DNA of 64,000 nucleotides from Planctomycetota bacterium (GCA_965223505.1 CBDCWP010000013.1:160001-224000); one strand, 5' to 3'. Counted from the first letter of the stretch, positions 1 through 64,000 are shown. Numbers and translations are program-made. Notes: a model not told the origin generated them from the letters alone.

Positions 1-327
1 GCCATATCTTTTTATGTGGGGTTACTGGGCGCCGCGCTTCTCGCGGTAGCGGGCGCCGGCGCGCTCTTGGCCGGTCCCTGGACCTCTGGACTCGACCCCA
101 CCAGCCACGTCTACCCGGCCACCGTGTGGGTGCTGGCGCTGTGGACCGCGATACACGTGGCAGTTGGGGTGATCATGCAGCTATACTGCCTGGCCCGTCG
201 CCTGGCGGGGCGCATGACGGCGCGCTACGATATCGACATCACCAACGTGGCGCTCTACTGGCACTTCATCGCCATCACGGCAGCGATCACCATCGCCGTG
301 ATCGCCGGTTTTCCGCTGGTTGCATAA
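1..327 (+). CDS. C-terminal part of a cytochrome c oxidase subunit III-like (probably subunit I/III fusion) protein, truncated by the window edge
   Basis: TM helices with H..VGVIM and the terminal LYWHF motif typical of CoxIII; lies upstream of ctaG and a cytochrome c. Confidence 0.7.
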   Translation, partial: AISFYVGLLGAALLAVAGAGALLAGPWTSGLDPTSHVYPATVWVLALWTAIHVAVGVIMQLYCLARRLAGRMTARYDIDITNVALYWHFIAITAAITIAVIAGFPLVA

Positions 328-337
328 GGATGGCGCG

Positions 338-715
338 ATGAACGATTTACCAGAACAAGATGAGAGTTTGTGGATACTCACCATCTCGCCGACGATTTGG
401 GCGGCGCATTTTCTGCTAAGCTACATGAGCGCCGCGGTCTGGTGCGAGAAAGTTGTGGGTCGCGATGGCGGCCTGGAACCCATTCGGCTGGCGATGACCA
501 TCTACACCGGGCTCGCGCTCGTCGGCATTGTCATCATCGGTTGGCGCGGCTTCAGCCGCCACCGCTTCGGCAGCACCACAGGCCCTCACGACTTTGACTC
601 GCCGGAGAGCCGCCACCGTTTTTTGGGCTTCGCCACGCTGCTGCTATCGGCTTTGAGCTTCGTGGCCATCCTTTTCGTGACGCTTGTCGTCGTTTTTATT
701 CGGAGCTGCCACTAA
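338..715 (+). CDS. Small 3-TM membrane protein of the oxidase cluster
   Basis: Hydrophobic ORF (PTIWAAHFLLSY); stop overlaps the next start (TAATG). Confidence 0.7.
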   Translation: MNDLPEQDESLWILTISPTIWAAHFLLSYMSAAVWCEKVVGRDGGLEPIRLAMTIYTGLALVGIVIIGWRGFSRHRFGSTTGPHDFDSPESRHRFLGFATLLLSALSFVAILFVTLVVVFIRSCH

Positions 716-1341
716 TGCGCGGCGTCTTTTGCATGGCAGGTTGTCTGATCCTCGCGGCCTTGTGGCTAGGGCCTTTGCCGGCGCTGGCGCCGCGCGCCTT
801 CGTCGCCCACATGGTCATGCATATGGGGGTTGTGGCGGTGGCGACGCCGCTACTGGCTCTGGGCCTGGCGGGCGGACCGTATGATCCCACGTACAGAGCG
901 TCCAAGTGGTTTGCCCCGATTCCGGCGTCTGTGGTCGAGCTTGTCGTGGTGTGGGCCTGGCATGCGCCCGCGCTGCATCGCGAAGCCAGGCACTGCGTCA
1001 CGGGGCTGGTAGCCGAGCAAGGCATGTTTTTTCTCGTCGGTCTCTGGCTGTGGCTGTCGGCTTTGGGCGGCCATGTCCAGGGCAATGGCAACCGAGCGGC
1101 GGCCGGCATTGTGGGCCTTCTACTGACGTCCATGCACATGACGCTGTTAGGGGCGCTGCTTGGCCTCGCCCCGCGCTCCCTCTACGCGCATGCCGACAGT
1201 GTCTCCGGACTTACGGCTCTAGAGGATCAGCATTTGGGAGGGGCGGTGATGCTGCTCGTCGGCGGCATCGCCTATCTGGCCGGCGGCCTTGGGCTGACCG
1301 CAAGGCTGCTGCGCGCGCCGGCCATTGCATCGAGGGGGTAG
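715..1341 (+). CDS. ctaG: Cytochrome c oxidase caa3 assembly factor (CtaG-like)
   Basis: HMVMHM, WAWHAP and DQHLGG motifs of the Caa3_CtaG family. Confidence 0.8.
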   Translation: MRGVFCMAGCLILAALWLGPLPALAPRAFVAHMVMHMGVVAVATPLLALGLAGGPYDPTYRASKWFAPIPASVVELVVVWAWHAPALHREARHCVTGLVAEQGMFFLVGLWLWLSALGGHVQGNGNRAAAGIVGLLLTSMHMTLLGALLGLAPRSLYAHADSVSGLTALEDQHLGGAVMLLVGGIAYLAGGLGLTARLLRAPAIASRG

Positions 1342-1343
1342 GC

Positions 1344-2453
1344 ATGAAACGCCGGTGGATCAAAATAGGGGGAGCGCTCGCGGCGCTTGGCGTGGGCGGA
1401 TTCCTTTTTGCGGCGGCAGGGCTAGCGCCGATCAAAGCCAGCTCCGGCCACTGGCCGATCACGGCATGGTTGTTAAAATTCACCATGCGCCGCTCGCTTG
1501 CCACCCAATCATTAGGCCTCAAGCCGCCCAAACTGGATACCCCCGATCTCGTGCTACAAGGCGCGGGGCACTACGAAACGGGCTGCCGTTCTTGTCACGG
1601 CAGCCCCGGCGAGCCTGTGCCGCGGGTGTCGCAGCAGATGACGCCACATCCGCCCGGCCTGTCATCGCCAGCCACCGAGTTGACCCCCGACGAACTCTTT
1701 TACGTCGTCAAGCACGGCGTCAAATTTACCGGTATGCCGGCTTGGCCAACACAGCAGCGTGATGATGAGGTCTGGGCGATGGTGGCCTTTCTCCTCAAAT
1801 TTCCACAACTCGATGCGGCGTCGTATCGACAGCTCATTCACGGCGAAGAGCCAGCAGCCGTTGAAGCCATCTCGCTACTCGCCTTATCACCCGTGCGCAA
1901 TGTCGCCGAGGCCGCCGCGATCCATTGCGATCGATGCCATAGCCGAGGCGAGGGCATCTTTCCTCGGCTTGGCGGCCAGCGATCGGCGTACCTCGTCGCC
2001 GCCTTGCAAGCCTATGCCCGAGGTGATCGCCATAGCGGCGTGATGTCATTGGTGGCGGCCGCGTTGCGACCTGAGGACATGCAAAAATTCGCAGATTATT
2101 ACAGTCGTTTGGAGGCGCCGGTTCCCGCGCCCCGCGCTAGCTCTGAGGCGTCATCCATTGAGCGAGGCAAAGCCATTGCTCATCGAGGCATTCCTCGCCA
2201 GCGCGTGCCCTCTTGCGTCGACTGCCATGGCCCTGGCGACATGCCCCGCAACCCGGTTTTTCCCATTCTCGCGGGACAGTATACTGACTACCTTGTCTCA
2301 CAACTTAAGCTCTTTCAATCGCAACACCGCGGCGGCTCCCCCTACGCCCATCTGATGCGCCCCATGGCGGCTTGGCTGACTTCGGCGGATATGCGCGACG
2401 TGGCTCTATACTATGCCTCGCTCACGACCGCCTCGGATCATTTGAAGCCTTAA
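1344..2453 (+). CDS. Triheme c-type cytochrome (c4-like domains)
   Basis: Three CxxCH motifs (CRSCH, CDRCH, CVDCH), N-terminal TM anchor, FPxLAGQ motifs; ATG 1344 follows GAGGGGG. Confidence 0.85.
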   Translation: MKRRWIKIGGALAALGVGGFLFAAAGLAPIKASSGHWPITAWLLKFTMRRSLATQSLGLKPPKLDTPDLVLQGAGHYETGCRSCHGSPGEPVPRVSQQMTPHPPGLSSPATELTPDELFYVVKHGVKFTGMPAWPTQQRDDEVWAMVAFLLKFPQLDAASYRQLIHGEEPAAVEAISLLALSPVRNVAEAAAIHCDRCHSRGEGIFPRLGGQRSAYLVAALQAYARGDRHSGVMSLVAAALRPEDMQKFADYYSRLEAPVPAPRASSEASSIERGKAIAHRGIPRQRVPSCVDCHGPGDMPRNPVFPILAGQYTDYLVSQLKLFQSQHRGGSPYAHLMRPMAAWLTSADMRDVALYYASLTTASDHLKP

Positions 2454-3372
2454 TCACGCCCTCTAGCGGCTCATCGTCGTCCAGCAATGCCTTTTCTCCC
2501 AGGTCTTTACCAAAGCGGGCGGCGTGCTCGATTTCAGCATTGATGGAGCCTCCAACGAGGATCACAAATCCCATCAAGTACATCCAGGTCATCAAGACAA
2601 TAAACGTGCCAATGCTGCCATAGATCTTGTTGTAAGAACCAAAATGGCTTACATAATACGAAAACCCCAAAGATACTGCAATCCAAGCCAAAATGGCGAA
2701 AATTGATCCCGGAGTAATCCATTTCCATTTTTGCTCAACATCGGGCGCGAAGTAGTAAATATTAGCCATTGCAAAGATGAGAAATACAACAATGACAAGC
2801 CAGCGCGCAAGCGCCCAGACGACCTCAAAGGCCTGCCCAAGGCCAATTTGCTCAGCGAATACGCCGCCGAGTTGAGGGCCAAAGATCAGAAGCGCGATAG
2901 ACGCCATCAAGAGGACCAAAAGTTCCAGCACCAGTGCGAGCGCGATTCCCCAAACTTTCCAGATTGGACGCCCTTCTGGCACGCCATAGGCGCGATTGAG
3001 ATTGTCTATGATGGCGGCGACGGCGCTCGATGAGGTCCAAAGGGCCGTCAAAATCCCAAAGGACAACAGTTCGCCACGCTGCCGGACAACGAGGTCGCGC
3101 ACATTCTCTTGCACCAGTGAAACGACCTCGCCCGGCATCAGGTCGGCGAGAAGGCCCATGATTTCATCCCTCGCCAGCGGTAAAAAACCAAGCAAAGTGG
3201 TGAGAAACAAGAGAAATGGAAACAAAGCAAAAAGAAAGTAGTAGGCCAATTGCGCAGCTTGACCAATTGCATTATCTTCATATACACTTTTGACTACTCG
3301 TCTGCCTAACTCAATCACGCTCAAGCCGCCTAACCGGGCGACTTCCTTAATCTCTTCGGACTCATGCCTCAT
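2422..3372 (-). CDS. YihY/virulence factor BrkB family membrane protein
   Basis: AAQLAYYFLFALFP, YNKIYGSIG, GGSINAE motifs. Confidence 0.9.
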   Translation of the reverse strand: MRHESEEIKEVARLGGLSVIELGRRVVKSVYEDNAIGQAAQLAYYFLFALFPFLLFLTTLLGFLPLARDEIMGLLADLMPGEVVSLVQENVRDLVVRQRGELLSFGILTALWTSSSAVAAIIDNLNRAYGVPEGRPIWKVWGIALALVLELLVLLMASIALLIFGPQLGGVFAEQIGLGQAFEVVWALARWLVIVVFLIFAMANIYYFAPDVEQKWKWITPGSIFAILAWIAVSLGFSYYVSHFGSYNKIYGSIGTFIVLMTWMYLMGFVILVGGSINAEIEHAARFGKDLGEKALLDDDEPLEGVIKASNDPRRS

Positions 3373-3511
3373 ATCAAAGCCTTCTTTCTTGCTGAGAAAT
3401 TAATATGCGTCATCACTTTGGATAGTATCAGTTTAAATTTAGCATACAAAGGGAACAGGATTGCATACATTAACATAACATAAAGGCAACAAAAGATCTC
3501 AACAGATATAA

Positions 3512-3551
3512 AGCAAGGGGTGACGCGCTTGACGACGCGTCACCCCTTGCT
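3512..3551 (-). terminator. 16-bp hairpin, likely intrinsic terminator downstream of the PRC-barrel gene
   Basis: AGCAAGGGGTGACGCG ... CGCGTCACCCCTTGCT perfect stem, short T run on the minus strand. Confidence 0.65.
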
Positions 3552-3667
3552 AGGCTAGATACCGGGCGGATAAAGGATTACCAGTGTTTAGTCCTTAGAC
3601 TCTGATCCTAGCTTTTTATTTTTATTTTTCTACCTTGAGTCGTGACCCGTTTGAGTCTGTTACGTTT

Positions 3668-4426
3668 TTATTTCTTGATGTTTACCTCAACTCGGTCTCC
3701 AGCTTGCAGATCTTGCATCATGCTCTCAGGCACTTGAAGCTCAACCGTGTTGCCGCGGACCTGTTGAACCGTTGCAGAGATTTGCTCCTCTGTTTGCGTG
3801 GTTGCTGAGCCCGAAGCGTCATCTTGACTCATTTTATGATCGCCTTGGTTCGCGGCCTGACGCCGCGCCCACTGATCTTGTTGATCGTAATACGAGTGAA
3901 CCGTTTCCCCCCACTGGGTATCGGCCATGTTGGGCCAATTGTCGTTGTCAAAACCAGGCGCAGTTTGCATCCGGTCTTTGTCCACGTCCAGGATCAACCT
4001 GTCAAGTTCGCCTCTGTCATCGTCGTCCGCTACAGTTTGGAAAGCGCCCCAGGGAATAGCGAAAAGCTTTTCGCCCAATCCTAAGAAGCCGCCCGCCTCC
4101 ACCACTGCATAAACGATAGAGCCGTCCTTTGGATCGACCACCACATCATTAATCTCACCCAAATTGCTGCCTTGGGTGTTTTCGACTGTCATCCCGATAA
4201 TTTTTCGTATTTTCAGAATGTCAGTCGCCGGCTGCATCTGGGTTGTGACGCGTTCTTGGTCGGGCGCTGGAGTCGACGCAGCGGGTTGACGCTTCTCTAT
4301 AGTCGGCTCCGTCGACTTGATTGATTTACCCTCTTTTTCCGCTGCAAGAGCGGTTGAGGACATGATCAGCGCTGACGCTGCTAGCGTGATGATCATCGAT
4401 TTTGATAGTACCGAGAAATTCATCAT
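3668..4426 (-). CDS. Exported PRC-barrel domain protein
   Basis: Signal peptide, LGEINDVVVD...GGFLGLGEKLFAIPW; AAGGAG RBS before ATG 4426 (ORF-track start is too long). Confidence 0.85.
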   Translation of the reverse strand: MMNFSVLSKSMIITLAASALIMSSTALAAEKEGKSIKSTEPTIEKRQPAASTPAPDQERVTTQMQPATDILKIRKIIGMTVENTQGSNLGEINDVVVDPKDGSIVYAVVEAGGFLGLGEKLFAIPWGAFQTVADDDDRGELDRLILDVDKDRMQTAPGFDNDNWPNMADTQWGETVHSYYDQQDQWARRQAANQGDHKMSQDDASGSATTQTEEQISATVQQVRGNTVELQVPESMMQDLQAGDRVEVNIKK

Positions 4427-4480
4427 ATTCTCCTTATTAAGGTTTTCCCATATCCGCCTGTTGCGAACACTTATAATTAG

Positions 4481-4496
4481 AGCAATTTCTGTGCCA
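4481..4496 (-). promoter_or_regulatory. sigma54 (-24/-12) promoter of the PRC-barrel gene
   Basis: TGGCACAGAAATTGCT on the minus strand, 55 bp upstream of the start. Confidence 0.8.
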
Positions 4497-4582
4497 ATAG
4501 TGAAAATTGTAACATTTTTGGAAAAAGACAAAGATTTGACAGGATATCTATTAAGGAGATATTGGCGATATCTAACATTGAC

Positions 4583-4617
4583 TCTCAAATTGAGCCAGTA
4601 TATTAGTCAAAATAAAA
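4583..4617. promoter_or_regulatory. Putative tandem activator-binding sites (UAS)
   Basis: TCTCAAATTGAGC at 4583 and AGTCAAAATAAAA at 4605. Confidence 0.5.
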
Positions 4618-4731
4618 GGGATGAGGCCAATTGAATGAGGCGGGCGCCGTCAAGAGCTGATTTACAAAACACCGTTATTAAGGATATCTAAAATTCTCTA
4701 GGGCCAACGCCATCACGCCGCTGGTATCAGG

Positions 4732-5790
4732 TCATGGTTCCCGATGGCCTCGCTCAATTTTCTCTTCGACTTCACGTCGCTCATCTGCTTTGAGACTGGG
4801 TTCCTCTTGCTGCGTTTCGGCTTGTAAACTCAAATTGAGAGACACGTAGACAGGAAAGTGATCGGAGCCAAAGGCCGGAAGACGTTTCAAGGCAATGAGA
4901 CCAAAGTCATCGGAGTGAAAAACGTGGTCGAGCGGCCAGCGCAGAAGGGGCATTTTAGCGCTAAAACTATTGTACAGACCTCGACCTATGCGGGGATCGA
5001 GCATTTTGCTGGTCTTTTGAAATAGCGCCGTGGTGCGCGACCACGCCACATCATTGAGATCGCCCGCTACAATCACCGGTTGCGTTAACGACCGCGCTTC
5101 GCGCCCGACCATAAGCAATTCCGCGTCGCGTTTTGTCGTCTTCTCACTCTCACTTGGAGCAGGCGGTTTTGGGTGCAGCGCATAGAGCCAAATATTCCGA
5201 CCAGATGCTAGGGTGAGTTGAGTTCGAATAGATGGAATCTCATTGTCGAGAAGAAAGCGCACCTCCGGCGCGATGAGGGGCAATCGTGAGTAAAGGAGCA
5301 TGCCGTACGTATTCGGCAATGGTTTCTTGACCGTATTCGCGTAATCTGTCTCTAATGGCGCGAGTTGTTTCTCCCACCAGGCGTCCGCTTCTAAGATCAG
5401 CACCACATCGGGCGATGCGTCGCGTACGATACGGAGAAACTTGGCGGCCTGCCGATTCTCCATCAACACATTTGAGACCACAATGGCGATACGGTCATGA
5501 CGTGAACCGTCGCTGGTCATGACGACTTCTGAAGCCGCTAAGGGAGTATAGGGATAGATGGTATACACTTGATAAACGAGACAAACGATGAGGACGCCAA
5601 CCGTGCAATACTCAAGTGGGAACGCAAGAGGGCGCATGAACCAAAAAGCGATGGCGACGCCGCATCCCAAGCCTAAGATTTGCAGGCGAGGAAAATCAAA
5701 GGCGCGAATCCACCAGGCGTCGGCCCGTATTACCGGAATCACTGTGGCAAGGATGAGCAACCAGGCTAAGACAGAGAGTGCAATTTTCAT
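4732..5790 (-). CDS. Endonuclease/exonuclease/phosphatase family protein (YafD-like) with N-terminal TM segments
   Basis: SNVLMEN, AGDLNDV, PLDHVF and GSDHFP motifs. Confidence 0.9.
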   Translation of the reverse strand: MKIALSVLAWLLILATVIPVIRADAWWIRAFDFPRLQILGLGCGVAIAFWFMRPLAFPLEYCTVGVLIVCLVYQVYTIYPYTPLAASEVVMTSDGSRHDRIAIVVSNVLMENRQAAKFLRIVRDASPDVVLILEADAWWEKQLAPLETDYANTVKKPLPNTYGMLLYSRLPLIAPEVRFLLDNEIPSIRTQLTLASGRNIWLYALHPKPPAPSESEKTTKRDAELLMVGREARSLTQPVIVAGDLNDVAWSRTTALFQKTSKMLDPRIGRGLYNSFSAKMPLLRWPLDHVFHSDDFGLIALKRLPAFGSDHFPVYVSLNLSLQAETQQEEPSLKADERREVEEKIERGHREP

Positions 5791-5862
5791 CTACGCCATC
5801 CCGAGCGGGTAAAAAGAAAGAGGCAATCTATGCGGCCTTACGCGCGCGAGTCGTCGTCTGGC

Positions 5863-7221
5863 TTAATGGAGCTGATATTCTTTGAGTTTGCGATACAACG
5901 TCGCAGGAGCAATGGCGAGCTGTCGCGCCGTAGCCTGACGATTTCCAGCATGGTGTCGCAGGGCTTGAAGAATGGCCTCCCGTTCCACTGTCGCGAGGTC
6001 TGAATGAACAGGGAGCATAAGATAGTCCTCTTCATCCATCAGATGACCGAGGCGTTGATGGCTCAAGTCCAAGTCGTTAATCGTAATGGATGTTGACTGG
6101 CAAAGCACAACAGCTCGTTCGATCACATTTTCCAACTCGCGAACATTTCCTGGCCAGTCGTACGACTTCATCGCTTCTAATGCTTCAGATTGAATAGACG
6201 CGACTTCTTTGTGGTTCATCTCGGCGTATCGACGGATAAAATGAGAGGCTAATAAAGGAATGTCGGAGCGCCGCTCTCGCAAGGCCGGCAGGTGTATGGC
6301 AATGACATTGAGGCGGTAATAAAGATCCTCGCGAAAACGCCGCATCCTCACCTCTTCCGCGAGGTTTTTATTGGTGGCCGTAATCAGTCGCACATCCGCA
6401 CGGAGGTCTTGCCTGCCGCCAAGCCGCCTAAACGCGCCGTCTTGTAGAACACGCAACAGTTTAGCCTGGATCTCCATGGGCATGTCGCCAACTTCATCTA
6501 AAAACAACGTGCCCCCATCAGCCAACTCAAAATGTCCGGGTTTGCGTTCGTAAGCCCCAGTAAACGCGCCTTTCTCGTAGCCAAACAATTCCGCCTCTAA
6601 TAAGGCCGGAGGTAAGGCGGCAGCGTTAAGGACGATAAAAGGTTGCGATGCGCGGGTGCTCAAGCGATGCGCCATCGTAGCGATCACTTCTTTACCAGTG
6701 CCGCTTTCGCCAGTCACGAGCAGCGTCGCTCGCGAGGGCGCGACGTGACTAACCAGCTCGCGGATGTGACGCCAAGCTTGGCTGGAACCGATCACCTCGG
6801 ACTGAGAAAATTGGTCGCGAACTTGTTTCTTGAGTATCCGATTTTCAACGATGAGCGCCTGCACGGCGCTCGCTTTTTGTAACGTGATGACGGTGCGTTC
6901 GCGGCTCATCGGTTTAACCAAATAGTCAAAAGCGCCTTCTTTCATGGCTTCAACCGCAACCTCGATATCCTGGCCGCCAGACATGATAATGACGCAGATG
7001 CCCGGATGCTCAGCCTTCACCTGCCGAAGCAGGTCGAGGCCACTCATGCCACCCATCTTGACATCGGTCAAGAGCAGATCGATATCATGCTGCCCAAGCA
7101 GTGATAAGGCCTCTTCGCCGGATGTCGTCGTGGTGACAGTATAACCCTCCTGAGTCAACATAACCTCTAGCGCTCTCAGCGTGCTCGCGACATCGTCAAC
7201 GACCAAGACGTGCGGCATCAT
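5863..7221 (-). CDS. sigma54-dependent response regulator (NtrC/AtoC family: REC-AAA+-Fis HTH)
   Basis: VVDD/LLTDVKM REC domain, GESGTGKE, GAFTGA, WPGNVREL, C-terminal HTH. Confidence 0.95.
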   Translation of the reverse strand: MMPHVLVVDDVASTLRALEVMLTQEGYTVTTTTSGEEALSLLGQHDIDLLLTDVKMGGMSGLDLLRQVKAEHPGICVIIMSGGQDIEVAVEAMKEGAFDYLVKPMSRERTVITLQKASAVQALIVENRILKKQVRDQFSQSEVIGSSQAWRHIRELVSHVAPSRATLLVTGESGTGKEVIATMAHRLSTRASQPFIVLNAAALPPALLEAELFGYEKGAFTGAYERKPGHFELADGGTLFLDEVGDMPMEIQAKLLRVLQDGAFRRLGGRQDLRADVRLITATNKNLAEEVRMRRFREDLYYRLNVIAIHLPALRERRSDIPLLASHFIRRYAEMNHKEVASIQSEALEAMKSYDWPGNVRELENVIERAVVLCQSTSITINDLDLSHQRLGHLMDEEDYLMLPVHSDLATVEREAILQALRHHAGNRQATARQLAIAPATLYRKLKEYQLH

Positions 7222-7308
7222 TTTTGTCCCCTGGTAAGACGAAACGTTTGGCGGGTAGTCGACTGCGCCTGCGCCCGCGAAAACGCTGAGGCGCGGCTCG
7301 CAGGACCG

Positions 7309-7476
7309 TCAAATTCTTCGACGCGTGGCATTCATGATCAACGAGATCACGAAAATCACTAAAAAGATAAAAAATAGAATCTTAGCAATGCCGGCCGCCG
7401 CCCCGGCCACGCCGCCAAACCCAAGCACGGCGGCGATTAGCGCGATTACCAAAAACACTAACGCCCAGCTCAGCAT
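7309..7476 (-). CDS. DUF1328 (YtjA/UPF0391) small membrane protein, absent from the ORF track (55 aa)
   Basis: Manual translation [65 protein letters not shown]. Confidence 0.9.
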
Positions 7477-7590
7477 TTTCTCTCTCCTCCTACGTAATTT
7501 TCTAAAGAGTGGCAGAGTGAATGGCCCACCAAAAGATATTTTTCATGCTTTCCGGGAGCGGCCCGGCTTCATGGCGACTCTCAAAGGTTA

Positions 7591-7616
7591 GCGTCACGTC
7601 TGTGCAGACGTGACGC
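7591..7616. terminator. Hairpin between csbD and the DUF1328 gene
   Basis: GCGTCACGTCTG/CAGACGTGACGC 12-bp inverted repeat. Confidence 0.5.
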
Positions 7617-7623
7617 GTATCGA

Positions 7624-7839
7624 TTAAGGCGCCGTTCGCTCGTAGTCGTTGAGACGGCGCGTCACCTCAGCTCTAGCCTCTTCCTTCGTCCACCCATAGC
7701 GCTCTTGCATTTTGCCGACGAGTTTGTCCTGATCGCCGTCAATTTGGTCGAGTTCGTCATCGGTTAACTCCCCCCACCACTTTTTTGCTTCGCCTCGAAT
7801 CTGTTTCCATTTTCCCTTTAATACATCTGTGTTCATCAC
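7624..7839 (-). CDS. csbD: CsbD family general stress protein
   Basis: KGKWKQIRGEAKKWWGELTDDEL...QERYG. Confidence 0.92.
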   Translation of the reverse strand: MMNTDVLKGKWKQIRGEAKKWWGELTDDELDQIDGDQDKLVGKMQERYGWTKEEARAEVTRRLNDYERTAP

Positions 7840-7946
7840 GCTCTCCCTACGCTATTCTAGAGGCGCGACGCACCTGTGAGGCCACAGGTGCGTCGTGTGA
7901 AGATAGGCTCCTGACGGCCTGCTAAGGCGCGTCCTGATATAGATAG

Positions 7947-7962
7947 AGCAATGATCGTGCCA
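7947..7962 (-). promoter_or_regulatory. sigma54 promoter of the csbD unit
   Basis: TGGCACGATCATTGCT on the minus strand. Confidence 0.85.
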
Positions 7963-8035
7963 ATCCGCTCATCGGCAATCGGCTTGAGAAAAGGGGCGTT
8001 AAGCTGAGAGATTGAGAAACGAGTGTCAGCATGTG

Positions 8036-8068
8036 TTTAATTTTGAGAATATTACTTTCATTTTAAGA
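8036..8068. promoter_or_regulatory. Putative tandem UAS shared by divergent sigma54 promoters
   Basis: TTTAATTTTGAGA at 8036 and TTTCATTTTAAGA at 8056. Confidence 0.55.
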
Positions 8069-8160
8069 GTATGCACGCTTGGCTGCTCCGTCTCAACAGC
8101 GCTGGAGCCCAGTGACCCCAGATCGTTTGGGAAAACAGCCGTAGCGACAATTTGTGGCGA

Positions 8161-8176
8161 TGGTACAAGGCTTGCA
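8161..8176 (+). promoter_or_regulatory. sigma54 promoter of the phosphatidyltransferase gene
   Basis: TGGTACAAGGCTTGCA. Confidence 0.7.
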
Positions 8177-8249
8177 ACAATTAGCAGCGATAGCGGCAGC
8201 GCTGTGATGGCGCCAAAAAACTTTTGACACACGTTTGGGAGAAAGCGTC

Positions 8250-8882
8250 ATGATCCCCTCTGACCGAACCCATTTGACGATGTTGCGTTCGTTTCGGCCT
8301 CCCGATGTTCTGACATTCGCCAACGCCAGCTGCGGCATGCTCGCCATTTTTCTCTGTCTAAGCTACCTCGACAGTGGACAGCATCCTACCTTTGGCATCG
8401 TTTTTTTACTACTGCCATTAGCTCTGGTATTTGATTTGCTCGACGGGGTTGTGGCGCGCTGGTTGAAGCGCACGTCGGTGCTTGGCGCTGACCTCGACTC
8501 CCTGGCCGATAGTCTCTCTTTTGGCGTCGCGCCGGCCGTGCTCGGCTATACCCTTGGCCTGCGCGGCGGCTGGGATGTCTGCATCCTGACTTATTTTGTC
8601 GCCTGCGGGCTGAGCCGCTTGGCGCGCTATAACGTCACGGCGGTCACGCTATCTGATATCGAAGGCAAAGTTCGCTATTATGAAGGGGTCCCCATACCGG
8701 CCAATGTGCTTTTGGTGTTGCTGTTGGGCCTCGCGTTCGCCCTCGGGCGCGTCGGCCCCAATATGTGGCTTGGCGCCTATGCCGTTGGCCCGGCGGTCTT
8801 GCATCCCATAGCCCTCCTTTATGGCGTCAGCGGGAGTTTGATGATCAGCCGCACCATTCGCATCCCCAAACCTGGGTGGTAA
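8250..8882 (+). CDS. pssA: CDP-alcohol phosphatidyltransferase (PssA-like)
   Basis: DLLDGVVAR...GADLDSLADSLSFGVAP, RLARYN; start uncertain. Confidence 0.85.
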   Translation: MIPSDRTHLTMLRSFRPPDVLTFANASCGMLAIFLCLSYLDSGQHPTFGIVFLLLPLALVFDLLDGVVARWLKRTSVLGADLDSLADSLSFGVAPAVLGYTLGLRGGWDVCILTYFVACGLSRLARYNVTAVTLSDIEGKVRYYEGVPIPANVLLVLLLGLAFALGRVGPNMWLGAYAVGPAVLHPIALLYGVSGSLMISRTIRIPKPGW

Positions 8883-9023
8883 AGGGCGCGCGCCATCACT
8901 CGGCCGCTCGCAACGGCGTCGGGCTTTTTACCAATCCGGATTTATGTTACGCTTTCGCCCATTTCGAAGAAGGCCACACATTTAGTTTGCGTAGAAATCA
9001 TATCAGTAGGGACAAAACATCTA

Positions 9024-10151
9024 ATGTCATCCACATCGCTGAGTCAAGGATCGACGGGTAGGACATGGCCAGGCAATGCCGCAAACCAATCTGGCGATCA
9101 ACGCCAGGGGGCGGAAGTTGCTGGACGATTATCCGAACTGGCGGCGGGTGTCGCCATTTTGGGACCGGACGCGACGGTGTCTTCCTGGAGCGCCTCAGCT
9201 GCGGCGATGACGGGCTATACCCTTGATCAGGTGCGTCAAATCGGGCTCGCCGCCATCTTTGAACCGGCAGAGGTGATGCGGCATATGCTATACAAAGGCG
9301 GCGCTGGAGTCCCAACCCCTAGTGAGTATCTCCAACTGCGACACGGGGATGGCCATCTGATCCCGGTGCTGGCCCAGTGCGCTCCCCAGCGCCGCCAGCG
9401 ACAACACCCGTGTCCTTTAGCCTTGGTGTTTCGCCCCATTGATGTCCATCTTGAAAACTTGCGCCAAGATGAACACTGGATGGTCATGGGGCGGTTTTCC
9501 AGCTCGTTGTCACACGACATTCGCAATCAACTCAACGCGGTGATGTTGCACACGGATGTCCTAAGCGACGCCTTGGACGACGCGCCCTCTGAGACGCGCG
9601 TCGCCATGACCGAATCCGTGGAGGATATCCGGCGCGAAATCAACCGCCTACACGAGCTGCTCGATCAAATGCTCTCTCTGGGCCGTTTGACCCGGCTAAA
9701 TCTTGAGCCGGTGATGCTCGCCACATTGATAGAGGCATTAGGAGAAGAAATCGAACCGCTGCTTTCGTCACACGGCATTCGGCTGCATCAGCGCCTGAGC
9801 GCAGAGCTTGGCGAGGTTGGCTTACACGCCAATACCTTTCGCTATCTATGGCTCAATCTGGTTCGCAACGCCATTGAGGCGATGCCGGACGGGGGCGAAC
9901 TCACCATCTGCGCTGAGTGCTCGGACGATGAAGCGCGTTTGACCATCACCGATACGGGCGCAGGCGTTGCCATGGACCAAATCCCCTTGCTCTTTGCCCC
10001 GTTTCAGACCACAAAACCAGATGGCGCTGGCCTTGGGCTTTACATCGCGCAGGAAATTGCCGAGGCTCACCAGGGGCGTATTGAAGTCTCTAATGAAGGA
10101 GGCTTGGGCGCGTCTGTCACCGTGACGCTGCCAATATTGAAACCGGTCTAG
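9024..10151 (+). CDS. PAS-domain sensor histidine kinase
   Basis: SHDIRNQL H-box, NLVRNA N-box, DTGAG and GAGLGL G-boxes. Confidence 0.9.
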   Translation: MSSTSLSQGSTGRTWPGNAANQSGDQRQGAEVAGRLSELAAGVAILGPDATVSSWSASAAAMTGYTLDQVRQIGLAAIFEPAEVMRHMLYKGGAGVPTPSEYLQLRHGDGHLIPVLAQCAPQRRQRQHPCPLALVFRPIDVHLENLRQDEHWMVMGRFSSSLSHDIRNQLNAVMLHTDVLSDALDDAPSETRVAMTESVEDIRREINRLHELLDQMLSLGRLTRLNLEPVMLATLIEALGEEIEPLLSSHGIRLHQRLSAELGEVGLHANTFRYLWLNLVRNAIEAMPDGGELTICAECSDDEARLTITDTGAGVAMDQIPLLFAPFQTTKPDGAGLGLYIAQEIAEAHQGRIEVSNEGGLGASVTVTLPILKPV

Positions 10152-10182
10152 AGCGTCCCTGAGCTGGCGTAAAGGGCTGCGC

Positions 10183-11076
10183 CTAAGATGCAGGTTGGCG
10201 ATCGTTATCGTGGCTCGCCTGCTCGCGTTTGGCCAGTTCGAACGGTTCCTTAAAGGTTAATGTCCGATAGGGAAATGGTATCTCGATGCCGGCGTCGTCA
10301 AGGGCTCGCTTGACGGCTGCGACCACTTGATCTCGCGAACTACGGATGTCGACAGGTTGGGAGCCGGTCCACCAGGCGACTTCGAAATCGATGCTGCTTG
10401 GACCAAATGCCTGAGCAAAGATCTGCACCTCGTGATCGTTGTCGACGCTCTCTAGCGTCGTCACGGCTTGGCGGATCACGTCGCGGGCGTGATCGACATC
10501 TTCGCCATAGGCGACCCCGCAAATGATCGTCACGCGCCGATGATCGAGATCCGTCCGCACGGTAACGGGGTTTTTAAACAGCTGCGCGTTTGGTATCACC
10601 ACGCGTTGCCCGTCGGTTTGACGCAGGTGGGTATCGCGAATGGTAATCTGTTCCACCCGTCCCTCAATGTTTCCGGTTTCGATGAAATCTTTAATGGCAA
10701 ACGGCTCTCGAAGCAAAATTAAAACACCGGCAAAGAAGTTTTCAAAAATATCCTTAAAGGCGAAGCCGATGGCGATCGACCCGAGCCCGAGCGTGGTCAA
10801 CACTCTGGCCGGCGTGAGGGTGGGAAACACAATGAGGGCGGCGGCGAGAAGCCCGATGGTCCACAGGGTGGATGCGATCAACTTTTGACCCAATTCAACG
10901 AGTGAGGCGCGGAACCGGAAGCGCGACAGAAGCGCAGCGGCTAGAGGACGGATGATGCGGTTGAGTAGCCATGTGGCGGCTAAAACCAATAGGCCAAAGC
11001 CAAGCTGCGGTAAGTGCGCGAGAAAAGCCTGACTCATGCCGCGCAATTGCTCCGAGATAATCTGAAGGGCTTCCAT
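10183..11076 (-). CDS. mscS: Small-conductance mechanosensitive channel
   Basis: IGFAFKDIFENFFAG, IPNAQL, GIEIPFP. Confidence 0.9.
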   Translation of the reverse strand: MEALQIISEQLRGMSQAFLAHLPQLGFGLLVLAATWLLNRIIRPLAAALLSRFRFRASLVELGQKLIASTLWTIGLLAAALIVFPTLTPARVLTTLGLGSIAIGFAFKDIFENFFAGVLILLREPFAIKDFIETGNIEGRVEQITIRDTHLRQTDGQRVVIPNAQLFKNPVTVRTDLDHRRVTIICGVAYGEDVDHARDVIRQAVTTLESVDNDHEVQIFAQAFGPSSIDFEVAWWTGSQPVDIRSSRDQVVAAVKRALDDAGIEIPFPYRTLTFKEPFELAKREQASHDNDRQPAS

Positions 11077-11180
11077 GCGTGTCGTGCTCCTGTGTATGGT
11101 CCTAAAACGACGCGGAGTAACGCCTTGCCACCAGGTATGTCGCCTGCGCTTACCCCGCGTTCCTTCATCAGCTATCTAGC

Positions 11181-11196
11181 CGCAAATGTTATGCCA
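11181..11196 (-). promoter_or_regulatory. sigma54 promoter of mscS
   Basis: TGGCATAACATTTGCG on the minus strand. Confidence 0.75.
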
Positions 11197-11252
11197 TGTG
11201 AAGACCACCCAAGGCGCGCATCAAACCCATTTTGGCCTGTTTAGCCCGCACG

Positions 11253-11268
11253 TGGCACAAATTTTGCT
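11253..11268 (+). promoter_or_regulatory. sigma54 promoter of the lipoprotein gene
   Basis: TGGCACAAATTTTGCT. Confidence 0.85.
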
Positions 11269-11337
11269 GATATTAAGGGCGCAGGAGAGTTAACGGCTAA
11301 TGTGTCAACCCGACTTGAGCATCGTAAAGGAGATCGT

Positions 11338-11787
11338 ATGCCTATCATGAAGTGGATCATGGTAATCGCGTCAATATTCGCCGTGATGGCTTGCGGCCAA
11401 CAAGAAACGACGCAATCTGCTACGGAGGACGTTAAGTCTTCCGCCGCAGAACTAAAACGCGAGAGCAAAGAATTGTTGGGCGCCATCCGTGATTTTACCA
11501 TGGATCAGAAAGAAATTTTGCAACAAAAAGTCCGTCAACAATTATCGACTTTTGACGATAAGATCGACCATTTACAAGCTAAAGCAGAAAATGCTAACGA
11601 CGAGGCTAAAGCTCAATGGGATGCCCTGTCTATTGATATGAAGAAAAAGCTTGAGGTGGCTGAGCAACGTGCAGAACGTCTAAAAGACGTTAGCGCCGAC
11701 AAGTGGGATGACGTTAAAGCCAGTTTATCTGCCGCTTTGGAAGATATTGAAGAGGCCTACAATAGGGCTGTTGCGCGTTTGCAATAA
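11338..11787 (+). CDS. Coiled-coil (apolipoprotein/LEA-like) lipoprotein
   Basis: Lipobox-like VMAC, charged helical body ending ADKWDDVK; AAGGAG RBS. Confidence 0.75.
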   Translation: MPIMKWIMVIASIFAVMACGQQETTQSATEDVKSSAAELKRESKELLGAIRDFTMDQKEILQQKVRQQLSTFDDKIDHLQAKAENANDEAKAQWDALSIDMKKKLEVAEQRAERLKDVSADKWDDVKASLSAALEDIEEAYNRAVARLQ

Positions 11788-11880
11788 GTTCGTGTGGACT
11801 CGGTCTCGGAGCTCCGGGCTGATGGCGATATGGTAGTCCAGCGAGTCCACCCACAGATGGCCTTTCCCTGTTCAGGCTGT

Positions 11881-12590
11881 AAACGCAGTTTGTTTCCTGC
11901 CATTGTCGACATCATTATCCTAGATGACAACGGGATGCGCACCTAATACTACTTTGTCATTTTGCCAACATGTGAGCAGCCCTCGTGATTGAGGATACGG
12001 GCCTAGGCATCCCTGAGGCGCTACAGGAGCGAGTGTTTGAACCCTTTTTTTCCCACCAAGCCGGTGGGGGAAGGCGCGGGTCTTCGGTTCTCATTTTGCA
12101 AAGGCATTATCGAAAACCACGACGGCCGTCTAGCCGTTGAGAACGCGCCCCAACGCGGCGCCGCGGTTCGCGTCGAGTTGCCCATTAGGCCGGCCGCCAA
12201 GGCAAACGCATTCTAATCATTGATGATGAAGATAGTATTCGACGCGCCTTGTCACGACTTCTCAGTCCTGATGGCTATCGCGTGGAGACGGCGGCCAATG
12301 GGCGCTTAGCGCTCGAACAAATCGCATTGACCGCCTACAATCTTCTCATTTTCGACTGGCGCATGCCCGAACTCGACGGCCAGGGCTTTTATCAAGCGTT
12401 ACAGGAGAACAACCCCGAACTTTGCCGCCGCGTGATCTTTTTGACCGGCGATGTGTTGAGCCCTGATCTCGAAGCTTGTATTGACCAGAGCCCGACGGCT
12501 CGGTTGCATAAACCGTTTAGCGCCGCTGCTTGTCGCCGGATTGTTCATCAGACGTTGCAGCGCCTTGAAGCATCGGGCGACTCCCCTTGA
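11881..12590 (+). pseudogene. Degraded hybrid histidine kinase (possible PAC relic, frameshifted HATPase, REC domain)
   Basis: LVIEDTGLGIPEALQERVFEPFF, frameshift at the T7 run 12045-12051, PTKPVGEGAG...RVELP, second frame change, then GKRILIIDDEDSIRRAL REC; no HisKA domain and no start codon. Confidence 0.75.
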
Positions 12591-12789
12591 GGGCATGATA
12601 AATCAACGCGCCGCCGCCAGCGACGAGAGCCAGGTGACCGAGCGAACGGCGCAAACCATAGCACGCGAGAGCGGCGCCGCCTACAAAAGACGCCAGCCGC
12701 TCGGCGTTGCTCATCGAGGTCGGAACAGGACATTCAGGAACGGGTCGGGGATCGCCAGGCGAGGCCTGGGCTGTCGTTGTTTGTGTCAT
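12517..12789 (-). CDS. DUF2892-like membrane protein, probably 3'-truncated
   Basis: NAERLASFVGGAALACYGLRR...GGALIYHALKG; 3' end overlaps the convergent REC relic. Confidence 0.6.
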   Translation of the reverse strand: MTQTTTAQASPGDPRPVPECPVPTSMSNAERLASFVGGAALACYGLRRSLGHLALVAGGGALIYHALKGSRPMLQGAATSDEQSGDKQRR

Positions 12790-13316
12790 TATTGCTTCAC
12801 CGCCTCTTCTCTTGTTGACTCCGCTTCAACACCCATCATGGTGACTTCGCGCTTTCGTTCATACCGCTCATCGGTGGACGCATTAGGGGTCTCCGTGGCT
12901 GGCTGAAACCAATCGCCCAGACCATCCCAGACGCCGCACATCCAGTCGCAAACCGATTGCAACAGGCCCGGGCTAGCTAATGCGCCTGACGGCGAGGCCT
13001 CTTGGCGCGAGCGCGCCAGCCATGCGTAAGCGGCGCTCAGACCCACGACGCCCAAAATGAGCAAGACGACATCAAAACCCTTGTGCGGACGCCGCTGCTT
13101 CAACAGCGACAGACGTTGCGCTCGACGCCACTTGGGGAGATGCAGAGGGCGCAAATCAGAAGAGGCATCCTCTAGCAAGTCCCCGACGCGATGCGAAGCA
13201 GACAAGAGCTGCGCCCGTGTGCGAGCGCGACGCTGCCGCCCGCGAGCAGGATCCATCCAGTACATCATGCCCGCTCCAAGCCCAATGCTGCCGAGTAAAA
13301 ACCATTCTCGTTTCAT
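12789..13316 (-). CDS. YtxH/BON-N-terminus-like membrane protein
   Basis: GLGAGMMYWMDPARGRQRRA motif; AAGGAAGG RBS. Confidence 0.6.
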   Translation of the reverse strand: MKREWFLLGSIGLGAGMMYWMDPARGRQRRARTRAQLLSASHRVGDLLEDASSDLRPLHLPKWRRAQRLSLLKQRRPHKGFDVVLLILGVVGLSAAYAWLARSRQEASPSGALASPGLLQSVCDWMCGVWDGLGDWFQPATETPNASTDERYERKREVTMMGVEAESTREEAVKQ

Positions 13317-13373
13317 AGGTGAACCTTCCTTTCAGGTCACTACCGCCGTAAAGTCGACATTTTCTTGCAAACT

Positions 13374-13772
13374 TTAGACGTTAGATGGATAAACTTCAAA
13401 CCCGCCTATGGATTGCCTGATCCAATCCAACAAGCCGCGCCATTCATCGAGATCAAATGGCTTCTTCATGGTCTCTTTAGCGCCGAGGTCATGAGCCAAG
13501 GACAGCTTTTCGCGGTTTGCTGACATCGCGATGATGATGGCTGCTGGGTCATCACGGTGAATGGCTTTGATTAACTCCAAGCCGTTCATTTCCGGCATAT
13601 AAATATCCGATATCACAGCATCGATTGCTAACTCTTGATAGCGTTGAAGCCCCTCGCGACCATTTTGCGCCTCGACCACTACGCAATCTAAGCTCTCCAA
13701 AAATGTACGTAGGAGCTCTCGGATCTCGGCTTCATCTTCAACGAGAAGAATCTTTACTTGTGTGGGACGCAT
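13374..13772 (-). CDS. Single-domain response regulator (CheY-like)
   Basis: ILLVEDE, VISDIYMPEMNG, KPF. Confidence 0.9.
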   Translation of the reverse strand: MRPTQVKILLVEDEAEIRELLRTFLESLDCVVVEAQNGREGLQRYQELAIDAVISDIYMPEMNGLELIKAIHRDDPAAIIIAMSANREKLSLAHDLGAKETMKKPFDLDEWRGLLDWIRQSIGGFEVYPSNV

Positions 13773-13995
13773 CGTATTTCCCCCATCTCTTGACATCGAT
13801 CGTAATGACCTGGCTCGGAGCCGACTCAGGCGTTGCGGAGAAAACATGTCGCCATCCGGTTGAGCGCTACTCAACTGCTAGTTACAGCGTATCGACCAAA
13901 GCCGATGGCGCCAGATGCTTGGGCGGTTCAGCGCCCACAGCTAGGCTCAATGCCAAGGCGAGCCTACGCATTTCAATCTGTCTCAGGCAGGAAAA

Positions 13996-14011
13996 CGCAA
14001 GATTTATGCCA
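13996..14011 (-). promoter_or_regulatory. sigma54 promoter of the response regulator unit
   Basis: TGGCATAAATCTTGCG on the minus strand. Confidence 0.75.
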
Positions 14012-14155
14012 ACATACCAGTGCGTCCACGTTTTCCTTAAGGCGAGACGCGACTTCTCGAGGCAGTTTCACTTCATCCGTATGCGCCCAGCTCTTTGGGC
14101 CTACCAAATCCCCATTGTCCGCACGAGGGAAGACGTCACACTCAGCCTGTCGGTG

Positions 14156-14189
14156 TCTCGTTTTAAAAATCACCCCTCTCAAATTGAGA
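14156..14189. promoter_or_regulatory. Putative tandem UAS shared by divergent sigma54 promoters
   Basis: TCTCGTTTTAAAA at 14156 and perfect TCTCAAATTGAGA at 14177 (21-bp period). Confidence 0.65.
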
Positions 14190-14301
14190 GACCGAGACTC
14201 CTATGGTAACCCACACCCGCAGGCCATGTGCGGTTGGCGCCAAGGCGAAAGATGCCGTTTATATGACAATACTTGAATCCAACGCTTGCTGTTGATTGCA
14301 A

Positions 14302-14317
14302 TGGCACAAAACTTGCC
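14302..14317 (+). promoter_or_regulatory. sigma54 promoter towards the usp/PRC genes
   Basis: TGGCACAAAACTTGCC. Confidence 0.8.
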
Positions 14318-14888
14318 CTGATGACATGATGCCGCGCCGCAGAGCCCGGATCATCATCGAGCAAGGTGGCAAGGGTTTCGGTGGGTAAGCCGGTGTTAAT
14401 GTAATTGGCAAGAGGATTGTTCTATGCGCAAAGGAGGGACTTTCGCCTGGCCCAGGCGAAAGCAAGCCCTGGCGGCATGGCCCGCGGTCGTGACAATTTG
14501 GGCGCTGCTGACAACCTCTGGGGCAGTTTATGCCGCAAACCAAACGGTTCGGTGATTCAAAATGCCGCCCCGGTCTTGTGAAGGTCAACCGTCGCTGCCT
14601 GCGGGTCCCCGACGTGTGACTGCGGAGCGCTGCGCCTGGTGTCGAAAACCCATGATCCCTGTGAGGCGACGGTGGCCGCAGGCGGGTGTCGGCAGGGCAG
14701 CGGGATGTGTTGCGTCTGCGAGGGCCTTCACACCTCGGCGGCGTGTGGAGAAGATTCATGCGCATGTGGCGCAACGCAAGCACCGGTAGAGATCAATGCC
14801 CCGTACGAGTTGGTGTCTCCGGCGGGCTCCTGCCGCTTGAGTAGTGGCGCCGCGCGCACATACTTGGATTTTAACATAGGAGTAGGGG

Positions 14889-15362
14889 ATGGATAATATC
14901 AAAGCTATTCAGCACATCCTGACGCCGATTGATTTTGGCAAGGCCTCCGATCATGCCTTAACAATGGCTATACAGCTTGGACAGGTTCTGAAAGCTCGGC
15001 TAACTCTGATGCATGTCGTGCAGACGCCTTCGATAGTCGGATTCGATCCTGGCATGGGTGTCGCGCAGTATATGGATGAGATAACTGTGCAAGCGAAACA
15101 ATCATTGGCGCAATACGCACAGCGCGTGCAAGAAGCTGGACTCGTTTGCGAGACCGTGACGGAGATCGGGTCGCCATTTCAGTTGATTGTCGACTACGCC
15201 GAGACGCAACAAGTCGATATGATTGTCATGGGAACTCATGGCCACACGGGCTTGCAGCATATGTTACTTGGCAGTGTAGCGGAGCGAGTGGTGCGTCTGT
15301 CGAAGTGCCCAGTGCTAGTCACTCCAGGAGCTCAGGAAGAGTCCGCAACTGATGAAAACTAG
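14889..15362 (+). CDS. Universal stress protein (UspA family)
   Basis: ILTPIDF, IVMGTHGHTG...LLGSVAERVVR..CPVLV. Confidence 0.95.
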   Translation: MDNIKAIQHILTPIDFGKASDHALTMAIQLGQVLKARLTLMHVVQTPSIVGFDPGMGVAQYMDEITVQAKQSLAQYAQRVQEAGLVCETVTEIGSPFQLIVDYAETQQVDMIVMGTHGHTGLQHMLLGSVAERVVRLSKCPVLVTPGAQEESATDEN

Positions 15363-15472
15363 AAATAAAAGTTATCTGACAGCGGGCGGCGCTATTCATG
15401 GGTCGGCTGAGATAAAGGCAAGGTTGATAGAAACATAGACCACGAACTACTACAGTAAAGGGAGATAGCATT

Positions 15473-15988
15473 ATGAAGCGAATCGTTATATGGAGTAGCG
15501 CTATCATGTTGACGATGGCGATTGCAGGGATAAATATATACGCCCAGCAACAAAATCCATCACCTCAAGAAAAAACTGAAGAAAAAGTAGACGAAAAAAC
15601 AGAGGAAAAAATCGAGGAGAAGAATCTCTCGAAGCAGGAAGCGCAAACTGATTCTTCAGATAGTTCAAGCGTCTCCACAGAACAAGAGACGCCACGTCAT
15701 CCCTCAGCTGAGACGGCCTCAACCGTACAGGGCGTTATGCTGGCGTCCGACACAATTATAGGCGCAAAGGTTAGAAATGAGGAAGGTGACGCGGTCGGCG
15801 AGATACAGCGGTTGCTCATCAGCCCGCGATACGGCACGGTTTTGTATGCGGAGTTGGGAGTGGGCGGTTTCTTAGGTATGGGAGAAAAAACGATTATGGT
15901 GCCGTGGAAAGCCATTGAAATCGCACGCAATGGTGATTCATTGGTGCTCAACACGTCAAAGCAGTTGCTTCAAAAAAAAGCTGAGTAA
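15473..15988 (+). CDS. Exported PRC-barrel domain protein
   Basis: Signal peptide, low-complexity E/K linker, GGFLGMGEKTIMVPW. Confidence 0.85.
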   Translation: MKRIVIWSSAIMLTMAIAGINIYAQQQNPSPQEKTEEKVDEKTEEKIEEKNLSKQEAQTDSSDSSSVSTEQETPRHPSAETASTVQGVMLASDTIIGAKVRNEEGDAVGEIQRLLISPRYGTVLYAELGVGGFLGMGEKTIMVPWKAIEIARNGDSLVLNTSKQLLQKKAE

Positions 15989-16019
15989 ATTCTCGCAGAC
16001 CGCATTCCCGATAATCTAT

Positions 16020-16065
16020 AGGTTTTCGGCAAAAGCTGACAGGTTTTGCCGAAAACCTTGTCAGG
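16020..16065. repeat. Palindromic element between convergent genes (terminator or REP-like)
   Basis: AGGTTTTCGGCAAAA/TTTTGCCGAAAACCT 15-bp stem; alternative CTGACAGGTTTT...AAAACCTTGTCAG hairpin. Confidence 0.6.
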
Positions 16066-16067
16066 CT

Positions 16068-16940
16068 TTATTTAGATTCCCCAACTTCAATTGTTAATCC
16101 CTCAAAAGCGGCGGTGCAACAAGCCTCTGGATGCCGTTGCTGCAGCCACAGGTGAGTTTCTTCTTGAATAGCATCGAGTTCGTCATCCGCGCGTTCCGGG
16201 TCGTGGTGAAATAGGACGAGATGTTTTACCTCAGCCGCTGCCGCGAGCTCTCGAACCTGGCTGACGAGGCTATGTCCCCAACCGTGCTTATGAGGCATAT
16301 CGCTTTCGAGGTACTGGGCGTCGTGGATGAGCACATCGGCCTGACGACAAAACTCGACAAAGGACTCAAACGAAGTCGTTTTTGTATAGGGCGGTTCGAG
16401 TTCGTTATCGGTTAGATAGACCACGACATGTCCTTCATGCTCAATGCGATACCCTGAACTGCGACCGGGATGATTCGTCTCGATCTCCGAAATGCCGAAC
16501 CCTTGATGGTTCAGAAACTTCATCACGTCGTGGACAACACATTGCGTTTGCGAAGGCAGATTGCCTGCTTGGACCGGAAAATGGGCCCCATCCATTTGCT
16601 CTAGAGCAGTACACCATAAGGTTTCCCCAGAGGGGGTCGGAAAAATATAAATCCGCCGATCCGCTTGATAGAGGGGTTGAAAGAAAGGCAACCCCTGGAT
16701 GTGATCCCAATGGGGATGGGATAATAGAATGAATAAATCGCTATCGTCACTGGCCAGAACCTGTCCGAGTTGACGAATGCCGGTCCCTGCGTCGAGTATT
16801 AACCGCTGGCCTGTCGATAGCTCTACGCTGACACAAGACGTATTGCCGCCATACCGCATGGTCGAAGCGCCTGGGCTCGGAATGGAACCACGCACGCCCC
16901 AAAATTGAATGGTGATTGAGGCGGGTGAGGAAGTCATCAT
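16068..16940 (-). CDS. MBL-fold metallo-hydrolase (cyclic phosphodiesterase-like)
   Basis: FWGVRGSIP, GGNTSCV, SHPHWDHIQG, GWGHS, LFHHDP; AAGGAG RBS before ATG 16940. Confidence 0.9.
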   Translation of the reverse strand: MMTSSPASITIQFWGVRGSIPSPGASTMRYGGNTSCVSVELSTGQRLILDAGTGIRQLGQVLASDDSDLFILLSHPHWDHIQGLPFFQPLYQADRRIYIFPTPSGETLWCTALEQMDGAHFPVQAGNLPSQTQCVVHDVMKFLNHQGFGISEIETNHPGRSSGYRIEHEGHVVVYLTDNELEPPYTKTTSFESFVEFCRQADVLIHDAQYLESDMPHKHGWGHSLVSQVRELAAAAEVKHLVLFHHDPERADDELDAIQEETHLWLQQRHPEACCTAAFEGLTIEVGESK

Positions 16941-17247
16941 CGTCTCCTTGTCTTTCAAGTTGCTTAAGCAAGTGGCGTAGCCAAGTTGCACAGATTCATC
17001 CGCCATCATAGATACTCTTTGACGCTGCTGAACTCATGAAGCCCAAAGCGATAATGCAACCTGACAGCGTTCTAATAAAACGTTTAAGGCATCTTTCTTG
17101 AAGAATTTTATGTCTTCGCTGTTGCCTGTGACATCAAACCTCACAGCTCCTGAGAGCACACTCTATACCAAATATAATAAAACAACTCTTAACATTGTGC
17201 AACGCACCAGTGAAGGACCATCGCAATGTATCTATGAGAGGAGCGCC

Positions 17248-17409
17248 GTCGCTCGTCCGCATCTATTGATCAAAATCCCCGAGGCGGACGCAGGCGCGCT
17301 GGCGATAGAAATGGCTCACGATTCAGTCGCCTGGCAACGTCGCTACGAAGGAGTTCAAAAATTTATCGGTCCGCTCGACACGCTCATGCAGACTCTGGCG
17401 GACAAGATC
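17248..17409 (+). pseudogene. Transaldolase relic with a large internal deletion
   Basis: VARPHLLIKIPEADAG resembles the RPNLMIKIP catalytic-Lys motif and is joined directly to VAWQRRYEGVQKFIGPLDTLMQTLADK, which resembles the transaldolase C-terminus. Confidence 0.55.
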
Positions 17410-17466
17410 GATGACCAGCAATCGTTTCTGGCCAATTCGATGTCGGCTCTGCGACTTGTTGATTCA

Positions 17467-17500
17467 TTTCATTTTGAAATACCTAGGTTTTATATTGAGA
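17467..17500. promoter_or_regulatory. Putative tandem UAS upstream of the catalase promoter
   Basis: TTTCATTTTGAAA at 17467 and TTTTATATTGAGA at 17488 (21-bp period). Confidence 0.6.
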
Positions 17501-17555
17501 GGTGATGGGTCCAAAAACTGACCGACAGGGGTGAAATTTAGATGAGTTATAGAAT

Positions 17556-17571
17556 CGGCATAAAAATTGCC
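17556..17571 (+). promoter_or_regulatory. sigma54 promoter of the catalase gene
   Basis: CGGCATAAAAATTGCC (GG-N10-GC). Confidence 0.7.
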
Positions 17572-17651
17572 CATTCCATGACAAGATGACTCATAGGGTT
17601 GGTTTGTTGTCGAGGCAACCGACCGCGTCACAATTAATAAGGAGGTTCACC

Positions 17652-19160
17652 ATGGCGCAGGAAGATCAAAAGCTTACCACAGCGGCGGGGATACCCGTGC
17701 CGAATAATCAGGAATCCCTCACAGCGGGCCCACGCGGTCCCGTTCTCATGCAAGATTATCACCTCTTTGAAAAGTTGGCCCGCTTCAACCGGGAGCGCAT
17801 TCCGGAACGGGTGGTGCATGCCAAGGGCTATGGCGCCTATGGCGCGTTTACCGTGACGCAGGATATCACTCGCTACACGAGGGCCAATATCTTTGCAGAG
17901 GTAGGCAAAGCAACGGAATGCTTTTGCCGTTTCTCCACCGTTGGAGGAGAGGCGGGATCGGCGGATACGGCTCGCGACCCGCGCGGCTTCGCCATGAAGT
18001 TTTACACGGAGGAAGGCAACTGGGATCTGGCTGGCAATAACACGCCCATCTTTTTTGTGCGCGATCCGATAAAGTTCCCCGATTTCATCCACACGCAGAA
18101 ACGCGAACCTCGCTCGCACCTCAAGCCGAATTGGATGAAGTGGGATTTCTGGTCGCTGTCGCCGGAATCCCTGCACCAAGTTCTCATCCTCTTCAGCGAC
18201 CGCGGCACGCCGAAATCCGCTCGTTTTATGAATGGCTACGGTAGCCATACCTTTAGTTTCATCAACCACCAAGACGAGCGCTTCTGGGTGAAGTTCCATG
18301 TCAAGACGAGGCAAGGCATCGAGAATTTTACCGAGGCCGAAGCGATGCGAATGGCCGGTGAAGCGCCCGATTATTCCACTCGCGATTTGTTCGAAGCGAT
18401 CGAACGCGGCGACTATCCCCAATGGACGATGTACGTCCAGATCATGCCGGAAGAAGAGGCCGAGACCTATCGGATTCACCCCTTTGACCTGACCAAGGTG
18501 TGGTATCACAGCGATTACCCACTGATTGAAGTCGGCGTCATGGAGCTCAACCGCAATCCGGAGAACTATTTCGCCGAGGTGGAGCAAGCGGTGTTCGAGC
18601 CCAACAATGTTGTTCCCGGCATTGGTTTTTCTCCTGATAAAATGTTGCAAAATCGCGTCATTTCCTATCAGGACGCGCATCGCTATCGGCTCGGCGTCAA
18701 CTATGACCAAATACCTGTCAACCAGGCTAAGCACGCTAACGTGAATACCTATCATCGCGATGGCGTGATGCGTGTGGACGGCAATGATGGTCGGCAAGTA
18801 AATTACGAACCCAACAGCTTTGGGGGGCCAGCCGAAGCGCCGGAATACCGCGAACCGCCGCTGCGCATCGACGGGAACGCCGACCGCTACAACAGCTACC
18901 CGTGCGACGACGACGACTATTACGAGCAGCCAGGGCGGTTCTACCGCCAGGCGCTCGACGACACGGGGCGTCAGCATCTGGTGGAGAATCTCATAGGCAG
19001 CTTGCAAGATGTTCCTAACGAGATTCTGTTGCGGCAGCTCTATCACTTTCATAAGGCGGATGAGGAACTCGGCGAGCGCGTGGCGCAGGGACTTAAAGTC
19101 GCCATGGAGGAAGCCCTGAGCCGCGCTACGGCGGAAAACGGCGCGGCTGCGAAGCGCTAA
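17652..19160 (+). CDS. katA: Monofunctional heme catalase (small subunit)
   Basis: [15 protein letters not shown] active-site motif, [12 protein letters not shown] proximal Tyr motif; AAGGAGG RBS. Confidence 0.95.
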
Positions 19161-19208
19161 AGACATAGAGAGGGGGAGGGCGCATCGCCTTTCCCCTGCG
19201 CCGATGAA

Positions 19209-19319
19209 CCGGTGATAGTGCGCTTGAGCGATTTTGAGACGAATGAGGACGACGAACTCATTGGCGGCAAAGCCTTAGAGCCTAAAGAAAAAAATCCCAT
19301 GCTCGGCTTCCGCGGCTCG
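19209..19319 (+). pseudogene. Internal fragment of phosphoenolpyruvate synthase (ppsA-like)
   Basis: PVIVRLSDFETNEDDELIGGKALEPKEKNPMLGFRGS matches the PEP-utilising C-terminal motif; no start codon. Confidence 0.75.
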
Positions 19320-19342
19320 GCGCAGACTCGGCAATGAAGACT

Positions 19343-19431
19343 CCCCGCAGCAAGCTACGGGGTTTCAAAAGGAAGATTCCTCTGAACCTACTCGAAGCAA
19401 GCTTCGGGGAATCGCACCCAAAGAGATTAAA
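19343..19431. mobile_element. Short non-autonomous palindromic element (IS200/IS605-type end or MITE relic)
   Basis: Two related imperfect hairpins, CCCCGCAGCAAGCTACGGGG and CTCGAAGCAAGCTTCGGG, followed by CCCAAAGAGATTAAA; no transposase. Confidence 0.55.
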
Positions 19432-19481
19432 ATTGATTGCGCCGGCATTTTAGTCACGGATCGTTACGCCGTGGCGATCAG

Positions 19482-19630
19482 CTAGCCTGGGGTCGTATCG
19501 AGAATGCGCGGCATGAGTTCAACACCAATCACCGCGATGGCGATGCCCATCGCAGTATGAAGCGCCCCGCCAATAACCCACGGCGTGCGTGCGCACGCTT
19601 TCAGCAAGGAAACCACCAATAATATTATCG
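19482..19630 (-). pseudogene. N-terminal fragment of a ZIP-family metal transporter
   Basis: ALHTAMGIAIAVIGVELMPRIL resembles ZIP TM2; truncated next to the palindromic element. Confidence 0.5.
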
Positions 19631-19785
19631 CTAGCTGGCAGCAGCGATGCATACAACTAACAAAACTCATTCATAAGGATTCTTAGTAACTCTCTGCGCT
19701 ATATCAAATATGAGCACTCGATTATCATGTCTTCCCCGTTGCCTGAGAGAATCTCTCAATCTTTAGTCTCGGCTTTCTACAAGGC

Positions 19786-21414
19786 TCATGGGAGTAGGCG
19801 TAACCAGCGATATCCATACGCTTCCAGATTGATGGTATAGGCATTACTTTGAATTGGCAAGGCTTGACAGTCGCCAAACAAGTCGAGAATATGCTGATTG
19901 TTGTAGTCTCGAAGATCGAGTTTAATCTCACGAGACTTCGATGACAAATTGTGTACAGCAATGATGGTGCGATCTTGCCACTGGCAGCTATGGGCAAACA
20001 CCACCGGATCATCAGTGTCGAGGATGCGCCAGTCTCCCCTGCCAAACTCAGGATGCTCCTTGCGCAATCGAATGGCCCGCTCAATCCAGTTGAGAAGCGA
20101 ATTCGGGTCGCGGCGCTGAGCCGCCACGTTCACTTTTGGGTATTGAAACGGTCCCTTGTCAATGACAGGGCGAATTAAGTCTTCTGGAGAGGCGGTGGAA
20201 AAACCGCCGTTGCTCGCCTCCGACCATTGCATAGGCGTCCGAACGCTATCGCGCTCGTTAAGCGATAAATCCTCACCCATGCCAATTTCATCACCGCACC
20301 AGAGCACCGGCGTGCCGGGGAGGCTGAACAGCAAGCTATAAGCCTGTTCGAGGCGGCGCGGATCGCCTTTGAGCATGGGCGCCAGGCGTCGTCGGATGCC
20401 GCGGTCGTAGAGCTGCATCGTCTCCTTGGGCGCGAACGCCTGAAAGACGTGATCGCGCTGCGCCTCGCTCAACCCTCCGAGATTTAACTCGTCGTGATTG
20501 CGGAGGAAATTGGCCCATTGTCCAGCCTCGGGGATCGAAGGCAACTTATACAATCCTTCGATCAGCGGCAACGCCTGCTGGCGGGCGAGAGCTAGAATGA
20601 GGTGCTGATTGGCCATGAAGTTAAATAACATATGCAACTTGTTGCCATCGCCAAAATATTCGGGCACCTTCTCCATAGCGACATTGGCTTCAGCGAGTAA
20701 AATGGCGTTGCCTCGACGCCACGAGAGAAAATCGCGGAATTCTCGTAGATACTGATACGGATCCGTTACATCGGGGTTGTCAATGCCGCGCAGTTCGATG
20801 AGAAACGGAGCCGCATCAACTCGGAACCCCGAGACGCCCAGGGCAAGCCAGAACCCCATAATTTTACGTATCTCTTCGCGCACCGCCGGATTGGCGATAT
20901 TCAAATCTGGCTGATGTTTATAGAAGCGATGAAAATAATAGGCGCGCGCCTTACGATCGTATGACCACACCGCTTCTTGCACGCCTGGAAAGAGCACGCC
21001 CTCTTCCGCATCCGCAGGTTTGGTGTCGGACCACACGTAATAATCATGGTATGGCGACGAGGGGTCGGACCGCGCCGCTTGAAACCATGGATGGCGATCG
21101 GAAGTATGATTCACCACGAGATCGATGATGACCCTTATGCCGCGATCGTGCGCCTGCTGCATAAATTCGGTGAAATCGCCAAGCGTGCCGAGACGAGGGT
21201 CAACGCCGTAATAATCCATAATGTCATAGCCATTATCGCGGTCGGGCGTGGGGTAAAACGGCAACAGCCATAAGCAATTGACGCCTAACCCTTCAAGATA
21301 CGCCAGTCGCTCTGTCAGCCCCTGAAAATCGCCAATGCCGTCGCCATTCGCATCCTGAAAGCTATCCACATCGAGACAGTAAATAATGGCGTCTTTGTAC
21401 CAAAGATCGTGCAT
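19786..21414 (-). CDS. treS: GH13 trehalose synthase-like / alpha-glucosidase
   Basis: WYKDAIIY, DLVVNHTS, GFRVDA, LLAEAN, FLRNHDEL, GIRRRLAPML. Confidence 0.85.
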   Translation of the reverse strand: MHDLWYKDAIIYCLDVDSFQDANGDGIGDFQGLTERLAYLEGLGVNCLWLLPFYPTPDRDNGYDIMDYYGVDPRLGTLGDFTEFMQQAHDRGIRVIIDLVVNHTSDRHPWFQAARSDPSSPYHDYYVWSDTKPADAEEGVLFPGVQEAVWSYDRKARAYYFHRFYKHQPDLNIANPAVREEIRKIMGFWLALGVSGFRVDAAPFLIELRGIDNPDVTDPYQYLREFRDFLSWRRGNAILLAEANVAMEKVPEYFGDGNKLHMLFNFMANQHLILALARQQALPLIEGLYKLPSIPEAGQWANFLRNHDELNLGGLSEAQRDHVFQAFAPKETMQLYDRGIRRRLAPMLKGDPRRLEQAYSLLFSLPGTPVLWCGDEIGMGEDLSLNERDSVRTPMQWSEASNGGFSTASPEDLIRPVIDKGPFQYPKVNVAAQRRDPNSLLNWIERAIRLRKEHPEFGRGDWRILDTDDPVVFAHSCQWQDRTIIAVHNLSSKSREIKLDLRDYNNQHILDLFGDCQALPIQSNAYTINLEAYGYRWLRLLP

Positions 21415-21472
21415 GTGCTACCTCCTGAAATAATCGTGTCTAGATCTACACGCAGCCGGCGTATACAGGGTC

Positions 21473-22456
21473 TTAGTCGCGGCGTCTGCGTCTGAAGAGA
21501 AAAAGCGCAGCGCCGGCCAGAAATAACCAGTGGCGATTTTTGGTCACCCAGAGCTGCGCGCTCTGCGATTGCGAACGATGATCAAACATACCATGCGCGC
21601 CGTGGTCGCCTTGGACGGGCGCAAACAGATTATCCGCCCGGTTTGCGGGTAGATAGGCGGGTGTTTGTTGAGCGTCATAGCCGGTGCGGGCGAGGTATCG
21701 ATCCAGAAAGCCTGGGATAAATTTCTGTCCCCAAATCGCTTTGACCGTCGGCAAGCCCACGTGGACTTCTCGCCGTTTATGATAAGCGGCCCAGACAATG
21801 GCGTCTGCAGCGACTTCCGGTTGAAAGATAGGCGGCACGGGCTGGGGCTGACGCGGCATGCGGGTTTTGCTCCAGGAAAACTGAGGCGTATTGAGCGCCG
21901 GGAGTTGCACCATGGTCAGGTGGATATGACTGCCATCGTGCAAAAGCTCTGTGCGCAACGAGTCGGTGAAGCCTTTGAGCCCGTGTTTGGCGCCGCAATA
22001 AGCGGCCTGTAATGGAATCGATCGGTAGACCAGCGCCGAGCCCACCTGCACAATGCTGCCTGCATCACGCGGCAGCATACGCTTGAGCGCCGCCATGGTG
22101 CCGTAGACTGCGCCCAGATAGGTCACCTCCGTGGCCCGTTTGAATTCTTTCGGGGACGTCTCTTTTACGGGCGCAAAGACAGTGGCCATCGCATTGTTCA
22201 CCCAGACTCGAATGGGGCCGAGTTCTTGTTCGACCTGCGCCGCTGCTGTTTCAACTTGGTCGGCATCGGCGACATCCGTGGGGATGGCCAGCGCTGTTCC
22301 GCCTAGGGCGCGCACCTCCCGGCAGGTAGCGTCGAGCCCCTCCTGACCACGGGCCAGTAATCCAATGCGGGCGCCTTGTTTGGCGAACGCCCACGCCGTG
22401 GCGCGACCCACTCCGGCCGAGGCGCCTGTAATGACAACGACATCGGAAGTATGCAT
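21473..22456 (-). CDS. Short-chain dehydrogenase/reductase
   Basis: TGASAGVG, NNA, YCGAK. Confidence 0.9.
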   Translation of the reverse strand: MHTSDVVVITGASAGVGRATAWAFAKQGARIGLLARGQEGLDATCREVRALGGTALAIPTDVADADQVETAAAQVEQELGPIRVWVNNAMATVFAPVKETSPKEFKRATEVTYLGAVYGTMAALKRMLPRDAGSIVQVGSALVYRSIPLQAAYCGAKHGLKGFTDSLRTELLHDGSHIHLTMVQLPALNTPQFSWSKTRMPRQPQPVPPIFQPEVAADAIVWAAYHKRREVHVGLPTVKAIWGQKFIPGFLDRYLARTGYDAQQTPAYLPANRADNLFAPVQGDHGAHGMFDHRSQSQSAQLWVTKNRHWLFLAGAALFLFRRRRRD

Positions 22457-22499
22457 GAATTTTTTCCTTCTCCTGATGAGCATTTCGCTCTGAGATTTG

Positions 22500-22934
22500 T
22501 TAGTTGCCTTCCTGCCAAAAATCTTTCATAGCAGTATAGCCGAAAGAGGCTGACCAGGTAATCAGTAAAAATCCCGCCAGAGCCTCCAGTCCTGCAATGA
22601 TTTTCAAGGCGCCAGTTGGCTGAAAGCTACTTAGCCCTAAAGTACTATAGCTTACTATTGAAAAATAAAAATAATTTAACGGTGTTGGAGTGAATGTGTC
22701 AGTGAATCCGCCAAAGTGCAACAATTGATCAAAAATATAGTATGCGCACGCAAAGAGGCCGATTTCTACAACATGTCCGATGAAAACGAAAAATATTATT
22801 ACAGCAATCCATAAGCGATGGGGAATGGGCAAGAAAGGGAGATAGCGAGAGATTAATTGGAGCGTTTCAAAGTGTATTAAAATAACACAAAAGAGTAGAA
22901 ATATACTTGCGCCAAGTGAAGCGATGATTGTCAT
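22500..22934 (-). CDS. Small ion-channel (Ion_trans_2-like) membrane protein, AT-rich
   Basis: YFYFSIVSYSTLG pore helix, GLEALAGFLLITWSASF. Confidence 0.75.
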   Translation of the reverse strand: MTIIASLGASIFLLFCVILIHFETLQLISRYLPFLPIPHRLWIAVIIFFVFIGHVVEIGLFACAYYIFDQLLHFGGFTDTFTPTPLNYFYFSIVSYSTLGLSSFQPTGALKIIAGLEALAGFLLITWSASFGYTAMKDFWQEGN

Positions 22935-23179
22935 TCGAGACCTTCCTAAGTCACCAAGATATGACAAATTTACCATCAATACACATGAATGCCTCTCAAC
23001 TAATGAGATGGTAATTTGACATAGGACATGCTCTTGATAGTATGAAGGCATGTATTTGCTACAGCCGCCAAAACTAAGAAAGAGCATGTCCTGTGGGGTA
23101 TTCAATATCTTGAAATGTATGTCAGTCACACGCGTCACGACTATATTGGTAAGGTATGGCGCGTGTGATCGGGAGCGCG

Positions 23180-24259
23180 TTATGACCGAGGGGTCGGATG
23201 AGTCGATTCCGCTGGCTGCTCTGTCTGATTCGCCTCTTTCTTCGCCGCCTCGATGGAAGCGCTGGCGACCCGTTCAAGCTTCTCTGTCGTTTGACGCAAC
23301 GTCTGATCCGCGCGTTCTTGCGTCAAGCCTTCTCGATTAGCTTGCTCCATCGCGGCGCCGCTGGCGGCGCTGGCAACGTGTTTTGCTCTCTCAAGTTGCT
23401 CTTCGCCGAGTTCCTCAGCGCGGCGCACCAGTTGATCTCGGGTTTCACCCATCAGTTCATCTTCGCGCTCGGTCGGCGGCAAACCCGCGCCCAAAGCCGC
23501 GCCCAAAGCGAACCCTAAAGCGCCGAGCACCAACGGCTGCTCATCGCGTAAATAGTTAAATGTCTCTTTAGTTTTGCCCCCCTGCTGACGGGCTTGATAA
23601 CGGAGTCGGTCAGTAGTATGACCGGCATGCTCACGCGCGCTAGCGGCCATGCCGCTGACGCGTTCTCGGGCGCCGGCGGCGGCATGGCTCACGCCCTCTC
23701 GAGCGCTGGCGGCGGCATGGCTGACGCCCTCTCGAGCGCTAGCAGCGGCATGGCTCACGCCCTGGCCCGCTGCCCTAACGCGTTCTTGAACGCCGGAGGC
23801 CATCTGACCCGCACGCTCCCTGAGGCCATCCGAACGCTCCTGCGCCCCGCGCGCATCCGAAACCGGCGCATTATAGGCGTCATAAACCGTTACGTCACGA
23901 TCATCATGCGCACTGCCAATATAATAGGGATCATGGGCGCGCGTGCGCGGACTAGGACTTGACGTGCGACTCGAGCCCCCCAGCATCAGCCAAGCAAGCC
24001 CGGCGCCGATGAGCGCAACTGGAACCGGATTTTGCTTGATCGACTCGCCCACACTGCTCGCCCATTGGCTCGCCGTTTCCCCCATCCCTTGCTGGTTGTC
24101 ATTGCTGTTGCTTTTGAAATAATTCAAGGCTTGATCGAGAAGCTCGCCAGGCGAGAGCTTGTCGCGAATCGCATCCAACGTCTCACTCATTTCGGCGCGT
24201 GTTTGTTGAATGTCGCGTTGAATCTGTTCGGGACTTCTTGTATCTTGATGTTCACTCAT
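23180..24259 (-). CDS. DUF3618 domain protein (DUF883/ElaB-like C-terminus)
   Basis: SPEQIQRDIQQTRAEMSETLDAI, NPVPVALIGAG, QPLVLGALG. Confidence 0.85.
   Translation of the reverse strand: MSEHQDTRSPEQIQRDIQQTRAEMSETLDAIRDKLSPGELLDQALNYFKSNSNDNQQGMGETASQWASSVGESIKQNPVPVALIGAGLAWLMLGGSSRTSSPSPRTRAHDPYYIGSAHDDRDVTVYDAYNAPVSDARGAQERSDGLRERAGQMASGVQERVRAAGQGVSHAAASAREGVSHAAASAREGVSHAAAGARERVSGMAASAREHAGHTTDRLRYQARQQGGKTKETFNYLRDEQPLVLGALGFALGAALGAGLPPTEREDELMGETRDQLVRRAEELGEEQLERAKHVASAASGAAMEQANREGLTQERADQTLRQTTEKLERVASASIEAAKKEANQTEQPAESTHPTPRS
23664..23762 (-). repeat. Three imperfect 33-bp coding tandem repeats (GVSHAAASARE)
   Basis: The repeated unit is visible in both DNA and protein. Confidence 0.8.
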
Positions 24260-24684
24260 TATATATGCTCCTTTACCATCTCTTTGTCACGTTGCAGGGA
24301 GGTCGCAGTGCGTTCTGGCGTCAACGTGGTGGTTTTAATCTCATTGCGCCCATTTTGCAGCATGATGTAACCAATTACCGCCAGGACGACACCGACAATC
24401 AGCGCCCCCAACCAGGGGCTTAAAGTTGGGGGCAACAACTCCCCCAATCCATAGATGGCGAAATCGATCAGCGCTAAGAGACCGCCTAACAAGATGACTG
24501 CCCCAATAGCCAGGGTCGACGCGCCTCGACCAACTTGGGAAACCTTTTCTGACATTTCAGCTTTGGCTAACGCGACTTCCTGTTGCACCAATGTCGTGGT
24601 GTCTTGAGCCAGCTCTGAAATTAACACGCCGAGAGAACGATCGTCTTGCGGCGTGCGAGTATGCGAGTTTTGCGGTGACGCCAT
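24259..24684 (-). CDS. Phage holin family (DUF1469-like) membrane protein
   Basis: RSLGVLISEL...LVQQEVALAKAEM, two TM helices, PERT..SL; typical neighbour of DUF3618. Confidence 0.85.
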   Translation of the reverse strand: MASPQNSHTRTPQDDRSLGVLISELAQDTTTLVQQEVALAKAEMSEKVSQVGRGASTLAIGAVILLGGLLALIDFAIYGLGELLPPTLSPWLGALIVGVVLAVIGYIMLQNGRNEIKTTTLTPERTATSLQRDKEMVKEHI

Positions 24685-24685
24685 C

Positions 24686-25393
24686 TTAATGGTCTCCTCT
24701 GGGCGAAATAGACTCGGGGGTCACGACATCTGAACTCGTTGCGCCAGGGGCGCTTGCAGGGGGCGTCATGGGAGGCGTTGTCGTCTGCGGCGTTGGGACA
24801 TGATTGCCTCTGGGCGAAATGGGCCGAGGCGTCACGACATCCGCACTCGTTGCGCCAGGGGCGCTTCGAGGCGGTGTAGGCTGTCCGGGATGCGAGTATG
24901 ACGCCTGCGTATGCGCAGAGGGCGTGTCGTGACGCTCGGCTGAACTTTTGAGAAATCGAGCAGCCATAAACCCCAGTAAAGCAGCGCTGCCAATAAAGGC
25001 GCCGGGTTGGTTGCGGGCAAAGCTTTCAACCTGTCCCATCAGCGCGCCCATATCGCGATCTTTTAGGGTCTGCGAGAACCGCTCGATCCCCTCCGCTGCT
25101 TGCTGCGTGTACTGCGCCATGGCGCTTTGATTCTGCGTCTGGAGTTCATCGGCCGTGCGGTGTAAAGCCGTTGCTAAACCATTGACCTGTGCGGCCACGG
25201 CGTCTTTTTGATCCTGAAATAGCGCCTCGCCTTGGGCTTTGGCTTCTTGGGTCAGCCGTTGGGCCTCGTGTTGGATGCGGTCGCCAATTTCTTGCGCTTT
25301 CGCTGTCGTCTCTGGGGCCCTTTGTTCAGCGGTGTTAACCGCCGATGTTGTGGTTGACAACGTTGGGTTTTGATAGGGTTGATGTTCACTCAT
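24686..25393 (-). CDS. Stress-associated helical protein with a duplicated C-terminal motif
   Basis: VESFARNQPGAFIGSAALLGFMAARFLKSS; GAGGAG RBS before ATG 25393. Confidence 0.75.
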   Translation of the reverse strand: MSEHQPYQNPTLSTTTSAVNTAEQRAPETTAKAQEIGDRIQHEAQRLTQEAKAQGEALFQDQKDAVAAQVNGLATALHRTADELQTQNQSAMAQYTQQAAEGIERFSQTLKDRDMGALMGQVESFARNQPGAFIGSAALLGFMAARFLKSSAERHDTPSAHTQASYSHPGQPTPPRSAPGATSADVVTPRPISPRGNHVPTPQTTTPPMTPPASAPGATSSDVVTPESISPRGDH

Positions 25394-25488
25394 ACGTTTT
25401 TCTCCTCGCAAAAGTTTTTGTCCCCCTGACATCCATGCAGATTTCTAAAATATGACCATACAAGGATGAGGCGATTCTCTGCTCAATA

Positions 25489-25504
25489 AGCAAGTTCCAT
25501 GCCA
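25489..25504 (-). promoter_or_regulatory. sigma54 promoter of the DUF3618/holin unit
   Basis: TGGCATGGAACTTGCT on the minus strand. Confidence 0.85.
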
Positions 25505-25588
25505 GCATTTAAAATCGCGCATTATGGCCTTTATATTCATATAGTCATGTTGTTACGAGTAAAACACTATCCCACTGAAGCGTATTTT

Positions 25589-25622
25589 TTTTGTTTTGAG
25601 AATAAAATCGTTCAATTCGAGA
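25589..25622. promoter_or_regulatory. Putative tandem UAS shared by divergent sigma54 promoters
   Basis: TTTTGTTTTGAGA at 25589 and GTTCAATTCGAGA at 25610 (21-bp period). Confidence 0.55.
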
Positions 25623-25702
25623 GACTCCACCTCTGAGGATTTAATAGCCAACTATCGCCAGGATATTTCAATGATATTGTGAAACAATACGAGAGGGCAC
25701 AA

Positions 25703-25718
25703 TGGTATAAAACTTGCT
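25703..25718 (+). promoter_or_regulatory. sigma54 promoter of DUF533-yihY
   Basis: TGGTATAAAACTTGCT. Confidence 0.7.
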
Positions 25719-25906
25719 CGGTTTCAGTTTGAAATTTTATCCACTGCGTGAAGATGCTCTCGATATCTTCAACACCCAATCTGGAACCCTGGCGTTTGTC
25801 ATGGTAGTCGTCGGACGCCGAACGGTGATGGACATCAGGACATCACATGAGTGAATTCATAAACCGAGAACCACATGTCCTGACCATTAAAGAAGGGAAA
25901 AACCGC

Positions 25907-26491
25907 ATGTTTGATGCTAAACGGTTGCTATTTAGTCTCTTGCGCAGCAGCATGACCGGCTCGCGGTCCCACCGTGCTCGCCATGGATTTGGCCGATCGA
26001 GTATGGGTAGTATGGCCGGAGGGTTGCTCGGCAGCCTTGCGATGACCGCTGTGCAAAGCTATATGAACCGGCAGCAGTCGTCCTCGAGTCCTGCGCCGAC
26101 TGAACAACCCGTCGAATCTGCATCCACAGAGGAAAATGAGGCGGCGCAAGCCCTCGTGCAGGTGATGATCGCGGCGGCGAAAGCAGATGGCGAGGTCTCC
26201 TCTGAGGAACGGCGGCGCATTCTCGATGAAGTCGCGCAAGCTGGCGCTGATGAAGAAGAGCGCGCTTTTCTGCAACGCGAGTTAGACCAGCCAATCGAGC
26301 TTGACGCCGTGCTCAATCGCGTCCGCGACTTGAAGATAGAGGAAGAAGCTTACACGGCTTCATTGCTCGCCATTGAGGTCGACACCCCGGCAGAACAGCA
26401 ATACCTTGCCTACCTGGCGACGCGGCTCAACCTGCCTGCCGAGACGGTGGCGCAGCTTCACGAACGCTTTGACGCCCCACAGCCGCTTTAA
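25907..26491 (+). CDS. DUF533 (YebE/TerB-like) protein
   Basis: MIAAAKADG, YTASLLAIEVDTPAEQQYL; alternative start 25847. Confidence 0.85.
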   Translation: MFDAKRLLFSLLRSSMTGSRSHRARHGFGRSSMGSMAGGLLGSLAMTAVQSYMNRQQSSSSPAPTEQPVESASTEENEAAQALVQVMIAAAKADGEVSSEERRRILDEVAQAGADEEERAFLQRELDQPIELDAVLNRVRDLKIEEEAYTASLLAIEVDTPAEQQYLAYLATRLNLPAETVAQLHERFDAPQPL

Positions 26492-26570
26492 TCGCGTCTG
26501 GCAAGCAATCCATAAAAAAGTGACACCAACCGGTTGCGCGTATCCGACGCGCAGCCTCACAAGGAGGAAT

Positions 26571-27551
26571 ATGATGGCGGACGCAGCTCACCAGGTAGAA
26601 AACCGAGAGAACGGGCGTGGCCGCGGCGCGGTCGCACCAAGCGAGATTCCACGTTCAGGGTGGCGTGATATCGCCCTGCGAGTCAAAAATGAAATCAGTA
26701 AAGACAACATTGATATGGTCGCGGCCGGGGTGGCGTTGTATGCCCTGATGGCTATTTTCCCAGCCCTCATCGCGCTAATTTCTCTATATGGTTGGTTCGC
26801 GGATCCGATGCAGGTGGAGCAACATCTATCCACATTCACAAGCGTCATGCCGCAAAACGTGCAATCTCTGTTGGCGACGCAAATGGAAAACATCGCCAGC
26901 GGCGCAGAGAGTTCACTGGGGATTGGGGCGATTGCGGGATTTCTGTTCACCCTTTGGAGCGCCTCCAAAGGGATGAAAGCGCTATTTGCGGCCATGAATA
27001 TCGCCTATGATGAGAGAGAAAAGCGCGGTTTTATTACCCTCAATGCGCTCGCGCTTCTTTTCACCCTGGGAGCGCTCATCTTCGGCATCGTCGCCCTGTT
27101 GCTCATCGCGATTCTCCCGGCCTTGCTGGGTCATTTAGGACTTGAGTCGATTGCGCGCGTGGCCGTTTCATTACTGCGCTGGCCGCTGCTAGCCGTCGCT
27201 GTCATAGTGGCCCTGGGCGTGTTGTATCGCTATGGCCCCAGCCGCAGCAACCCACAATGGACCTGGGTGAGTTGGGGCGCGGTCATCGCCACCGTTTTGT
27301 GGCTCATGACGTCGATTCTGTTTTCCGTCTATGTGGCTAACTTCGGCAGCTATAATGAAACCTATGGCTCGCTCGGCGCGGTGGTGGTGTTCCTCATGTG
27401 GCTCTATCTCTCGGCCTATATCGTTTTGATAGGCGCCGAATTCAATTCGGAGATGGAGCATCAGACCCTACAGGATACGACGAGCGGCGAAGAACAGCCG
27501 ATGGGACAACGCGGCGCCCAAAAAGCGGATACGATCGGAGAAATTCCTTAA
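26571..27551 (+). CDS. YihY/virulence factor BrkB family membrane protein (second copy)
   Basis: AAGVALYALMAIFP, YNETYGSLG, GAEFNSE; AAGGAGG RBS. Confidence 0.9.
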   Translation: MMADAAHQVENRENGRGRGAVAPSEIPRSGWRDIALRVKNEISKDNIDMVAAGVALYALMAIFPALIALISLYGWFADPMQVEQHLSTFTSVMPQNVQSLLATQMENIASGAESSLGIGAIAGFLFTLWSASKGMKALFAAMNIAYDEREKRGFITLNALALLFTLGALIFGIVALLLIAILPALLGHLGLESIARVAVSLLRWPLLAVAVIVALGVLYRYGPSRSNPQWTWVSWGAVIATVLWLMTSILFSVYVANFGSYNETYGSLGAVVVFLMWLYLSAYIVLIGAEFNSEMEHQTLQDTTSGEEQPMGQRGAQKADTIGEIP

Positions 27552-27560
27552 GGAAACAGT

Positions 27561-27576
27561 TGGCACGCTTTTTGCT
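27561..27576 (+). promoter_or_regulatory. sigma54 promoter of the sigma70-family gene
   Basis: TGGCACGCTTTTTGCT, essentially consensus. Confidence 0.85.
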
Positions 27577-27618
27577 TATTATGCCAAGAAGCGAGTTAGC
27601 TCGCATGAAAAGGGCCTT

Positions 27619-29157
27619 ATGCGTCGGCGCTTCTATTGCAAAAGGAAACACCGCGTATCAGTTTGTTCCACATGGAGGTTGGAGGCGCTCGTGTTGTCTT
27701 TATCTCATCGCATCGTTGAAGATGAACCATTCCTCGGGTCTTGGCGAACAGCTCCCCCCGCTGTCGCTCAGGCAGATCATTCTCAGTGGACAGCCGCTCA
27801 CGCCGGTGTTGGAGCCGAGGCGCATCGTCCCTCAGGGTCGGCGGGGTTCGAGGCGAAGGATCACCGCACGAACGAAATGCTTGCCCGCTATCTGGAAGAC
27901 GTTAGCCAATACCCTCTGCTAAGCTCGGCGGAGGAACAAGCTGTATGGCGGCGGGTGACGCACTGGCAAGAGCGTTGGCGACGCGCCATCTTCCTTTCGC
28001 CGGTTGCGTTGCCAACGCTAATCACGCTGTGGCGTCAGGCGCAACGCGGCGACATACCACTCGAACGTCTTCTTCAATTGTCCCCATCCGCCTCGTCTCA
28101 ACCAGATGGGGACATCAATCAGCTCGACGCGTGCGTGTCGCATTTGCGCGCCCTCTCGACCCGTCTGCAGGGCCTGACCCGCCAGGGTCAGACAGGCATC
28201 GGTTCGCCTTGCGAGCAACATGAGAGCCGGAGACGCCGTCGACAACTCTGGCGCGAATGGCTGGCGTTCTGGAATGACATGCCACTTGCCTCTGAGGCGC
28301 TCGACACGATGGCCCAAGCCCTCCAGAACGCCGTGCGCAGACAGTCTGAATGCCCGGCTCTACGCGCAGCTCACTGCGCGTTGGTACGCGCCGACCGGGA
28401 AACCGAGCAAGCCAAAACGCAAATGCTTTTGTCCAACCTGCGTTTGGTCGTCTATATGGCTAAGCGGCGCCGCAGTTCCCATCTCGCCTTGCTTGACCTG
28501 ATCCAAGAGGGCAACGCTGGGCTCATGCGGGCGCTAAAGCGTTTTGATCCTCATCGCGGCGCGAAGTTTTCGACCTATGCGTGTTGGTGGATTCGCCAAG
28601 CGATCGACCGAGCCTTGGTGAACCAAGATGAGACGATCCGCGTGCCTAATCATGTGATCGAACGCAAAAAAAAGTTGCAGGCCGCGGTCGCCGCATTTCG
28701 CCAGCGGCATCGGCGTGCGCCCACCGATCAGGAATTGAGCGCGGCGCTCGCCTGGCCGCTGCATGTGGTCGAACGAACCCACCAGACGCAGCATCCTGTC
28801 CGCTGGTTACACGAAGGTAATGACGATGGCGATCTCAGGTTCGACGATATCGCGCCAGATGCCCAACGTTTACCGCCCGACGAAGAAATCGCTCGTCTCC
28901 AGTTGCAACAATGCCTTGAGACCTCCCTTGACGCCTTGCCGAAGCGCGATGCGCAAGTCCTGCGGTTGCGCTTTGGGTTAGAGACCGACTGCGCGTACAC
29001 TTTAAAAGAGATCGGTGAGCAAATGGGGCTCAGTCGTGAGCGCATCCGCCAAATTGAAAAAGGCGCTCTCCAGAAGTTGCGGCGTTCGGCAGTAGGCGCC
29101 TCACTCGCTGAGGCGGCGGGTCTTGCTAAGACATATGGATCGATGTCCGAAACCTAG
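27619..29157 (+). CDS. Group 2 (RpoS/RpoD-like) sigma70 factor with a non-conserved region; start uncertain
   Basis: Region 1.2 YLEDVSQYPLLS, region 2 NLRLVV...DLIQEGN...KFSTYACWWIRQAI, region 4 TLKEIG..GLSRERIRQIE; no acidic region 1.1. Confidence 0.9.
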   Translation: MRRRFYCKRKHRVSVCSTWRLEALVLSLSHRIVEDEPFLGSWRTAPPAVAQADHSQWTAAHAGVGAEAHRPSGSAGFEAKDHRTNEMLARYLEDVSQYPLLSSAEEQAVWRRVTHWQERWRRAIFLSPVALPTLITLWRQAQRGDIPLERLLQLSPSASSQPDGDINQLDACVSHLRALSTRLQGLTRQGQTGIGSPCEQHESRRRRRQLWREWLAFWNDMPLASEALDTMAQALQNAVRRQSECPALRAAHCALVRADRETEQAKTQMLLSNLRLVVYMAKRRRSSHLALLDLIQEGNAGLMRALKRFDPHRGAKFSTYACWWIRQAIDRALVNQDETIRVPNHVIERKKKLQAAVAAFRQRHRRAPTDQELSAALAWPLHVVERTHQTQHPVRWLHEGNDDGDLRFDDIAPDAQRLPPDEEIARLQLQQCLETSLDALPKRDAQVLRLRFGLETDCAYTLKEIGEQMGLSRERIRQIEKGALQKLRRSAVGASLAEAAGLAKTYGSMSET

Positions 29158-29248
29158 CGTGAGATACTGTCAACATTTCCCAAAAGCCTCAGACTATTGT
29201 CGAGGCGATTAAACGCGAAACCCCTGGCTTAGAATTAGCATTTGCTTC

Positions 29249-32200
29249 TCATGACAGACGCTGTAACGTTTGCTGAACAAGCCCCCGGATATCGGCTGCC
29301 CGAAACGGCTTGGCCAGATAGGGCGCACGACACTCATCGAGAAACGTTTTTGCCTCTGGACTCATGGTGTCGCCAGTCAAAAAGATAAAGTGTTGTTGTA
29401 GATGCGGATGTTCGCAGGCTAAGGTCCGGTAGAGAGTAGGGCCATCAAGCTCCGGCATTCGGAGGTCGCACAAGATGAGATCATAAGAACGCGCCCGTAG
29501 CTTGTCGAGGGCCTCACGGCCATTCGAGGCCGTATCGAGGGTGTGGCCGTCGCGTTGAAACACGCGAACTAACGCTTTGGTCGTACCGACTTCATCATCG
29601 ACGATGAGAAGGTCTTTGCCGCTAATTGGCGAGTCGATGTCGGGCGCCGTCGCCTCGACCGTGGCGGCGGGGATCTCCGTGACGGGAAGCTCGACGCGAA
29701 AAACGGCGCCCTGTTCCGTTTCGCTCTCGACATGCAGTTGACCGCCGTGGCTCTCGATAATTCCCTGACACAGCGGGAGGCCTAAGCCGGTGCCGACGCC
29801 AGGCGGCTTGGTCGTGAAAAACGGTTCGAGGATCCGTTCCAGCACCTCGGGGGGGATCCCTGGACCATTGTCGGCTACCTCGACAATCACCTGATCGGGA
29901 GTCGCCTCGAACCGGGTTGTCATCGTGATCCGGCGCGGCGGCGGGCTGTCGTGTAGGGCTTGCAGCGCATTGGTGATCAGATTGATAACGACCTGATGGA
30001 GTTGATGCGGGTCGGCCCAAAGCAAAGGAAGGTCGGCGCACAGCTTGCGTTCCACCTCAATATCATCGAGCTGCAGGGTGTACGTCAGCACCTGCATCGC
30101 GTCTTCAATAATCTCGTTGATGTTGACCGCCGTCTTCTCCGGTAGGTCTTGCCGCGCGAGGGTGAGAAAATGACGCACCAGCCGCACACAACGCGCTGCG
30201 GCCTGGCTAATGTCCGCGACAAGACCCGAGAGTTCCTCGTCAACGCTTTCTTCATGTAATAGATCCGCCTGCACCGTGATGGCGGTAAGGGGGTTGTTGA
30301 GTTCGTGCGCCACGTTAGCCAGCAAACCACTCATGGCCGCCAGTTTTTCGCTTTGATACAAGGCTTCCTGTTGGCGCCTCAGAGTTTCTTCCGCTCGCTG
30401 GCGTTCGCGGATTTCCTCATGCAACGCCGTGTTACTCTGAAGCAATAACACCGATTGACGTTGCCGCTCTGCAATGTATTGCGCATTGACGATCGCGATA
30501 GTCGCCTGACTGGCAAAGAGGGCAAGCAACTGGCTGTCCGCCTCACTAAACATGTGATGATGGGGCGGGCTGTCAAGAAGAATGACGCCTACCAAGCGAC
30601 TTTTGTAGAGCAGCGGTTCGGCGATCAAAGCCCTCGCGCCAAGGTATTTGAGAAAGGCGTGGGTCATGTACGGCGAATGCCGATAATCGTCAACCCGAAG
30701 TCCCTTCCGGCGTTGGGCGACCACTCCGGCCGCGCCTTCTCCCAGCGCCAGGTTGACGTTTTGCATCCAGGGGCCTCGTCCGCGCCAGACTCTTGGCGCG
30801 AGCCGCTCCGTCTCTTCGTCCCACTGGAAGATGACTCCCGACTGCGCTTCGGGCAGCACTTCCATCGCCCGTTCGATCATTAAGGGCAACAAGGTGGGCA
30901 GGTCGAGTTCGCGCGTCAGTTCGGCGCCCATGGCGCGGAGAACCTCCAGTTGCTCAAGCCGGCGCGATAGGCTGGCTTCAGCGTGCTCGCGCTCCGTGAT
31001 TTCATGGGTTAAAGCCTGATTGGCGGCGCTGAGCTGAATGGCTCGTTGCTGCGTGGTTTGCACAAAGTAGGCCAGCGACGCGAGGAGGAGGGCGGTCGCA
31101 AGGCCGATGAGCAATATCAGGGCAGGCAATGCTGACAGCGTTTCCTTCAACAACTCCGGCGCCGGCCAGATACGCATGCGCCATGTGACGCCAGGCGGCT
31201 CCAGGCTAACGTTCCGCCCCCATGCGCTGCGAAATAGCGTTTGGTTATCGCGATAGCCATAGAGCGTCTCATCCCCGTCTGAGAGGGACCAGGCCAAGTC
31301 AGGCGCATGGATGGTTGCGACCTGGTGCAGAAGGGATTGTATTTGATACCAACTGATGAGAAAGCCGCCAAAACCGGCTTGTCGCATAAGGGGGACAATG
31401 ATCTGGAGTCCACCGGGCTGTATGCCTGCAAGCGCGTGCGCGACCGTGACTTCGCCGCTGTGGCGCGCCGAGTCGAGGATACGGCGCTGTCGGGGCGTGG
31501 CGGCAAGGGATTGGCCTTCGACGCCTTGGTCCTCTTCGCGAGTTTGGAGCCAACGAATGCGCCACTCAGGATCGACCCACAGGATCGCTTGTAGATAGGG
31601 GTCACGCTGCTGATAACGCATCACATCTTTTTCCCAGACGTCCCCATATGGCGATTCTATCGATTCCCAGAGGGCCGTTAGGTACACCAGTTCCTGGATG
31701 CGAGAATTGACCTGCGCGACGATTTCTGCTTGTAACTTGGTTGCGCCCTGGTCAACTGTTTTGCGAATGATCGCGTGCTCGTTCGCCAACAGCGCCTGCC
31801 AGAGACACAGGGTGAGGGCGATGACGCCGACGCCCGCGATGACGGGAAGGCGAGGCGCGGTCGCCGTTGCCTCAGCGCGATACCGGCGCCAGATATACGC
31901 GATGACGCCGAGGCTTAAAACGATAAACCCGACCGCGGTATGGACCGCCATATCGGTAAACAGCTGCCAACTGTAAGCGGACTGCCAACCTGTTAAATAG
32001 CCGATGCAGGCGAGCAACCCAAAAGCAAGGACCATCCACCCCAGCAATCCAGATACCAGGTAGGCGAATTCAGAGCGGCGCGGTTTGGCAATGACGATGA
32101 GCGCGACTCCAATCCACAAAAAACACAGCGCCGTCTGCGGCGCCATGCGCCCAGGATGCGCAGTTTTAACGGTGATCGAAGCGCGCATGATGAGCTGATC

Positions 32201-32575
32201 GATTATGAGGTCGAGCCCAAACAGATACTCGCATAAAGTCAATAAACTAATCGCCGCCGCCAACAGACTCCCGATTGGGACCACGCGCCTCCAACCGGCG
32301 GCGAGCGCCATGAGACTAATGCCGCAACACAAAAAACACAGGGCCGTGTTGACCTGCATCGGCGCGAGAGAGGGGCGCACTTGCACCAGCGCCGCGCTTT
32401 GCGCATACCATCCAATAAGGACAGCCAGACCCAAGACGACGACGCAGACAGCGAGGATTCCAGGTGTGAGCGTGGATGCCGGCGAGTCGATTAACCATCT
32501 TTTCGTCGAAGCGCGCCCTGACATAGGGCCCTTCCTCCTGCTTGCTCTTCCATGATGCGCCATCGAGATCGTCAC
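29249..32575 (-). CDS. Membrane hybrid histidine kinase (multi-TM, CHASE-like, GAF, HisKA, HATPase, REC)
   Basis: [27 protein letters not shown]-terminal [12 protein letters not shown]; start uncertain. Confidence 0.9.
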
Positions 32576-32653
32576 GAAGTGAAACAGGCAAGAGTATGCG
32601 CTAATTGCCGAATTGGGGTCAAGTCAATATTCTGAAGGCGGATAGGAGCGCGC

Positions 32654-34333
32654 CTATCTCCCGCAGGCGCCCCAAACGATGCCCAGAAACGCGCCGATGC
32701 TAGCGCCTGAGATCGCGTATTTCTGGAAACCTGTATGCAATGCCTGTTGAATAGTCGGGAGCGCCCCACGCCAGTCGACTCTAAGCAACGCCTCCACCAG
32801 GGCGTCTTCGGGCGCTGTGCTTAGCCCAATTGGCGTCAGCCCCATCATCATACTAACGCCGACGCCAATGCCGACGCCTAGGATGCCGCCGCTGAGGATG
32901 CGGCCCCAAGGAGATGGACCGCCTTGGCTCACGGGAATTGCCGGGCGTCTGCATGCGCCCCAGAACATCCCCCAGAACACGCCCCACGCAACGCTCCATC
33001 GAGCGCCCCAGCCGAGCGTCCACAGCATGTCAAGGTTGGCTTGTAAGGCGAGGGTCGGCGCCAATAGAACCCGTACGAGCAACCACACCAAGGCGCCAGA
33101 GATAGCGCCCCACAGAGCGCCGCTGAGAACGGACCTCATCCATGAAGGGCGCGACGTCGCGCGCGGGACTGGCGGCGTTGGATGCGGCGAGGTCGCCGCC
33201 GGCATCGGGCGTGTCGGCGGCGCAGGCGAGCGCAAAGGCATTTGAGCAGGCGGGGCCGCCTGTGTGTGATGCTGGCCTTGAACCGCTTGACGCGATGGAA
33301 ACGGATCGCGTCCTCCTAGGCGTTTAGCGCGTTCGCACCAAGGGCAACTTGAACAATGCTCGCTATACAGGTGTTGCTCATTCGCCCGGCATGAAATCAG
33401 GGTGCGTTCTGCTTCACGCAACGCCTTTTGCCAAGCGTGCGCATCCGGTCGGAGGCCAGGATTGGCGTGGCCTTTTTCGAAGCAGGTGAGAAAGAGATCT
33501 TGCAACGCCGGGTGCAAAAGCGCAAAAGATGGCGCAAAGGGCATGGGGTGATAGGGGCCGGCGCAGTGTTGACTATAGGGAAAATGGCCCGACGCAATGC
33601 GCGCCTCATAGGGCGGTGGGTCGCCTTGGCCCTGAAAGACGCCTGCAAACGGGTGGACGCCTTCCATGAGCAATTGAAAAATCAACACCGCCAAGCCGAA
33701 CCGATCGTGCTCGGGAACTCGGTCGATGTCGGCAAAAGCGCGACCCTGGAGTTCAGGCGGCGTATACTCCGGTCGGCCGACGGGGCAGCGATAGATCGCG
33801 CCATTTTGAGGCTCGCGCACCTGAAAAGAATCGGTGTCCACAAGCGTCACCAGCGCCGTATCCGTAACGAGCATGTTGGCGGCGTTCACATCGCCGATCA
33901 CGTAGCCTCGATCGTGCAAGGCGCGCACGGCGGCGGCAAGATTGTGACCGGTGCGATGCAGGTAGCGATAATTAAAAAGCGGCGATTGCTGACGACGCGT
34001 TCGGGGATTGTAATAGGTCATGATTGAGCGTATGTCGTCGGCGCGCCGCATGACGAAGCCGATGACCTGAGGCTGACGATCGGTCGTCAACAGCAGATCT
34101 AAAGGCCAGGCAATGGAGATATGCCCGTTGGCGGCCATGGGATCATCGGGCGCGTTGGCGATCATCGCGGCGAGCTTGCGCCCGTGGGCTGGCGTTGGGT
34201 GATGATACACTTTCGCCACGAGGGTTGTATCTCGGGGAATGTTGTAGATGCGCGCCTCCCCTCCGGCGCCGACGGTCGAAGCGGCGTCGAGCCGGAGAGA
34301 TTGCCCGGTGGATTGTCGTCGCGCCAGCATCAT
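32654..34333 (-). CDS. TerY-associated Ser/Thr kinase (YegI-like) with a C-terminal membrane region
   Basis: GAGGEA, VAKVYH, GDVN, LVDTDSF, YTPPEL, C..N..H...CPWC zinc motif. Confidence 0.85.
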   Translation of the reverse strand: MMLARRQSTGQSLRLDAASTVGAGGEARIYNIPRDTTLVAKVYHHPTPAHGRKLAAMIANAPDDPMAANGHISIAWPLDLLLTTDRQPQVIGFVMRRADDIRSIMTYYNPRTRRQQSPLFNYRYLHRTGHNLAAAVRALHDRGYVIGDVNAANMLVTDTALVTLVDTDSFQVREPQNGAIYRCPVGRPEYTPPELQGRAFADIDRVPEHDRFGLAVLIFQLLMEGVHPFAGVFQGQGDPPPYEARIASGHFPYSQHCAGPYHPMPFAPSFALLHPALQDLFLTCFEKGHANPGLRPDAHAWQKALREAERTLISCRANEQHLYSEHCSSCPWCERAKRLGGRDPFPSRQAVQGQHHTQAAPPAQMPLRSPAPPTRPMPAATSPHPTPPVPRATSRPSWMRSVLSGALWGAISGALVWLLVRVLLAPTLALQANLDMLWTLGWGARWSVAWGVFWGMFWGACRRPAIPVSQGGPSPWGRILSGGILGVGIGVGVSMMMGLTPIGLSTAPEDALVEALLRVDWRGALPTIQQALHTGFQKYAISGASIGAFLGIVWGACGR

Positions 34334-34337
34334 GCCC

Positions 34338-35105
34338 TCAATCGATAGCTGTTGCGACCACCAGCGTCAGATCATCATCCGTGCGTCCGGTGATGCGATC
34401 TGAGCGGAGGAACGCGTTGATTTGTTTTTGCGCTTCCGTCGCGTTGGTCGCGTCGGCGACAAAGCGAAACAAAGGCTTAAAAAAGGGCGCATGGGGCATG
34501 CCTGAGGGCATTCTGAGAGCGAGCCGCTGTAAACCATCGGTAAATGCGGCCAGCGACGTGGGTTTACCTGGCCACACGCGCACTTGCGCCGTGTTCAAAG
34601 CGTCAGGCGAACTCAGAAAGGTCGTTTCGTTGGCGTATTCGCCGCCCAACGGCGTCGTGAGGGCAATGACGTTGCCTTCACCATCCCCAACGACAACCGC
34701 GCCATCGCCAATTTGCATCACGGCAACCTGATCGGCGGTGGCGACAGCCAGAATCAAGGTGGTCGCGAGATGGCGGCTCGCGACCCGCCGCGCTGTCGCT
34801 TCCGCATCGACCGCGGCCCGCGCCGTTTGAACAGCCGTCGTCAGACACGCCCTCCACCCCGCATGATGGCGTGGCCAGGGCGATTGCGATAGCTGCGCGC
34901 AAAGTGTGGTGACGGCTGTTGATGAGGCCATGATGGCGCCGATTTGGCCGAGCGGCGCCGAGCCGGCGCCGTCGGCGACCGCCACCACCAGACCGCCATC
35001 GTCTATGGCGCGCCAGCCATGCGCGTCTTGGCATGGCTGGCTTCTCCGTTGATGGCCCGTTCCCTGCACTGATGCGCTCGCGACATGCCAGCGAGACGCG
35101 CTCAT
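34338..35105 (-). CDS. PP2C-like phosphatase (YegK-like)
   Basis: SVQGTGH...PCQD, VADGAGSA, IGDG, FTDG, TDDDLT. Confidence 0.9.
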   Translation of the reverse strand: MSASRWHVASASVQGTGHQRRSQPCQDAHGWRAIDDGGLVVAVADGAGSAPLGQIGAIMASSTAVTTLCAQLSQSPWPRHHAGWRACLTTAVQTARAAVDAEATARRVASRHLATTLILAVATADQVAVMQIGDGAVVVGDGEGNVIALTTPLGGEYANETTFLSSPDALNTAQVRVWPGKPTSLAAFTDGLQRLALRMPSGMPHAPFFKPLFRFVADATNATEAQKQINAFLRSDRITGRTDDDLTLVVATAID

Positions 35106-35157
35106 CGTAATTCTCCTCCTAAGTTGTCTAGCTAGTTGGGAGCTTGCTCATCGCTTT

Positions 35158-35832
35158 TTAAACGGTTCCCCACTCTGGCGGCGGCAAGGCCAACTGGTCA
35201 TCCGGTTGCGACTGCGCGACCGCCTGCATGCTGGCGGAAAGCCAGACAAACATATCGACAAAATTCAAGCCTTTGAGCTTGAGTGGCGTACGTTCGACAA
35301 TTGTGCCTAACCGCGTCATGTTCGCATTTTCCACGCCCACCGCGAAGAAGGCGAGGCGATTTTCCGCCTCGTCCGTCTTCAGGCGATGCGCGGCTTTCTC
35401 AACCACGTCATCGGGTTCATCCTGCGGTTCGCCATCCGTCATCATAAAGACCCAAGGGCGATAATAGGCTACCCCGTTCGCGCGGTATTGCTCCTTGCGC
35501 GCTTGGACCATATCCAACGCTTGGTGAATCGCAGCGCCCATATGGGTGTATCCTTGCGCCGTCAGGGTTGGCGGATCGAACTGGTCAACCGTCACGAAAT
35601 CCTGGACCATCTGCACATCGCTATCGAAGGTAACAATGGCCAGCTCGACTCGTCGCAGCGCGAGCGAATCGCCCATGAGGTCGTCTCGAAAGGCGCGCAA
35701 CCCCTCATTTAACGCATCGATTGGAGCACCCCGCATCGAACTTGAGGTATCGAGCAAGAGAACGCAAGGACAACGCGGCTCAGGATTCTCTGCAAATTCC
35801 ACCGCCTCTTCAAGATGCGTGGCTTCAGACAT
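35158..35832 (-). CDS. terY: TerY-like vWA domain protein (YegL-like)
   Basis: NPEPRCPCVLLLDTSSSM MIDAS motif, YYRPWVFMMTDG. Confidence 0.9.
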   Translation of the reverse strand: MSEATHLEEAVEFAENPEPRCPCVLLLDTSSSMRGAPIDALNEGLRAFRDDLMGDSLALRRVELAIVTFDSDVQMVQDFVTVDQFDPPTLTAQGYTHMGAAIHQALDMVQARKEQYRANGVAYYRPWVFMMTDGEPQDEPDDVVEKAAHRLKTDEAENRLAFFAVGVENANMTRLGTIVERTPLKLKGLNFVDMFVWLSASMQAVAQSQPDDQLALPPPEWGTV

Positions 35833-35858
35833 AGCATCTTCTCCTTCATTTTTATACT

Positions 35859-36102
35859 TTATTTCAGAATGGAGCTTTTTTCGATTTGTTTCTTTCGAGC
35901 TACATACTCTTGCCTATCGATTTTTCCTGTTCGATATTCTTCCTCTAACTGCTACATTTGACGATGCGCATGATATTCATAACCTGCTGCTCCAGCCGCC
36001 ACGCCCCCAAACAGCGCCTAGTCCGGCGCTTCCCAAATTACTGCTACCTCCAGATAGCAGAAAAAATGACAACAATAGTATTGGCGTCATTATTCGGGCC
36101 AT
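35859..36102 (-). pseudogene. Glycine-zipper lipoprotein pseudogene
   Basis: Signal peptide MARIMTPILLLSFFLLSGGS (no lipobox Cys), +1 frameshift near 36010, GGVAAGAAGYEYHAHRQM, TAG at 35952-35954, then QLEEEYRTGKIDRQEYVARKKQIEKSSILK. Confidence 0.65.
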
Positions 36103-36214
36103 ATCTCACTCCTATTTAAAAGCCGACTCACCTTTGCAGGTTTTCCATATTGATAGAATTTTAATGACTACAGGATCGAGACTCATGAGTGCTAACGCTA
36201 CATGTATAATAAAA

Positions 36215-36230
36215 AGCAAATCTCATGCCA
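36215..36230 (-). promoter_or_regulatory. sigma54 promoter of the lipoprotein-terY unit
   Basis: TGGCATGAGATTTGCT on the minus strand. Confidence 0.8.
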
Positions 36231-36455
36231 TCTGCATCAAAGTCTGATAGCCAGGGCGGGTATAGGGGTGCGATGCGCATGTGAGCACATCGCATTAATT
36301 GGCATCCACATGCCTGAAACACTGCTTTGGCCGTGCTTTACACGGGACAGCGACGCATCCCAGCGATCGAGCCGACGCGACATTGGGCGCAAACGCTGAC
36401 GCCAGCCAGACGTTGAACGAGCCGCTAGCGATCGCGTCGGACGAGATCGATATGT

Positions 36456-36489
36456 TCTCATATTGAAAGAAGGTTGACTCATTCTGAAA
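36456..36489. promoter_or_regulatory. Putative tandem UAS
   Basis: TCTCATATTGAAA at 36456 and ACTCATTCTGAAA at 36477 (21-bp period). Confidence 0.6.
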
Positions 36490-36745
36490 TGCTAGATATC
36501 GGAGCGGACACCTGTGGGTCTCGAAGACTAGAAGCGGCTTAGATTACTGACATTGGCGATGGATACGACCCTCCTCTAGTGGCGAGCCGCTTACCTATGG
36601 GCCTCCATAAAGCTGATCATTTCAATGGTTATACGTTTGCGGAAGCCACAGGGATGTCCAAGCCGAGCTGCCCAGGAGGTAATGGGGAGATGATGAAAGA
36701 CGTCGGTCAAGCGCGAGCGCGCGACCGCAGGGAGTTCTCTTAAAC

Positions 36746-38101
36746 TTATGAAATTTGGTACTCTTTTAGCTTCCGGTACAAGGTCGCTGGAGCAATCGCC
36801 AACTGACGCGAGGTGGCCAGACGATTCCCTTCACAGTGTTTTAGGGCCTGCACAATGGCTTCACGCTCGATGTCTTGCAGGGTGACTTCAAGCGGCAGCA
36901 CAAAATAGCCGTCCGTTTCCGGGATGGGCTCCCCGCGCAGCTCCTCAATGTTGAGGTCGTCTTCGGTAATCGAGTCGCCAGATGCCAAAACCACGGCCCG
37001 TTCGATCACATTCTCCAGCTCGCGAATATTGCCGGGCCAGGTATGCGCTTGCAGACGATTCAAGGCTTCGTGTTGGATGCCGGTAATATTTTTTTGATTT
37101 TGTTCACTATATTTCCGAATAAAGTGGGCCACGAGCAATGGGATATCATCACGGCGCTGGCGCAGGGGGGGCAATGCGATGGCGATGACGTTGAGTCGAT
37201 AGTAGAGATCCTGGCGAAACCGCTTGGCGACCACCTCCTCAGCTAGGTCTTTGTTGGTGGCGGTAATGATCCGCACATCCGCTTGAATATCCCGTGTGCC
37301 GCCCAGGCGTTTAAACGTGCCATCCTGCAACACGCGCAGGAGCTTCGATTGAATTTCGAGGGGCATGTCGCCAATTTCATCGAGGAACAACGTGCCCTGA
37401 TTGGCCAACTCAAAGTGACCCGGTTTACGGTCATAAGCCCCTGTAAACGCGCCTTTCTCATGCCCAAAGAGCTCCGCCTCCAACAAGCTGGCGGGCAGCG
37501 CCGCCGCGTTGAGGGTGATCAACGGCTTCTCCGCTCGCGGACTCAAGCGATGCAGCAAGGTCGCCACCAATTCCTTACCCGTGCCGCTTTCCCCCGACAC
37601 CAGCACCGTGGCGCGCGACGGCGCGACCTGCTCCACCAAGTCTCGGATTTGACGCCACGCAGGACTCGAACCAATCACTTCGGCCCGGACGAATTGATCT
37701 CGCACTTGGCGTTTGAGGGCGAGATTTTCAACCATAAGCACCCGCATGGCCAGGGCTTTATGGGCTGTCCGCAGAACGTCATCGCGACCAAGCGGCTTAA
37801 GCAAATAATCAAACGCGCCCTCTTTCATCGCTTCAATCGCGACATCAATCTCTCGATGCCCCGAGATCATGACCACCGCGGTTCCCTCATCTTCTTGCTT
37901 GACCTGCCGCAAGAGGGCGAGCCCGTCCATCTTAGGCATTTTCACATCGCTAAACAGCAAATCGACGTCTTGCTCGCGTAGATGTCCCAATGCCTCTTCG
38001 CCAGAGGTAGCCGTCAACACCGTATAGCCCTCGCGCTGGAGAATTGCTTCCATGGCTTTGAGCGTACTACGCGCATCATCAACAACTAAGATTGTCGCCA
38101 T
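36746..38101 (-). CDS. sigma54-dependent response regulator, paralog of 5863-7221
   Basis: REC domain, GESGTGKE, GAFTGA, WPGNIREL, HTH QLAIAPATLYRKLKEY. Confidence 0.95.
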   Translation of the reverse strand: MATILVVDDARSTLKAMEAILQREGYTVLTATSGEEALGHLREQDVDLLFSDVKMPKMDGLALLRQVKQEDEGTAVVMISGHREIDVAIEAMKEGAFDYLLKPLGRDDVLRTAHKALAMRVLMVENLALKRQVRDQFVRAEVIGSSPAWRQIRDLVEQVAPSRATVLVSGESGTGKELVATLLHRLSPRAEKPLITLNAAALPASLLEAELFGHEKGAFTGAYDRKPGHFELANQGTLFLDEIGDMPLEIQSKLLRVLQDGTFKRLGGTRDIQADVRIITATNKDLAEEVVAKRFRQDLYYRLNVIAIALPPLRQRRDDIPLLVAHFIRKYSEQNQKNITGIQHEALNRLQAHTWPGNIRELENVIERAVVLASGDSITEDDLNIEELRGEPIPETDGYFVLPLEVTLQDIEREAIVQALKHCEGNRLATSRQLAIAPATLYRKLKEYQIS

Positions 38102-38181
38102 ACCCTGCCAATCTCCATCTGCGTAATAAGATCTATCGCCAACTAATGAAGGCTATTCTAGCATACTGGATGATTGTCGTC

Positions 38182-38194
38182 TCTCAAAATGAGA
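38182..38194. promoter_or_regulatory. Single TCTCA-N3-TGAGA site upstream of the second activator gene
   Basis: TCTCAAAATGAGA, about 80 bp upstream of the start. Confidence 0.55.
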
Positions 38195-38444
38195 TAAAAT
38201 TTGCCCTCGGACCGCTGTCGTCAGTATTGCTCCTAACTCACAGCGCCAGGCCGCACAAGATATAAAAAACAATTTGAAAGGTTGCATTGTCAGCCATCAC
38301 ATCAGACACGCTATGATCAAAACAAGGCGGCAAGAATTTTCTGGCATAGCGCATCTCGTCACCGTCTTGATGCGCCGACATACGATACGATCCCCAGTAG
38401 CCGCAGCGGAGCAAGGCGAGATGAGCCCCTTGTGCGGCGAGGCT

Positions 38445-39428
38445 TTATGTCTCGAGGATGATCTTACCAAACTGATTGTTGGCCAACATATACGCATGCG
38501 CAGAGGGGAGATCATCGAGCGCGAACGCGCGGTCGAGAACGGGCCGCAGCCGACCGGCTTCAAAGGCGCCGAGAAGGTCGGTGACGAACCGCTGGCTACA
38601 CACGAACGCTTCCTGCGGCGTGCGCGTTCGAAAGGTCACGCCGATCAACGACAACCGATTGAGCGCGACCCAGTCCAGATCGATCGTCGAGTGGCGGCCG
38701 TCGTTGCGGCCTACGCTGATGTAGCGCCCACCCACGGCCATCGTGGCCAGTAGGCCCGGAAATAAGGAGCCGCCCACGAGGTCGATCACCACATCGATAC
38801 CGCCGCTCACACGCCGCGCCTGTTCCGCCCAGTCCGCCGCTGTCGTGTCCACGATGTGGGTGGCGCCAATACCCATCAGCGCCGACGCCTTTGCTGGCGA
38901 GCGGGTCGTGGCGGCCACCAATCGAGCCCCCAAGTACCGGGCAATCTGAATGGCCGCTGTTCCCACCCCCGATGAACCCGCCGAGATCAGGACTGCGTCA
39001 TTGGCCCGCATACCCGCCGCTGTGACCAGCGCATCGTGGGCCGTGACAAACACATTGGGAATGGCGGCGGCCTCCGCGTCAGACAAATGCCCCGGAATGC
39101 GCATGAGGGCCGACGCATCGACGACCGAATATTCTGCGTGGCAAGCGGCCCCGCGGCCCATCACGCGGTTCCCAACGGACCACCCCATCACCCCATCGCC
39201 GATCGCCGCGATGACGCCGGCAAATTCAATGCCTGACGGTCTAGAACGGGCTGTGGGATCGGTTGTGCGCAGCGCCGCGCGGCCAATGATTTCCCCCCGG
39301 TTGACGCCCGCGCCCCGGATGGCGACCAACACCTGGCCAGGACCGGGATGCGGAATCTCCACCTCTCTCCGCTCCAGTTCTCCACCGTCAGCGCCAGGGA
39401 CGACCCACCACTGATGCATCCGTGACAT
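38445..39428 (-). CDS. MDR-family NADPH:quinone oxidoreductase-like protein
   Basis: GVNRGE, GIEFAG, AGSSGVGTAAIQ, GKIIL. Confidence 0.9.
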   Translation of the reverse strand: MSRMHQWWVVPGADGGELERREVEIPHPGPGQVLVAIRGAGVNRGEIIGRAALRTTDPTARSRPSGIEFAGVIAAIGDGVMGWSVGNRVMGRGAACHAEYSVVDASALMRIPGHLSDAEAAAIPNVFVTAHDALVTAAGMRANDAVLISAGSSGVGTAAIQIARYLGARLVAATTRSPAKASALMGIGATHIVDTTAADWAEQARRVSGGIDVVIDLVGGSLFPGLLATMAVGGRYISVGRNDGRHSTIDLDWVALNRLSLIGVTFRTRTPQEAFVCSQRFVTDLLGAFEAGRLRPVLDRAFALDDLPSAHAYMLANNQFGKIILET

Positions 39429-39468
39429 TTTTAGCTATTCCTCACGCCATGCGCATCATATGTTTAGG

Positions 39469-40305
39469 TTAAAACGGCGCATCGCCCTTAATGGTAATCC
39501 GGTGTAAGTTGCGAACGCTATCGCCGTAATCGTGCACGGCGTAGTGCATGGTGCAGCGATTGTCCCACATCACCACATCGCCCTCTCGCCACATGTGGCG
39601 GTAACAGCGATCCGGGCTGACTGCGTGTTGGTAGAGAAAGTCGAGCAAGGGACGGCTCTCAGCCTCCGTCATGCCTTCAAAGTGAGGCACGGTATCGCCC
39701 GGATTCCCAAGAAATAACGCTTTGCGGCCAGTTTCGGGGTGAGTGCGGACCACCGGGTGATAGGCGTAGGGGACTTCGCCCTCATGACCATAGAGCTTGG
39801 CCAGGCGCAGGCCCTGAAATTTGGCGCGCAGGCCGTGGAGCAACTGTTTCATCCCGTCCGACAAGGCTTCATAGGCCAAATACTGGTTGCTCCACATGGT
39901 GTCGCCGCCTGAAGCTGGCATGTCGCGGGCCACGAGAATGGTCAGGGCGGGCGGTGCGGCCATGAAAGTCGAGTCATAGTGCCAATTCTCGGTTACCGAC
40001 TGCGCCTTACCCCGATTGCGGAGCTGCAACACCCCGTCATAGCCATCGATATAAGGCGCCATCGGGGTAATGGAAATCTCGCCCCAACGTTTTGCGAACG
40101 CGATGTGCGCCTCAATACTAATGGCCTGATGTCGAAAGACCAGCATCCCGTGCGTCAAAAAAGCAGCATGAATATCGGTGAATTGGGCATCCGTGAGGTG
40201 ATTCAAATCAACGCCATCGACACGAGCCCCGATGGCCCCGGTCAGCGGTGTGATGGCGATCTTGCTGCTGGCGGTTTGAGGCTCACTTACCATCGGGCTC
40301 GCCAT
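39469..40305 (-). CDS. TauD/TfdA family 2-oxoglutarate Fe(II) dioxygenase
   Basis: WHYDST (HxD), GGDT, HPVVRTHPETGRK, WDNRCTMH. Confidence 0.92.
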   Translation of the reverse strand: MASPMVSEPQTASSKIAITPLTGAIGARVDGVDLNHLTDAQFTDIHAAFLTHGMLVFRHQAISIEAHIAFAKRWGEISITPMAPYIDGYDGVLQLRNRGKAQSVTENWHYDSTFMAAPPALTILVARDMPASGGDTMWSNQYLAYEALSDGMKQLLHGLRAKFQGLRLAKLYGHEGEVPYAYHPVVRTHPETGRKALFLGNPGDTVPHFEGMTEAESRPLLDFLYQHAVSPDRCYRHMWREGDVVMWDNRCTMHYAVHDYGDSVRNLHRITIKGDAPF

Positions 40306-41174
40306 ATCAATCTCCTTCTATCAAACTAAAATTTGGGCATCACGCGGTCAGCGAAGAGCTTCATGCACGCCATCACCTTATCATGCGCCATGCTGCCAAA
40401 GGAAAAGGACGCGCCGAAGTAGTCGATGCCGTGTCGCTGCTGGAGCGCCTTGATGCGGTCCACGCAGTCCTCCGGAGTGCAGAAGTAGAGGTTGTTCGCC
40501 AATTCCTCGGCGTAACTGGGCGGCGCTTCCGGGCGTATGGTCTTCCAGTGCGCTAGATCGACATTGATCTCGTCGCCCTGGGTAATGCTGCGCCGGTACG
40601 TACTCAGATCGCGAACCCAGGTGAGGGCGGCCTCTGGGTAGCGTTTCGCTTCCGATTCGTCTTCTGACAGCATGAATATCGGTGAATTGGGCATCCGTGA
40701 GGTGATTCAAATCAACGCCATCGACACGAGCCCCGATGGCCCCGGTCAGCGGTGTGATGGCGATCTTGCTGCTGGCGGTTTGAGGCTCACTTACCATCGG
40801 GCTCGCCATATCAATCTCCTTCTATCAAACTAAAATTTGGGCATCACGCGGTCAGCGAAGAGCTTCATGCACGCCATCACCTTATCATGCGCCATGCTGC
40901 CAAAGGAAAAGGACGCGCCGAAGTAGTCGATGCCGTGTCGCTGCTGGAGCGCCTTGATGCGGTCCACGCAGTCCTCCGGAGTGCAGAAGTAGAGGTTGTT
41001 CGCCAATTCCTCGGCGTAACTGGGCGGCGCTTCCGGGCGTATGGTCTTCCAGTGCGCTAGATCGACATTGATCTCGTCGCCCTGGGTAATGCTGCGCCGG
41101 TACGTACTCAGATCGCGAACCCAGGTGAGGGCGGCCTCTGGGTAGCGTTTCGCTTCCGATTCGTCTTCTGACAG
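40164..41174. repeat. 504-bp tandem direct duplication (5' end of tauD, intergenic region, 3' end of the LLM gene)
   Basis: 40164-40667 is repeated at 40668-41171, with CAG microhomology at the junction; copies look identical by eye. Confidence 0.9.
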
Positions 41175-41876
41175 GTAGACAAAGCGGAAGAAGGGCACGT
41201 CGGCCAGCCGGGACGGCTTGCCCGCGGCGGCGCAGCGCTCGTCGTAGAGGCGAATGAGCCCTAGCGTATCGTCTTGAGGCGTGAAGAAACTCGTCAGAAT
41301 GGGAAGGTCGCGGGCAACGGCGACGTCGACGCTGGCGGCGGTGCGCGATACGGCCAGGTGCACCGGCGGATACGGTTTTTGCAACGGTTTGGGCGCAATG
41401 GTCAGCCCGTCTACTTGATAGTACTGCCCGTGGTAGGTGAAGTCCTCGGTCGTCCATAGCCCCAAGATGATGTCCAACACTTCCTGGAAGCGCCTGTCGC
41501 GCGAGTCGAAATCGATCTTAAAATTGCCGTATTCGTAGTCGGCCGATCCTCGGCCGACGCCAAAATCCAGCCGGCCGTTGCTCAGCATGTCCACCATCGC
41601 CGCCTCTTCCGCCAGGCGGATGGGATGGTGGAAGGGCAGCACGCTGACGCCGGCGCCCAGTCGAATGGTCGAGGTCTGGGCGGCGATATGGGACAGGATC
41701 GGCATCAGCGACGGGAAGATGCCGTAACGGCTCGAATGGTGCTCGGCGATCCAGACCGAATGGAAGCCCAGCTCCTCGGCGTATCGAACCTGCTCCAGGG
41801 CCTCGGCGTAGATGCGGCTTTGGTGGGCGGCGTCGTTCTCCGTCCAAGACGCCAGAATAAAAAGCGAGAATTTCAT
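40830..41876 (-). CDS. LLM-class flavin-dependent oxidoreductase
   Basis: AEELGFHSVWIAEHH, HPIRLAEE, SNGRLDFGVGRG, PKPLQKP. Confidence 0.92.
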   Translation of the reverse strand: MKFSLFILASWTENDAAHQSRIYAEALEQVRYAEELGFHSVWIAEHHSSRYGIFPSLMPILSHIAAQTSTIRLGAGVSVLPFHHPIRLAEEAAMVDMLSNGRLDFGVGRGSADYEYGNFKIDFDSRDRRFQEVLDIILGLWTTEDFTYHGQYYQVDGLTIAPKPLQKPYPPVHLAVSRTAASVDVAVARDLPILTSFFTPQDDTLGLIRLYDERCAAAGKPSRLADVPFFRFVYLSEDESEAKRYPEAALTWVRDLSTYRRSITQGDEINVDLAHWKTIRPEAPPSYAEELANNLYFCTPEDCVDRIKALQQRHGIDYFGASFSFGSMAHDKVMACMKLFADRVMPKF

Positions 41877-41936
41877 GACGGATTTTACTCCTTTGAACGC
41901 AAGCGTTTCGTCGACTTGGCAGGCGAGGGCGCGAAC

Positions 41937-42851
41937 TCACGCAAGCTGCTGTTGGCCATACCAATCGATAATTTCGCGGCCGCGCGCCGCCCAAACGCCC
42001 TGGCGCGACATCATGGCCTGCAACGCCTCGTCGAGATAGCGAATGCGAAATGGCTGCCCCATGAGCCATGGATGCACGTGGATGACGAGCAAGCGGCCAT
42101 TGTCGCGCCCATCGTCATAGAGGCGCTCAAACCCTTCTTGCAACAGTTGGCCATAGCGCGGCGTGCGCACGCGCCGCTGCCACAGGGCGTGCGCATCGTC
42201 GAGTTCCAGCATGATGGGCAGGGCGAACAGCTCGCCTTCAGGCGCGCTCATGCGGTAGGGCTGTTCGTCATTGACCCAGTCGCAGACATAGCGCACGCCG
42301 GCTTGGGCCAACAGTTGCGGCGTGCGTTCGGACTCGCCGTACTCCGGCCCCAGCCAGCCGATGGGCGGCTCGCCCGTGGCCTGGCCAATCGTGTCGAGCG
42401 CGCTTTGAATATAGCGCTGCTCATCTGACGCGGTCATGGCGCTGCTCACCAGGCGGGTCGCGGCGGCCCCGTGCGCGATGAACTCGCAGCCACGCTGTCG
42501 GCAGTGCTCGACGAGATAGGGATAGTGCTCGGCGGTGAGGGCGTCGATGGCGATCGTCGGGGCGACGCCGTGCTTTTCCAACACGTCCAAGAGGCGGAAA
42601 ATACCCACCCGGTGGCCGTACTCCCGATGCGTCAAGCGCGAATAATCCGGATAGGGCCGCGGAATCATCCCTGCCGCCTGCGGCGATGCTTGCACACTGT
42701 CCTCCGGCGGCAGCCATTCCGTGTGTTCCAAACTGATGATGACGCACAGGGCCACTCGCGCACCCCCGGGCCAGATCAGGCGGGCGCGATCGCGCATCGG
42801 CGACCAGCTATAATGCGCATGATCCATGCCGTAGCGGCGTTCTGCAGGCAT
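41937..42851 (-). CDS. Polysaccharide deacetylase family protein (PuuE-like)
   Basis: WPGGARVA, EYGHRVG, GWLGP, DWVNDEQP, VHPW. Confidence 0.85.
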   Translation of the reverse strand: MPAERRYGMDHAHYSWSPMRDRARLIWPGGARVALCVIISLEHTEWLPPEDSVQASPQAAGMIPRPYPDYSRLTHREYGHRVGIFRLLDVLEKHGVAPTIAIDALTAEHYPYLVEHCRQRGCEFIAHGAAATRLVSSAMTASDEQRYIQSALDTIGQATGEPPIGWLGPEYGESERTPQLLAQAGVRYVCDWVNDEQPYRMSAPEGELFALPIMLELDDAHALWQRRVRTPRYGQLLQEGFERLYDDGRDNGRLLVIHVHPWLMGQPFRIRYLDEALQAMMSRQGVWAARGREIIDWYGQQQLA

Positions 42852-42865
42852 GACGGGGCCTCCCT

Positions 42866-43774
42866 CTAGGCTTGCAGCTCGGCGGCGTGCGCCACGGCTT
42901 GGTCATAGTAATGCGTCATGTAGTACTCGGCGATCTCATCGGCCGTCGTCTGCCAGACGCCCTCATGCGACATGATGTAGCGCAGGATCTCGTCCAAATA
43001 GCGCACGCGGTGCGGTTGCCCAATGACGAAGGGGTGCAGCGCAATGCACATGACGCGCCCGCTCGCTTCTCCCTCGCGGTAGAGCTGGTCGAATTGATCC
43101 TTGCAAATCTGCACAAAGTCCTCGCCTTCAAAGTGCGTGCGAAACAGGGGAGAGTCATTCAGCTCGATGGAGTAGGGCACCGAGATCAAGCGCCCTGCCT
43201 TCACCCGAATCGGGACTGGCTGATCGTCGTGCAGCCAATCCGTATGGTAGATGAGCCCCGCTTCCGCCATCAAATCCGGCGTGTTCTCGGTCCCAGAGAT
43301 CGCCGGCCCGAGCATGCCCTTTAACGTCTTCCCGGTGTGGCGCTTGAGCGTCGCCATGGTGTCCTGGTAGAACTCGCGCTCCCGCGCTTCCGAGTAGCCG
43401 TAGAGATAACGCGTGTTATAAATCCCATGGCTCATGTAATCCCAATCCCGCTCGACCATGGCCGCCGCAATTTCCGGATAGTGTTCGAGCACCGCCATAT
43501 TAAGCGACACGCAGCACTTGATGGCGTAGGCGTCCAACACCTCCAGCATGCGCCAAAAGCCCACGCGGTTGCCGTAGTCGCGGTAGCTATACTCCCGCAC
43601 ATCGGGATAGGGCATACGGGGCCACGGATTGCGGTGGCCTTCGTAGTCGGGCAGATATTCGTAGTGCTCGACATTCGGCGACACCCAAAACGCCACGCGC
43701 GCGTCGTTGGGCCAGGTCAGACGCGGCCGATCGATAATGGGACTGTAATCGACGCGGTGCGGCGGTAATGACAC
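42866..43774 (-). CDS. Polysaccharide deacetylase family protein (PuuE-like)
   Basis: WPNDARVA, DYGNRVG, MSHG, DDQP, LHPF. Confidence 0.85.
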   Translation of the reverse strand: MSLPPHRVDYSPIIDRPRLTWPNDARVAFWVSPNVEHYEYLPDYEGHRNPWPRMPYPDVREYSYRDYGNRVGFWRMLEVLDAYAIKCCVSLNMAVLEHYPEIAAAMVERDWDYMSHGIYNTRYLYGYSEAREREFYQDTMATLKRHTGKTLKGMLGPAISGTENTPDLMAEAGLIYHTDWLHDDQPVPIRVKAGRLISVPYSIELNDSPLFRTHFEGEDFVQICKDQFDQLYREGEASGRVMCIALHPFVIGQPHRVRYLDEILRYIMSHEGVWQTTADEIAEYYMTHYYDQAVAHAAELQA

Positions 43775-43942
43775 GAGACGGCTCCTCTAATCTCAGAACG
43801 ATCCGATCGATGATGGCCAGGATGGCGTTGCTCGCCTATCGTATCATGCACACGGGTAAAGTTGCACGACTGACGTCTTGGCCATACTCCAGCCACGCGT
43901 GATTACGGAAGTGGCAGCCTGCTGAAATTATGTTGCAAAAGG

Positions 43943-43957
43943 GTATAATAATTATAC
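43943..43957. promoter_or_regulatory. Palindromic operator containing a TATAAT box upstream of the TA operon
   Basis: GTATAAT-A-ATTATAC, with TTGCAA upstream. Confidence 0.6.
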
Positions 43958-43966
43958 AATATTCAC

Positions 43967-44242
43967 ATGCGAATTCGATGGGACGAAACCAAACGACAAC
44001 AAGTTTTAGCGCAGCGTGAGATCGATTTTGCTCGACTCGATGAGTTATTCGAGCTGCCCTACGTAGAAGATCAACGAAACGATGACCCAGAGCAGTATCG
44101 TGTCATTGGTTTTGCCGCTGGGCGTCTCGTTTCATTCATCATTGAATACCGAGCGGATGTGCTTGGCGACTATATCTGGGTGGTCACGGCGTGGCGCGCC
44201 ACCCCACAAGAGGAACATGCTTATGAGCGAGAAGTCTATTAA
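43967..44242 (+). CDS. BrnT family toxin
   Basis: IRWDETK...IDF, YRVIG, VTAWRATPQE. Confidence 0.8.
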   Translation: MRIRWDETKRQQVLAQREIDFARLDELFELPYVEDQRNDDPEQYRVIGFAAGRLVSFIIEYRADVLGDYIWVVTAWRATPQEEHAYEREVY

Positions 44243-44501
44243 CCATTCTGATGCTGAAGATATTGAAACGATTGCGGCCCGCGCAGAGCGCGGAGAGGAT
44301 GTCTCCGCTCACTTCACCAACCGGCACGTGGCCAAACAACGCGTCAACATTGATTTTCCACTGGCGTTGCTGCGCCAAATTGATGCCGAGTGCCAGCGCA
44401 TCGGCGTCACCCGGCAAGCGTGGATCAAGATGGCGTGTGATGAGCGCCTACGCCAGGCGCTCGCGAGCCCACAATCCGATGAAGCCCGCCGAACCGTCTG
44501 A
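44223..44501 (+). CDS. CopG/BrnA-like RHH antitoxin
   Basis: QRVNIDFP..LLRQIDAECQRIGVTRQAWIK; overlaps the toxin stop. Confidence 0.8.
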   Translation: MSEKSINHSDAEDIETIAARAERGEDVSAHFTNRHVAKQRVNIDFPLALLRQIDAECQRIGVTRQAWIKMACDERLRQALASPQSDEARRTV

Positions 44502-44512
44502 GGCCCGCCGAC

Positions 44513-46159
44513 CTACCCGAACGAAAACTTCGAGTACTCCCCTTCGTCGCACGTGATAAACTCCAGCACCGTCGGCCGCCCGGCCTCCGTCGCCGCCAGG
44601 CCGCGCTTGAGCGCCGGGATGATCTCCTGCGGCTCGGTGATTTTCTCGCTGTAGGCGCCCATGGCGTGCGCCACCTCGGAAAATTCGCCGGAGAGCGTCT
44701 TGACGTTGTACTTCTCCAAGGCCACGGGAAAGCGGCTGTTATCGTAAATCGACATGTAGGCGTTATTGATCACGATGGTCAAAATCGGGATGTCGCAGCG
44801 CACCGCGGTTTCGATATCCAATCCGACCGTGCTAAAGGCCAGATCGCCCATCAGGTTGATCACTTGCTTGTGCGGCGCCGCCATCTTGGCGCCCATGGCC
44901 AAGCCCAGGCTGTAGCCCAATTGCGTGGACTTGCCCCAGCCAATAAAACTACGCGGCGCGCGGGCCTCCCAGAAGGGAACCATGTACTCCCTGGCGCTGC
45001 CGGATTCGTGCGTCACGATGGTGTTGTCGAGGTCCACCGTGTGCATCAAATCCCACACCACACGGTAGGGGTTGATCGGCTTGCTCGTCGAGGTCAGCTT
45101 GTGCATCCATTGATCCAGCCACTGCGCCTTGGTCGCCTTAATGTCATCCTGCAGCGCGTGATCGGCAGGACGCGCGCCGCCAGCCTCGTCTTGCAGGGCC
45201 TCCAACAGTTGCCGCAGCGCCAGTTTGGCGTCGCCCACCACCGGATAATCGCAGCGGAATTCCTTGTTGATGGCGTCTTCGTCATTGGTCAGGTGCGCGA
45301 TCGTTTTCCCAGGCGGAATCGGCGCGCCGAAATTGGTGCGGGTAAAGCTGCAGCCCACGCCGAACACCAAATCCGCGCGCGTCAAATAGCGGTGCACGCC
45401 CAGCGTCGTGCTCGGCCCGGCTGCGCCCACGGACAGCGGGTGCGTTTCGGGAAAGGCGCTCTTGCCGGGCAGGGTGGTCATCACCGGGGCCTGTAAAAAC
45501 TCGGCGACCTGCACCAACTCCGGGGTGGCCTCGGCGTACAGTACGCCCTGACCCGCGTGGATGATAGGCCGCTCGGCCGCCAGCAGGGCCTGGGCGGCGC
45601 GGCGCACCAGTTCCGGATCGCCCGCCTGGCGCAGCTTCTGCGGCGGCGTGTAGTCGAGCCCATTGCCAGGCAGCTCCGCCATCGCCACGTCCTGCGGAAT
45701 TTCCAGCAACACCGGCCCCGGCCTGCCGCTGCGCAGCTTGGTGAAAGCGCGTCGCATCAGCTCCGGCACGCGCTCCACCATGTTGATCTCGTCAGCCCAC
45801 TTGGTGATTGTCTCATAGCTGCGCGCCGGGTAAAAGTTGGGGTGCACGCCGCGCCGGGCGCGCGCCATGCCAGCGGGCAGCAGCAGGATCGGCACGGACT
45901 CCGCATACGCCTGCGCCACGCCGCCAAAGCCATTTTCCGCGCCAGGGCCATTCTGCATCATAAAGACGCCGATGCGCTGCCCGTTGTTGATGCGGGAATA
46001 GCCGTCCACCATGTGGATGCCAGTCAGTTCCTGGCGGAAGATGAGGGGCCGGATGTCGGCGATAGCCGCGGCTTCCAGCAAGGGTTGATAGGGCACGCAG
46101 GCGATAAAATCCACCCCTTCCATACGCAAAATATTGGCGATCGCGGTAACGCCGTCCAT
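44513..46159 (-). CDS. Thiamine pyrophosphate-dependent enzyme (acetolactate synthase-like)
   Basis: RQE, GPGAEN, SGRPGPVLLEIP, GDLAF...NN TPP motif. Confidence 0.9.
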   Translation of the reverse strand: MDGVTAIANILRMEGVDFIACVPYQPLLEAAAIADIRPLIFRQELTGIHMVDGYSRINNGQRIGVFMMQNGPGAENGFGGVAQAYAESVPILLLPAGMARARRGVHPNFYPARSYETITKWADEINMVERVPELMRRAFTKLRSGRPGPVLLEIPQDVAMAELPGNGLDYTPPQKLRQAGDPELVRRAAQALLAAERPIIHAGQGVLYAEATPELVQVAEFLQAPVMTTLPGKSAFPETHPLSVGAAGPSTTLGVHRYLTRADLVFGVGCSFTRTNFGAPIPPGKTIAHLTNDEDAINKEFRCDYPVVGDAKLALRQLLEALQDEAGGARPADHALQDDIKATKAQWLDQWMHKLTSTSKPINPYRVVWDLMHTVDLDNTIVTHESGSAREYMVPFWEARAPRSFIGWGKSTQLGYSLGLAMGAKMAAPHKQVINLMGDLAFSTVGLDIETAVRCDIPILTIVINNAYMSIYDNSRFPVALEKYNVKTLSGEFSEVAHAMGAYSEKITEPQEIIPALKRGLAATEAGRPTVLEFITCDEGEYSKFSFG

Positions 46160-46359
46160 ACCAGTTCTCCTCTCTCCTGTTGTGTGTCGTGTGGCGCATA
46201 TCGATGGGCGCATTGTATGAACGAGGCGCCACCCGCGTCAAGCGTCATGCGCGCCGGTTGGCGTCCGCAGGGCTTGACTTTGCCCGCCGAATGGCGGAAA
46301 GTACGGAGAGCGCGACTAAATCTTCTAGCGACGCTGCACTGCAGCGGTGGAGGGCGACT

Positions 46360-47556
46360 ATGCAATTTGGGCTACTTTACGAATGTCAGCGGCCGTTTAA
46401 AGGCACCGAGATCGATTGGAACAAGCTCTACAAAGAGACCCTGGAGCAATGCGAACTGGCCGACAAGGTGGGCTTTGACAACCTGTGGTTCGTCGAGCAC
46501 CACTTCCTCACCGGCTTTTCCGGCTCGCCGAGCCAGGACGCCATGTTCGGCGCCCTGAGCCGCATCACTAAACAAATCCGCATTGGCTATGGCGTCTGCA
46601 TCTTGCCCTATCACCACCCGGTGCGCGTCGCCGAGCGCGTGGCGCTGCTCGACCAACTCACTGATGGCCGCATCGAGCTGGGCACCGGCCGCTCCAACGC
46701 CTACGAGCAAACCGGCCTGGGCTTGGACCCCAGGGACACGCGCAGCTTGTGGGACGAGTCCATCACCATGCTGCCGAAGATCTGGACCTCGGACGAGTTC
46801 GAGTGGAAAGGCAAACACTGGAACGTGCCGAAGCGGCGCGTGCTGCCCAAGCCCTACCAGCAGCCGCACCCGAACATGTACCTGGCCTGCACCTCGCCCG
46901 ATAGCTTCCGCCTGGCCGCGCAAAAGGGCATCGGCGTGTTGTCATCGACGTCGTACGCCGTCAACGTCCTGGCTGACCTGGTGCAAATCTACCGCGACGA
47001 ACTCAAAAACGCCCAACCGGTGGGCGACTTCATCACCAACTTCTGGGGCAACAACGTTCATAGCTTCTGCGATGACGACGACGATTACGCCAAGGACTTG
47101 GCGGCTGAGTCGATGAAGACGTTCTTCGGGCCTGACAAGCCCTATATTCAGGGCCGCATCAACGCCTATGAAGAGCTGATCGAAGCCTGGGGCGGCATTC
47201 CCGACCACTTGCAGGCCGACTTTGGCCGCTGGTTGCGTCAATCCGATGAGGACCACAAAAAACTGGCCACGGAAGTCGGCGTCTCGTTAGATTCCGGCCC
47301 TGGCGCGGCGCGCGCCGCCTTTGCGCAGTTGGACAGCAAGACCCTGGCGGATCGTGGCGTCATCATTGCTGGCAACCCCGAATCCTGCATCAAAACCTGC
47401 ATGATGTACGAAGACATCGGCGTTGACCAAGTGATGCTGATCATGCAGACCGAGACCATTCCGCATGACAAGGTGATGGGCTCGATCGAGAAATTCGGCA
47501 AGGAAGTGATCCCGGCGGTGAAGGCCGCCACCGCCAAGGCGGGCGCCGCTGATTAA
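46360..47556 (+). CDS. LLM-class flavin-dependent oxidoreductase
   Basis: MQFGLLYE, WFVEHH, HPVRVAER, PKPYQQPHP. Confidence 0.9.
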   Translation: MQFGLLYECQRPFKGTEIDWNKLYKETLEQCELADKVGFDNLWFVEHHFLTGFSGSPSQDAMFGALSRITKQIRIGYGVCILPYHHPVRVAERVALLDQLTDGRIELGTGRSNAYEQTGLGLDPRDTRSLWDESITMLPKIWTSDEFEWKGKHWNVPKRRVLPKPYQQPHPNMYLACTSPDSFRLAAQKGIGVLSSTSYAVNVLADLVQIYRDELKNAQPVGDFITNFWGNNVHSFCDDDDDYAKDLAAESMKTFFGPDKPYIQGRINAYEELIEAWGGIPDHLQADFGRWLRQSDEDHKKLATEVGVSLDSGPGAARAAFAQLDSKTLADRGVIIAGNPESCIKTCMMYEDIGVDQVMLIMQTETIPHDKVMGSIEKFGKEVIPAVKAATAKAGAAD

Positions 47557-49220
47557 GATGCTTTCTGCTTGTTGACCTCGCTTGGCTCGCTGTCGTCGGC
47601 GTCGGTAACCCCGACGTCGACGGGGCGGGCTTCGGTTTTAGCTTCCGCAACCGGCGCACTGCGCTGGCTCCACCAACGCCGATTCGCCAAGATCGCGGGC
47701 GTAATGGCCAACGCCGCCAACAGGGTGTTGAGCAAAAAGTAATCGCCCCAAGCTGCAGTGCTGGCCTCCGCCATCAAGCGTTGATGCAGCAACGCCATGC
47801 TCTTCGCGGGCACTAGCGGCGCGATCTCGCCGGACCACATCAAGAACTCCCGCACATGGCCCATGGCCGCCGTCATGGCGGCGTGGTCGGCCGGCGTGTC
47901 GACGGCGTATTGCTGAATGTGATGCTGGAAACGGTAATCCCAGAACACCGCCGACGAGGCCATGCCCACCGTGGCGCCAATGCTGCGCAGCAGGCCCAGG
48001 AGCCCCGCCGCCATCATCACCTGATTGTCGGGCAGGGCGCGCAGCGCAATGAGGTTATTGGGCGAGCCAATCAGGGCCTCACCAGAAAAGCGCAGGCATA
48101 ACAGGCTGATCAAAATCGACGCGGTGGTCAGCTCATTCACCCCGGAGTAGTTCCAAAACGCCCAGCCGTACACCAGCAATCCGATGATGACGAGGATGTG
48201 CGGCGAGATGCGATCGGAAAGGCGTCCCACCAGCAGCACGCCAACGCCGTAGGTGAGGTTCGAGGGCAACTGTGTCCAGGCCACCATGAGCGGAATAAAG
48301 CCGAGCATACGCTGCATCAGCACCTGCATCATCGGGCCAGTGCCGCGAAAGGCGACGGTGGTCAAAAACAGCACGATGGCGGCCATGACAAAGGGCGGCT
48401 GACAAAATAGCCGCAGCTCCACCAGGGGTTCGTCGCTGCGCAATTCGATGATGATGAACACGAGCGTCGCCACCGCGGCAATGGCGAACAGGGTCAAAAT
48501 ATACTGCGAGTCCCAACCCTCACGGTTGCCCTGGCTCAGGGCCAGCATGAGTGTGATGACAGCTACGGCCATGGTCATCAAGCCGTATTGATCCAGGCGG
48601 CGCCGATCCGGTTGCTGCAAGTGCGGCAGCAGGAACCAGGCCGCTGCACACCCCAGGCCGCTCAGGGGCACGACGATGGCGTAGGCCGTGCGCCAGGCGG
48701 CGAATTCGAGCACGTAACCCGCCATAAATGCGCCGATCGAGGGGCCTACGGCCCAGCCGATGAGGGAAAAGGCCAGGGCCATGCCGCGCTGATTGGGCGG
48801 AAAGATCTGGTAGAAAATCGCCATGGTCAGCGGCTGAATGAGTCCCCCGGCCATGCCCGCCAAGACGCGAAATAACAGCAGCGAGCCCCAGTCCCAGGCC
48901 AGCGAGCTACCCAGCCCGCCCAGACAAAACGTCCCCAGGCACAAGATGTACAACAGGCGCGGCCCCAGGCGGCCGCTGAGCCAGCCGAGCATGGGAATCA
49001 TCACCGTGCGCGCCAGGCCAAAGGCGGTGAGCACCCAGTGAATCTGGTACAATTCGACGCGCAGGCTGGTCATAATTTTGGGCAGGGTGTAATTGCTGAC
49101 CGACGCCTCAATGGCGAAAACGATCAGGCCCGTGCCGAGCAAGGCCGTGGTGAGCCAGCGCTCGCGGACGCCGAGATAAGTTGGAGTAGCGGATTCGCTC
49201 ATCGTGGTGTTCAGGCTCAC
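47553..49220 (-). CDS. DHA2 (EmrB/QacA) family MFS transporter
   Basis: Many TM helices, GWLSGRLGPR motif A, IFPPNQRG, PLVELRLF. Confidence 0.88.
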   Translation of the reverse strand: MSLNTTMSESATPTYLGVRERWLTTALLGTGLIVFAIEASVSNYTLPKIMTSLRVELYQIHWVLTAFGLARTVMIPMLGWLSGRLGPRLLYILCLGTFCLGGLGSSLAWDWGSLLLFRVLAGMAGGLIQPLTMAIFYQIFPPNQRGMALAFSLIGWAVGPSIGAFMAGYVLEFAAWRTAYAIVVPLSGLGCAAAWFLLPHLQQPDRRRLDQYGLMTMAVAVITLMLALSQGNREGWDSQYILTLFAIAAVATLVFIIIELRSDEPLVELRLFCQPPFVMAAIVLFLTTVAFRGTGPMMQVLMQRMLGFIPLMVAWTQLPSNLTYGVGVLLVGRLSDRISPHILVIIGLLVYGWAFWNYSGVNELTTASILISLLCLRFSGEALIGSPNNLIALRALPDNQVMMAAGLLGLLRSIGATVGMASSAVFWDYRFQHHIQQYAVDTPADHAAMTAAMGHVREFLMWSGEIAPLVPAKSMALLHQRLMAEASTAAWGDYFLLNTLLAALAITPAILANRRWWSQRSAPVAEAKTEARPVDVGVTDADDSEPSEVNKQKAS

Positions 49221-49348
49221 AGGTAGCGGCGCAACGGTTCATGTCACTTTTGGCAGCGTGACACATCTCTGCCGCGCCTGTCAAGCTTCTGTTATAATCA
49301 ACCCTTTACATACGCCGATTTACAACGGATAACCTTGGAGATTCCACC

Positions 49349-50728
49349 ATGGCGACCACCATGCCAACGACGCTAATGGAAACGCCCGCCGTGACGGCCG
49401 GGGCGCTAACGACAGACGATCTGTCCGCCTTTCAAGACGACTTTCAGTCCAAGCCCGCCTACCGCCTGATGCAAAACGCCGTGACCGAAACCACCATTGA
49501 CGCGGTGGCCCTCAACCGCCAGGTGGTGACGCGCGCCGACCACACCTTTTCCATCCATCTCGACGACTGGAAGGTGACCAACCAAAAGCAATCGGGCCGC
49601 TGCTGGGCCTTTGCCGGCATGAACCTGATTCGCGTCGGCGCCATGCAAAAGATGGGTCTCAAGAATTTTGAGTTCAGCCAGAATTACGTCATGTTCTGGG
49701 ACAAATTCGAAAAGGCCAATTGGTTCTTAGAGGCCATTTTGCAAACCGCAGGCCGCGATGTCGATGACCGCACTGTGCACTACCTCCTCGGCCGCCCAGT
49801 GGACGACGGCGGGCAGTGGAACATGTTCGTCAATTTGGTGCGCAAATACGGCCTCGTTCCCCAGACGCAAATGCCCGAAACCGAGAGTTCCTCCAGCACC
49901 GGGCGTCTGAATCAGGCCCTGCTCAACGAACTGCGGCAAGGCGCCCGCACCCTGCGCCAACTCGCGGCTGATGGCGCCGGCGATGACGCCTGCCGGGCGC
50001 GCAAAAAAGACATTCTCAACACCGTCTACCGCATTCTCTCCATTCACTTAGGCACGCCGCCGAGCTCGTTCCTGTGGCAGTGGAAGAACAAAGACAAAAC
50101 CTTTCAGCGCAGCGGCGAAACGACGCCGCAAGCCTTCGCCGCCGAGTACACCACCATCCCGCTCGACGATTACATCTGCCTGGTGCACGACCCGCGCAAC
50201 CCTTATGGCAAGACCTACACCGTGGACTTCCTGGGCAACGTCGTCGGCGGCCAGCCCGTGGTCTATCTCAACGTCGATATCCAGCTCATCAAAGCCATCA
50301 CGCAGCGCGCCCTCGAAGACGGCGAACCGGTGTGGATGGGCTGCGACGTGGGCAAACAGATGAGCAGCAAATTCGGCGTCTGGGACCAGCACCTCTACGA
50401 CTTCGAGGGCGTCTACGACACGGCTTACACCAACGACAAGGCCGACCGGCTGCGCTACCGGCAAACCGTCATGACGCACGCCATGCTCTTTACCGGCGTC
50501 GATGTCGTAGACGGCGCGCCGCGGCGCTGGCGGGTGGAAAACAGTTGGGGCGACGAGCGCGGCCAAAAGGGCTATTACCTGATGAATGACAACTGGTTTG
50601 ACGCCTACATGTTCGAGATCGCCGCGCACCGCAAGTATCTCTCGGCCGACTTGCTGCGGGCCTTTGACGAGCCGCCGGTGGTGCTGCCGGCCTGGGATCC
50701 GATGGGGTCGCTGGCGGGGCGGGGTTAG
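49349..50728 (+). CDS. pepC: Aminopeptidase C / bleomycin hydrolase (peptidase C1B)
   Basis: QKQSGRCW, MTHAM, VENSWG, C-terminal WDPMGSLA. Confidence 0.93.
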   Translation: MATTMPTTLMETPAVTAGALTTDDLSAFQDDFQSKPAYRLMQNAVTETTIDAVALNRQVVTRADHTFSIHLDDWKVTNQKQSGRCWAFAGMNLIRVGAMQKMGLKNFEFSQNYVMFWDKFEKANWFLEAILQTAGRDVDDRTVHYLLGRPVDDGGQWNMFVNLVRKYGLVPQTQMPETESSSSTGRLNQALLNELRQGARTLRQLAADGAGDDACRARKKDILNTVYRILSIHLGTPPSSFLWQWKNKDKTFQRSGETTPQAFAAEYTTIPLDDYICLVHDPRNPYGKTYTVDFLGNVVGGQPVVYLNVDIQLIKAITQRALEDGEPVWMGCDVGKQMSSKFGVWDQHLYDFEGVYDTAYTNDKADRLRYRQTVMTHAMLFTGVDVVDGAPRRWRVENSWGDERGQKGYYLMNDNWFDAYMFEIAAHRKYLSADLLRAFDEPPVVLPAWDPMGSLAGRG

Positions 50729-50871
50729 GCGCCAGAACGCCGGTTTTCTTGAGTCGATGATATGGCTTGGGAAAACCGGCGCAGTTGAGGACGGGTACAC
50801 TAAATGGGCCACTCTGATAGGTGCTTGTTTTGTCGCGATTTGTGTTGTAAATTATTACAACACAGGAGAAC

Positions 50872-51150
50872 ATGATGCTTGATGTCGTTGTTATCTGGGA
50901 TCCCGACGACAACGCAGAGCATATTGCCGAACACGGCATCACGCTAGACGAGGTCGAAGACGTCGTAGGCTACCGAGACAATCTACAGGCGACTACGACG
51001 ACAAGCAGATCTTCCGGCCGCTATATCACGTTTGGCTATACCGCTGACATGCGCTACATCGCGGTGGTGTGGGAACATGTCGATGACAATCCGCTCACCA
51101 TTTATCCGATTACTGCTTTTGACGCGCCAGAGCCACGAGGAAGGGGATAA
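50872..51150 (+). CDS. BrnT/DUF4258-like toxin
   Basis: WD..NAEHIAEHGITLDEVEDV...PITAF. Confidence 0.75.
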   Translation: MMLDVVVIWDPDDNAEHIAEHGITLDEVEDVVGYRDNLQATTTTSRSSGRYITFGYTADMRYIAVVWEHVDDNPLTIYPITAFDAPEPRGRG

Positions 51151-51155
51151 TTGTC

Positions 51156-51512
51156 ATGAAACGTATATACCGCAAGATGTCTCATTCGCCCGAAGACAAG
51201 GCGCGTTTGCAGGCGATCCGAGATGAATTTCAAACGCAACGACCGTCACTTGATGACTTGGTCGCATCGGGCGACTATACTGAGCCCACGCCGCACAAAG
51301 AGGTCTTGGATGCGATGCGCATCGCCGCCTTATTGAAACGGGCGCGGGAAGAAGCGCAGCTCAGTTTGGCGGAGGTTTCCAAACGTTGTGGCATCGATCG
51401 TTCGGCGATTAGCCGGATTGAAAATGGCGTGTATAAAAATTTAACCATGAGCACCCTGAGCCGCTTGGCCGGCGCCTATGGGAAACGGGTGACGATCCAA
51501 CTTGAGGACTAA
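51156..51512 (+). CDS. XRE-family HTH protein (putative antitoxin)
   Basis: LKRAREEAQLSLAEVSKRCGIDRSAISRIENG. Confidence 0.85.
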   Translation: MKRIYRKMSHSPEDKARLQAIRDEFQTQRPSLDDLVASGDYTEPTPHKEVLDAMRIAALLKRAREEAQLSLAEVSKRCGIDRSAISRIENGVYKNLTMSTLSRLAGAYGKRVTIQLED

Positions 51513-51754
51513 ACGCGCTTTTCCGGTGACATGCGCTAGTGCTCGATCGCTCCTAAATTGATGGACAGGACTGCCGCCAGTTTTCGACAGTTGCCAATTT
51601 CCTTGTTCGCTAATCCATCGTTTTAGCCGCAATGGAGCAATAGTTTCAGACATCATTAAAAGTCTTCCTCGCTTGACTCACCTGGCCATGATGCGCCAAG
51701 CATCCAAAAGTTCAGAAGCATCAAGGAGGCCGCGGCCAAGTGTGGACATGAGGT

Positions 51755-52531
51755 TTAACTGAGCACATTGCCGCCGTCGATGTTTAGCGTCTGCCCGGTC
51801 ATATAATCTGAATCGCTCGAAGCCAAAAACGCCGCCACGCTGGCGACATCGGCCGGATAGGCTGGCCGGCCCAGTGGAATGCGGCGAATGCGCCGCTGTT
51901 TCGGCTCCCCTTGGGGCATGCCGCGCTGCTCGGCGGTTTGCGCATCAATGAGAGACCACATCTCGGTATCGACCATGCCGGGAGCGAGGGCGTTAACGGT
52001 CACGCCTTTGCGGGCGAGGCTCAGGGCCATGGAGCGGGTCAGGGACATCACGGCGGCTTTACTGGCGCCGTAGACCGCGCTGTCCGCCACTCCCTGGCGC
52101 GCCGCGATTGACGCGGTGTTGATGATTTTCCCGCCGCCCTGAAGCGCCATCTGCCGCGCGACGGCCTGGCCACACAGAAAAACCCCCTTGGCGTTGACGG
52201 CCATAATGTGGTCCCAGTCTTCTTCCGTGATGTCCAAAAAGTCGTGAATTTTGATCACCCCGGCGTTATTAAAAAAGACGTCAACCCGTCCGAACGTCTC
52301 GACGACTTGCCGCACCATCTGCTCAACCTGGGTGATGTCGGTGACATCCACGGCCAGCGCCAAGGCGCGCCGGCCCGTATCGGTGATCGACCTGGCGGTG
52401 TCTTGCAAGAGGGTATCGCGAATATCGGCCACCGCCACATCCGCGCCCTCTTGCGCCAGACGCTCGGCGATCGCCCGGCCAATTCCCCGCGCCGCTCCCG
52501 TCACCAAGGCCACTTGATTGTCTAAGCGCAT
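51755..52531 (-). CDS. Short-chain dehydrogenase/reductase (polyol/acetoin dehydrogenase-like)
   Basis: TGAARGIG, NNAG, YGASK, YMTGQTLNIDGG. Confidence 0.92.
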   Translation of the reverse strand: MRLDNQVALVTGAARGIGRAIAERLAQEGADVAVADIRDTLLQDTARSITDTGRRALALAVDVTDITQVEQMVRQVVETFGRVDVFFNNAGVIKIHDFLDITEEDWDHIMAVNAKGVFLCGQAVARQMALQGGGKIINTASIAARQGVADSAVYGASKAAVMSLTRSMALSLARKGVTVNALAPGMVDTEMWSLIDAQTAEQRGMPQGEPKQRRIRRIPLGRPAYPADVASVAAFLASSDSDYMTGQTLNIDGGNVLS

Positions 52532-52608
52532 CGTCTCTCCTCATTGAATTTCCCGCCGCTTGCTGACGCGAATGCATCGAGCCATCCAGCCGGATGTCGT
52601 CATCATGG

Positions 52609-54260
52609 CTATCGGGCGCCTGGCCCGACATCTCGCTTGCGAATTTTAAACGCCTCAGCCAACCCCTGCAGCACGGCGGCGTCGCGGTCGTAGATGTCCG
52701 GGATAAAGGAGACCACGCCATCGCCATCCACCTGCGCCGTCCAATAGAGGATCAGAACTGGCAAAGGCTGTGGCAAAAACACAGTCTGCGTCTTCCCACT
52801 CGCGACGGTCTTCTGAATCGCGGCGGCGCTCCACGCCGCCTCGTCGTTAAGTAAGAATTCCGCGAATTTGAGTGGGATGCTGCACGCGGATGCAGCCGTG
52901 GCTAAAATTGCGCCGGGTTCTGCTAAACAACTCTCGACTCGGCGTATCGTGCAAAAACACCGAGTGGGGATTCGGGAAGATAAATTTCACCTGACCCAAG
53001 GCATTGTTGGCGCCTGGCCGCTGGCGCAGAATATACGGGAAGTTGTTCCGGTTGTATTGCGCCCAGTTGAGCTGGCTCTGATCCATGACGTTGCCGGCGC
53101 GGTCGATGACATCGATCGATTGCGCCTGCAAATAGGTCCGGATCGCGTTTGACCTTGGGCAGCATCTCCTTGACCGTAATACTGCGTGGCGACGTCCAGG
53201 TTGGGTTAAAGACCAAGTAGGTCATATTGGCTTTAAAAACGGGCGTCTTATGGAAATTCGACCCCACCACCGCCAGGGTCTCCCAGACTAGCGCGCCGTG
53301 CCGAATCAGATAGACTTTGAAGTCGGCAATGTTCACCACGACATACGTTTCCGGGAGCCCGTGCAAGACCCAACGGGTCCTTTCCAGATTGACCCGAAGT
53401 TGATCGATGCGCTGCGCCACGGGGGTATTCAGGGCGGCGAACGTGTCCGGGCCAACCACGCCGTCCACCTCTAGACGATGGCGCTGCTGGAAACGCTTGA
53501 CGGCCGCTTCCAAGGCGTCGTCAAACACCGTCGAGGACGTCTCCATCCCGGCTGGCAGATCGCCGGTGACGGCCAAACGTTGGCGCAGCAGCGCCGCGCG
53601 GTCGTCTGTCATCCCACGTTTCAAGGTTTCCCCCAAGGGAATGGGCCGCCAGCCGCCCTGGCTCTGAATGCCGCGATAGGCAGCCAAAACGTCCTTCAGG
53701 CGCGGGTAGTAATGATGCTGCGGCTTGAGCTTTTCGATGCCCTGATACACGCTTCCGGCATCGAGCATCGCTTGCAACATGGCGGCCGGGTCGAGACGAT
53801 TGATGTCATAGCTTAAATTCCAGTTGCTATCGAGCCGTTCCGGGTCGACTTTGCCAACCAGGAGATGATAGCCGAGCCGGATGATCGCATCGGTCTGCAA
53901 CAAATCAAGGTCAGCAGTGTGTTGTCCATCCGGATTGGATTCGGCGCGCATGCGGTTGAGCGCAGCCAAGTGATAGTCCTCGGGATCAAGCCCATCCTGC
54001 TCACTCTGACGAATAGCGCGAAGCAGCTCGTCCACTGCAGTGGCGCTCCAGGCTGGCCTAAACTGGCGCTGCTCGTAAAAGGCAGGCAGGACGCGCTTCG
54101 AGGCAATTCGGGCGTTGCCAACGGTCAGCTCGCCAAATCGCCGGAGAGATTCGATCTGAATTCGAATGCGATGTTGGGGCCTCTGGGTTTGCGCCCATGC
54201 CAGGCCCATGCTCAACACCAAGCCCAGCAGGCATAGCGCTAGGCGCTGCATGCCGTTCAT
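52609..54260 (-). pseudogene. L,D-transpeptidase (YcbB/LdtD-like) split by two +1 frameshifts (pseudogene or sequencing error)
   Basis: Signal peptide, PG-binding VKRFQQRHRL..DGVVG, frameshift near 53135, FLHDTP...SHGCIRV, frameshift near 52875, LYWT...PDIYDRD, stop at 52609. Confidence 0.85.
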
Positions 54261-54360
54261 GCCATCCTCCTGAGCGAGCGAATCGCTCGTTTGCCAGGTC
54301 CGCGTGTTGCCAACTTCCCGCTGTTCACGGCGCTTTCGTGATGTATTGGCGGTGAGGTTA

Positions 54361-55332
54361 CTAAGGCGTCTTGGAAACCGATTGGTCGGGAAGCTCTAGG
54401 CCCACGCCGAGCAAGTGGCCAAACCACTCGGCGAGCTTTTGGCGATCCGCTTCGGGCAACGGCGGCTTGAGCAGCGAGGCGATATTGGCGCGCAGGTGCT
54501 CGGGATTGCTAGTGCCAAAGAGCGTCACGTGCACCCCAGGCTCGTGGCGCGCGAAGCGATAAGCGGCGTCGGTCAGGCTGCTGGCGCCGCTGGCGTGAAT
54601 GAGAAAGCCGAGCGGATCGTCGCTGTCGGCCAGCCACTGCGGCACGTCGCCGGCGGCGGCCAACTCTTTCATCTTGGCTTTGAGGCGCTCAGGTTGGCTG
54701 AAAATGTTGCGCACCACGAACATCAACACCACGCCGATGCCGTTGGCGATGGTGTGGGGAAACACCTTGGCGCGGGCGTTTTGGTGCATCATGTTAAAAC
54801 CCAGCATCACCGTCTCCCAGACGCCGTCGTGCACGGCCCGCTGCAACATGTGCTGCTCGTGGTCATTGGGCGACGTTTCCGTGATGCCCAAGTGGCGAAA
54901 TTTGCCCTTTTCCTTTTCGCGTAGCAGCACCGGCGCCACCTCGTATAACGCATGGTCGTAGAACGCGGGCGGCACGATATGCAATTGAAACACGTCGATG
55001 TAATCCGTGTCGAGCTGGCGCAGGGAGCGCTCCAGGCTCTCCACCACCTGAGCCGCCGGAATCGGCTCGCCGCCGCGGTGAATGAGGGCTTTAGTGGCAA
55101 TCACCACGCGGTCGCGCGGCGCAGCTTTCACCGCCTCGCCAACCAGCGCCTCGGTGCCGTAGGCCGATGCGGTGTCGAAATAATTGAGACCCAGGTCCAT
55201 CGCTTCATGCAGCAGGGCGAGCGATTCCGCATGCGTCTTGCCGTGTCCGATGCCGACGCGGCTGTTGCCGCCGCATCCATAACCGGCGACGCTCACGCGC
55301 AACCCGGTTCGCCCCAGCGTCACGTACTCCAT
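54361..55332 (-). CDS. Aldo/keto reductase
   Basis: LGRTGLRVS, FDTASAYG, SLRQLDTDYIDVFQLH. Confidence 0.92.
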   Translation of the reverse strand: MEYVTLGRTGLRVSVAGYGCGGNSRVGIGHGKTHAESLALLHEAMDLGLNYFDTASAYGTEALVGEAVKAAPRDRVVIATKALIHRGGEPIPAAQVVESLERSLRQLDTDYIDVFQLHIVPPAFYDHALYEVAPVLLREKEKGKFRHLGITETSPNDHEQHMLQRAVHDGVWETVMLGFNMMHQNARAKVFPHTIANGIGVVLMFVVRNIFSQPERLKAKMKELAAAGDVPQWLADSDDPLGFLIHASGASSLTDAAYRFARHEPGVHVTLFGTSNPEHLRANIASLLKPPLPEADRQKLAEWFGHLLGVGLELPDQSVSKTP

Positions 55333-55365
55333 GCCATCGTCCTTCTATCCGGTTGTCTGTCGCGC

Positions 55366-56199
55366 TTAATTCGCTTCCCAGAGCGCCGCGGCATAGGGCA
55401 CGCGCCGGCCCCACCACTCCGGCCCTTCTTGCACGTAGCGCCACTCGGGGTTCTGCTCTACATCCCGCAGCGCCGCCATCACCGAGCGAAAAATGTCGGC
55501 ATGGGCTTCGGCAAACTCGAAATATGGCGTAAAATCGTAGCTGTCCTGGCGCCCATACCCCCCCGGCGCATGCACATTGCGCCTGACGATATACGGCACG
55601 CCGCCGGCGCTGGCCAGCGCATGGCCTTTGGCGACCATGTTGTCCTGCGCATCGTAGCGGGGCAAAAAATAACTCTCCCGACGCATCCAGTCCATCGCCC
55701 ACCAGGCCGCCGTCTTGTTCTGGGGCGTCACCACACCCAGCGGACAGACCGAGGCGGGCTGCGGCGCGAGGGCGGGGGCATAGGCAAACTGCGTCATCGC
55801 ATGGCTGGTGTAGCTGCGGGGCCGCTGCTCGCCGGGCAGCGTCTCCACCGCGCCGCCGCGCGCTTCAATGAGCTGTTGCAGGTCTTTGATGTAGCGCAAA
55901 ATCGGATCGAGGGCAGCGCATTCGAGCCGAATCAAGGCGCTCGCCTGCGACACGCCGGGGTGGGGGAGGTCGCGTTCCGAACTGAATTCCGGCGCGGCGC
56001 GCAGCAACTGAAAGCGGCCTCGTTCAAAGGCGCTGGGCGAGGCGTGCCCCGTTGTTTCATGCATGTTTTCCATGCCGGCGCCGAGCGCATCGAGCCCTTG
56101 CGCGAGGGACGCATCGGCCTCGCTAGGCGCTAAAGAGACAAACACCGAATACTGATACCCGGTGACGTCGGTCGAAAGATTGAGATCAGCCGGTTGCAT
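55366..56199 (-). CDS. Chlorite dismutase-like (CDE superfamily) protein
   Basis: PQNKTAAWW...GH...IVRRNVH...YDFTPYFEF...LRD...EWRYV pattern. Confidence 0.55.
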   Translation of the reverse strand: MQPADLNLSTDVTGYQYSVFVSLAPSEADASLAQGLDALGAGMENMHETTGHASPSAFERGRFQLLRAAPEFSSERDLPHPGVSQASALIRLECAALDPILRYIKDLQQLIEARGGAVETLPGEQRPRSYTSHAMTQFAYAPALAPQPASVCPLGVVTPQNKTAAWWAMDWMRRESYFLPRYDAQDNMVAKGHALASAGGVPYIVRRNVHAPGGYGRQDSYDFTPYFEFAEAHADIFRSVMAALRDVEQNPEWRYVQEGPEWWGRRVPYAAALWEAN

Positions 56200-56255
56200 C
56201 GTCAACTCCTAATTAACTTGCCCAAAGTTAGCCCAAGTGCAGCTAACCAAGCCTG

Positions 56256-56561
56256 TCATTCGATAATTTCCACGCTTGCCACTCGCTTGGCGCCCTCGTA
56301 TAAATCAAATGCGCAACCCGGTTGCAATCGGTCTGCGGGAGCCGTATCCATCAGAAACTGAGCCCGCGCAATGGAGGGATTGCCTTGCTTTGCCGGAGGT
56401 TCTTCAAATTCCAAAACGATACTCCACGCCTCTTCCGACCACCGCTCGGCGTCCTCTTTGAAGCATGAGACCGTGGCGTATCGTTTGCCAGCGGGCAAAG
56501 TCATGCGACCGCCTTTTTCGGGCGGCACCCAATGTATCTTGGCGCGTACGGATTTCTTCAT
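56256..56561 (-). CDS. Stand-alone EF-Tu domain III-like protein (putative immunity/antitoxin)
   Basis: EKGGR...RY and GCAFDLYEGAKRVASVEII align by eye with EF-Tu EGGR..GY and GLRFAIREGGRTVGAGVV; ATGA-coupled to the upstream ORF. Confidence 0.65.
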   Translation of the reverse strand: MKKSVRAKIHWVPPEKGGRMTLPAGKRYATVSCFKEDAERWSEEAWSIVLEFEEPPAKQGNPSIARAQFLMDTAPADRLQPGCAFDLYEGAKRVASVEIIE

Positions 56562-56863
56562 CGTTCATACTGCCTAATCGTTGCGGTCTCTAATTGCGAC
56601 AAATTGGCGTATCGAGCCGGGCTAATACCATCAAGCCGCATCCAACGTATCAGTTCGTCAGCGACAGCAGCCGTCAGTTCAACCTCGATAATGCGATATT
56701 GCCCTGCGCCTTCCAATGCCTCTCCCCATGCCTTGGCGTGCTCGGGATGTTCCGCGAAAAACTTGCCCTCTAGAGCATAAGGGGCCATCGCAAATTTGCC
56801 CGTTCTCAAAATTTGTTGAAATTCCGCTTCGCTGACCGCTCGGTAGAGCGTCACCATCTCCAT
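56558..56863 (-). CDS. Small ADP-ribosyltransferase-like / polymorphic-toxin-tip-like protein
   Basis: TLYRAVSEAEF first strand, GKFFA, YRIIEVEL, RLDGISPARY; about 100 aa. Confidence 0.5.
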   Translation of the reverse strand: MEMVTLYRAVSEAEFQQILRTGKFAMAPYALEGKFFAEHPEHAKAWGEALEGAGQYRIIEVELTAAVADELIRWMRLDGISPARYANLSQLETATIRQYER

Positions 56864-57046
56864 GCAAACGCCGCCATTCGTTACACGCGTCCTGACCATG
56901 CCCCAACCATTTCTACTATACCATAATCCGCCCTCGTCAACCGAGGCGCATCAGGAGTGGACAACGGCGTCAAACAGTGCGACACTAAGCGCCGTATCAC
57001 CCAATGGACGCCGAATCGACAACCCCAAACCCCGTAGGAGAGGCTC

Positions 57047-57961
57047 ATGAAGCTCGTATTTTTCGATGATTTCAAGCTCGGCGTGCTCAACGGCGATCAA
57101 GTCGTTGACATTTCCAGCGTCGTGCAAGACGTCCCGCATACCGAGCCCGGCAATTTGATCAGCGGGCTCATCGCCCAATTCGACAACTACCGCGGCCGCA
57201 TCGAGAGCGCCGCGCAGGGGCAGGGCAAGCCGCTGAGCGAAGTCCGCCTGCGCTCGCCTTTGCCCAAGCCCAATAACATCGTGTGCATGGCGGTCAACTA
57301 CATGGAAGACGGCACGCGGGACGCGCCGGCCCCCATCAATGCGTTTCAAAAATCGCCCAATTGCGTCATTGGCAACGGCGACACCATGGTGCTGCCCGAC
57401 ATGCCGGCCACCATTTTCGAGGGCGAAGCGGAACTGGCCCTGGTCATTGGCAAGTACGCCGCCAACGTCAGCGAAGCCGATGCGATGAGCTACATCTTCG
57501 GTTACCTCAACTTCATCGATGGCTCGGCGCGCGGCGTGCCGGCGTTCTACCAGATGAAGTCGCGCGACACCTTCGCCCCCATGGGGCCGTATCTGGTCAC
57601 CGCCGACGAGATCGCCGACCCGCAAAAGCTGCAGGTGAAACTCTGGGTCAATGGCGAGATGAAGCAGAATTACAACACCGACGACATGGCCCACAAGATT
57701 CCGCGGACGATTTCGTGGATCAGCTCCATTCATCCCCTGGAGCCGGGCGACGTGATCGCCACGGGCACCAACCACCGGGGTCTCAGCGCCTTCATGGACG
57801 GCGATCGCATCGAGCTGGAAACGGAAGGATTGGGTCGCCTGAGCATTTACGTTAAAGACGACTTGAAACGCAAGTGGTCGCGCGAGACGCGCCTGGATCG
57901 GCAGGAAAAGGGTCTGGACGGCACCACGCCGCAGATCGAGGGCAAGTACAAACCCGCCTAG
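57047..57961 (+). CDS. Fumarylacetoacetate hydrolase family protein
   Basis: EGEAELALVIG, KSRDTFAPMGP, LEPGDVIATGT. Confidence 0.92.
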   Translation: MKLVFFDDFKLGVLNGDQVVDISSVVQDVPHTEPGNLISGLIAQFDNYRGRIESAAQGQGKPLSEVRLRSPLPKPNNIVCMAVNYMEDGTRDAPAPINAFQKSPNCVIGNGDTMVLPDMPATIFEGEAELALVIGKYAANVSEADAMSYIFGYLNFIDGSARGVPAFYQMKSRDTFAPMGPYLVTADEIADPQKLQVKLWVNGEMKQNYNTDDMAHKIPRTISWISSIHPLEPGDVIATGTNHRGLSAFMDGDRIELETEGLGRLSIYVKDDLKRKWSRETRLDRQEKGLDGTTPQIEGKYKPA

Positions 57962-57973
57962 CGTAGACAGCCG

Positions 57974-58009
57974 CCGCCCGTCGTGCTCAGCGCTGAACAC
58001 GACGGGCGG
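57974..58009. terminator. Hairpin between convergent genes
   Basis: CCGCCCGTCGTG/CACGACGGGCGG stem. Confidence 0.6.
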
Positions 58010-58014
58010 ATGGC

Positions 58015-59016
58015 TCATCCATACAGCCCTAACACCTCACTCTGCTCCCTGAGATCCTGAATTTGCTGCGCCCAGTACTGCTCCGTGCCAAAGGCCGGAA
58101 AGGCGCGGGAAAAGGCGGGGTCGTCGCGGTGGCTGAGCAGCCAGGCCGAGTAGCGAATCATGCGCAGCGTGCGCAAGGGCTCGATGAGGCGCAGGCTGTC
58201 GTGATCGAGCAGGCCGAGAATGTCGTAGGAATTGATCAGCACATCGAAGCGGCGCCGCGATTCGTCGTCGCGTCCCGGCACGCTCATCCACAGATCCTGC
58301 ACGATGGGCCCGGTGCCCATGTCATCGAAATCGATAAACGTCGGCTCGTCGCCCCGCCAAATCAGGTTGCCCAGATGCGCATCGCCGTGCAATCGTTGCA
58401 CGCTGACGGCCCCAAAGCGCGGCTCAATGGCGTCGAGAATCTGGGTGACGATCGCCTCATAACCCAGCCGCAGGTTGTCGGGCAAGGTGTCGCTATCGAG
58501 AATCGCCCGCAGGCTTTGGCGGCCCATGGTCTCGACATCGAAATGGGACCGGTGTTGGAACGAATGGCTGCGGCCGACGTTGTGAATCCGCGCCAGCAAA
58601 TGCGCCAGGGGGCGCAGGGCGTTGTCATCGAGTTCATCGCGCGCCCGGCCCACGATTCTGGGGAAAATGGCGAAGGGAATGCCCGTGGCCTCGTTGCGCT
58701 GCAGGGTCTGGCCATCGGCGAGCGGCTCAGGCGCGGCCACGGCGAGTTCTTCCGCGGCAAGTTCCAGGAGAAAATTGTGCTCTTCAAGAATGGCGGCCTC
58801 GGACCAACGGCCCGGACGGTAGAACTTCGCGATGCGGCGGCCGATGTCGCCCGAGGCCTCTTCAACTTCCACATCATAGACGCGATTTTCGTAGCTGTTC
58901 AGGGCGTGACACGTCCCGGTGCAGGCGAGACCCGAGGTCTCCACCGCCGCCAGAATACGTTCGGGGGTGAGGTCGAAAAAGGAATGTGAACTGCCGGGCG
59001 GTGCGTCGTTTTTCAC
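58015..59016 (-). CDS. srkA: Stress response Ser/Thr kinase SrkA (RdoA/YihE)
   Basis: LNSYENRVY, AKFYRPGRWS, RLHGDAHLGN, IDFDD; GTG start after AAGGAG. Confidence 0.9.
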   Translation of the reverse strand: MKNDAPPGSSHSFFDLTPERILAAVETSGLACTGTCHALNSYENRVYDVEVEEASGDIGRRIAKFYRPGRWSEAAILEEHNFLLELAAEELAVAAPEPLADGQTLQRNEATGIPFAIFPRIVGRARDELDDNALRPLAHLLARIHNVGRSHSFQHRSHFDVETMGRQSLRAILDSDTLPDNLRLGYEAIVTQILDAIEPRFGAVSVQRLHGDAHLGNLIWRGDEPTFIDFDDMGTGPIVQDLWMSVPGRDDESRRRFDVLINSYDILGLLDHDSLRLIEPLRTLRMIRYSAWLLSHRDDPAFSRAFPAFGTEQYWAQQIQDLREQSEVLGLYG

Positions 59017-59194
59017 GCCATCTCCTTTGCTGCGCGGTCTTGGGCCGTCAGGCGAGCCTGGGGGGCTCAGGCCGGCTTCCTGGCAACAGCCTACTCGGTC
59101 AAGGCGAATCTTGCAAGGGCGCGGCCCCTGTGCTTTAATCACACAAGCGCCGTGCGCCTTATTCATCAGGGACCAGGGACGAGGGGACATACGC

Positions 59195-60934
59195 ATGTCG
59201 AAGTCGATGGAGCAAATCGTCGCGCTGTGCAAACGCCGCGGCTTTATTTTCCAAAGTTCGGAGATCTACGGCGGCATCCAGGGGTTTTGGGACTACGGTC
59301 CGCTGGGGACGGAACTCAAGCGCAACGTGCGCGACGCCTGGTACCACGACATGGTGACCATGCACGACGACATCACCGCGCCGCCGGGCGCGCCGCGGCC
59401 CTTTTCCATGGTGGGGCTGGAAACCTCGGTCATCATGCACCCGCAAGTCTGGAAGTCCAGCGGCCACTACGATCTCTTTTCCGACCAGATGCAATCGTGC
59501 CTGCAGTGCCGCAAGCTGTTTCGCGCCGATCACGTGTGGGATATGTTACGAGAGTCCCCTTGGGTGGAGTCCTTGGGCGAGCTGTTCCACGCCAACGGCA
59601 GCGGCAATGACGGGCTCGAACTCACCGAGGCGCCTGTCGCCTTTTCCGCTAACGACGCCCTGCAATGGGCCAAAAACCGCCGGCAAGGGCGGCGCCTAGC
59701 GCCCGGCTTGGCCCTGGTGCGCAACCCCGAGGCGACCCTGGCTGGCCTCGCCGCCGATCTCGAAGCCGCCACCGACGCGCCGCTTTCTCTGTCCACCCTG
59801 CTCATGTACATGGCCACCGAGCAAAAAGCCGCCACCGGCCTGCGTATGCCCTGTCCCGAATGCGGCGGCGATCTCACCGAGCCGCGTCACTTTAATTTGA
59901 TGTTCGAGACGCATACCGGCGCGTTGCAAACCGACGACAACAAAGCGTTTTTGCGCCCGGAAACGGCGCAGGGTATGTTCGTCAACTTCAAAAACGTGCT
60001 CGACAGCACGCGCGTGCGCTTTCCCTTCGGCATCGCGCAGATCGGCAAAAGCTTCCGCAACGAGATCACGCCTCGCAACTTCACTTTTCGCTCGCGCGAG
60101 TTCGAGCAGATGGAGATGGAGTTCTTCTGCCACCCGAGCGAATCGCTCGATTGGTACCGCTACTGGCGCGACCGCCGCTATAAGTGGTACACCGACTTGG
60201 GCATCGCCTCGGACAACCTCATCTTGCGCGATCACGAGGCGGCGGAATTGGCGCACTACTCGGTGGGCACCGCTGATGTCGAATACGCCTTTCCCTTCAT
60301 GCAGCCCGGCGAGTACGGCGAACTCGAAGGCATTGCGCACCGCGGCGATTTCGATTTGCGCTCGCACGCCGAGGGCAAGCTCACCAAAGACGAACACGGC
60401 GAGTTGGTCATTGAGCAAAACGAACACGGCCAGCCCAAATATCGCGGAAGCGGTAAGGACTTGACGTACTTTGACGACCAGACGCGCGAGCGCTTTTTGC
60501 CGCACGTCATCGAACCTGCGGCCGGCGCGGACCGCGCCATGTTAGCGTTTATTTGCGAAGCCTACAATGAAGACGAGCAGCCCGACGACAAAGGCGCGAT
60601 GCAAACGCGCACGTATATGAAGCTCCATCCCAAGCTCGCGCCGGTCAAGGCGGCCGTCTTTCCCTTGGTGCGCAAAGAGGGCATGCCGGAACGGGCCGCC
60701 GAGCTCTATCGCGGCCTCAAGGCTGCGGGCATCGCGGCGTTTTACGACCAGCAGGGAGCTATTGGCCGTCGCTATCGCCGCCAGGACGAGGCGGGCACGC
60801 CGTGGTGCATCACCATCGATGGCGACACGCTAGCTGATGGCACGGTGACGATTCGCGACCGCGACAGCCTGGCGCAAGACCGGGTGGCTTTTGACGATGT
60901 GGTGGGCGAATTGCAGCGGCGCTTGCGGGGCTGA
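59195..60934 (+). CDS. glyQS: Glycine--tRNA ligase, alpha2 homodimeric type
   Basis: KRRGF, DYGPLG, LRPETAQG, FRNEITP, EFEQME, VIEPAAG, anticodon-binding IGRRYRRQDE. Confidence 0.95.
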   Translation: MSKSMEQIVALCKRRGFIFQSSEIYGGIQGFWDYGPLGTELKRNVRDAWYHDMVTMHDDITAPPGAPRPFSMVGLETSVIMHPQVWKSSGHYDLFSDQMQSCLQCRKLFRADHVWDMLRESPWVESLGELFHANGSGNDGLELTEAPVAFSANDALQWAKNRRQGRRLAPGLALVRNPEATLAGLAADLEAATDAPLSLSTLLMYMATEQKAATGLRMPCPECGGDLTEPRHFNLMFETHTGALQTDDNKAFLRPETAQGMFVNFKNVLDSTRVRFPFGIAQIGKSFRNEITPRNFTFRSREFEQMEMEFFCHPSESLDWYRYWRDRRYKWYTDLGIASDNLILRDHEAAELAHYSVGTADVEYAFPFMQPGEYGELEGIAHRGDFDLRSHAEGKLTKDEHGELVIEQNEHGQPKYRGSGKDLTYFDDQTRERFLPHVIEPAAGADRAMLAFICEAYNEDEQPDDKGAMQTRTYMKLHPKLAPVKAAVFPLVRKEGMPERAAELYRGLKAAGIAAFYDQQGAIGRRYRRQDEAGTPWCITIDGDTLADGTVTIRDRDSLAQDRVAFDDVVGELQRRLRG

Positions 60935-60946
60935 ACCCAAACGAAA

Positions 60947-61330
60947 CTATGACGGGGACTCTGACCATTCCTGCTGAGGGCCGTTGAGCACCATGCTCAC
61001 ATGGTTGAGAATATCTCGTCCTAATATGCCTCGTTCTGTGTCAATTAAGAGGTAGCGGCCTCGGAAAACGCGCCTCAAAAAGATCATGTCTAGGATCACG
61101 ATCGATGCTGTGCTCCGAGTGCCGTCGAAGCCCATCAGTTCGTATCCCTGGTCCCTGAGTGGAGAAACGCCAAGCTGTTCCACTATGGCTCTAGGGAGTA
61201 GCGTCACATCCGAACCGGTATCCAGCAGCAACGCGACATTGGAGACCGTTTTGCTAGTCTGCGGGTCGCGTAGCGTGACATGAGCAACTGGCGCTGGCGG
61301 GTCAAAGCGAGAAGCATCATAACTGGGCAT
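60947..61330 (-). CDS. Retropepsin-like (clan AA) aspartic protease
   Basis: LLDTGSD and ILGRDIL motifs. Confidence 0.8.
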   Translation of the reverse strand: MPSYDASRFDPPAPVAHVTLRDPQTSKTVSNVALLLDTGSDVTLLPRAIVEQLGVSPLRDQGYELMGFDGTRSTASIVILDMIFLRRVFRGRYLLIDTERGILGRDILNHVSMVLNGPQQEWSESPS

Positions 61331-61532
61331 CAGGAGCCGCTTCAATGATCTCCTTGACAAAATCAGCAGCCTGCTCCGGGTACACCAAGTGTGGACTATA
61401 GATAACAGCTGGCGACGCCATTTCAACATCGGGAATCACAACGTAGACCCTGGCGTTTTCGGGCAGCTTGATGTTATTGGCAAGTCGAATCTGGCCATTT
61501 TCGACAACGCCCTCGTACGTTGCGATTGTCAT
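61317..61532 (-). CDS. DUF104/AF2212-like small protein (antitoxin-like)
   Basis: YEGVVENGQIRL...LPENARVYV; overlaps the protease start. Confidence 0.7.
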   Translation of the reverse strand: MTIATYEGVVENGQIRLANNIKLPENARVYVVIPDVEMASPAVIYSPHLVYPEQAADFVKEIIEAAPDAQL

Positions 61533-61668
61533 TTTGCATCTCCCGATTTCAATCATGGTGCGTGGTTTATCTCAAGCGCGACAAAACCTCAATACTGCGC
61601 AAATTTTGTTTGCGCAGTATATCAGAGGATGATGGTCGCATGAACAACATATCATACTCAATCCGCCC

Positions 61669-62106
61669 TCATGTCCGCTTGAGAAAAATCTCATCGCAGT
61701 GATACCCCGCCACCTCCTGATCGTGCTGGTTGCGAATCGAAAAATTCATGTGGACATAGCCGCGCTCCGGGCGCGTTTTGGATTCGCGCTTGTTCGTAAT
61801 GGTAATCTCACAGCGCAACGTGTCGCCTGGGCGCACCGGGCGGCTCCAGTGCGCGTCTTCAAGTCCCCCGGCCCCCTGACCGCCGCCCTGAAACAGCCCG
61901 AGCCGAACCACGGCTCCAAACGCCGCCGAGTAGACGTGCCAGCCGCTGGCGATAAGGCCGCCGTAGATCGATTCTTTGGCTGCGGCTTCGTCCACGTGAA
62001 AGGGTTGCGGGTCATAGGTTTGAGCGAAGGCGATGATTTGCTCGGCGCTAAAGCTAAATGGCTCGGTCGTATAGCTCTGACCGGCTTCAAAGTCTTCGTA
62101 GAACAT
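61669..62106 (-). CDS. MaoC family dehydratase
   Basis: FYEDF, YDPQPFHVD, GLIASGWH, PVRPGD. Confidence 0.9.
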   Translation of the reverse strand: MFYEDFEAGQSYTTEPFSFSAEQIIAFAQTYDPQPFHVDEAAAKESIYGGLIASGWHVYSAAFGAVVRLGLFQGGGQGAGGLEDAHWSRPVRPGDTLRCEITITNKRESKTRPERGYVHMNFSIRNQHDQEVAGYHCDEIFLKRT

Positions 62107-62152
62107 CGCTTGCCTTTCGCGTGTTGATGGCGCCAGCGGTGCAGCGGATCAA

Positions 62153-63715
62153 TTAACTGCCGCCGCGCCGCAGATGCCGGGCCGCGGCGCGGGCGACGCG
62201 TTGCCCATCCATGGCGGCGGAGACAATGCCGCCAGCATAGCCCGCGCCCTCACCGCAGGGAAACAGTCCGGCTAGCTCCGGGTGCATGAGGCTGTCGGCA
62301 TGCCGGGGGATGCGGACGGGAGAACTCGTGCGGCTCTCCGTGCCGATAACGACGGCGTCGCGGGTTAGATAGCCTCGCATTTTTTGCTCAAATTGCGGCA
62401 CGGCCTGACATAATCGTTGGTACACAAAATCCGGCAAGAGACGATGCAACGGCGCGGCGAACAACCCTGGGATGTAGGAACTGTTGGGCAGGTCTTGCGA
62501 CAGCTTGCCCGCGATAAAATCGACCAGGCGTTGCGCCGGCGCTTTCTGCCCGCCATCTCCGGCGATGAACATCTCCTGCTCGACGCGCGCCTGAAAGGCC
62601 ACGCCGGCGAGCGGATCATCAGCCCCCCCGGCTAAATCCCCTGCCTCAATGCCCACCACAGCGCCGGCGTTGGCGTGGGCCGAGTCGCGGCGCGATAGCG
62701 ACATGCCATTGACCACGATCTCGCCTGGCGCCGTGGCGGCCGGCACCACGAGACCGCCCGGACACATGCAAAATGAAAAGACGCCCTTGCCGCCTACCTG
62801 GCAGGAGAGGGCGTAGCTGGCGGCTGGTAAATGCTGGCTGCGCGGCGATTGCTTGTATTGGATCTCGTCAATGAGCGCTTGGGGGTGCTCGATGCGCACG
62901 CCCAGGGCGAACGGTTTGAACGCTATCGCCAGATGATGGCGGCGCAGCATGTCAAAAACGTCGCGGGCTGAGTGGCCAGTGGCCAGGATGAGGGCGTCGC
63001 CCGCATGGAATTGATCCTCGCCCCAGCGAATGCCGCGCAGGCGGCCGTCTTCGAGCACCAAGTCGGTGACGTGGGCATTAAAATGGACCACGCCGCCGAA
63101 CGCCTCGATTGTCTCCCGCAGGCTGCTCACAATGCGCGGCAGGCGGTTGGAGCCGATGTGGGGATGGGCGTCGACGAGGATGTCGGGATCGGCGCCGTGC
63201 TCGACGAGCCAGCGCAGCACCGTGTCGATACTGCCGCGCTTATGCGAGCGGGTGTAGAGCTTGCCGTCGGAATACGTCCCCGCCCCGCCTTCGCCAAAGC
63301 AGTAGTTGGAATGCGGATTGACGACGCCAAATTGCTGGATGTCGCGCAGCGCCCGGCGGCGCGAGCGCACATCCTGGCCGCGCTCGAAAATGACGGGCCG
63401 CAGCCCCAGTCCGATGAGTTCCAAAGCGGCGAAATAGCCGGCCGGCCCGGCTCCGACAATCATCACCTCAGGGGCGTTGAAGACCGGTCGCAAGTTGGAC
63501 TTGAGCGCCTCAGGCGGCGCTAGGGGCTGCTCCCTAACGCGGATGCGCAACTGCACGACCGCTCTCCGGCCGCGCGCGTCGATCGATCGCCTTTCAATGC
63601 GGTAATAGCCGATGTCTTCGACCATCATGCCCATCCGGTCAGCTATGGCCGTAGCGATGGCGTCCGCGTCACGCGCTGACTCTGGGGATAGCCGAATATC
63701 GATCGTTTGGTCCAT
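62153..63715 (-). CDS. FAD-dependent oxidoreductase (uncharacterised family)
   Basis: GAGPAG, FGEGGAGTYSDGKL, FCMCPGG, GEGAGYAGGI. Confidence 0.9.
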   Translation of the reverse strand: MDQTIDIRLSPESARDADAIATAIADRMGMMVEDIGYYRIERRSIDARGRRAVVQLRIRVREQPLAPPEALKSNLRPVFNAPEVMIVGAGPAGYFAALELIGLGLRPVIFERGQDVRSRRRALRDIQQFGVVNPHSNYCFGEGGAGTYSDGKLYTRSHKRGSIDTVLRWLVEHGADPDILVDAHPHIGSNRLPRIVSSLRETIEAFGGVVHFNAHVTDLVLEDGRLRGIRWGEDQFHAGDALILATGHSARDVFDMLRRHHLAIAFKPFALGVRIEHPQALIDEIQYKQSPRSQHLPAASYALSCQVGGKGVFSFCMCPGGLVVPAATAPGEIVVNGMSLSRRDSAHANAGAVVGIEAGDLAGGADDPLAGVAFQARVEQEMFIAGDGGQKAPAQRLVDFIAGKLSQDLPNSSYIPGLFAAPLHRLLPDFVYQRLCQAVPQFEQKMRGYLTRDAVVIGTESRTSSPVRIPRHADSLMHPELAGLFPCGEGAGYAGGIVSAAMDGQRVARAAARHLRRGGS

Positions 63716-63800
63716 AGCCGTTATATCACCCAACGGGCTTCTCTATCCAACTGCGCCTAAACGAGGATAAACCCTTGTCGAATGGCGCTCCCTCAGCCTT

Positions 63801-63998
63801 TCACGGTCTCTTACGGTCAAAAGGCGAGAGCGGCTCTTTCTGCCGATCATCTTCAATGGCATTGCGCCACCAGTAATTGCGATCCGCCTCTCGCTCATAG
63901 GCGTCTAAAGACCCGTTCAGCTTGTCGCGCTCGGCGTCGCACTGGGCGCTTGTCCCTCCGGACCGTTGCACACATCGATCATATTCATCCCTCGCGTT
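63801..63998 (-). CDS. 3' end of a hypothetical protein truncated by the window edge
   Basis: Open frame NARDEYDRCVQRSGGTSAQCDAERDKL...FDRKRP-stop. Confidence 0.4.
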   Translation of the reverse strand, partial: NARDEYDRCVQRSGGTSAQCDAERDKLNGSLDAYEREADRNYWWRNAIEDDRQKEPLSPFDRKRP

Positions 63999-64000
63999 CA

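Follow-up and report, generated by a model that had tools for sequence, protein, structure and literature searches.

The locus examined here raised the question of whether genes of general-stress type are placed under sigma-54 control, and whether such wiring would belong to a whole planctomycete lineage or to a single genomic region. A sequence-only reading of the window, i.e., the whole 64,000-nucleotide stretch analysed on contig C13, had described 12 −24/−12 promoters in one island and proposed that the lineage runs its general stress response via sigma-54 and locally encoded activators. Our analyses suggest that about two dozen stress-protection units (at least 26, each with a promoter of its own) are probably wired as one sigma-54 regulon in a distinct planctomycete block. 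This sigma-54 wiring of stress-protection genes was unusual, limited to the block and absent from the relatives of the organism.

Predicted sigma-54 promoters and downstream units

All 12 boxes described earlier were recovered with the same coordinates and strands, and each contained GG-N10-GC. Their reported closeness to TGGCAC-N5-TTGCW was exact for four (4481−, 7947−, 11253+ and 27561+), whereas 17556+ had three mismatches. Within the window, this consensus occurred nine times with at most one mismatch (3.02 expected; 2 of 100 shuffles reached nine); with up to three mismatches, enrichment was absent (295 observed vs. 307.6 expected). The form TGGYAY-N5-TTGC matched 13 times (0.68 expected; none of 100 shuffles reached 13), at 11 of the 12 claimed sites and at two intragenic positions (8425+ and 32044−). 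The last match in the window lay at 36.2 kb, in agreement with the reported absence of boxes from the metabolic half beyond 38.4 kb. Genome-wide, 29 of the 38 matches were on C13, and 25 fell within C13:133478-196230, a 63-kb interval that begins 26.5 kb before the window and ends at position 36230 within it. The enrichment proposed as a check on the promoters was confirmed in the non-ORF DNA of the block (13,473 bases outside ORFs of at least 100 aa), where 15 matches were present against 0.118 expected and the largest count among 500 dinucleotide shuffles was three.

A curated set of 26 sites in the block, the 12 claimed boxes among them, gave the logo TGGCAT-R-N4-TTGCT. The boxes had been said to point at the downstream unit, and 24 of the 26 were indeed followed, on their own strand and within 250 nt, by the start of an ORF of at least 45 aa; no nearby gene start was found for C13:152489+ and window 36215−. 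The four divergent promoter pairs were real. All 12 boxes had been claimed to be intergenic. Two seem to overlap a coding frame, as 4481− falls within the longest ORF and 17556+ is 15 nt from the first ATG of its frame, on the upstream side, but in both cases a start codon further downstream is the better candidate and has a ribosome-binding site. The predicted sigma-54 promoters and the units they face were as follows (window coordinates).

4481..4496, minus strand, exact consensus: PRC-barrel protein gene at ~3668-4426 (Pfam PRC), with an ATG and AAGGAG ribosome-binding site 55 nt downstream of the box
7947..7962, minus strand, exact consensus: likely operon of csbD (7624-7839), DUF1328 (7309-7476), activator 1 (5863-7221) and an EEP-family phosphatase/nuclease (4732-5790)
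8161..8176, plus strand: PssA-like CDP-alcohol phosphatidyltransferase (8235-8882) and histidine kinase (9024-10151)
11181..11196, minus strand: MscS channel gene (10183-11076)
11253..11268, plus strand, exact consensus: sll1863-family stress protein (~11338-11787)
13996..14011, minus strand: single-domain response regulator (13374-13874) and 175-aa unknown protein (12789-13316)
14302..14317, plus strand: small ORF(s) at 14405-14789, Usp (14889-15362) and PRC-barrel protein (15473-15988)
17556..17571, plus strand, weakest box (CGGCAT-N5-TTGCC, three mismatches): catalase gene (to 19160)
25489..25504, minus strand: six-gene run from 25432 down to 19786, in order 248-aa unknown protein, holin-X family, DUF3618, ion channel, SDR and trehalose synthase TreS
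25703..25718, plus strand: DUF533 (25847-26491) and YihY/BrkB (26373-27551)
27561..27576, plus strand, exact consensus: sigma-70-family sigma factor gene (27619-29157)
36215..36230, minus strand, box facing VWA (35158-35832), PP2C (34338-35105), kinase-like (32654-34333) and GAF hybrid histidine kinase (29249-32575) genes; the leader would be ~370 nt

For the catalase gene (Pfam Catalase 9e-195), an ATG lies 81 nt downstream of the 17556 box and has a TAAGGAGG ribosome-binding site; together with an enhancer pair upstream, this supports the weak promoter. The small ORFs at 14405-14789 may represent a single gene that assembly indels at 14545 and 14653 have broken up. TreS matched treS_nterm (4.6e-193) with 642.6 bits, slightly under the cut-off of 678.35, and the gene previously called DUF883-like was assigned by Pfam to DUF3618 instead. 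The sigma factor contains Sigma70 regions 2, 3 and 4 and an RpoD/RpoS-like C-terminus, and scored below all NCBIfam cut-offs; its identity as an RpoS equivalog was ruled out (214.7 bits vs. a cut-off of 378.7). Elsewhere in the block, outside the window, a complete caa3-type oxidase operon lies behind promoter C13:155450+.

Putative common enhancer and local activators

The promoters share a putative enhancer, the 15-bp palindrome CTCTCA-N3-TGAGAG, located 60–250 bp upstream of 18 of the 26 (counted as a PWM site above 9 bits within 300 bp of the promoter). It was not recognised within 300 bp of the other eight, and a second motif sought there was not found. The heptamer TCTCAAA occurred in 16 of the 26 upstream regions (~2 expected). 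All four exact copies of the palindrome in the genome, and all five with at most one mismatch, lay in the block; with up to two mismatches, 10 of 50 copies did so, the block being 1.4% of the genome. Likewise, 13 of 14 genome hits of at least 16 bits were in the block, a specificity that is partly circular since the training sites of the PWM came from the block, the exact-palindrome counts being less so. Eleven of 13 primary sites had a partner at 20–22 bp, which outranked all 250 other offsets. This second copy was usually weaker and typically 21 bp away, corresponding to two helical turns, and one enhancer was common to both members of divergent promoter pairs. The sites in the window were as follows.

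4578..4622: pair, centres 4589 and 4611 (19.0 and 6.6 bits, 22 bp apart), at −93/−115 from the 4481 box
8031..8073: pair, centres 8042 and 8062 (13.6 and 20.8 bits, 20 bp apart), halfway between 7947− and 8161+, at −100 and −99 from the two boxes
14151..14194: pair, centres 14162 and 14183 (7.1 and 24.5 bits, 21 bp), between 13996− and 14302+, with an exact CTCTCA-N3-TGAGAG copy at 14176-14190
17462..17505: pair, centres 17473 and 17494 (17.0 and 11.4 bits, 21 bp), at −83/−62 from the catalase promoter
25584..25627: pair, centres 25595 and 25616 (10.6 and 20.3 bits, 21 bp), between 25489− and 25703+
27414..27436: single enhancer-like site, centre 27425 (15.0 bits), at −136 from the sigma-gene promoter
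36451-36494: pair (18.8 and 6.2 bits) upstream of 36215−
38177..38199: strong single palindrome (23.3 bits, no partner) that precedes the activator 2 start codon by ~80 bp and lacks a −24/−12 box in its vicinity

No enhancer was found for 11181− (searched to 300 bp) and 11253+. Being dyads, often paired on one helix face and regulon-specific, the palindromes fit a predicted NtrC-type enhancer (UAS); we know of no characterised activator to which CTCTCA-N3-TGAGAG belongs. The locally encoded activators that had been postulated were also identified, as two paralogous NtrC-type enhancer-binding proteins in the island, and a histidine kinase is encoded close to the first.

5863..7221, minus strand: activator 1, NtrC-type response regulator with REC, AAA+ with GAFTGA, and Fis-type HTH (Pfam Sigma54_activat 3e-68, Response_reg and HTH_8)
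36746..38101, minus strand: activator 2, paralog of activator 1 with 65% identity
9024..10151, plus strand: AtoS/ZraS-like histidine kinase (HisKA, HATPase_c; NCBIfam AtoS 5.7e-47, below cut-off)

Alignment of the activators showed an invariant receiver Asp (D52), GESGTGKE, GAFTGA and HTH, as well as Walker A/B, in both, with an identical recognition helix (ATLYRKLKEY). Homologs from metagenomes were 62–94% identical. As NtrC, AtoC or ZraR equivalogs, both fell below every NCBIfam cut-off (best scores: ntrC, 438.8 vs. 558.6; AtoC, 466.3 vs. 714). From its position, the kinase at 9024-10151 is a candidate partner of activator 1.

Taken together, the canonical −24/−12 boxes, the shared enhancer and the two NtrC-type activators with sensor kinases support in silico that the boxes, which look like genuine sigma-54 promoters, belong to a single regulon of general-stress type under local control. 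From the observed motifs, their statistics and geometry, and the protein features, we infer how binding, signal, timing and physiological role might be arranged. Activators 1 and 2, with their identical recognition helices, are the likely readers of the enhancer. Once phosphorylated at the receiver Asp by local histidine kinases, the activators would assemble at the paired sites and reach the promoter by looping, where they would open sigma-54 holoenzyme complexes with the help of ATP and the GAFTGA loop. Because two of the regulated units themselves include activator 1 and a kinase, positive feedback would result. The single palindrome over the upstream region of activator 2, which is not of sigma-54 type, suggests that this gene is autoregulated. 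Given that a sigma-70-family sigma gene is among the targets, a second tier is probably engaged by feed-forward from the switch.

Origin and integrity of the block

The block extends over ~65–70 kb (C13:~129-198 kb), of which the window holds the right-hand 38 kb. It is compositionally foreign, with a GC content of 0.52–0.57 against 0.68 for the genome and a GC3 of ~0.6 against ~0.78 in both flanks. All named RpoB relatives of the host are from Planctomycetota. Deviant composition and absence from relatives, as expected of a genomic island, were both found. Marks of mobility were not: C13 had no PF00589 integrase match (17 in the genome), border repeats sought at the block were not found, and the only tRNA-like call on C13 was at 102 kb.

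The drop in GC, and the fact that the relatives of the activator and TreS, where named, are non-planctomycete (Candidatus Tectomicrobia, 64%; Nitrosococcus and Binatia, 70%), could also mean that mis-assembly or mis-binning combined DNA of another organism with that of a planctomycete. This is very unlikely given that the block sits inside one 267-kb contig, with the same high GC3 on both sides and the GC usual for the genome over the first 65 kb, and that contamination was estimated at 1.66%. Somewhat less remote, but still improbable, is that the boxes are genuine and the regulon silent, with rpoN a pseudogene and the block a recent acquisition that is not yet functional or is decaying. The single rpoN locus found in the genome (contig C37) encodes the AID, CBD and DBD domains and the RpoN box spread over three reading frames, whereas rpoB and rpoC (together 7.6 kb) are intact, each in one open frame, so frame errors are not everywhere in the assembly; kinase fragments in the block (11985-12216 and a split RsbRD_N kinase) point the same way. 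However, rpoN lies 0.5–1.9 kb from a contig end, and at three positions (14545, 14653 and 17088) a single-base insertion separates the assembly from same-sample short-read contigs, indicating that assembly indels do occur. Moreover, the genome retains 23 intact full-length sigma-54 activator genes, which would be hard to keep without sigma-54, and the 26 boxes and their palindromes are sharply conserved.

Type and breadth of the stress response

The targets included CsbD, DUF1328, BON, PRC-barrel, Usp, MscS, catalase, TreS and Pmp3 proteins, as well as an aldehyde dehydrogenase. CsbD, DUF1328, BON/OsmY-like proteins, catalase, trehalose synthesis, MscS, Usp, Pmp3 and aldehyde dehydrogenase are families of the RpoS, SigB and EcfG regulons. 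Because these families are among the targets, the content resembles those regulons, and the description of the targets as general-stress-type genes is supported in silico by the Pfam/NCBIfam assignments. No master sigma of the sigma-70 family reading the regulon promoters was found; the promoters are of −24/−12 type, and such a sigma is itself a target. The physiological role we favour is protection against osmotic, desiccation or oxidative stress or in stationary phase.

How general this response would be, and how widely it is distributed, are separate matters. A real regulon could still answer one condition, such as hyperosmotic or desiccation stress or an oxygen shift: osmoprotection and envelope genes dominate (two MscS, TreS, BON, Pmp3, the PssA-like lipid enzyme and AsmA), the oxidase operon behind C13:155450+ is complete, and the known sigma-54 stress systems (Psp, Zra, Rtc and Nor) are each specific. 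We consider such a narrow response possible but doubtful, as catalase, Usp, CsbD, aldehyde dehydrogenase, varied sensor kinases and a further sigma factor are also present, a gene range broader than in known single-stress sigma-54 regulons. The claim that the whole lineage swapped a general stress response of RpoS/SigB/EcfG type for sigma-54 and local activators is hardly tenable, although the gene content is like that of the classical regulons, a 2025 in-silico survey reports sigma-54 promoter enrichment upstream of MscS/Usp genes in Planctomycetia (PMC12316311), and many other families of the phylum carry 30–50 consensus boxes against 0–4 in the reversed control. It fails because the block is foreign, with a codon composition unlike that of both flanks, because no ortholog of activator 1 was found among 40 relatives (best identity, 46%) or, at E ≤ 1e-150, among 400 further genomes from the phylum, and because the relatives lack the promoter cluster. 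Conservation in related genomes had been named as a check on the promoters; box numbers were at control level in the host's own family and order, and in the one clear case of an MscS ortholog (relative G027, 57% identity) the gene follows gdhA without a box. Two box-rich genomes that were inspected, G050 and G080, had dispersed boxes with another spacer consensus and no clustering.

Comparison with known systems

The regulon proposed for the block shares with the E. coli NtrC-glnAp2, ZraSR, AtoSC and PspF systems the GG-N10-GC promoter and an activator of the response-regulator AAA+ type that carries GAFTGA and a Fis-type HTH. NtrC sites are tandem and dyad-symmetric, ~two helical turns apart and ~100 bp upstream, and the island sites have the same arrangement; as in classical NtrC-type regulons, an activator gene lies inside its own regulon. 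In contrast to those regulons, 26 promoters are gathered in one block, and proteins of general-stress type take the place of nitrogen, metal or phage-shock genes among the targets. The gene families are those of RpoS in Gammaproteobacteria, SigB in Firmicutes and EcfG in Alphaproteobacteria, whereas these systems use a sigma-70-family sigma and no ATP-driven activator, unlike the −24/−12 promoters with enhancers found here.

In-silico enrichment of sigma-54 promoters at planctomycete MscS and Usp genes is already known: predicted promoters are enriched in Planctomycetia upstream of MscS (COG0668) and UspA (COG0589), and also at histidine kinase, CheY-like and ZraR-type genes (Carrera-Reyna et al. 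2025, PMC12316311, which cites Studholme and Dixon 2004 on sigma-54 regulon trends). The boxes upstream of MscS and Usp genes in the island agree with this trend, whereas the host genome's own family has no box excess. The survey gives a COG-level statistic across genomes, and the passages considered here do not describe a clustered island, a common enhancer or a dedicated activator pair.

A parallel to the predicted second tier is the Rrp2-RpoN-RpoS cascade of Borrelia burgdorferi, in which a sigma-70-family stress sigma gene is expressed from a sigma-54 promoter with the help of an NtrC-type activator (PMC1976401, PMC4014564), as the sigma-70-family gene at 27619-29157 would be from promoter 27561+. 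The island sigma differs from Borrelia RpoS in not being an RpoS equivalog. The sigma-54 tier in Borrelia has essentially one target, rpoS, whereas in the island sigma-54 would also drive effector genes directly.

Predicted Sigma-54 Promoters in the Low-GC Block

The observation of clustered sigma-54 promoters was confirmed and extended. All 12 −24/−12 boxes (GG-N10-GC) named in the sequence-only reading were found, on the strands claimed. The pattern TGGYAY-N5-TTGC matched 13 times in the window against 0.68 expected, none of 100 shuffles contained as many, and 11 of the 13 matches were sites claimed earlier. The twelfth claimed site, 17556 (+), deviates in its first base (CGGCAT) and is supported by its context. 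With at most one mismatch to TGGCAC-N5-TTGCW, nine matches were found in the window (3.02 expected); at up to three mismatches, the window showed no enrichment (295 vs. 307.6). The last pattern match in the window lay no further than 36.2 kb, in agreement with the claim that the metabolic half past 38.4 kb is free of boxes. Two pattern matches fell inside genes, at 8425–8439 (+) in a PssA-like gene and at 32044–32058 (−) in a hybrid kinase gene; these may be chance occurrences or internal promoters and were left out of the site count.

The cluster of boxes extends outside the window. The same pattern matched 38 times in the 5.15-Mb genome (G000), with 29 matches on the 267-kb contig C13, of which the window covers positions 160001–224000, and 25 in C13:133478–196230, within a low-GC stretch (C13:~129–198 kb, hereafter the block) whose right-hand 38 kb lies in the window. 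Addition of three one-base deviants (C13:133226 (−), C13:152489 (+) and window 17556 (+)) to these 25 matches and removal of the two intragenic ones yielded 26 curated sites, with the logo TGGCAT-R-N4-TTGCT. In the 13,473 bases of block DNA outside ORFs of at least 100 aa, 15 matches were found against 0.118 expected (maximum 3 in 500 dinucleotide shuffles of the same segments). The ORF set used here was a crude gene call, and the other 10 matches in the block lie beneath over-long or spurious ORFs. At 24 of the 26 sites, a same-strand ORF of at least 45 aa begins within 250 nt downstream; C13:152489 (+) and window 36215 (−) are the exceptions. The boxes at 4481 (−) and 17556 (+) appear to overlap the longest ORF, and for each an alternative start codon, preceded by a good ribosome-binding site, is located further downstream. 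No Rfam family was found in the window, and a consensus scan for sigma-70 promoters and terminators yielded nothing further.

Genes behind the boxes were annotated by Pfam and NCBIfam scans of 132, 133 and 115 ORFs, plus 24 proteins.

Units behind the sigma-54 boxes of the block
Window: PRC-barrel protein
Window: csbD, DUF1328, activator 1, EEP-family enzyme
Window: PssA-like transferase, histidine kinase
Window: MscS
Window: sll1863-family stress protein
Window: single-domain response regulator
Window: small ORF(s), Usp, PRC-barrel protein
Window: catalase
Window: unknown protein, holin-X, DUF3618, ion channel, SDR, TreS
Window: DUF533, YihY
Window: sigma-70-family sigma factor
Window: VWA, PP2C, kinase-like protein, GAF hybrid kinase
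C13:155450 (+) to window 1–2453: complete caa3-type cytochrome oxidase operon (AI-2E permease, COX2 through COX3, CtaG, cytochrome c), with a sigma-54 box and an enhancer pair ahead
C13:133–160 kb: AsmA, BON
C13:133–160 kb: two AI-2E-type permeases
C13:133–160 kb: small-protein run (DUF5670, BON, holin-X)
C13:133–160 kb: YegS-type lipid kinase
C13:133–160 kb: trypsin-like protease
C13:133–160 kb: PRC-barrel protein
C13:133–160 kb: aldehyde dehydrogenase
C13:133–160 kb: transglutaminase-like protein, MscS-BON, DUF2252, RsbRD_N kinase
C13:133–160 kb: DUF1206
C13:133–160 kb: DUF4112
C13:133–160 kb: Pmp3

The gene previously described as DUF883-like was assigned to DUF3618 by Pfam. The ORFs at 14405–14789 may be one gene, and two histidine kinases of the block look fragmented (window 11985–12216 and L095:10667–11951).

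A Putative Shared Enhancer

When words were counted in the 260-bp regions ahead of the 26 boxes, TCTCAAA was present in 16 of them, compared with approximately two expected, and its occurrences proved to be parts of a palindrome, CTCTCA-N3-TGAGAG. All four exact copies of this palindrome in the genome were in the block, as were all five copies at up to one mismatch and 10 of 50 at up to two mismatches, although the block makes up only 1.4% of the genome. For 18 of the 26 boxes, a 23-bp enhancer matrix refined on the upstream regions gave a site of more than 9 bits no further than 300 bp away. Genome-wide, 13 of 14 matches of at least 16 bits fell in the block, a specificity that is partly circular because the matrix was trained on the block. 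The pair geometry is a stronger test of the enhancer than this genome-wide count. Among 13 primary sites of at least 15 bits, 11 had a second site (6.2–16.3 bits) exactly 20–22 bp away; a 6-bit match over six positions has a chance of about 0.005, and a partner at 20–22 bp surpassed all 250 other offsets (26–150 bp).

The proposed four divergent box pairs were borne out, all in the window, and three of them have one common enhancer pair between the boxes (8042/8062, 14162/14183 and 25595/25616). No enhancer was found for the divergent pair 11181 (−)/11253 (+). The weak catalase box at 17556 (+) has an enhancer pair at −83/−62. Eight of the 26 promoters had no recognisable enhancer, and a search of these eight for a second motif found none. 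Directly downstream of the TreS gene, at 19744–19758, TGAGAGAATCTCTCA presents the enhancer half-sites in reversed order. The only enhancer-like match of at least 16 bits outside the block, on another contig (C8:93645), lies about 1 kb from an NtrC-type activator gene (C8:91209–92582).

Activators, a Possible Sigma Cascade and rpoN

Locally encoded activators had also been proposed, and two paralogous NtrC-type response regulators are indeed present in the block: activator 1 (5863–7221) and activator 2 (36746–38101), with 65% identity to each other. Both retain the receiver Asp (D52), the Walker A and B motifs and GAFTGA, and neither reached any NCBIfam equivalog cut-off. Their recognition helix, ATLYRKLKEY, is identical; therefore, both would be expected, from sequence, to read the same palindrome. 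Activator 1 belongs to the csbD unit and a kinase to the divergent unit; a single enhancer serves both units, which makes positive feedback likely. Activator 2 lacks a −24/−12 box; a single strong palindrome without a partner (23.3 bits) precedes its start codon by about 80 bp, which may reflect autoregulation at another kind of promoter.

The box at 27561 (+), an exact consensus match, precedes a gene whose 512-aa product belongs to the sigma-70 family and contains regions 2, 3 and 4; this protein is RpoD/RpoS-like and scored below all cut-offs. This arrangement suggests a two-tier cascade. A second RpoD/RpoS-like sigma-70-family gene (213.6 bits, below the cut-off) lies past the window at C13:236480–237184.

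The single rpoN locus of the genome (C37:19043–20484) carries the RpoN box and the complete set of three domains, which the assembly distributes among three frames: the AID in one, the beginning of the CBD in the next, and the remaining CBD with the DBD in the last. Such frame breaks could indicate a dead gene; however, the genome carries 23 full sigma-54 activator genes, and because these are intact, an assembly error seems the more likely explanation. The locus lies 0.5–1.9 kb from a contig end; rpoB and rpoC each occupy one open frame. Compared with the assembly, short-read contigs from the same sample contained single-base insertions at window positions 14545, 14653 and 17088. Close variants of the window (88%–99% alike) were present in contigs from two studies; in the contig alignment, 2253 differences were counted. 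Among the sequencing runs listed as containing the window, none was of RNA.

Distribution of the Block

The host is a planctomycete, as all named RpoB relatives (≤ 80% identity) were from Planctomycetota; PF07596, tried as a planctomycete marker, gave one weak match. The block differs from its host in composition, with a GC content of 0.52–0.57 compared with 0.68 for the genome, and a GC3 of long ORFs of ca. 0.6 compared with ca. 0.78 in the flanking DNA to either side on that contig. No integrase, tRNA or border repeat was found as a mark of a mobile element, and the term "island" thus refers to composition and distribution only.

The sequence-only reading took the wiring of stress genes to sigma-54 and local activators as a trait of the lineage. 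This interpretation is supported in part: the wiring is borne out in silico, its attribution to the lineage is not. No ortholog of activator 1 was found in 40 relatives (best identity 46%) or, at E ≤ 1e-150 with the best four candidates scored per genome, in a further 400 genomes of Planctomycetota. The box pattern in the relatives showed no excess over a reversed-pattern control, and a stricter pattern gave only 0–2 matches each in the family and order of G000. The only clear ortholog of the island MscS among the relatives (G027, 57% identity) directly follows gdhA, and has no box within 400 nt upstream or in the first 60 kb of its contig. Therefore, the wiring belongs to the block and not to the lineage. 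A divergent box pair in another planctomycete (L177 on G040:C249, 10091–10252) was considered as a parallel and rejected, being A/T-rich, 145 bp apart, without the palindrome and in an unrelated context.

Boxes could also multiply as copies of a repeat element. In G324, of the same phylum, 168 strict box matches were counted compared with three in the control, and most of the 100 matches listed shared one and the same word, TGGCACGCTTTTTGCA, which frequently lay at the end of a contig. A multi-copy repeat bearing a perfect sigma-54-type box is the apparent source. For the block, such an origin was ruled out because spacers and flanks vary among the 26 sites.

Homologs of activator 1 with 62%–94% identity were numerous in metagenome protein sets. 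One homolog was named Candidatus Tectomicrobia (64%). TreS had homologs of 83%–99% identity, and its closest named relatives were from Nitrosococcus and Binatia (70%). Scans of genome and metagenome contigs with activator 1 found, among the matches listed, only generic NtrC-family loci (≤ 49%–50% identity), and the ESM Atlas yielded only generic NtrC-like clusters. Among nine plasmid records with a match, none reached 60% identity.

Relation to Known Stress Regulons

General stress responses are textbook cases of control by alternative sigma-70-family sigma factors, and the target types found in the block are elsewhere members of RpoS, SigB or EcfG regulons. Mechanistically, the block is an ordinary sigma-54 system with an NtrC-type enhancer. 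Its unusual features are the number of promoters that share an enhancer word, the concentration of these promoters in a single block and the RpoS/SigB/EcfG-type targets. Here, protective genes of the same kinds are placed under sigma-54 promoters that use a common enhancer code. A tentative reading, which we hold to be on the unlikely side, is that the block constitutes a transferable programme for general stress or dormancy that is complete in itself and follows a logic unlike that of RpoS, SigB or EcfG. Through one enhancer word, a pair of phospho-activated sigma-54 activators would turn on some 26 units simultaneously, in a tightly controlled, all-or-none manner gated by ATP, and would start a second tier through the block's own sigma-70-family sigma factor. 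On this reading, the metagenome homologs of activator 1 would point to spread of the module between uncultured bacteria. More generally, protective genes wired in this way would show that such a programme can be reconstructed with promoters that depend on an activator and do not leak, and can be transferred whole. The 26 promoters, together with the palindrome and the activator pair, make up a compact test set for how a single enhancer serves divergent promoter pairs, and could supply tightly switched off/on parts.

A search of full-text literature found no report of a sigma-54-run CsbD/BON/PRC/catalase/TreS regulon. The closest precedent is the Borrelia Rrp2-RpoN-RpoS cascade, in which a sigma-54 promoter drives a stress sigma gene. 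The bare association between sigma-54 and stress genes is already published: according to a 2025 survey (PMC12316311), sigma-54 promoters predicted in silico in the class Planctomycetia are enriched upstream of MscS (COG0668) and Usp (COG0589), and likewise upstream of kinases, CheY-like proteins and ZraR-type regulators. A clustered island, a shared enhancer and a dedicated activator pair are absent from the parts of that survey consulted here. The block adds a concrete locus to what is there a purely statistical report for planctomycete MscS and Usp.

Dispersed consensus boxes were also counted in two further genomes of the phylum, G050 and G080 (44 and 51, respectively, vs. 1–2 in the control). 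Each has a fixed spacer particular to that genome, TGGCACGATATTTGCT in one and TGGCACGCCGTTTGCT in the other, and sigma-54 use may be very broad in their families.
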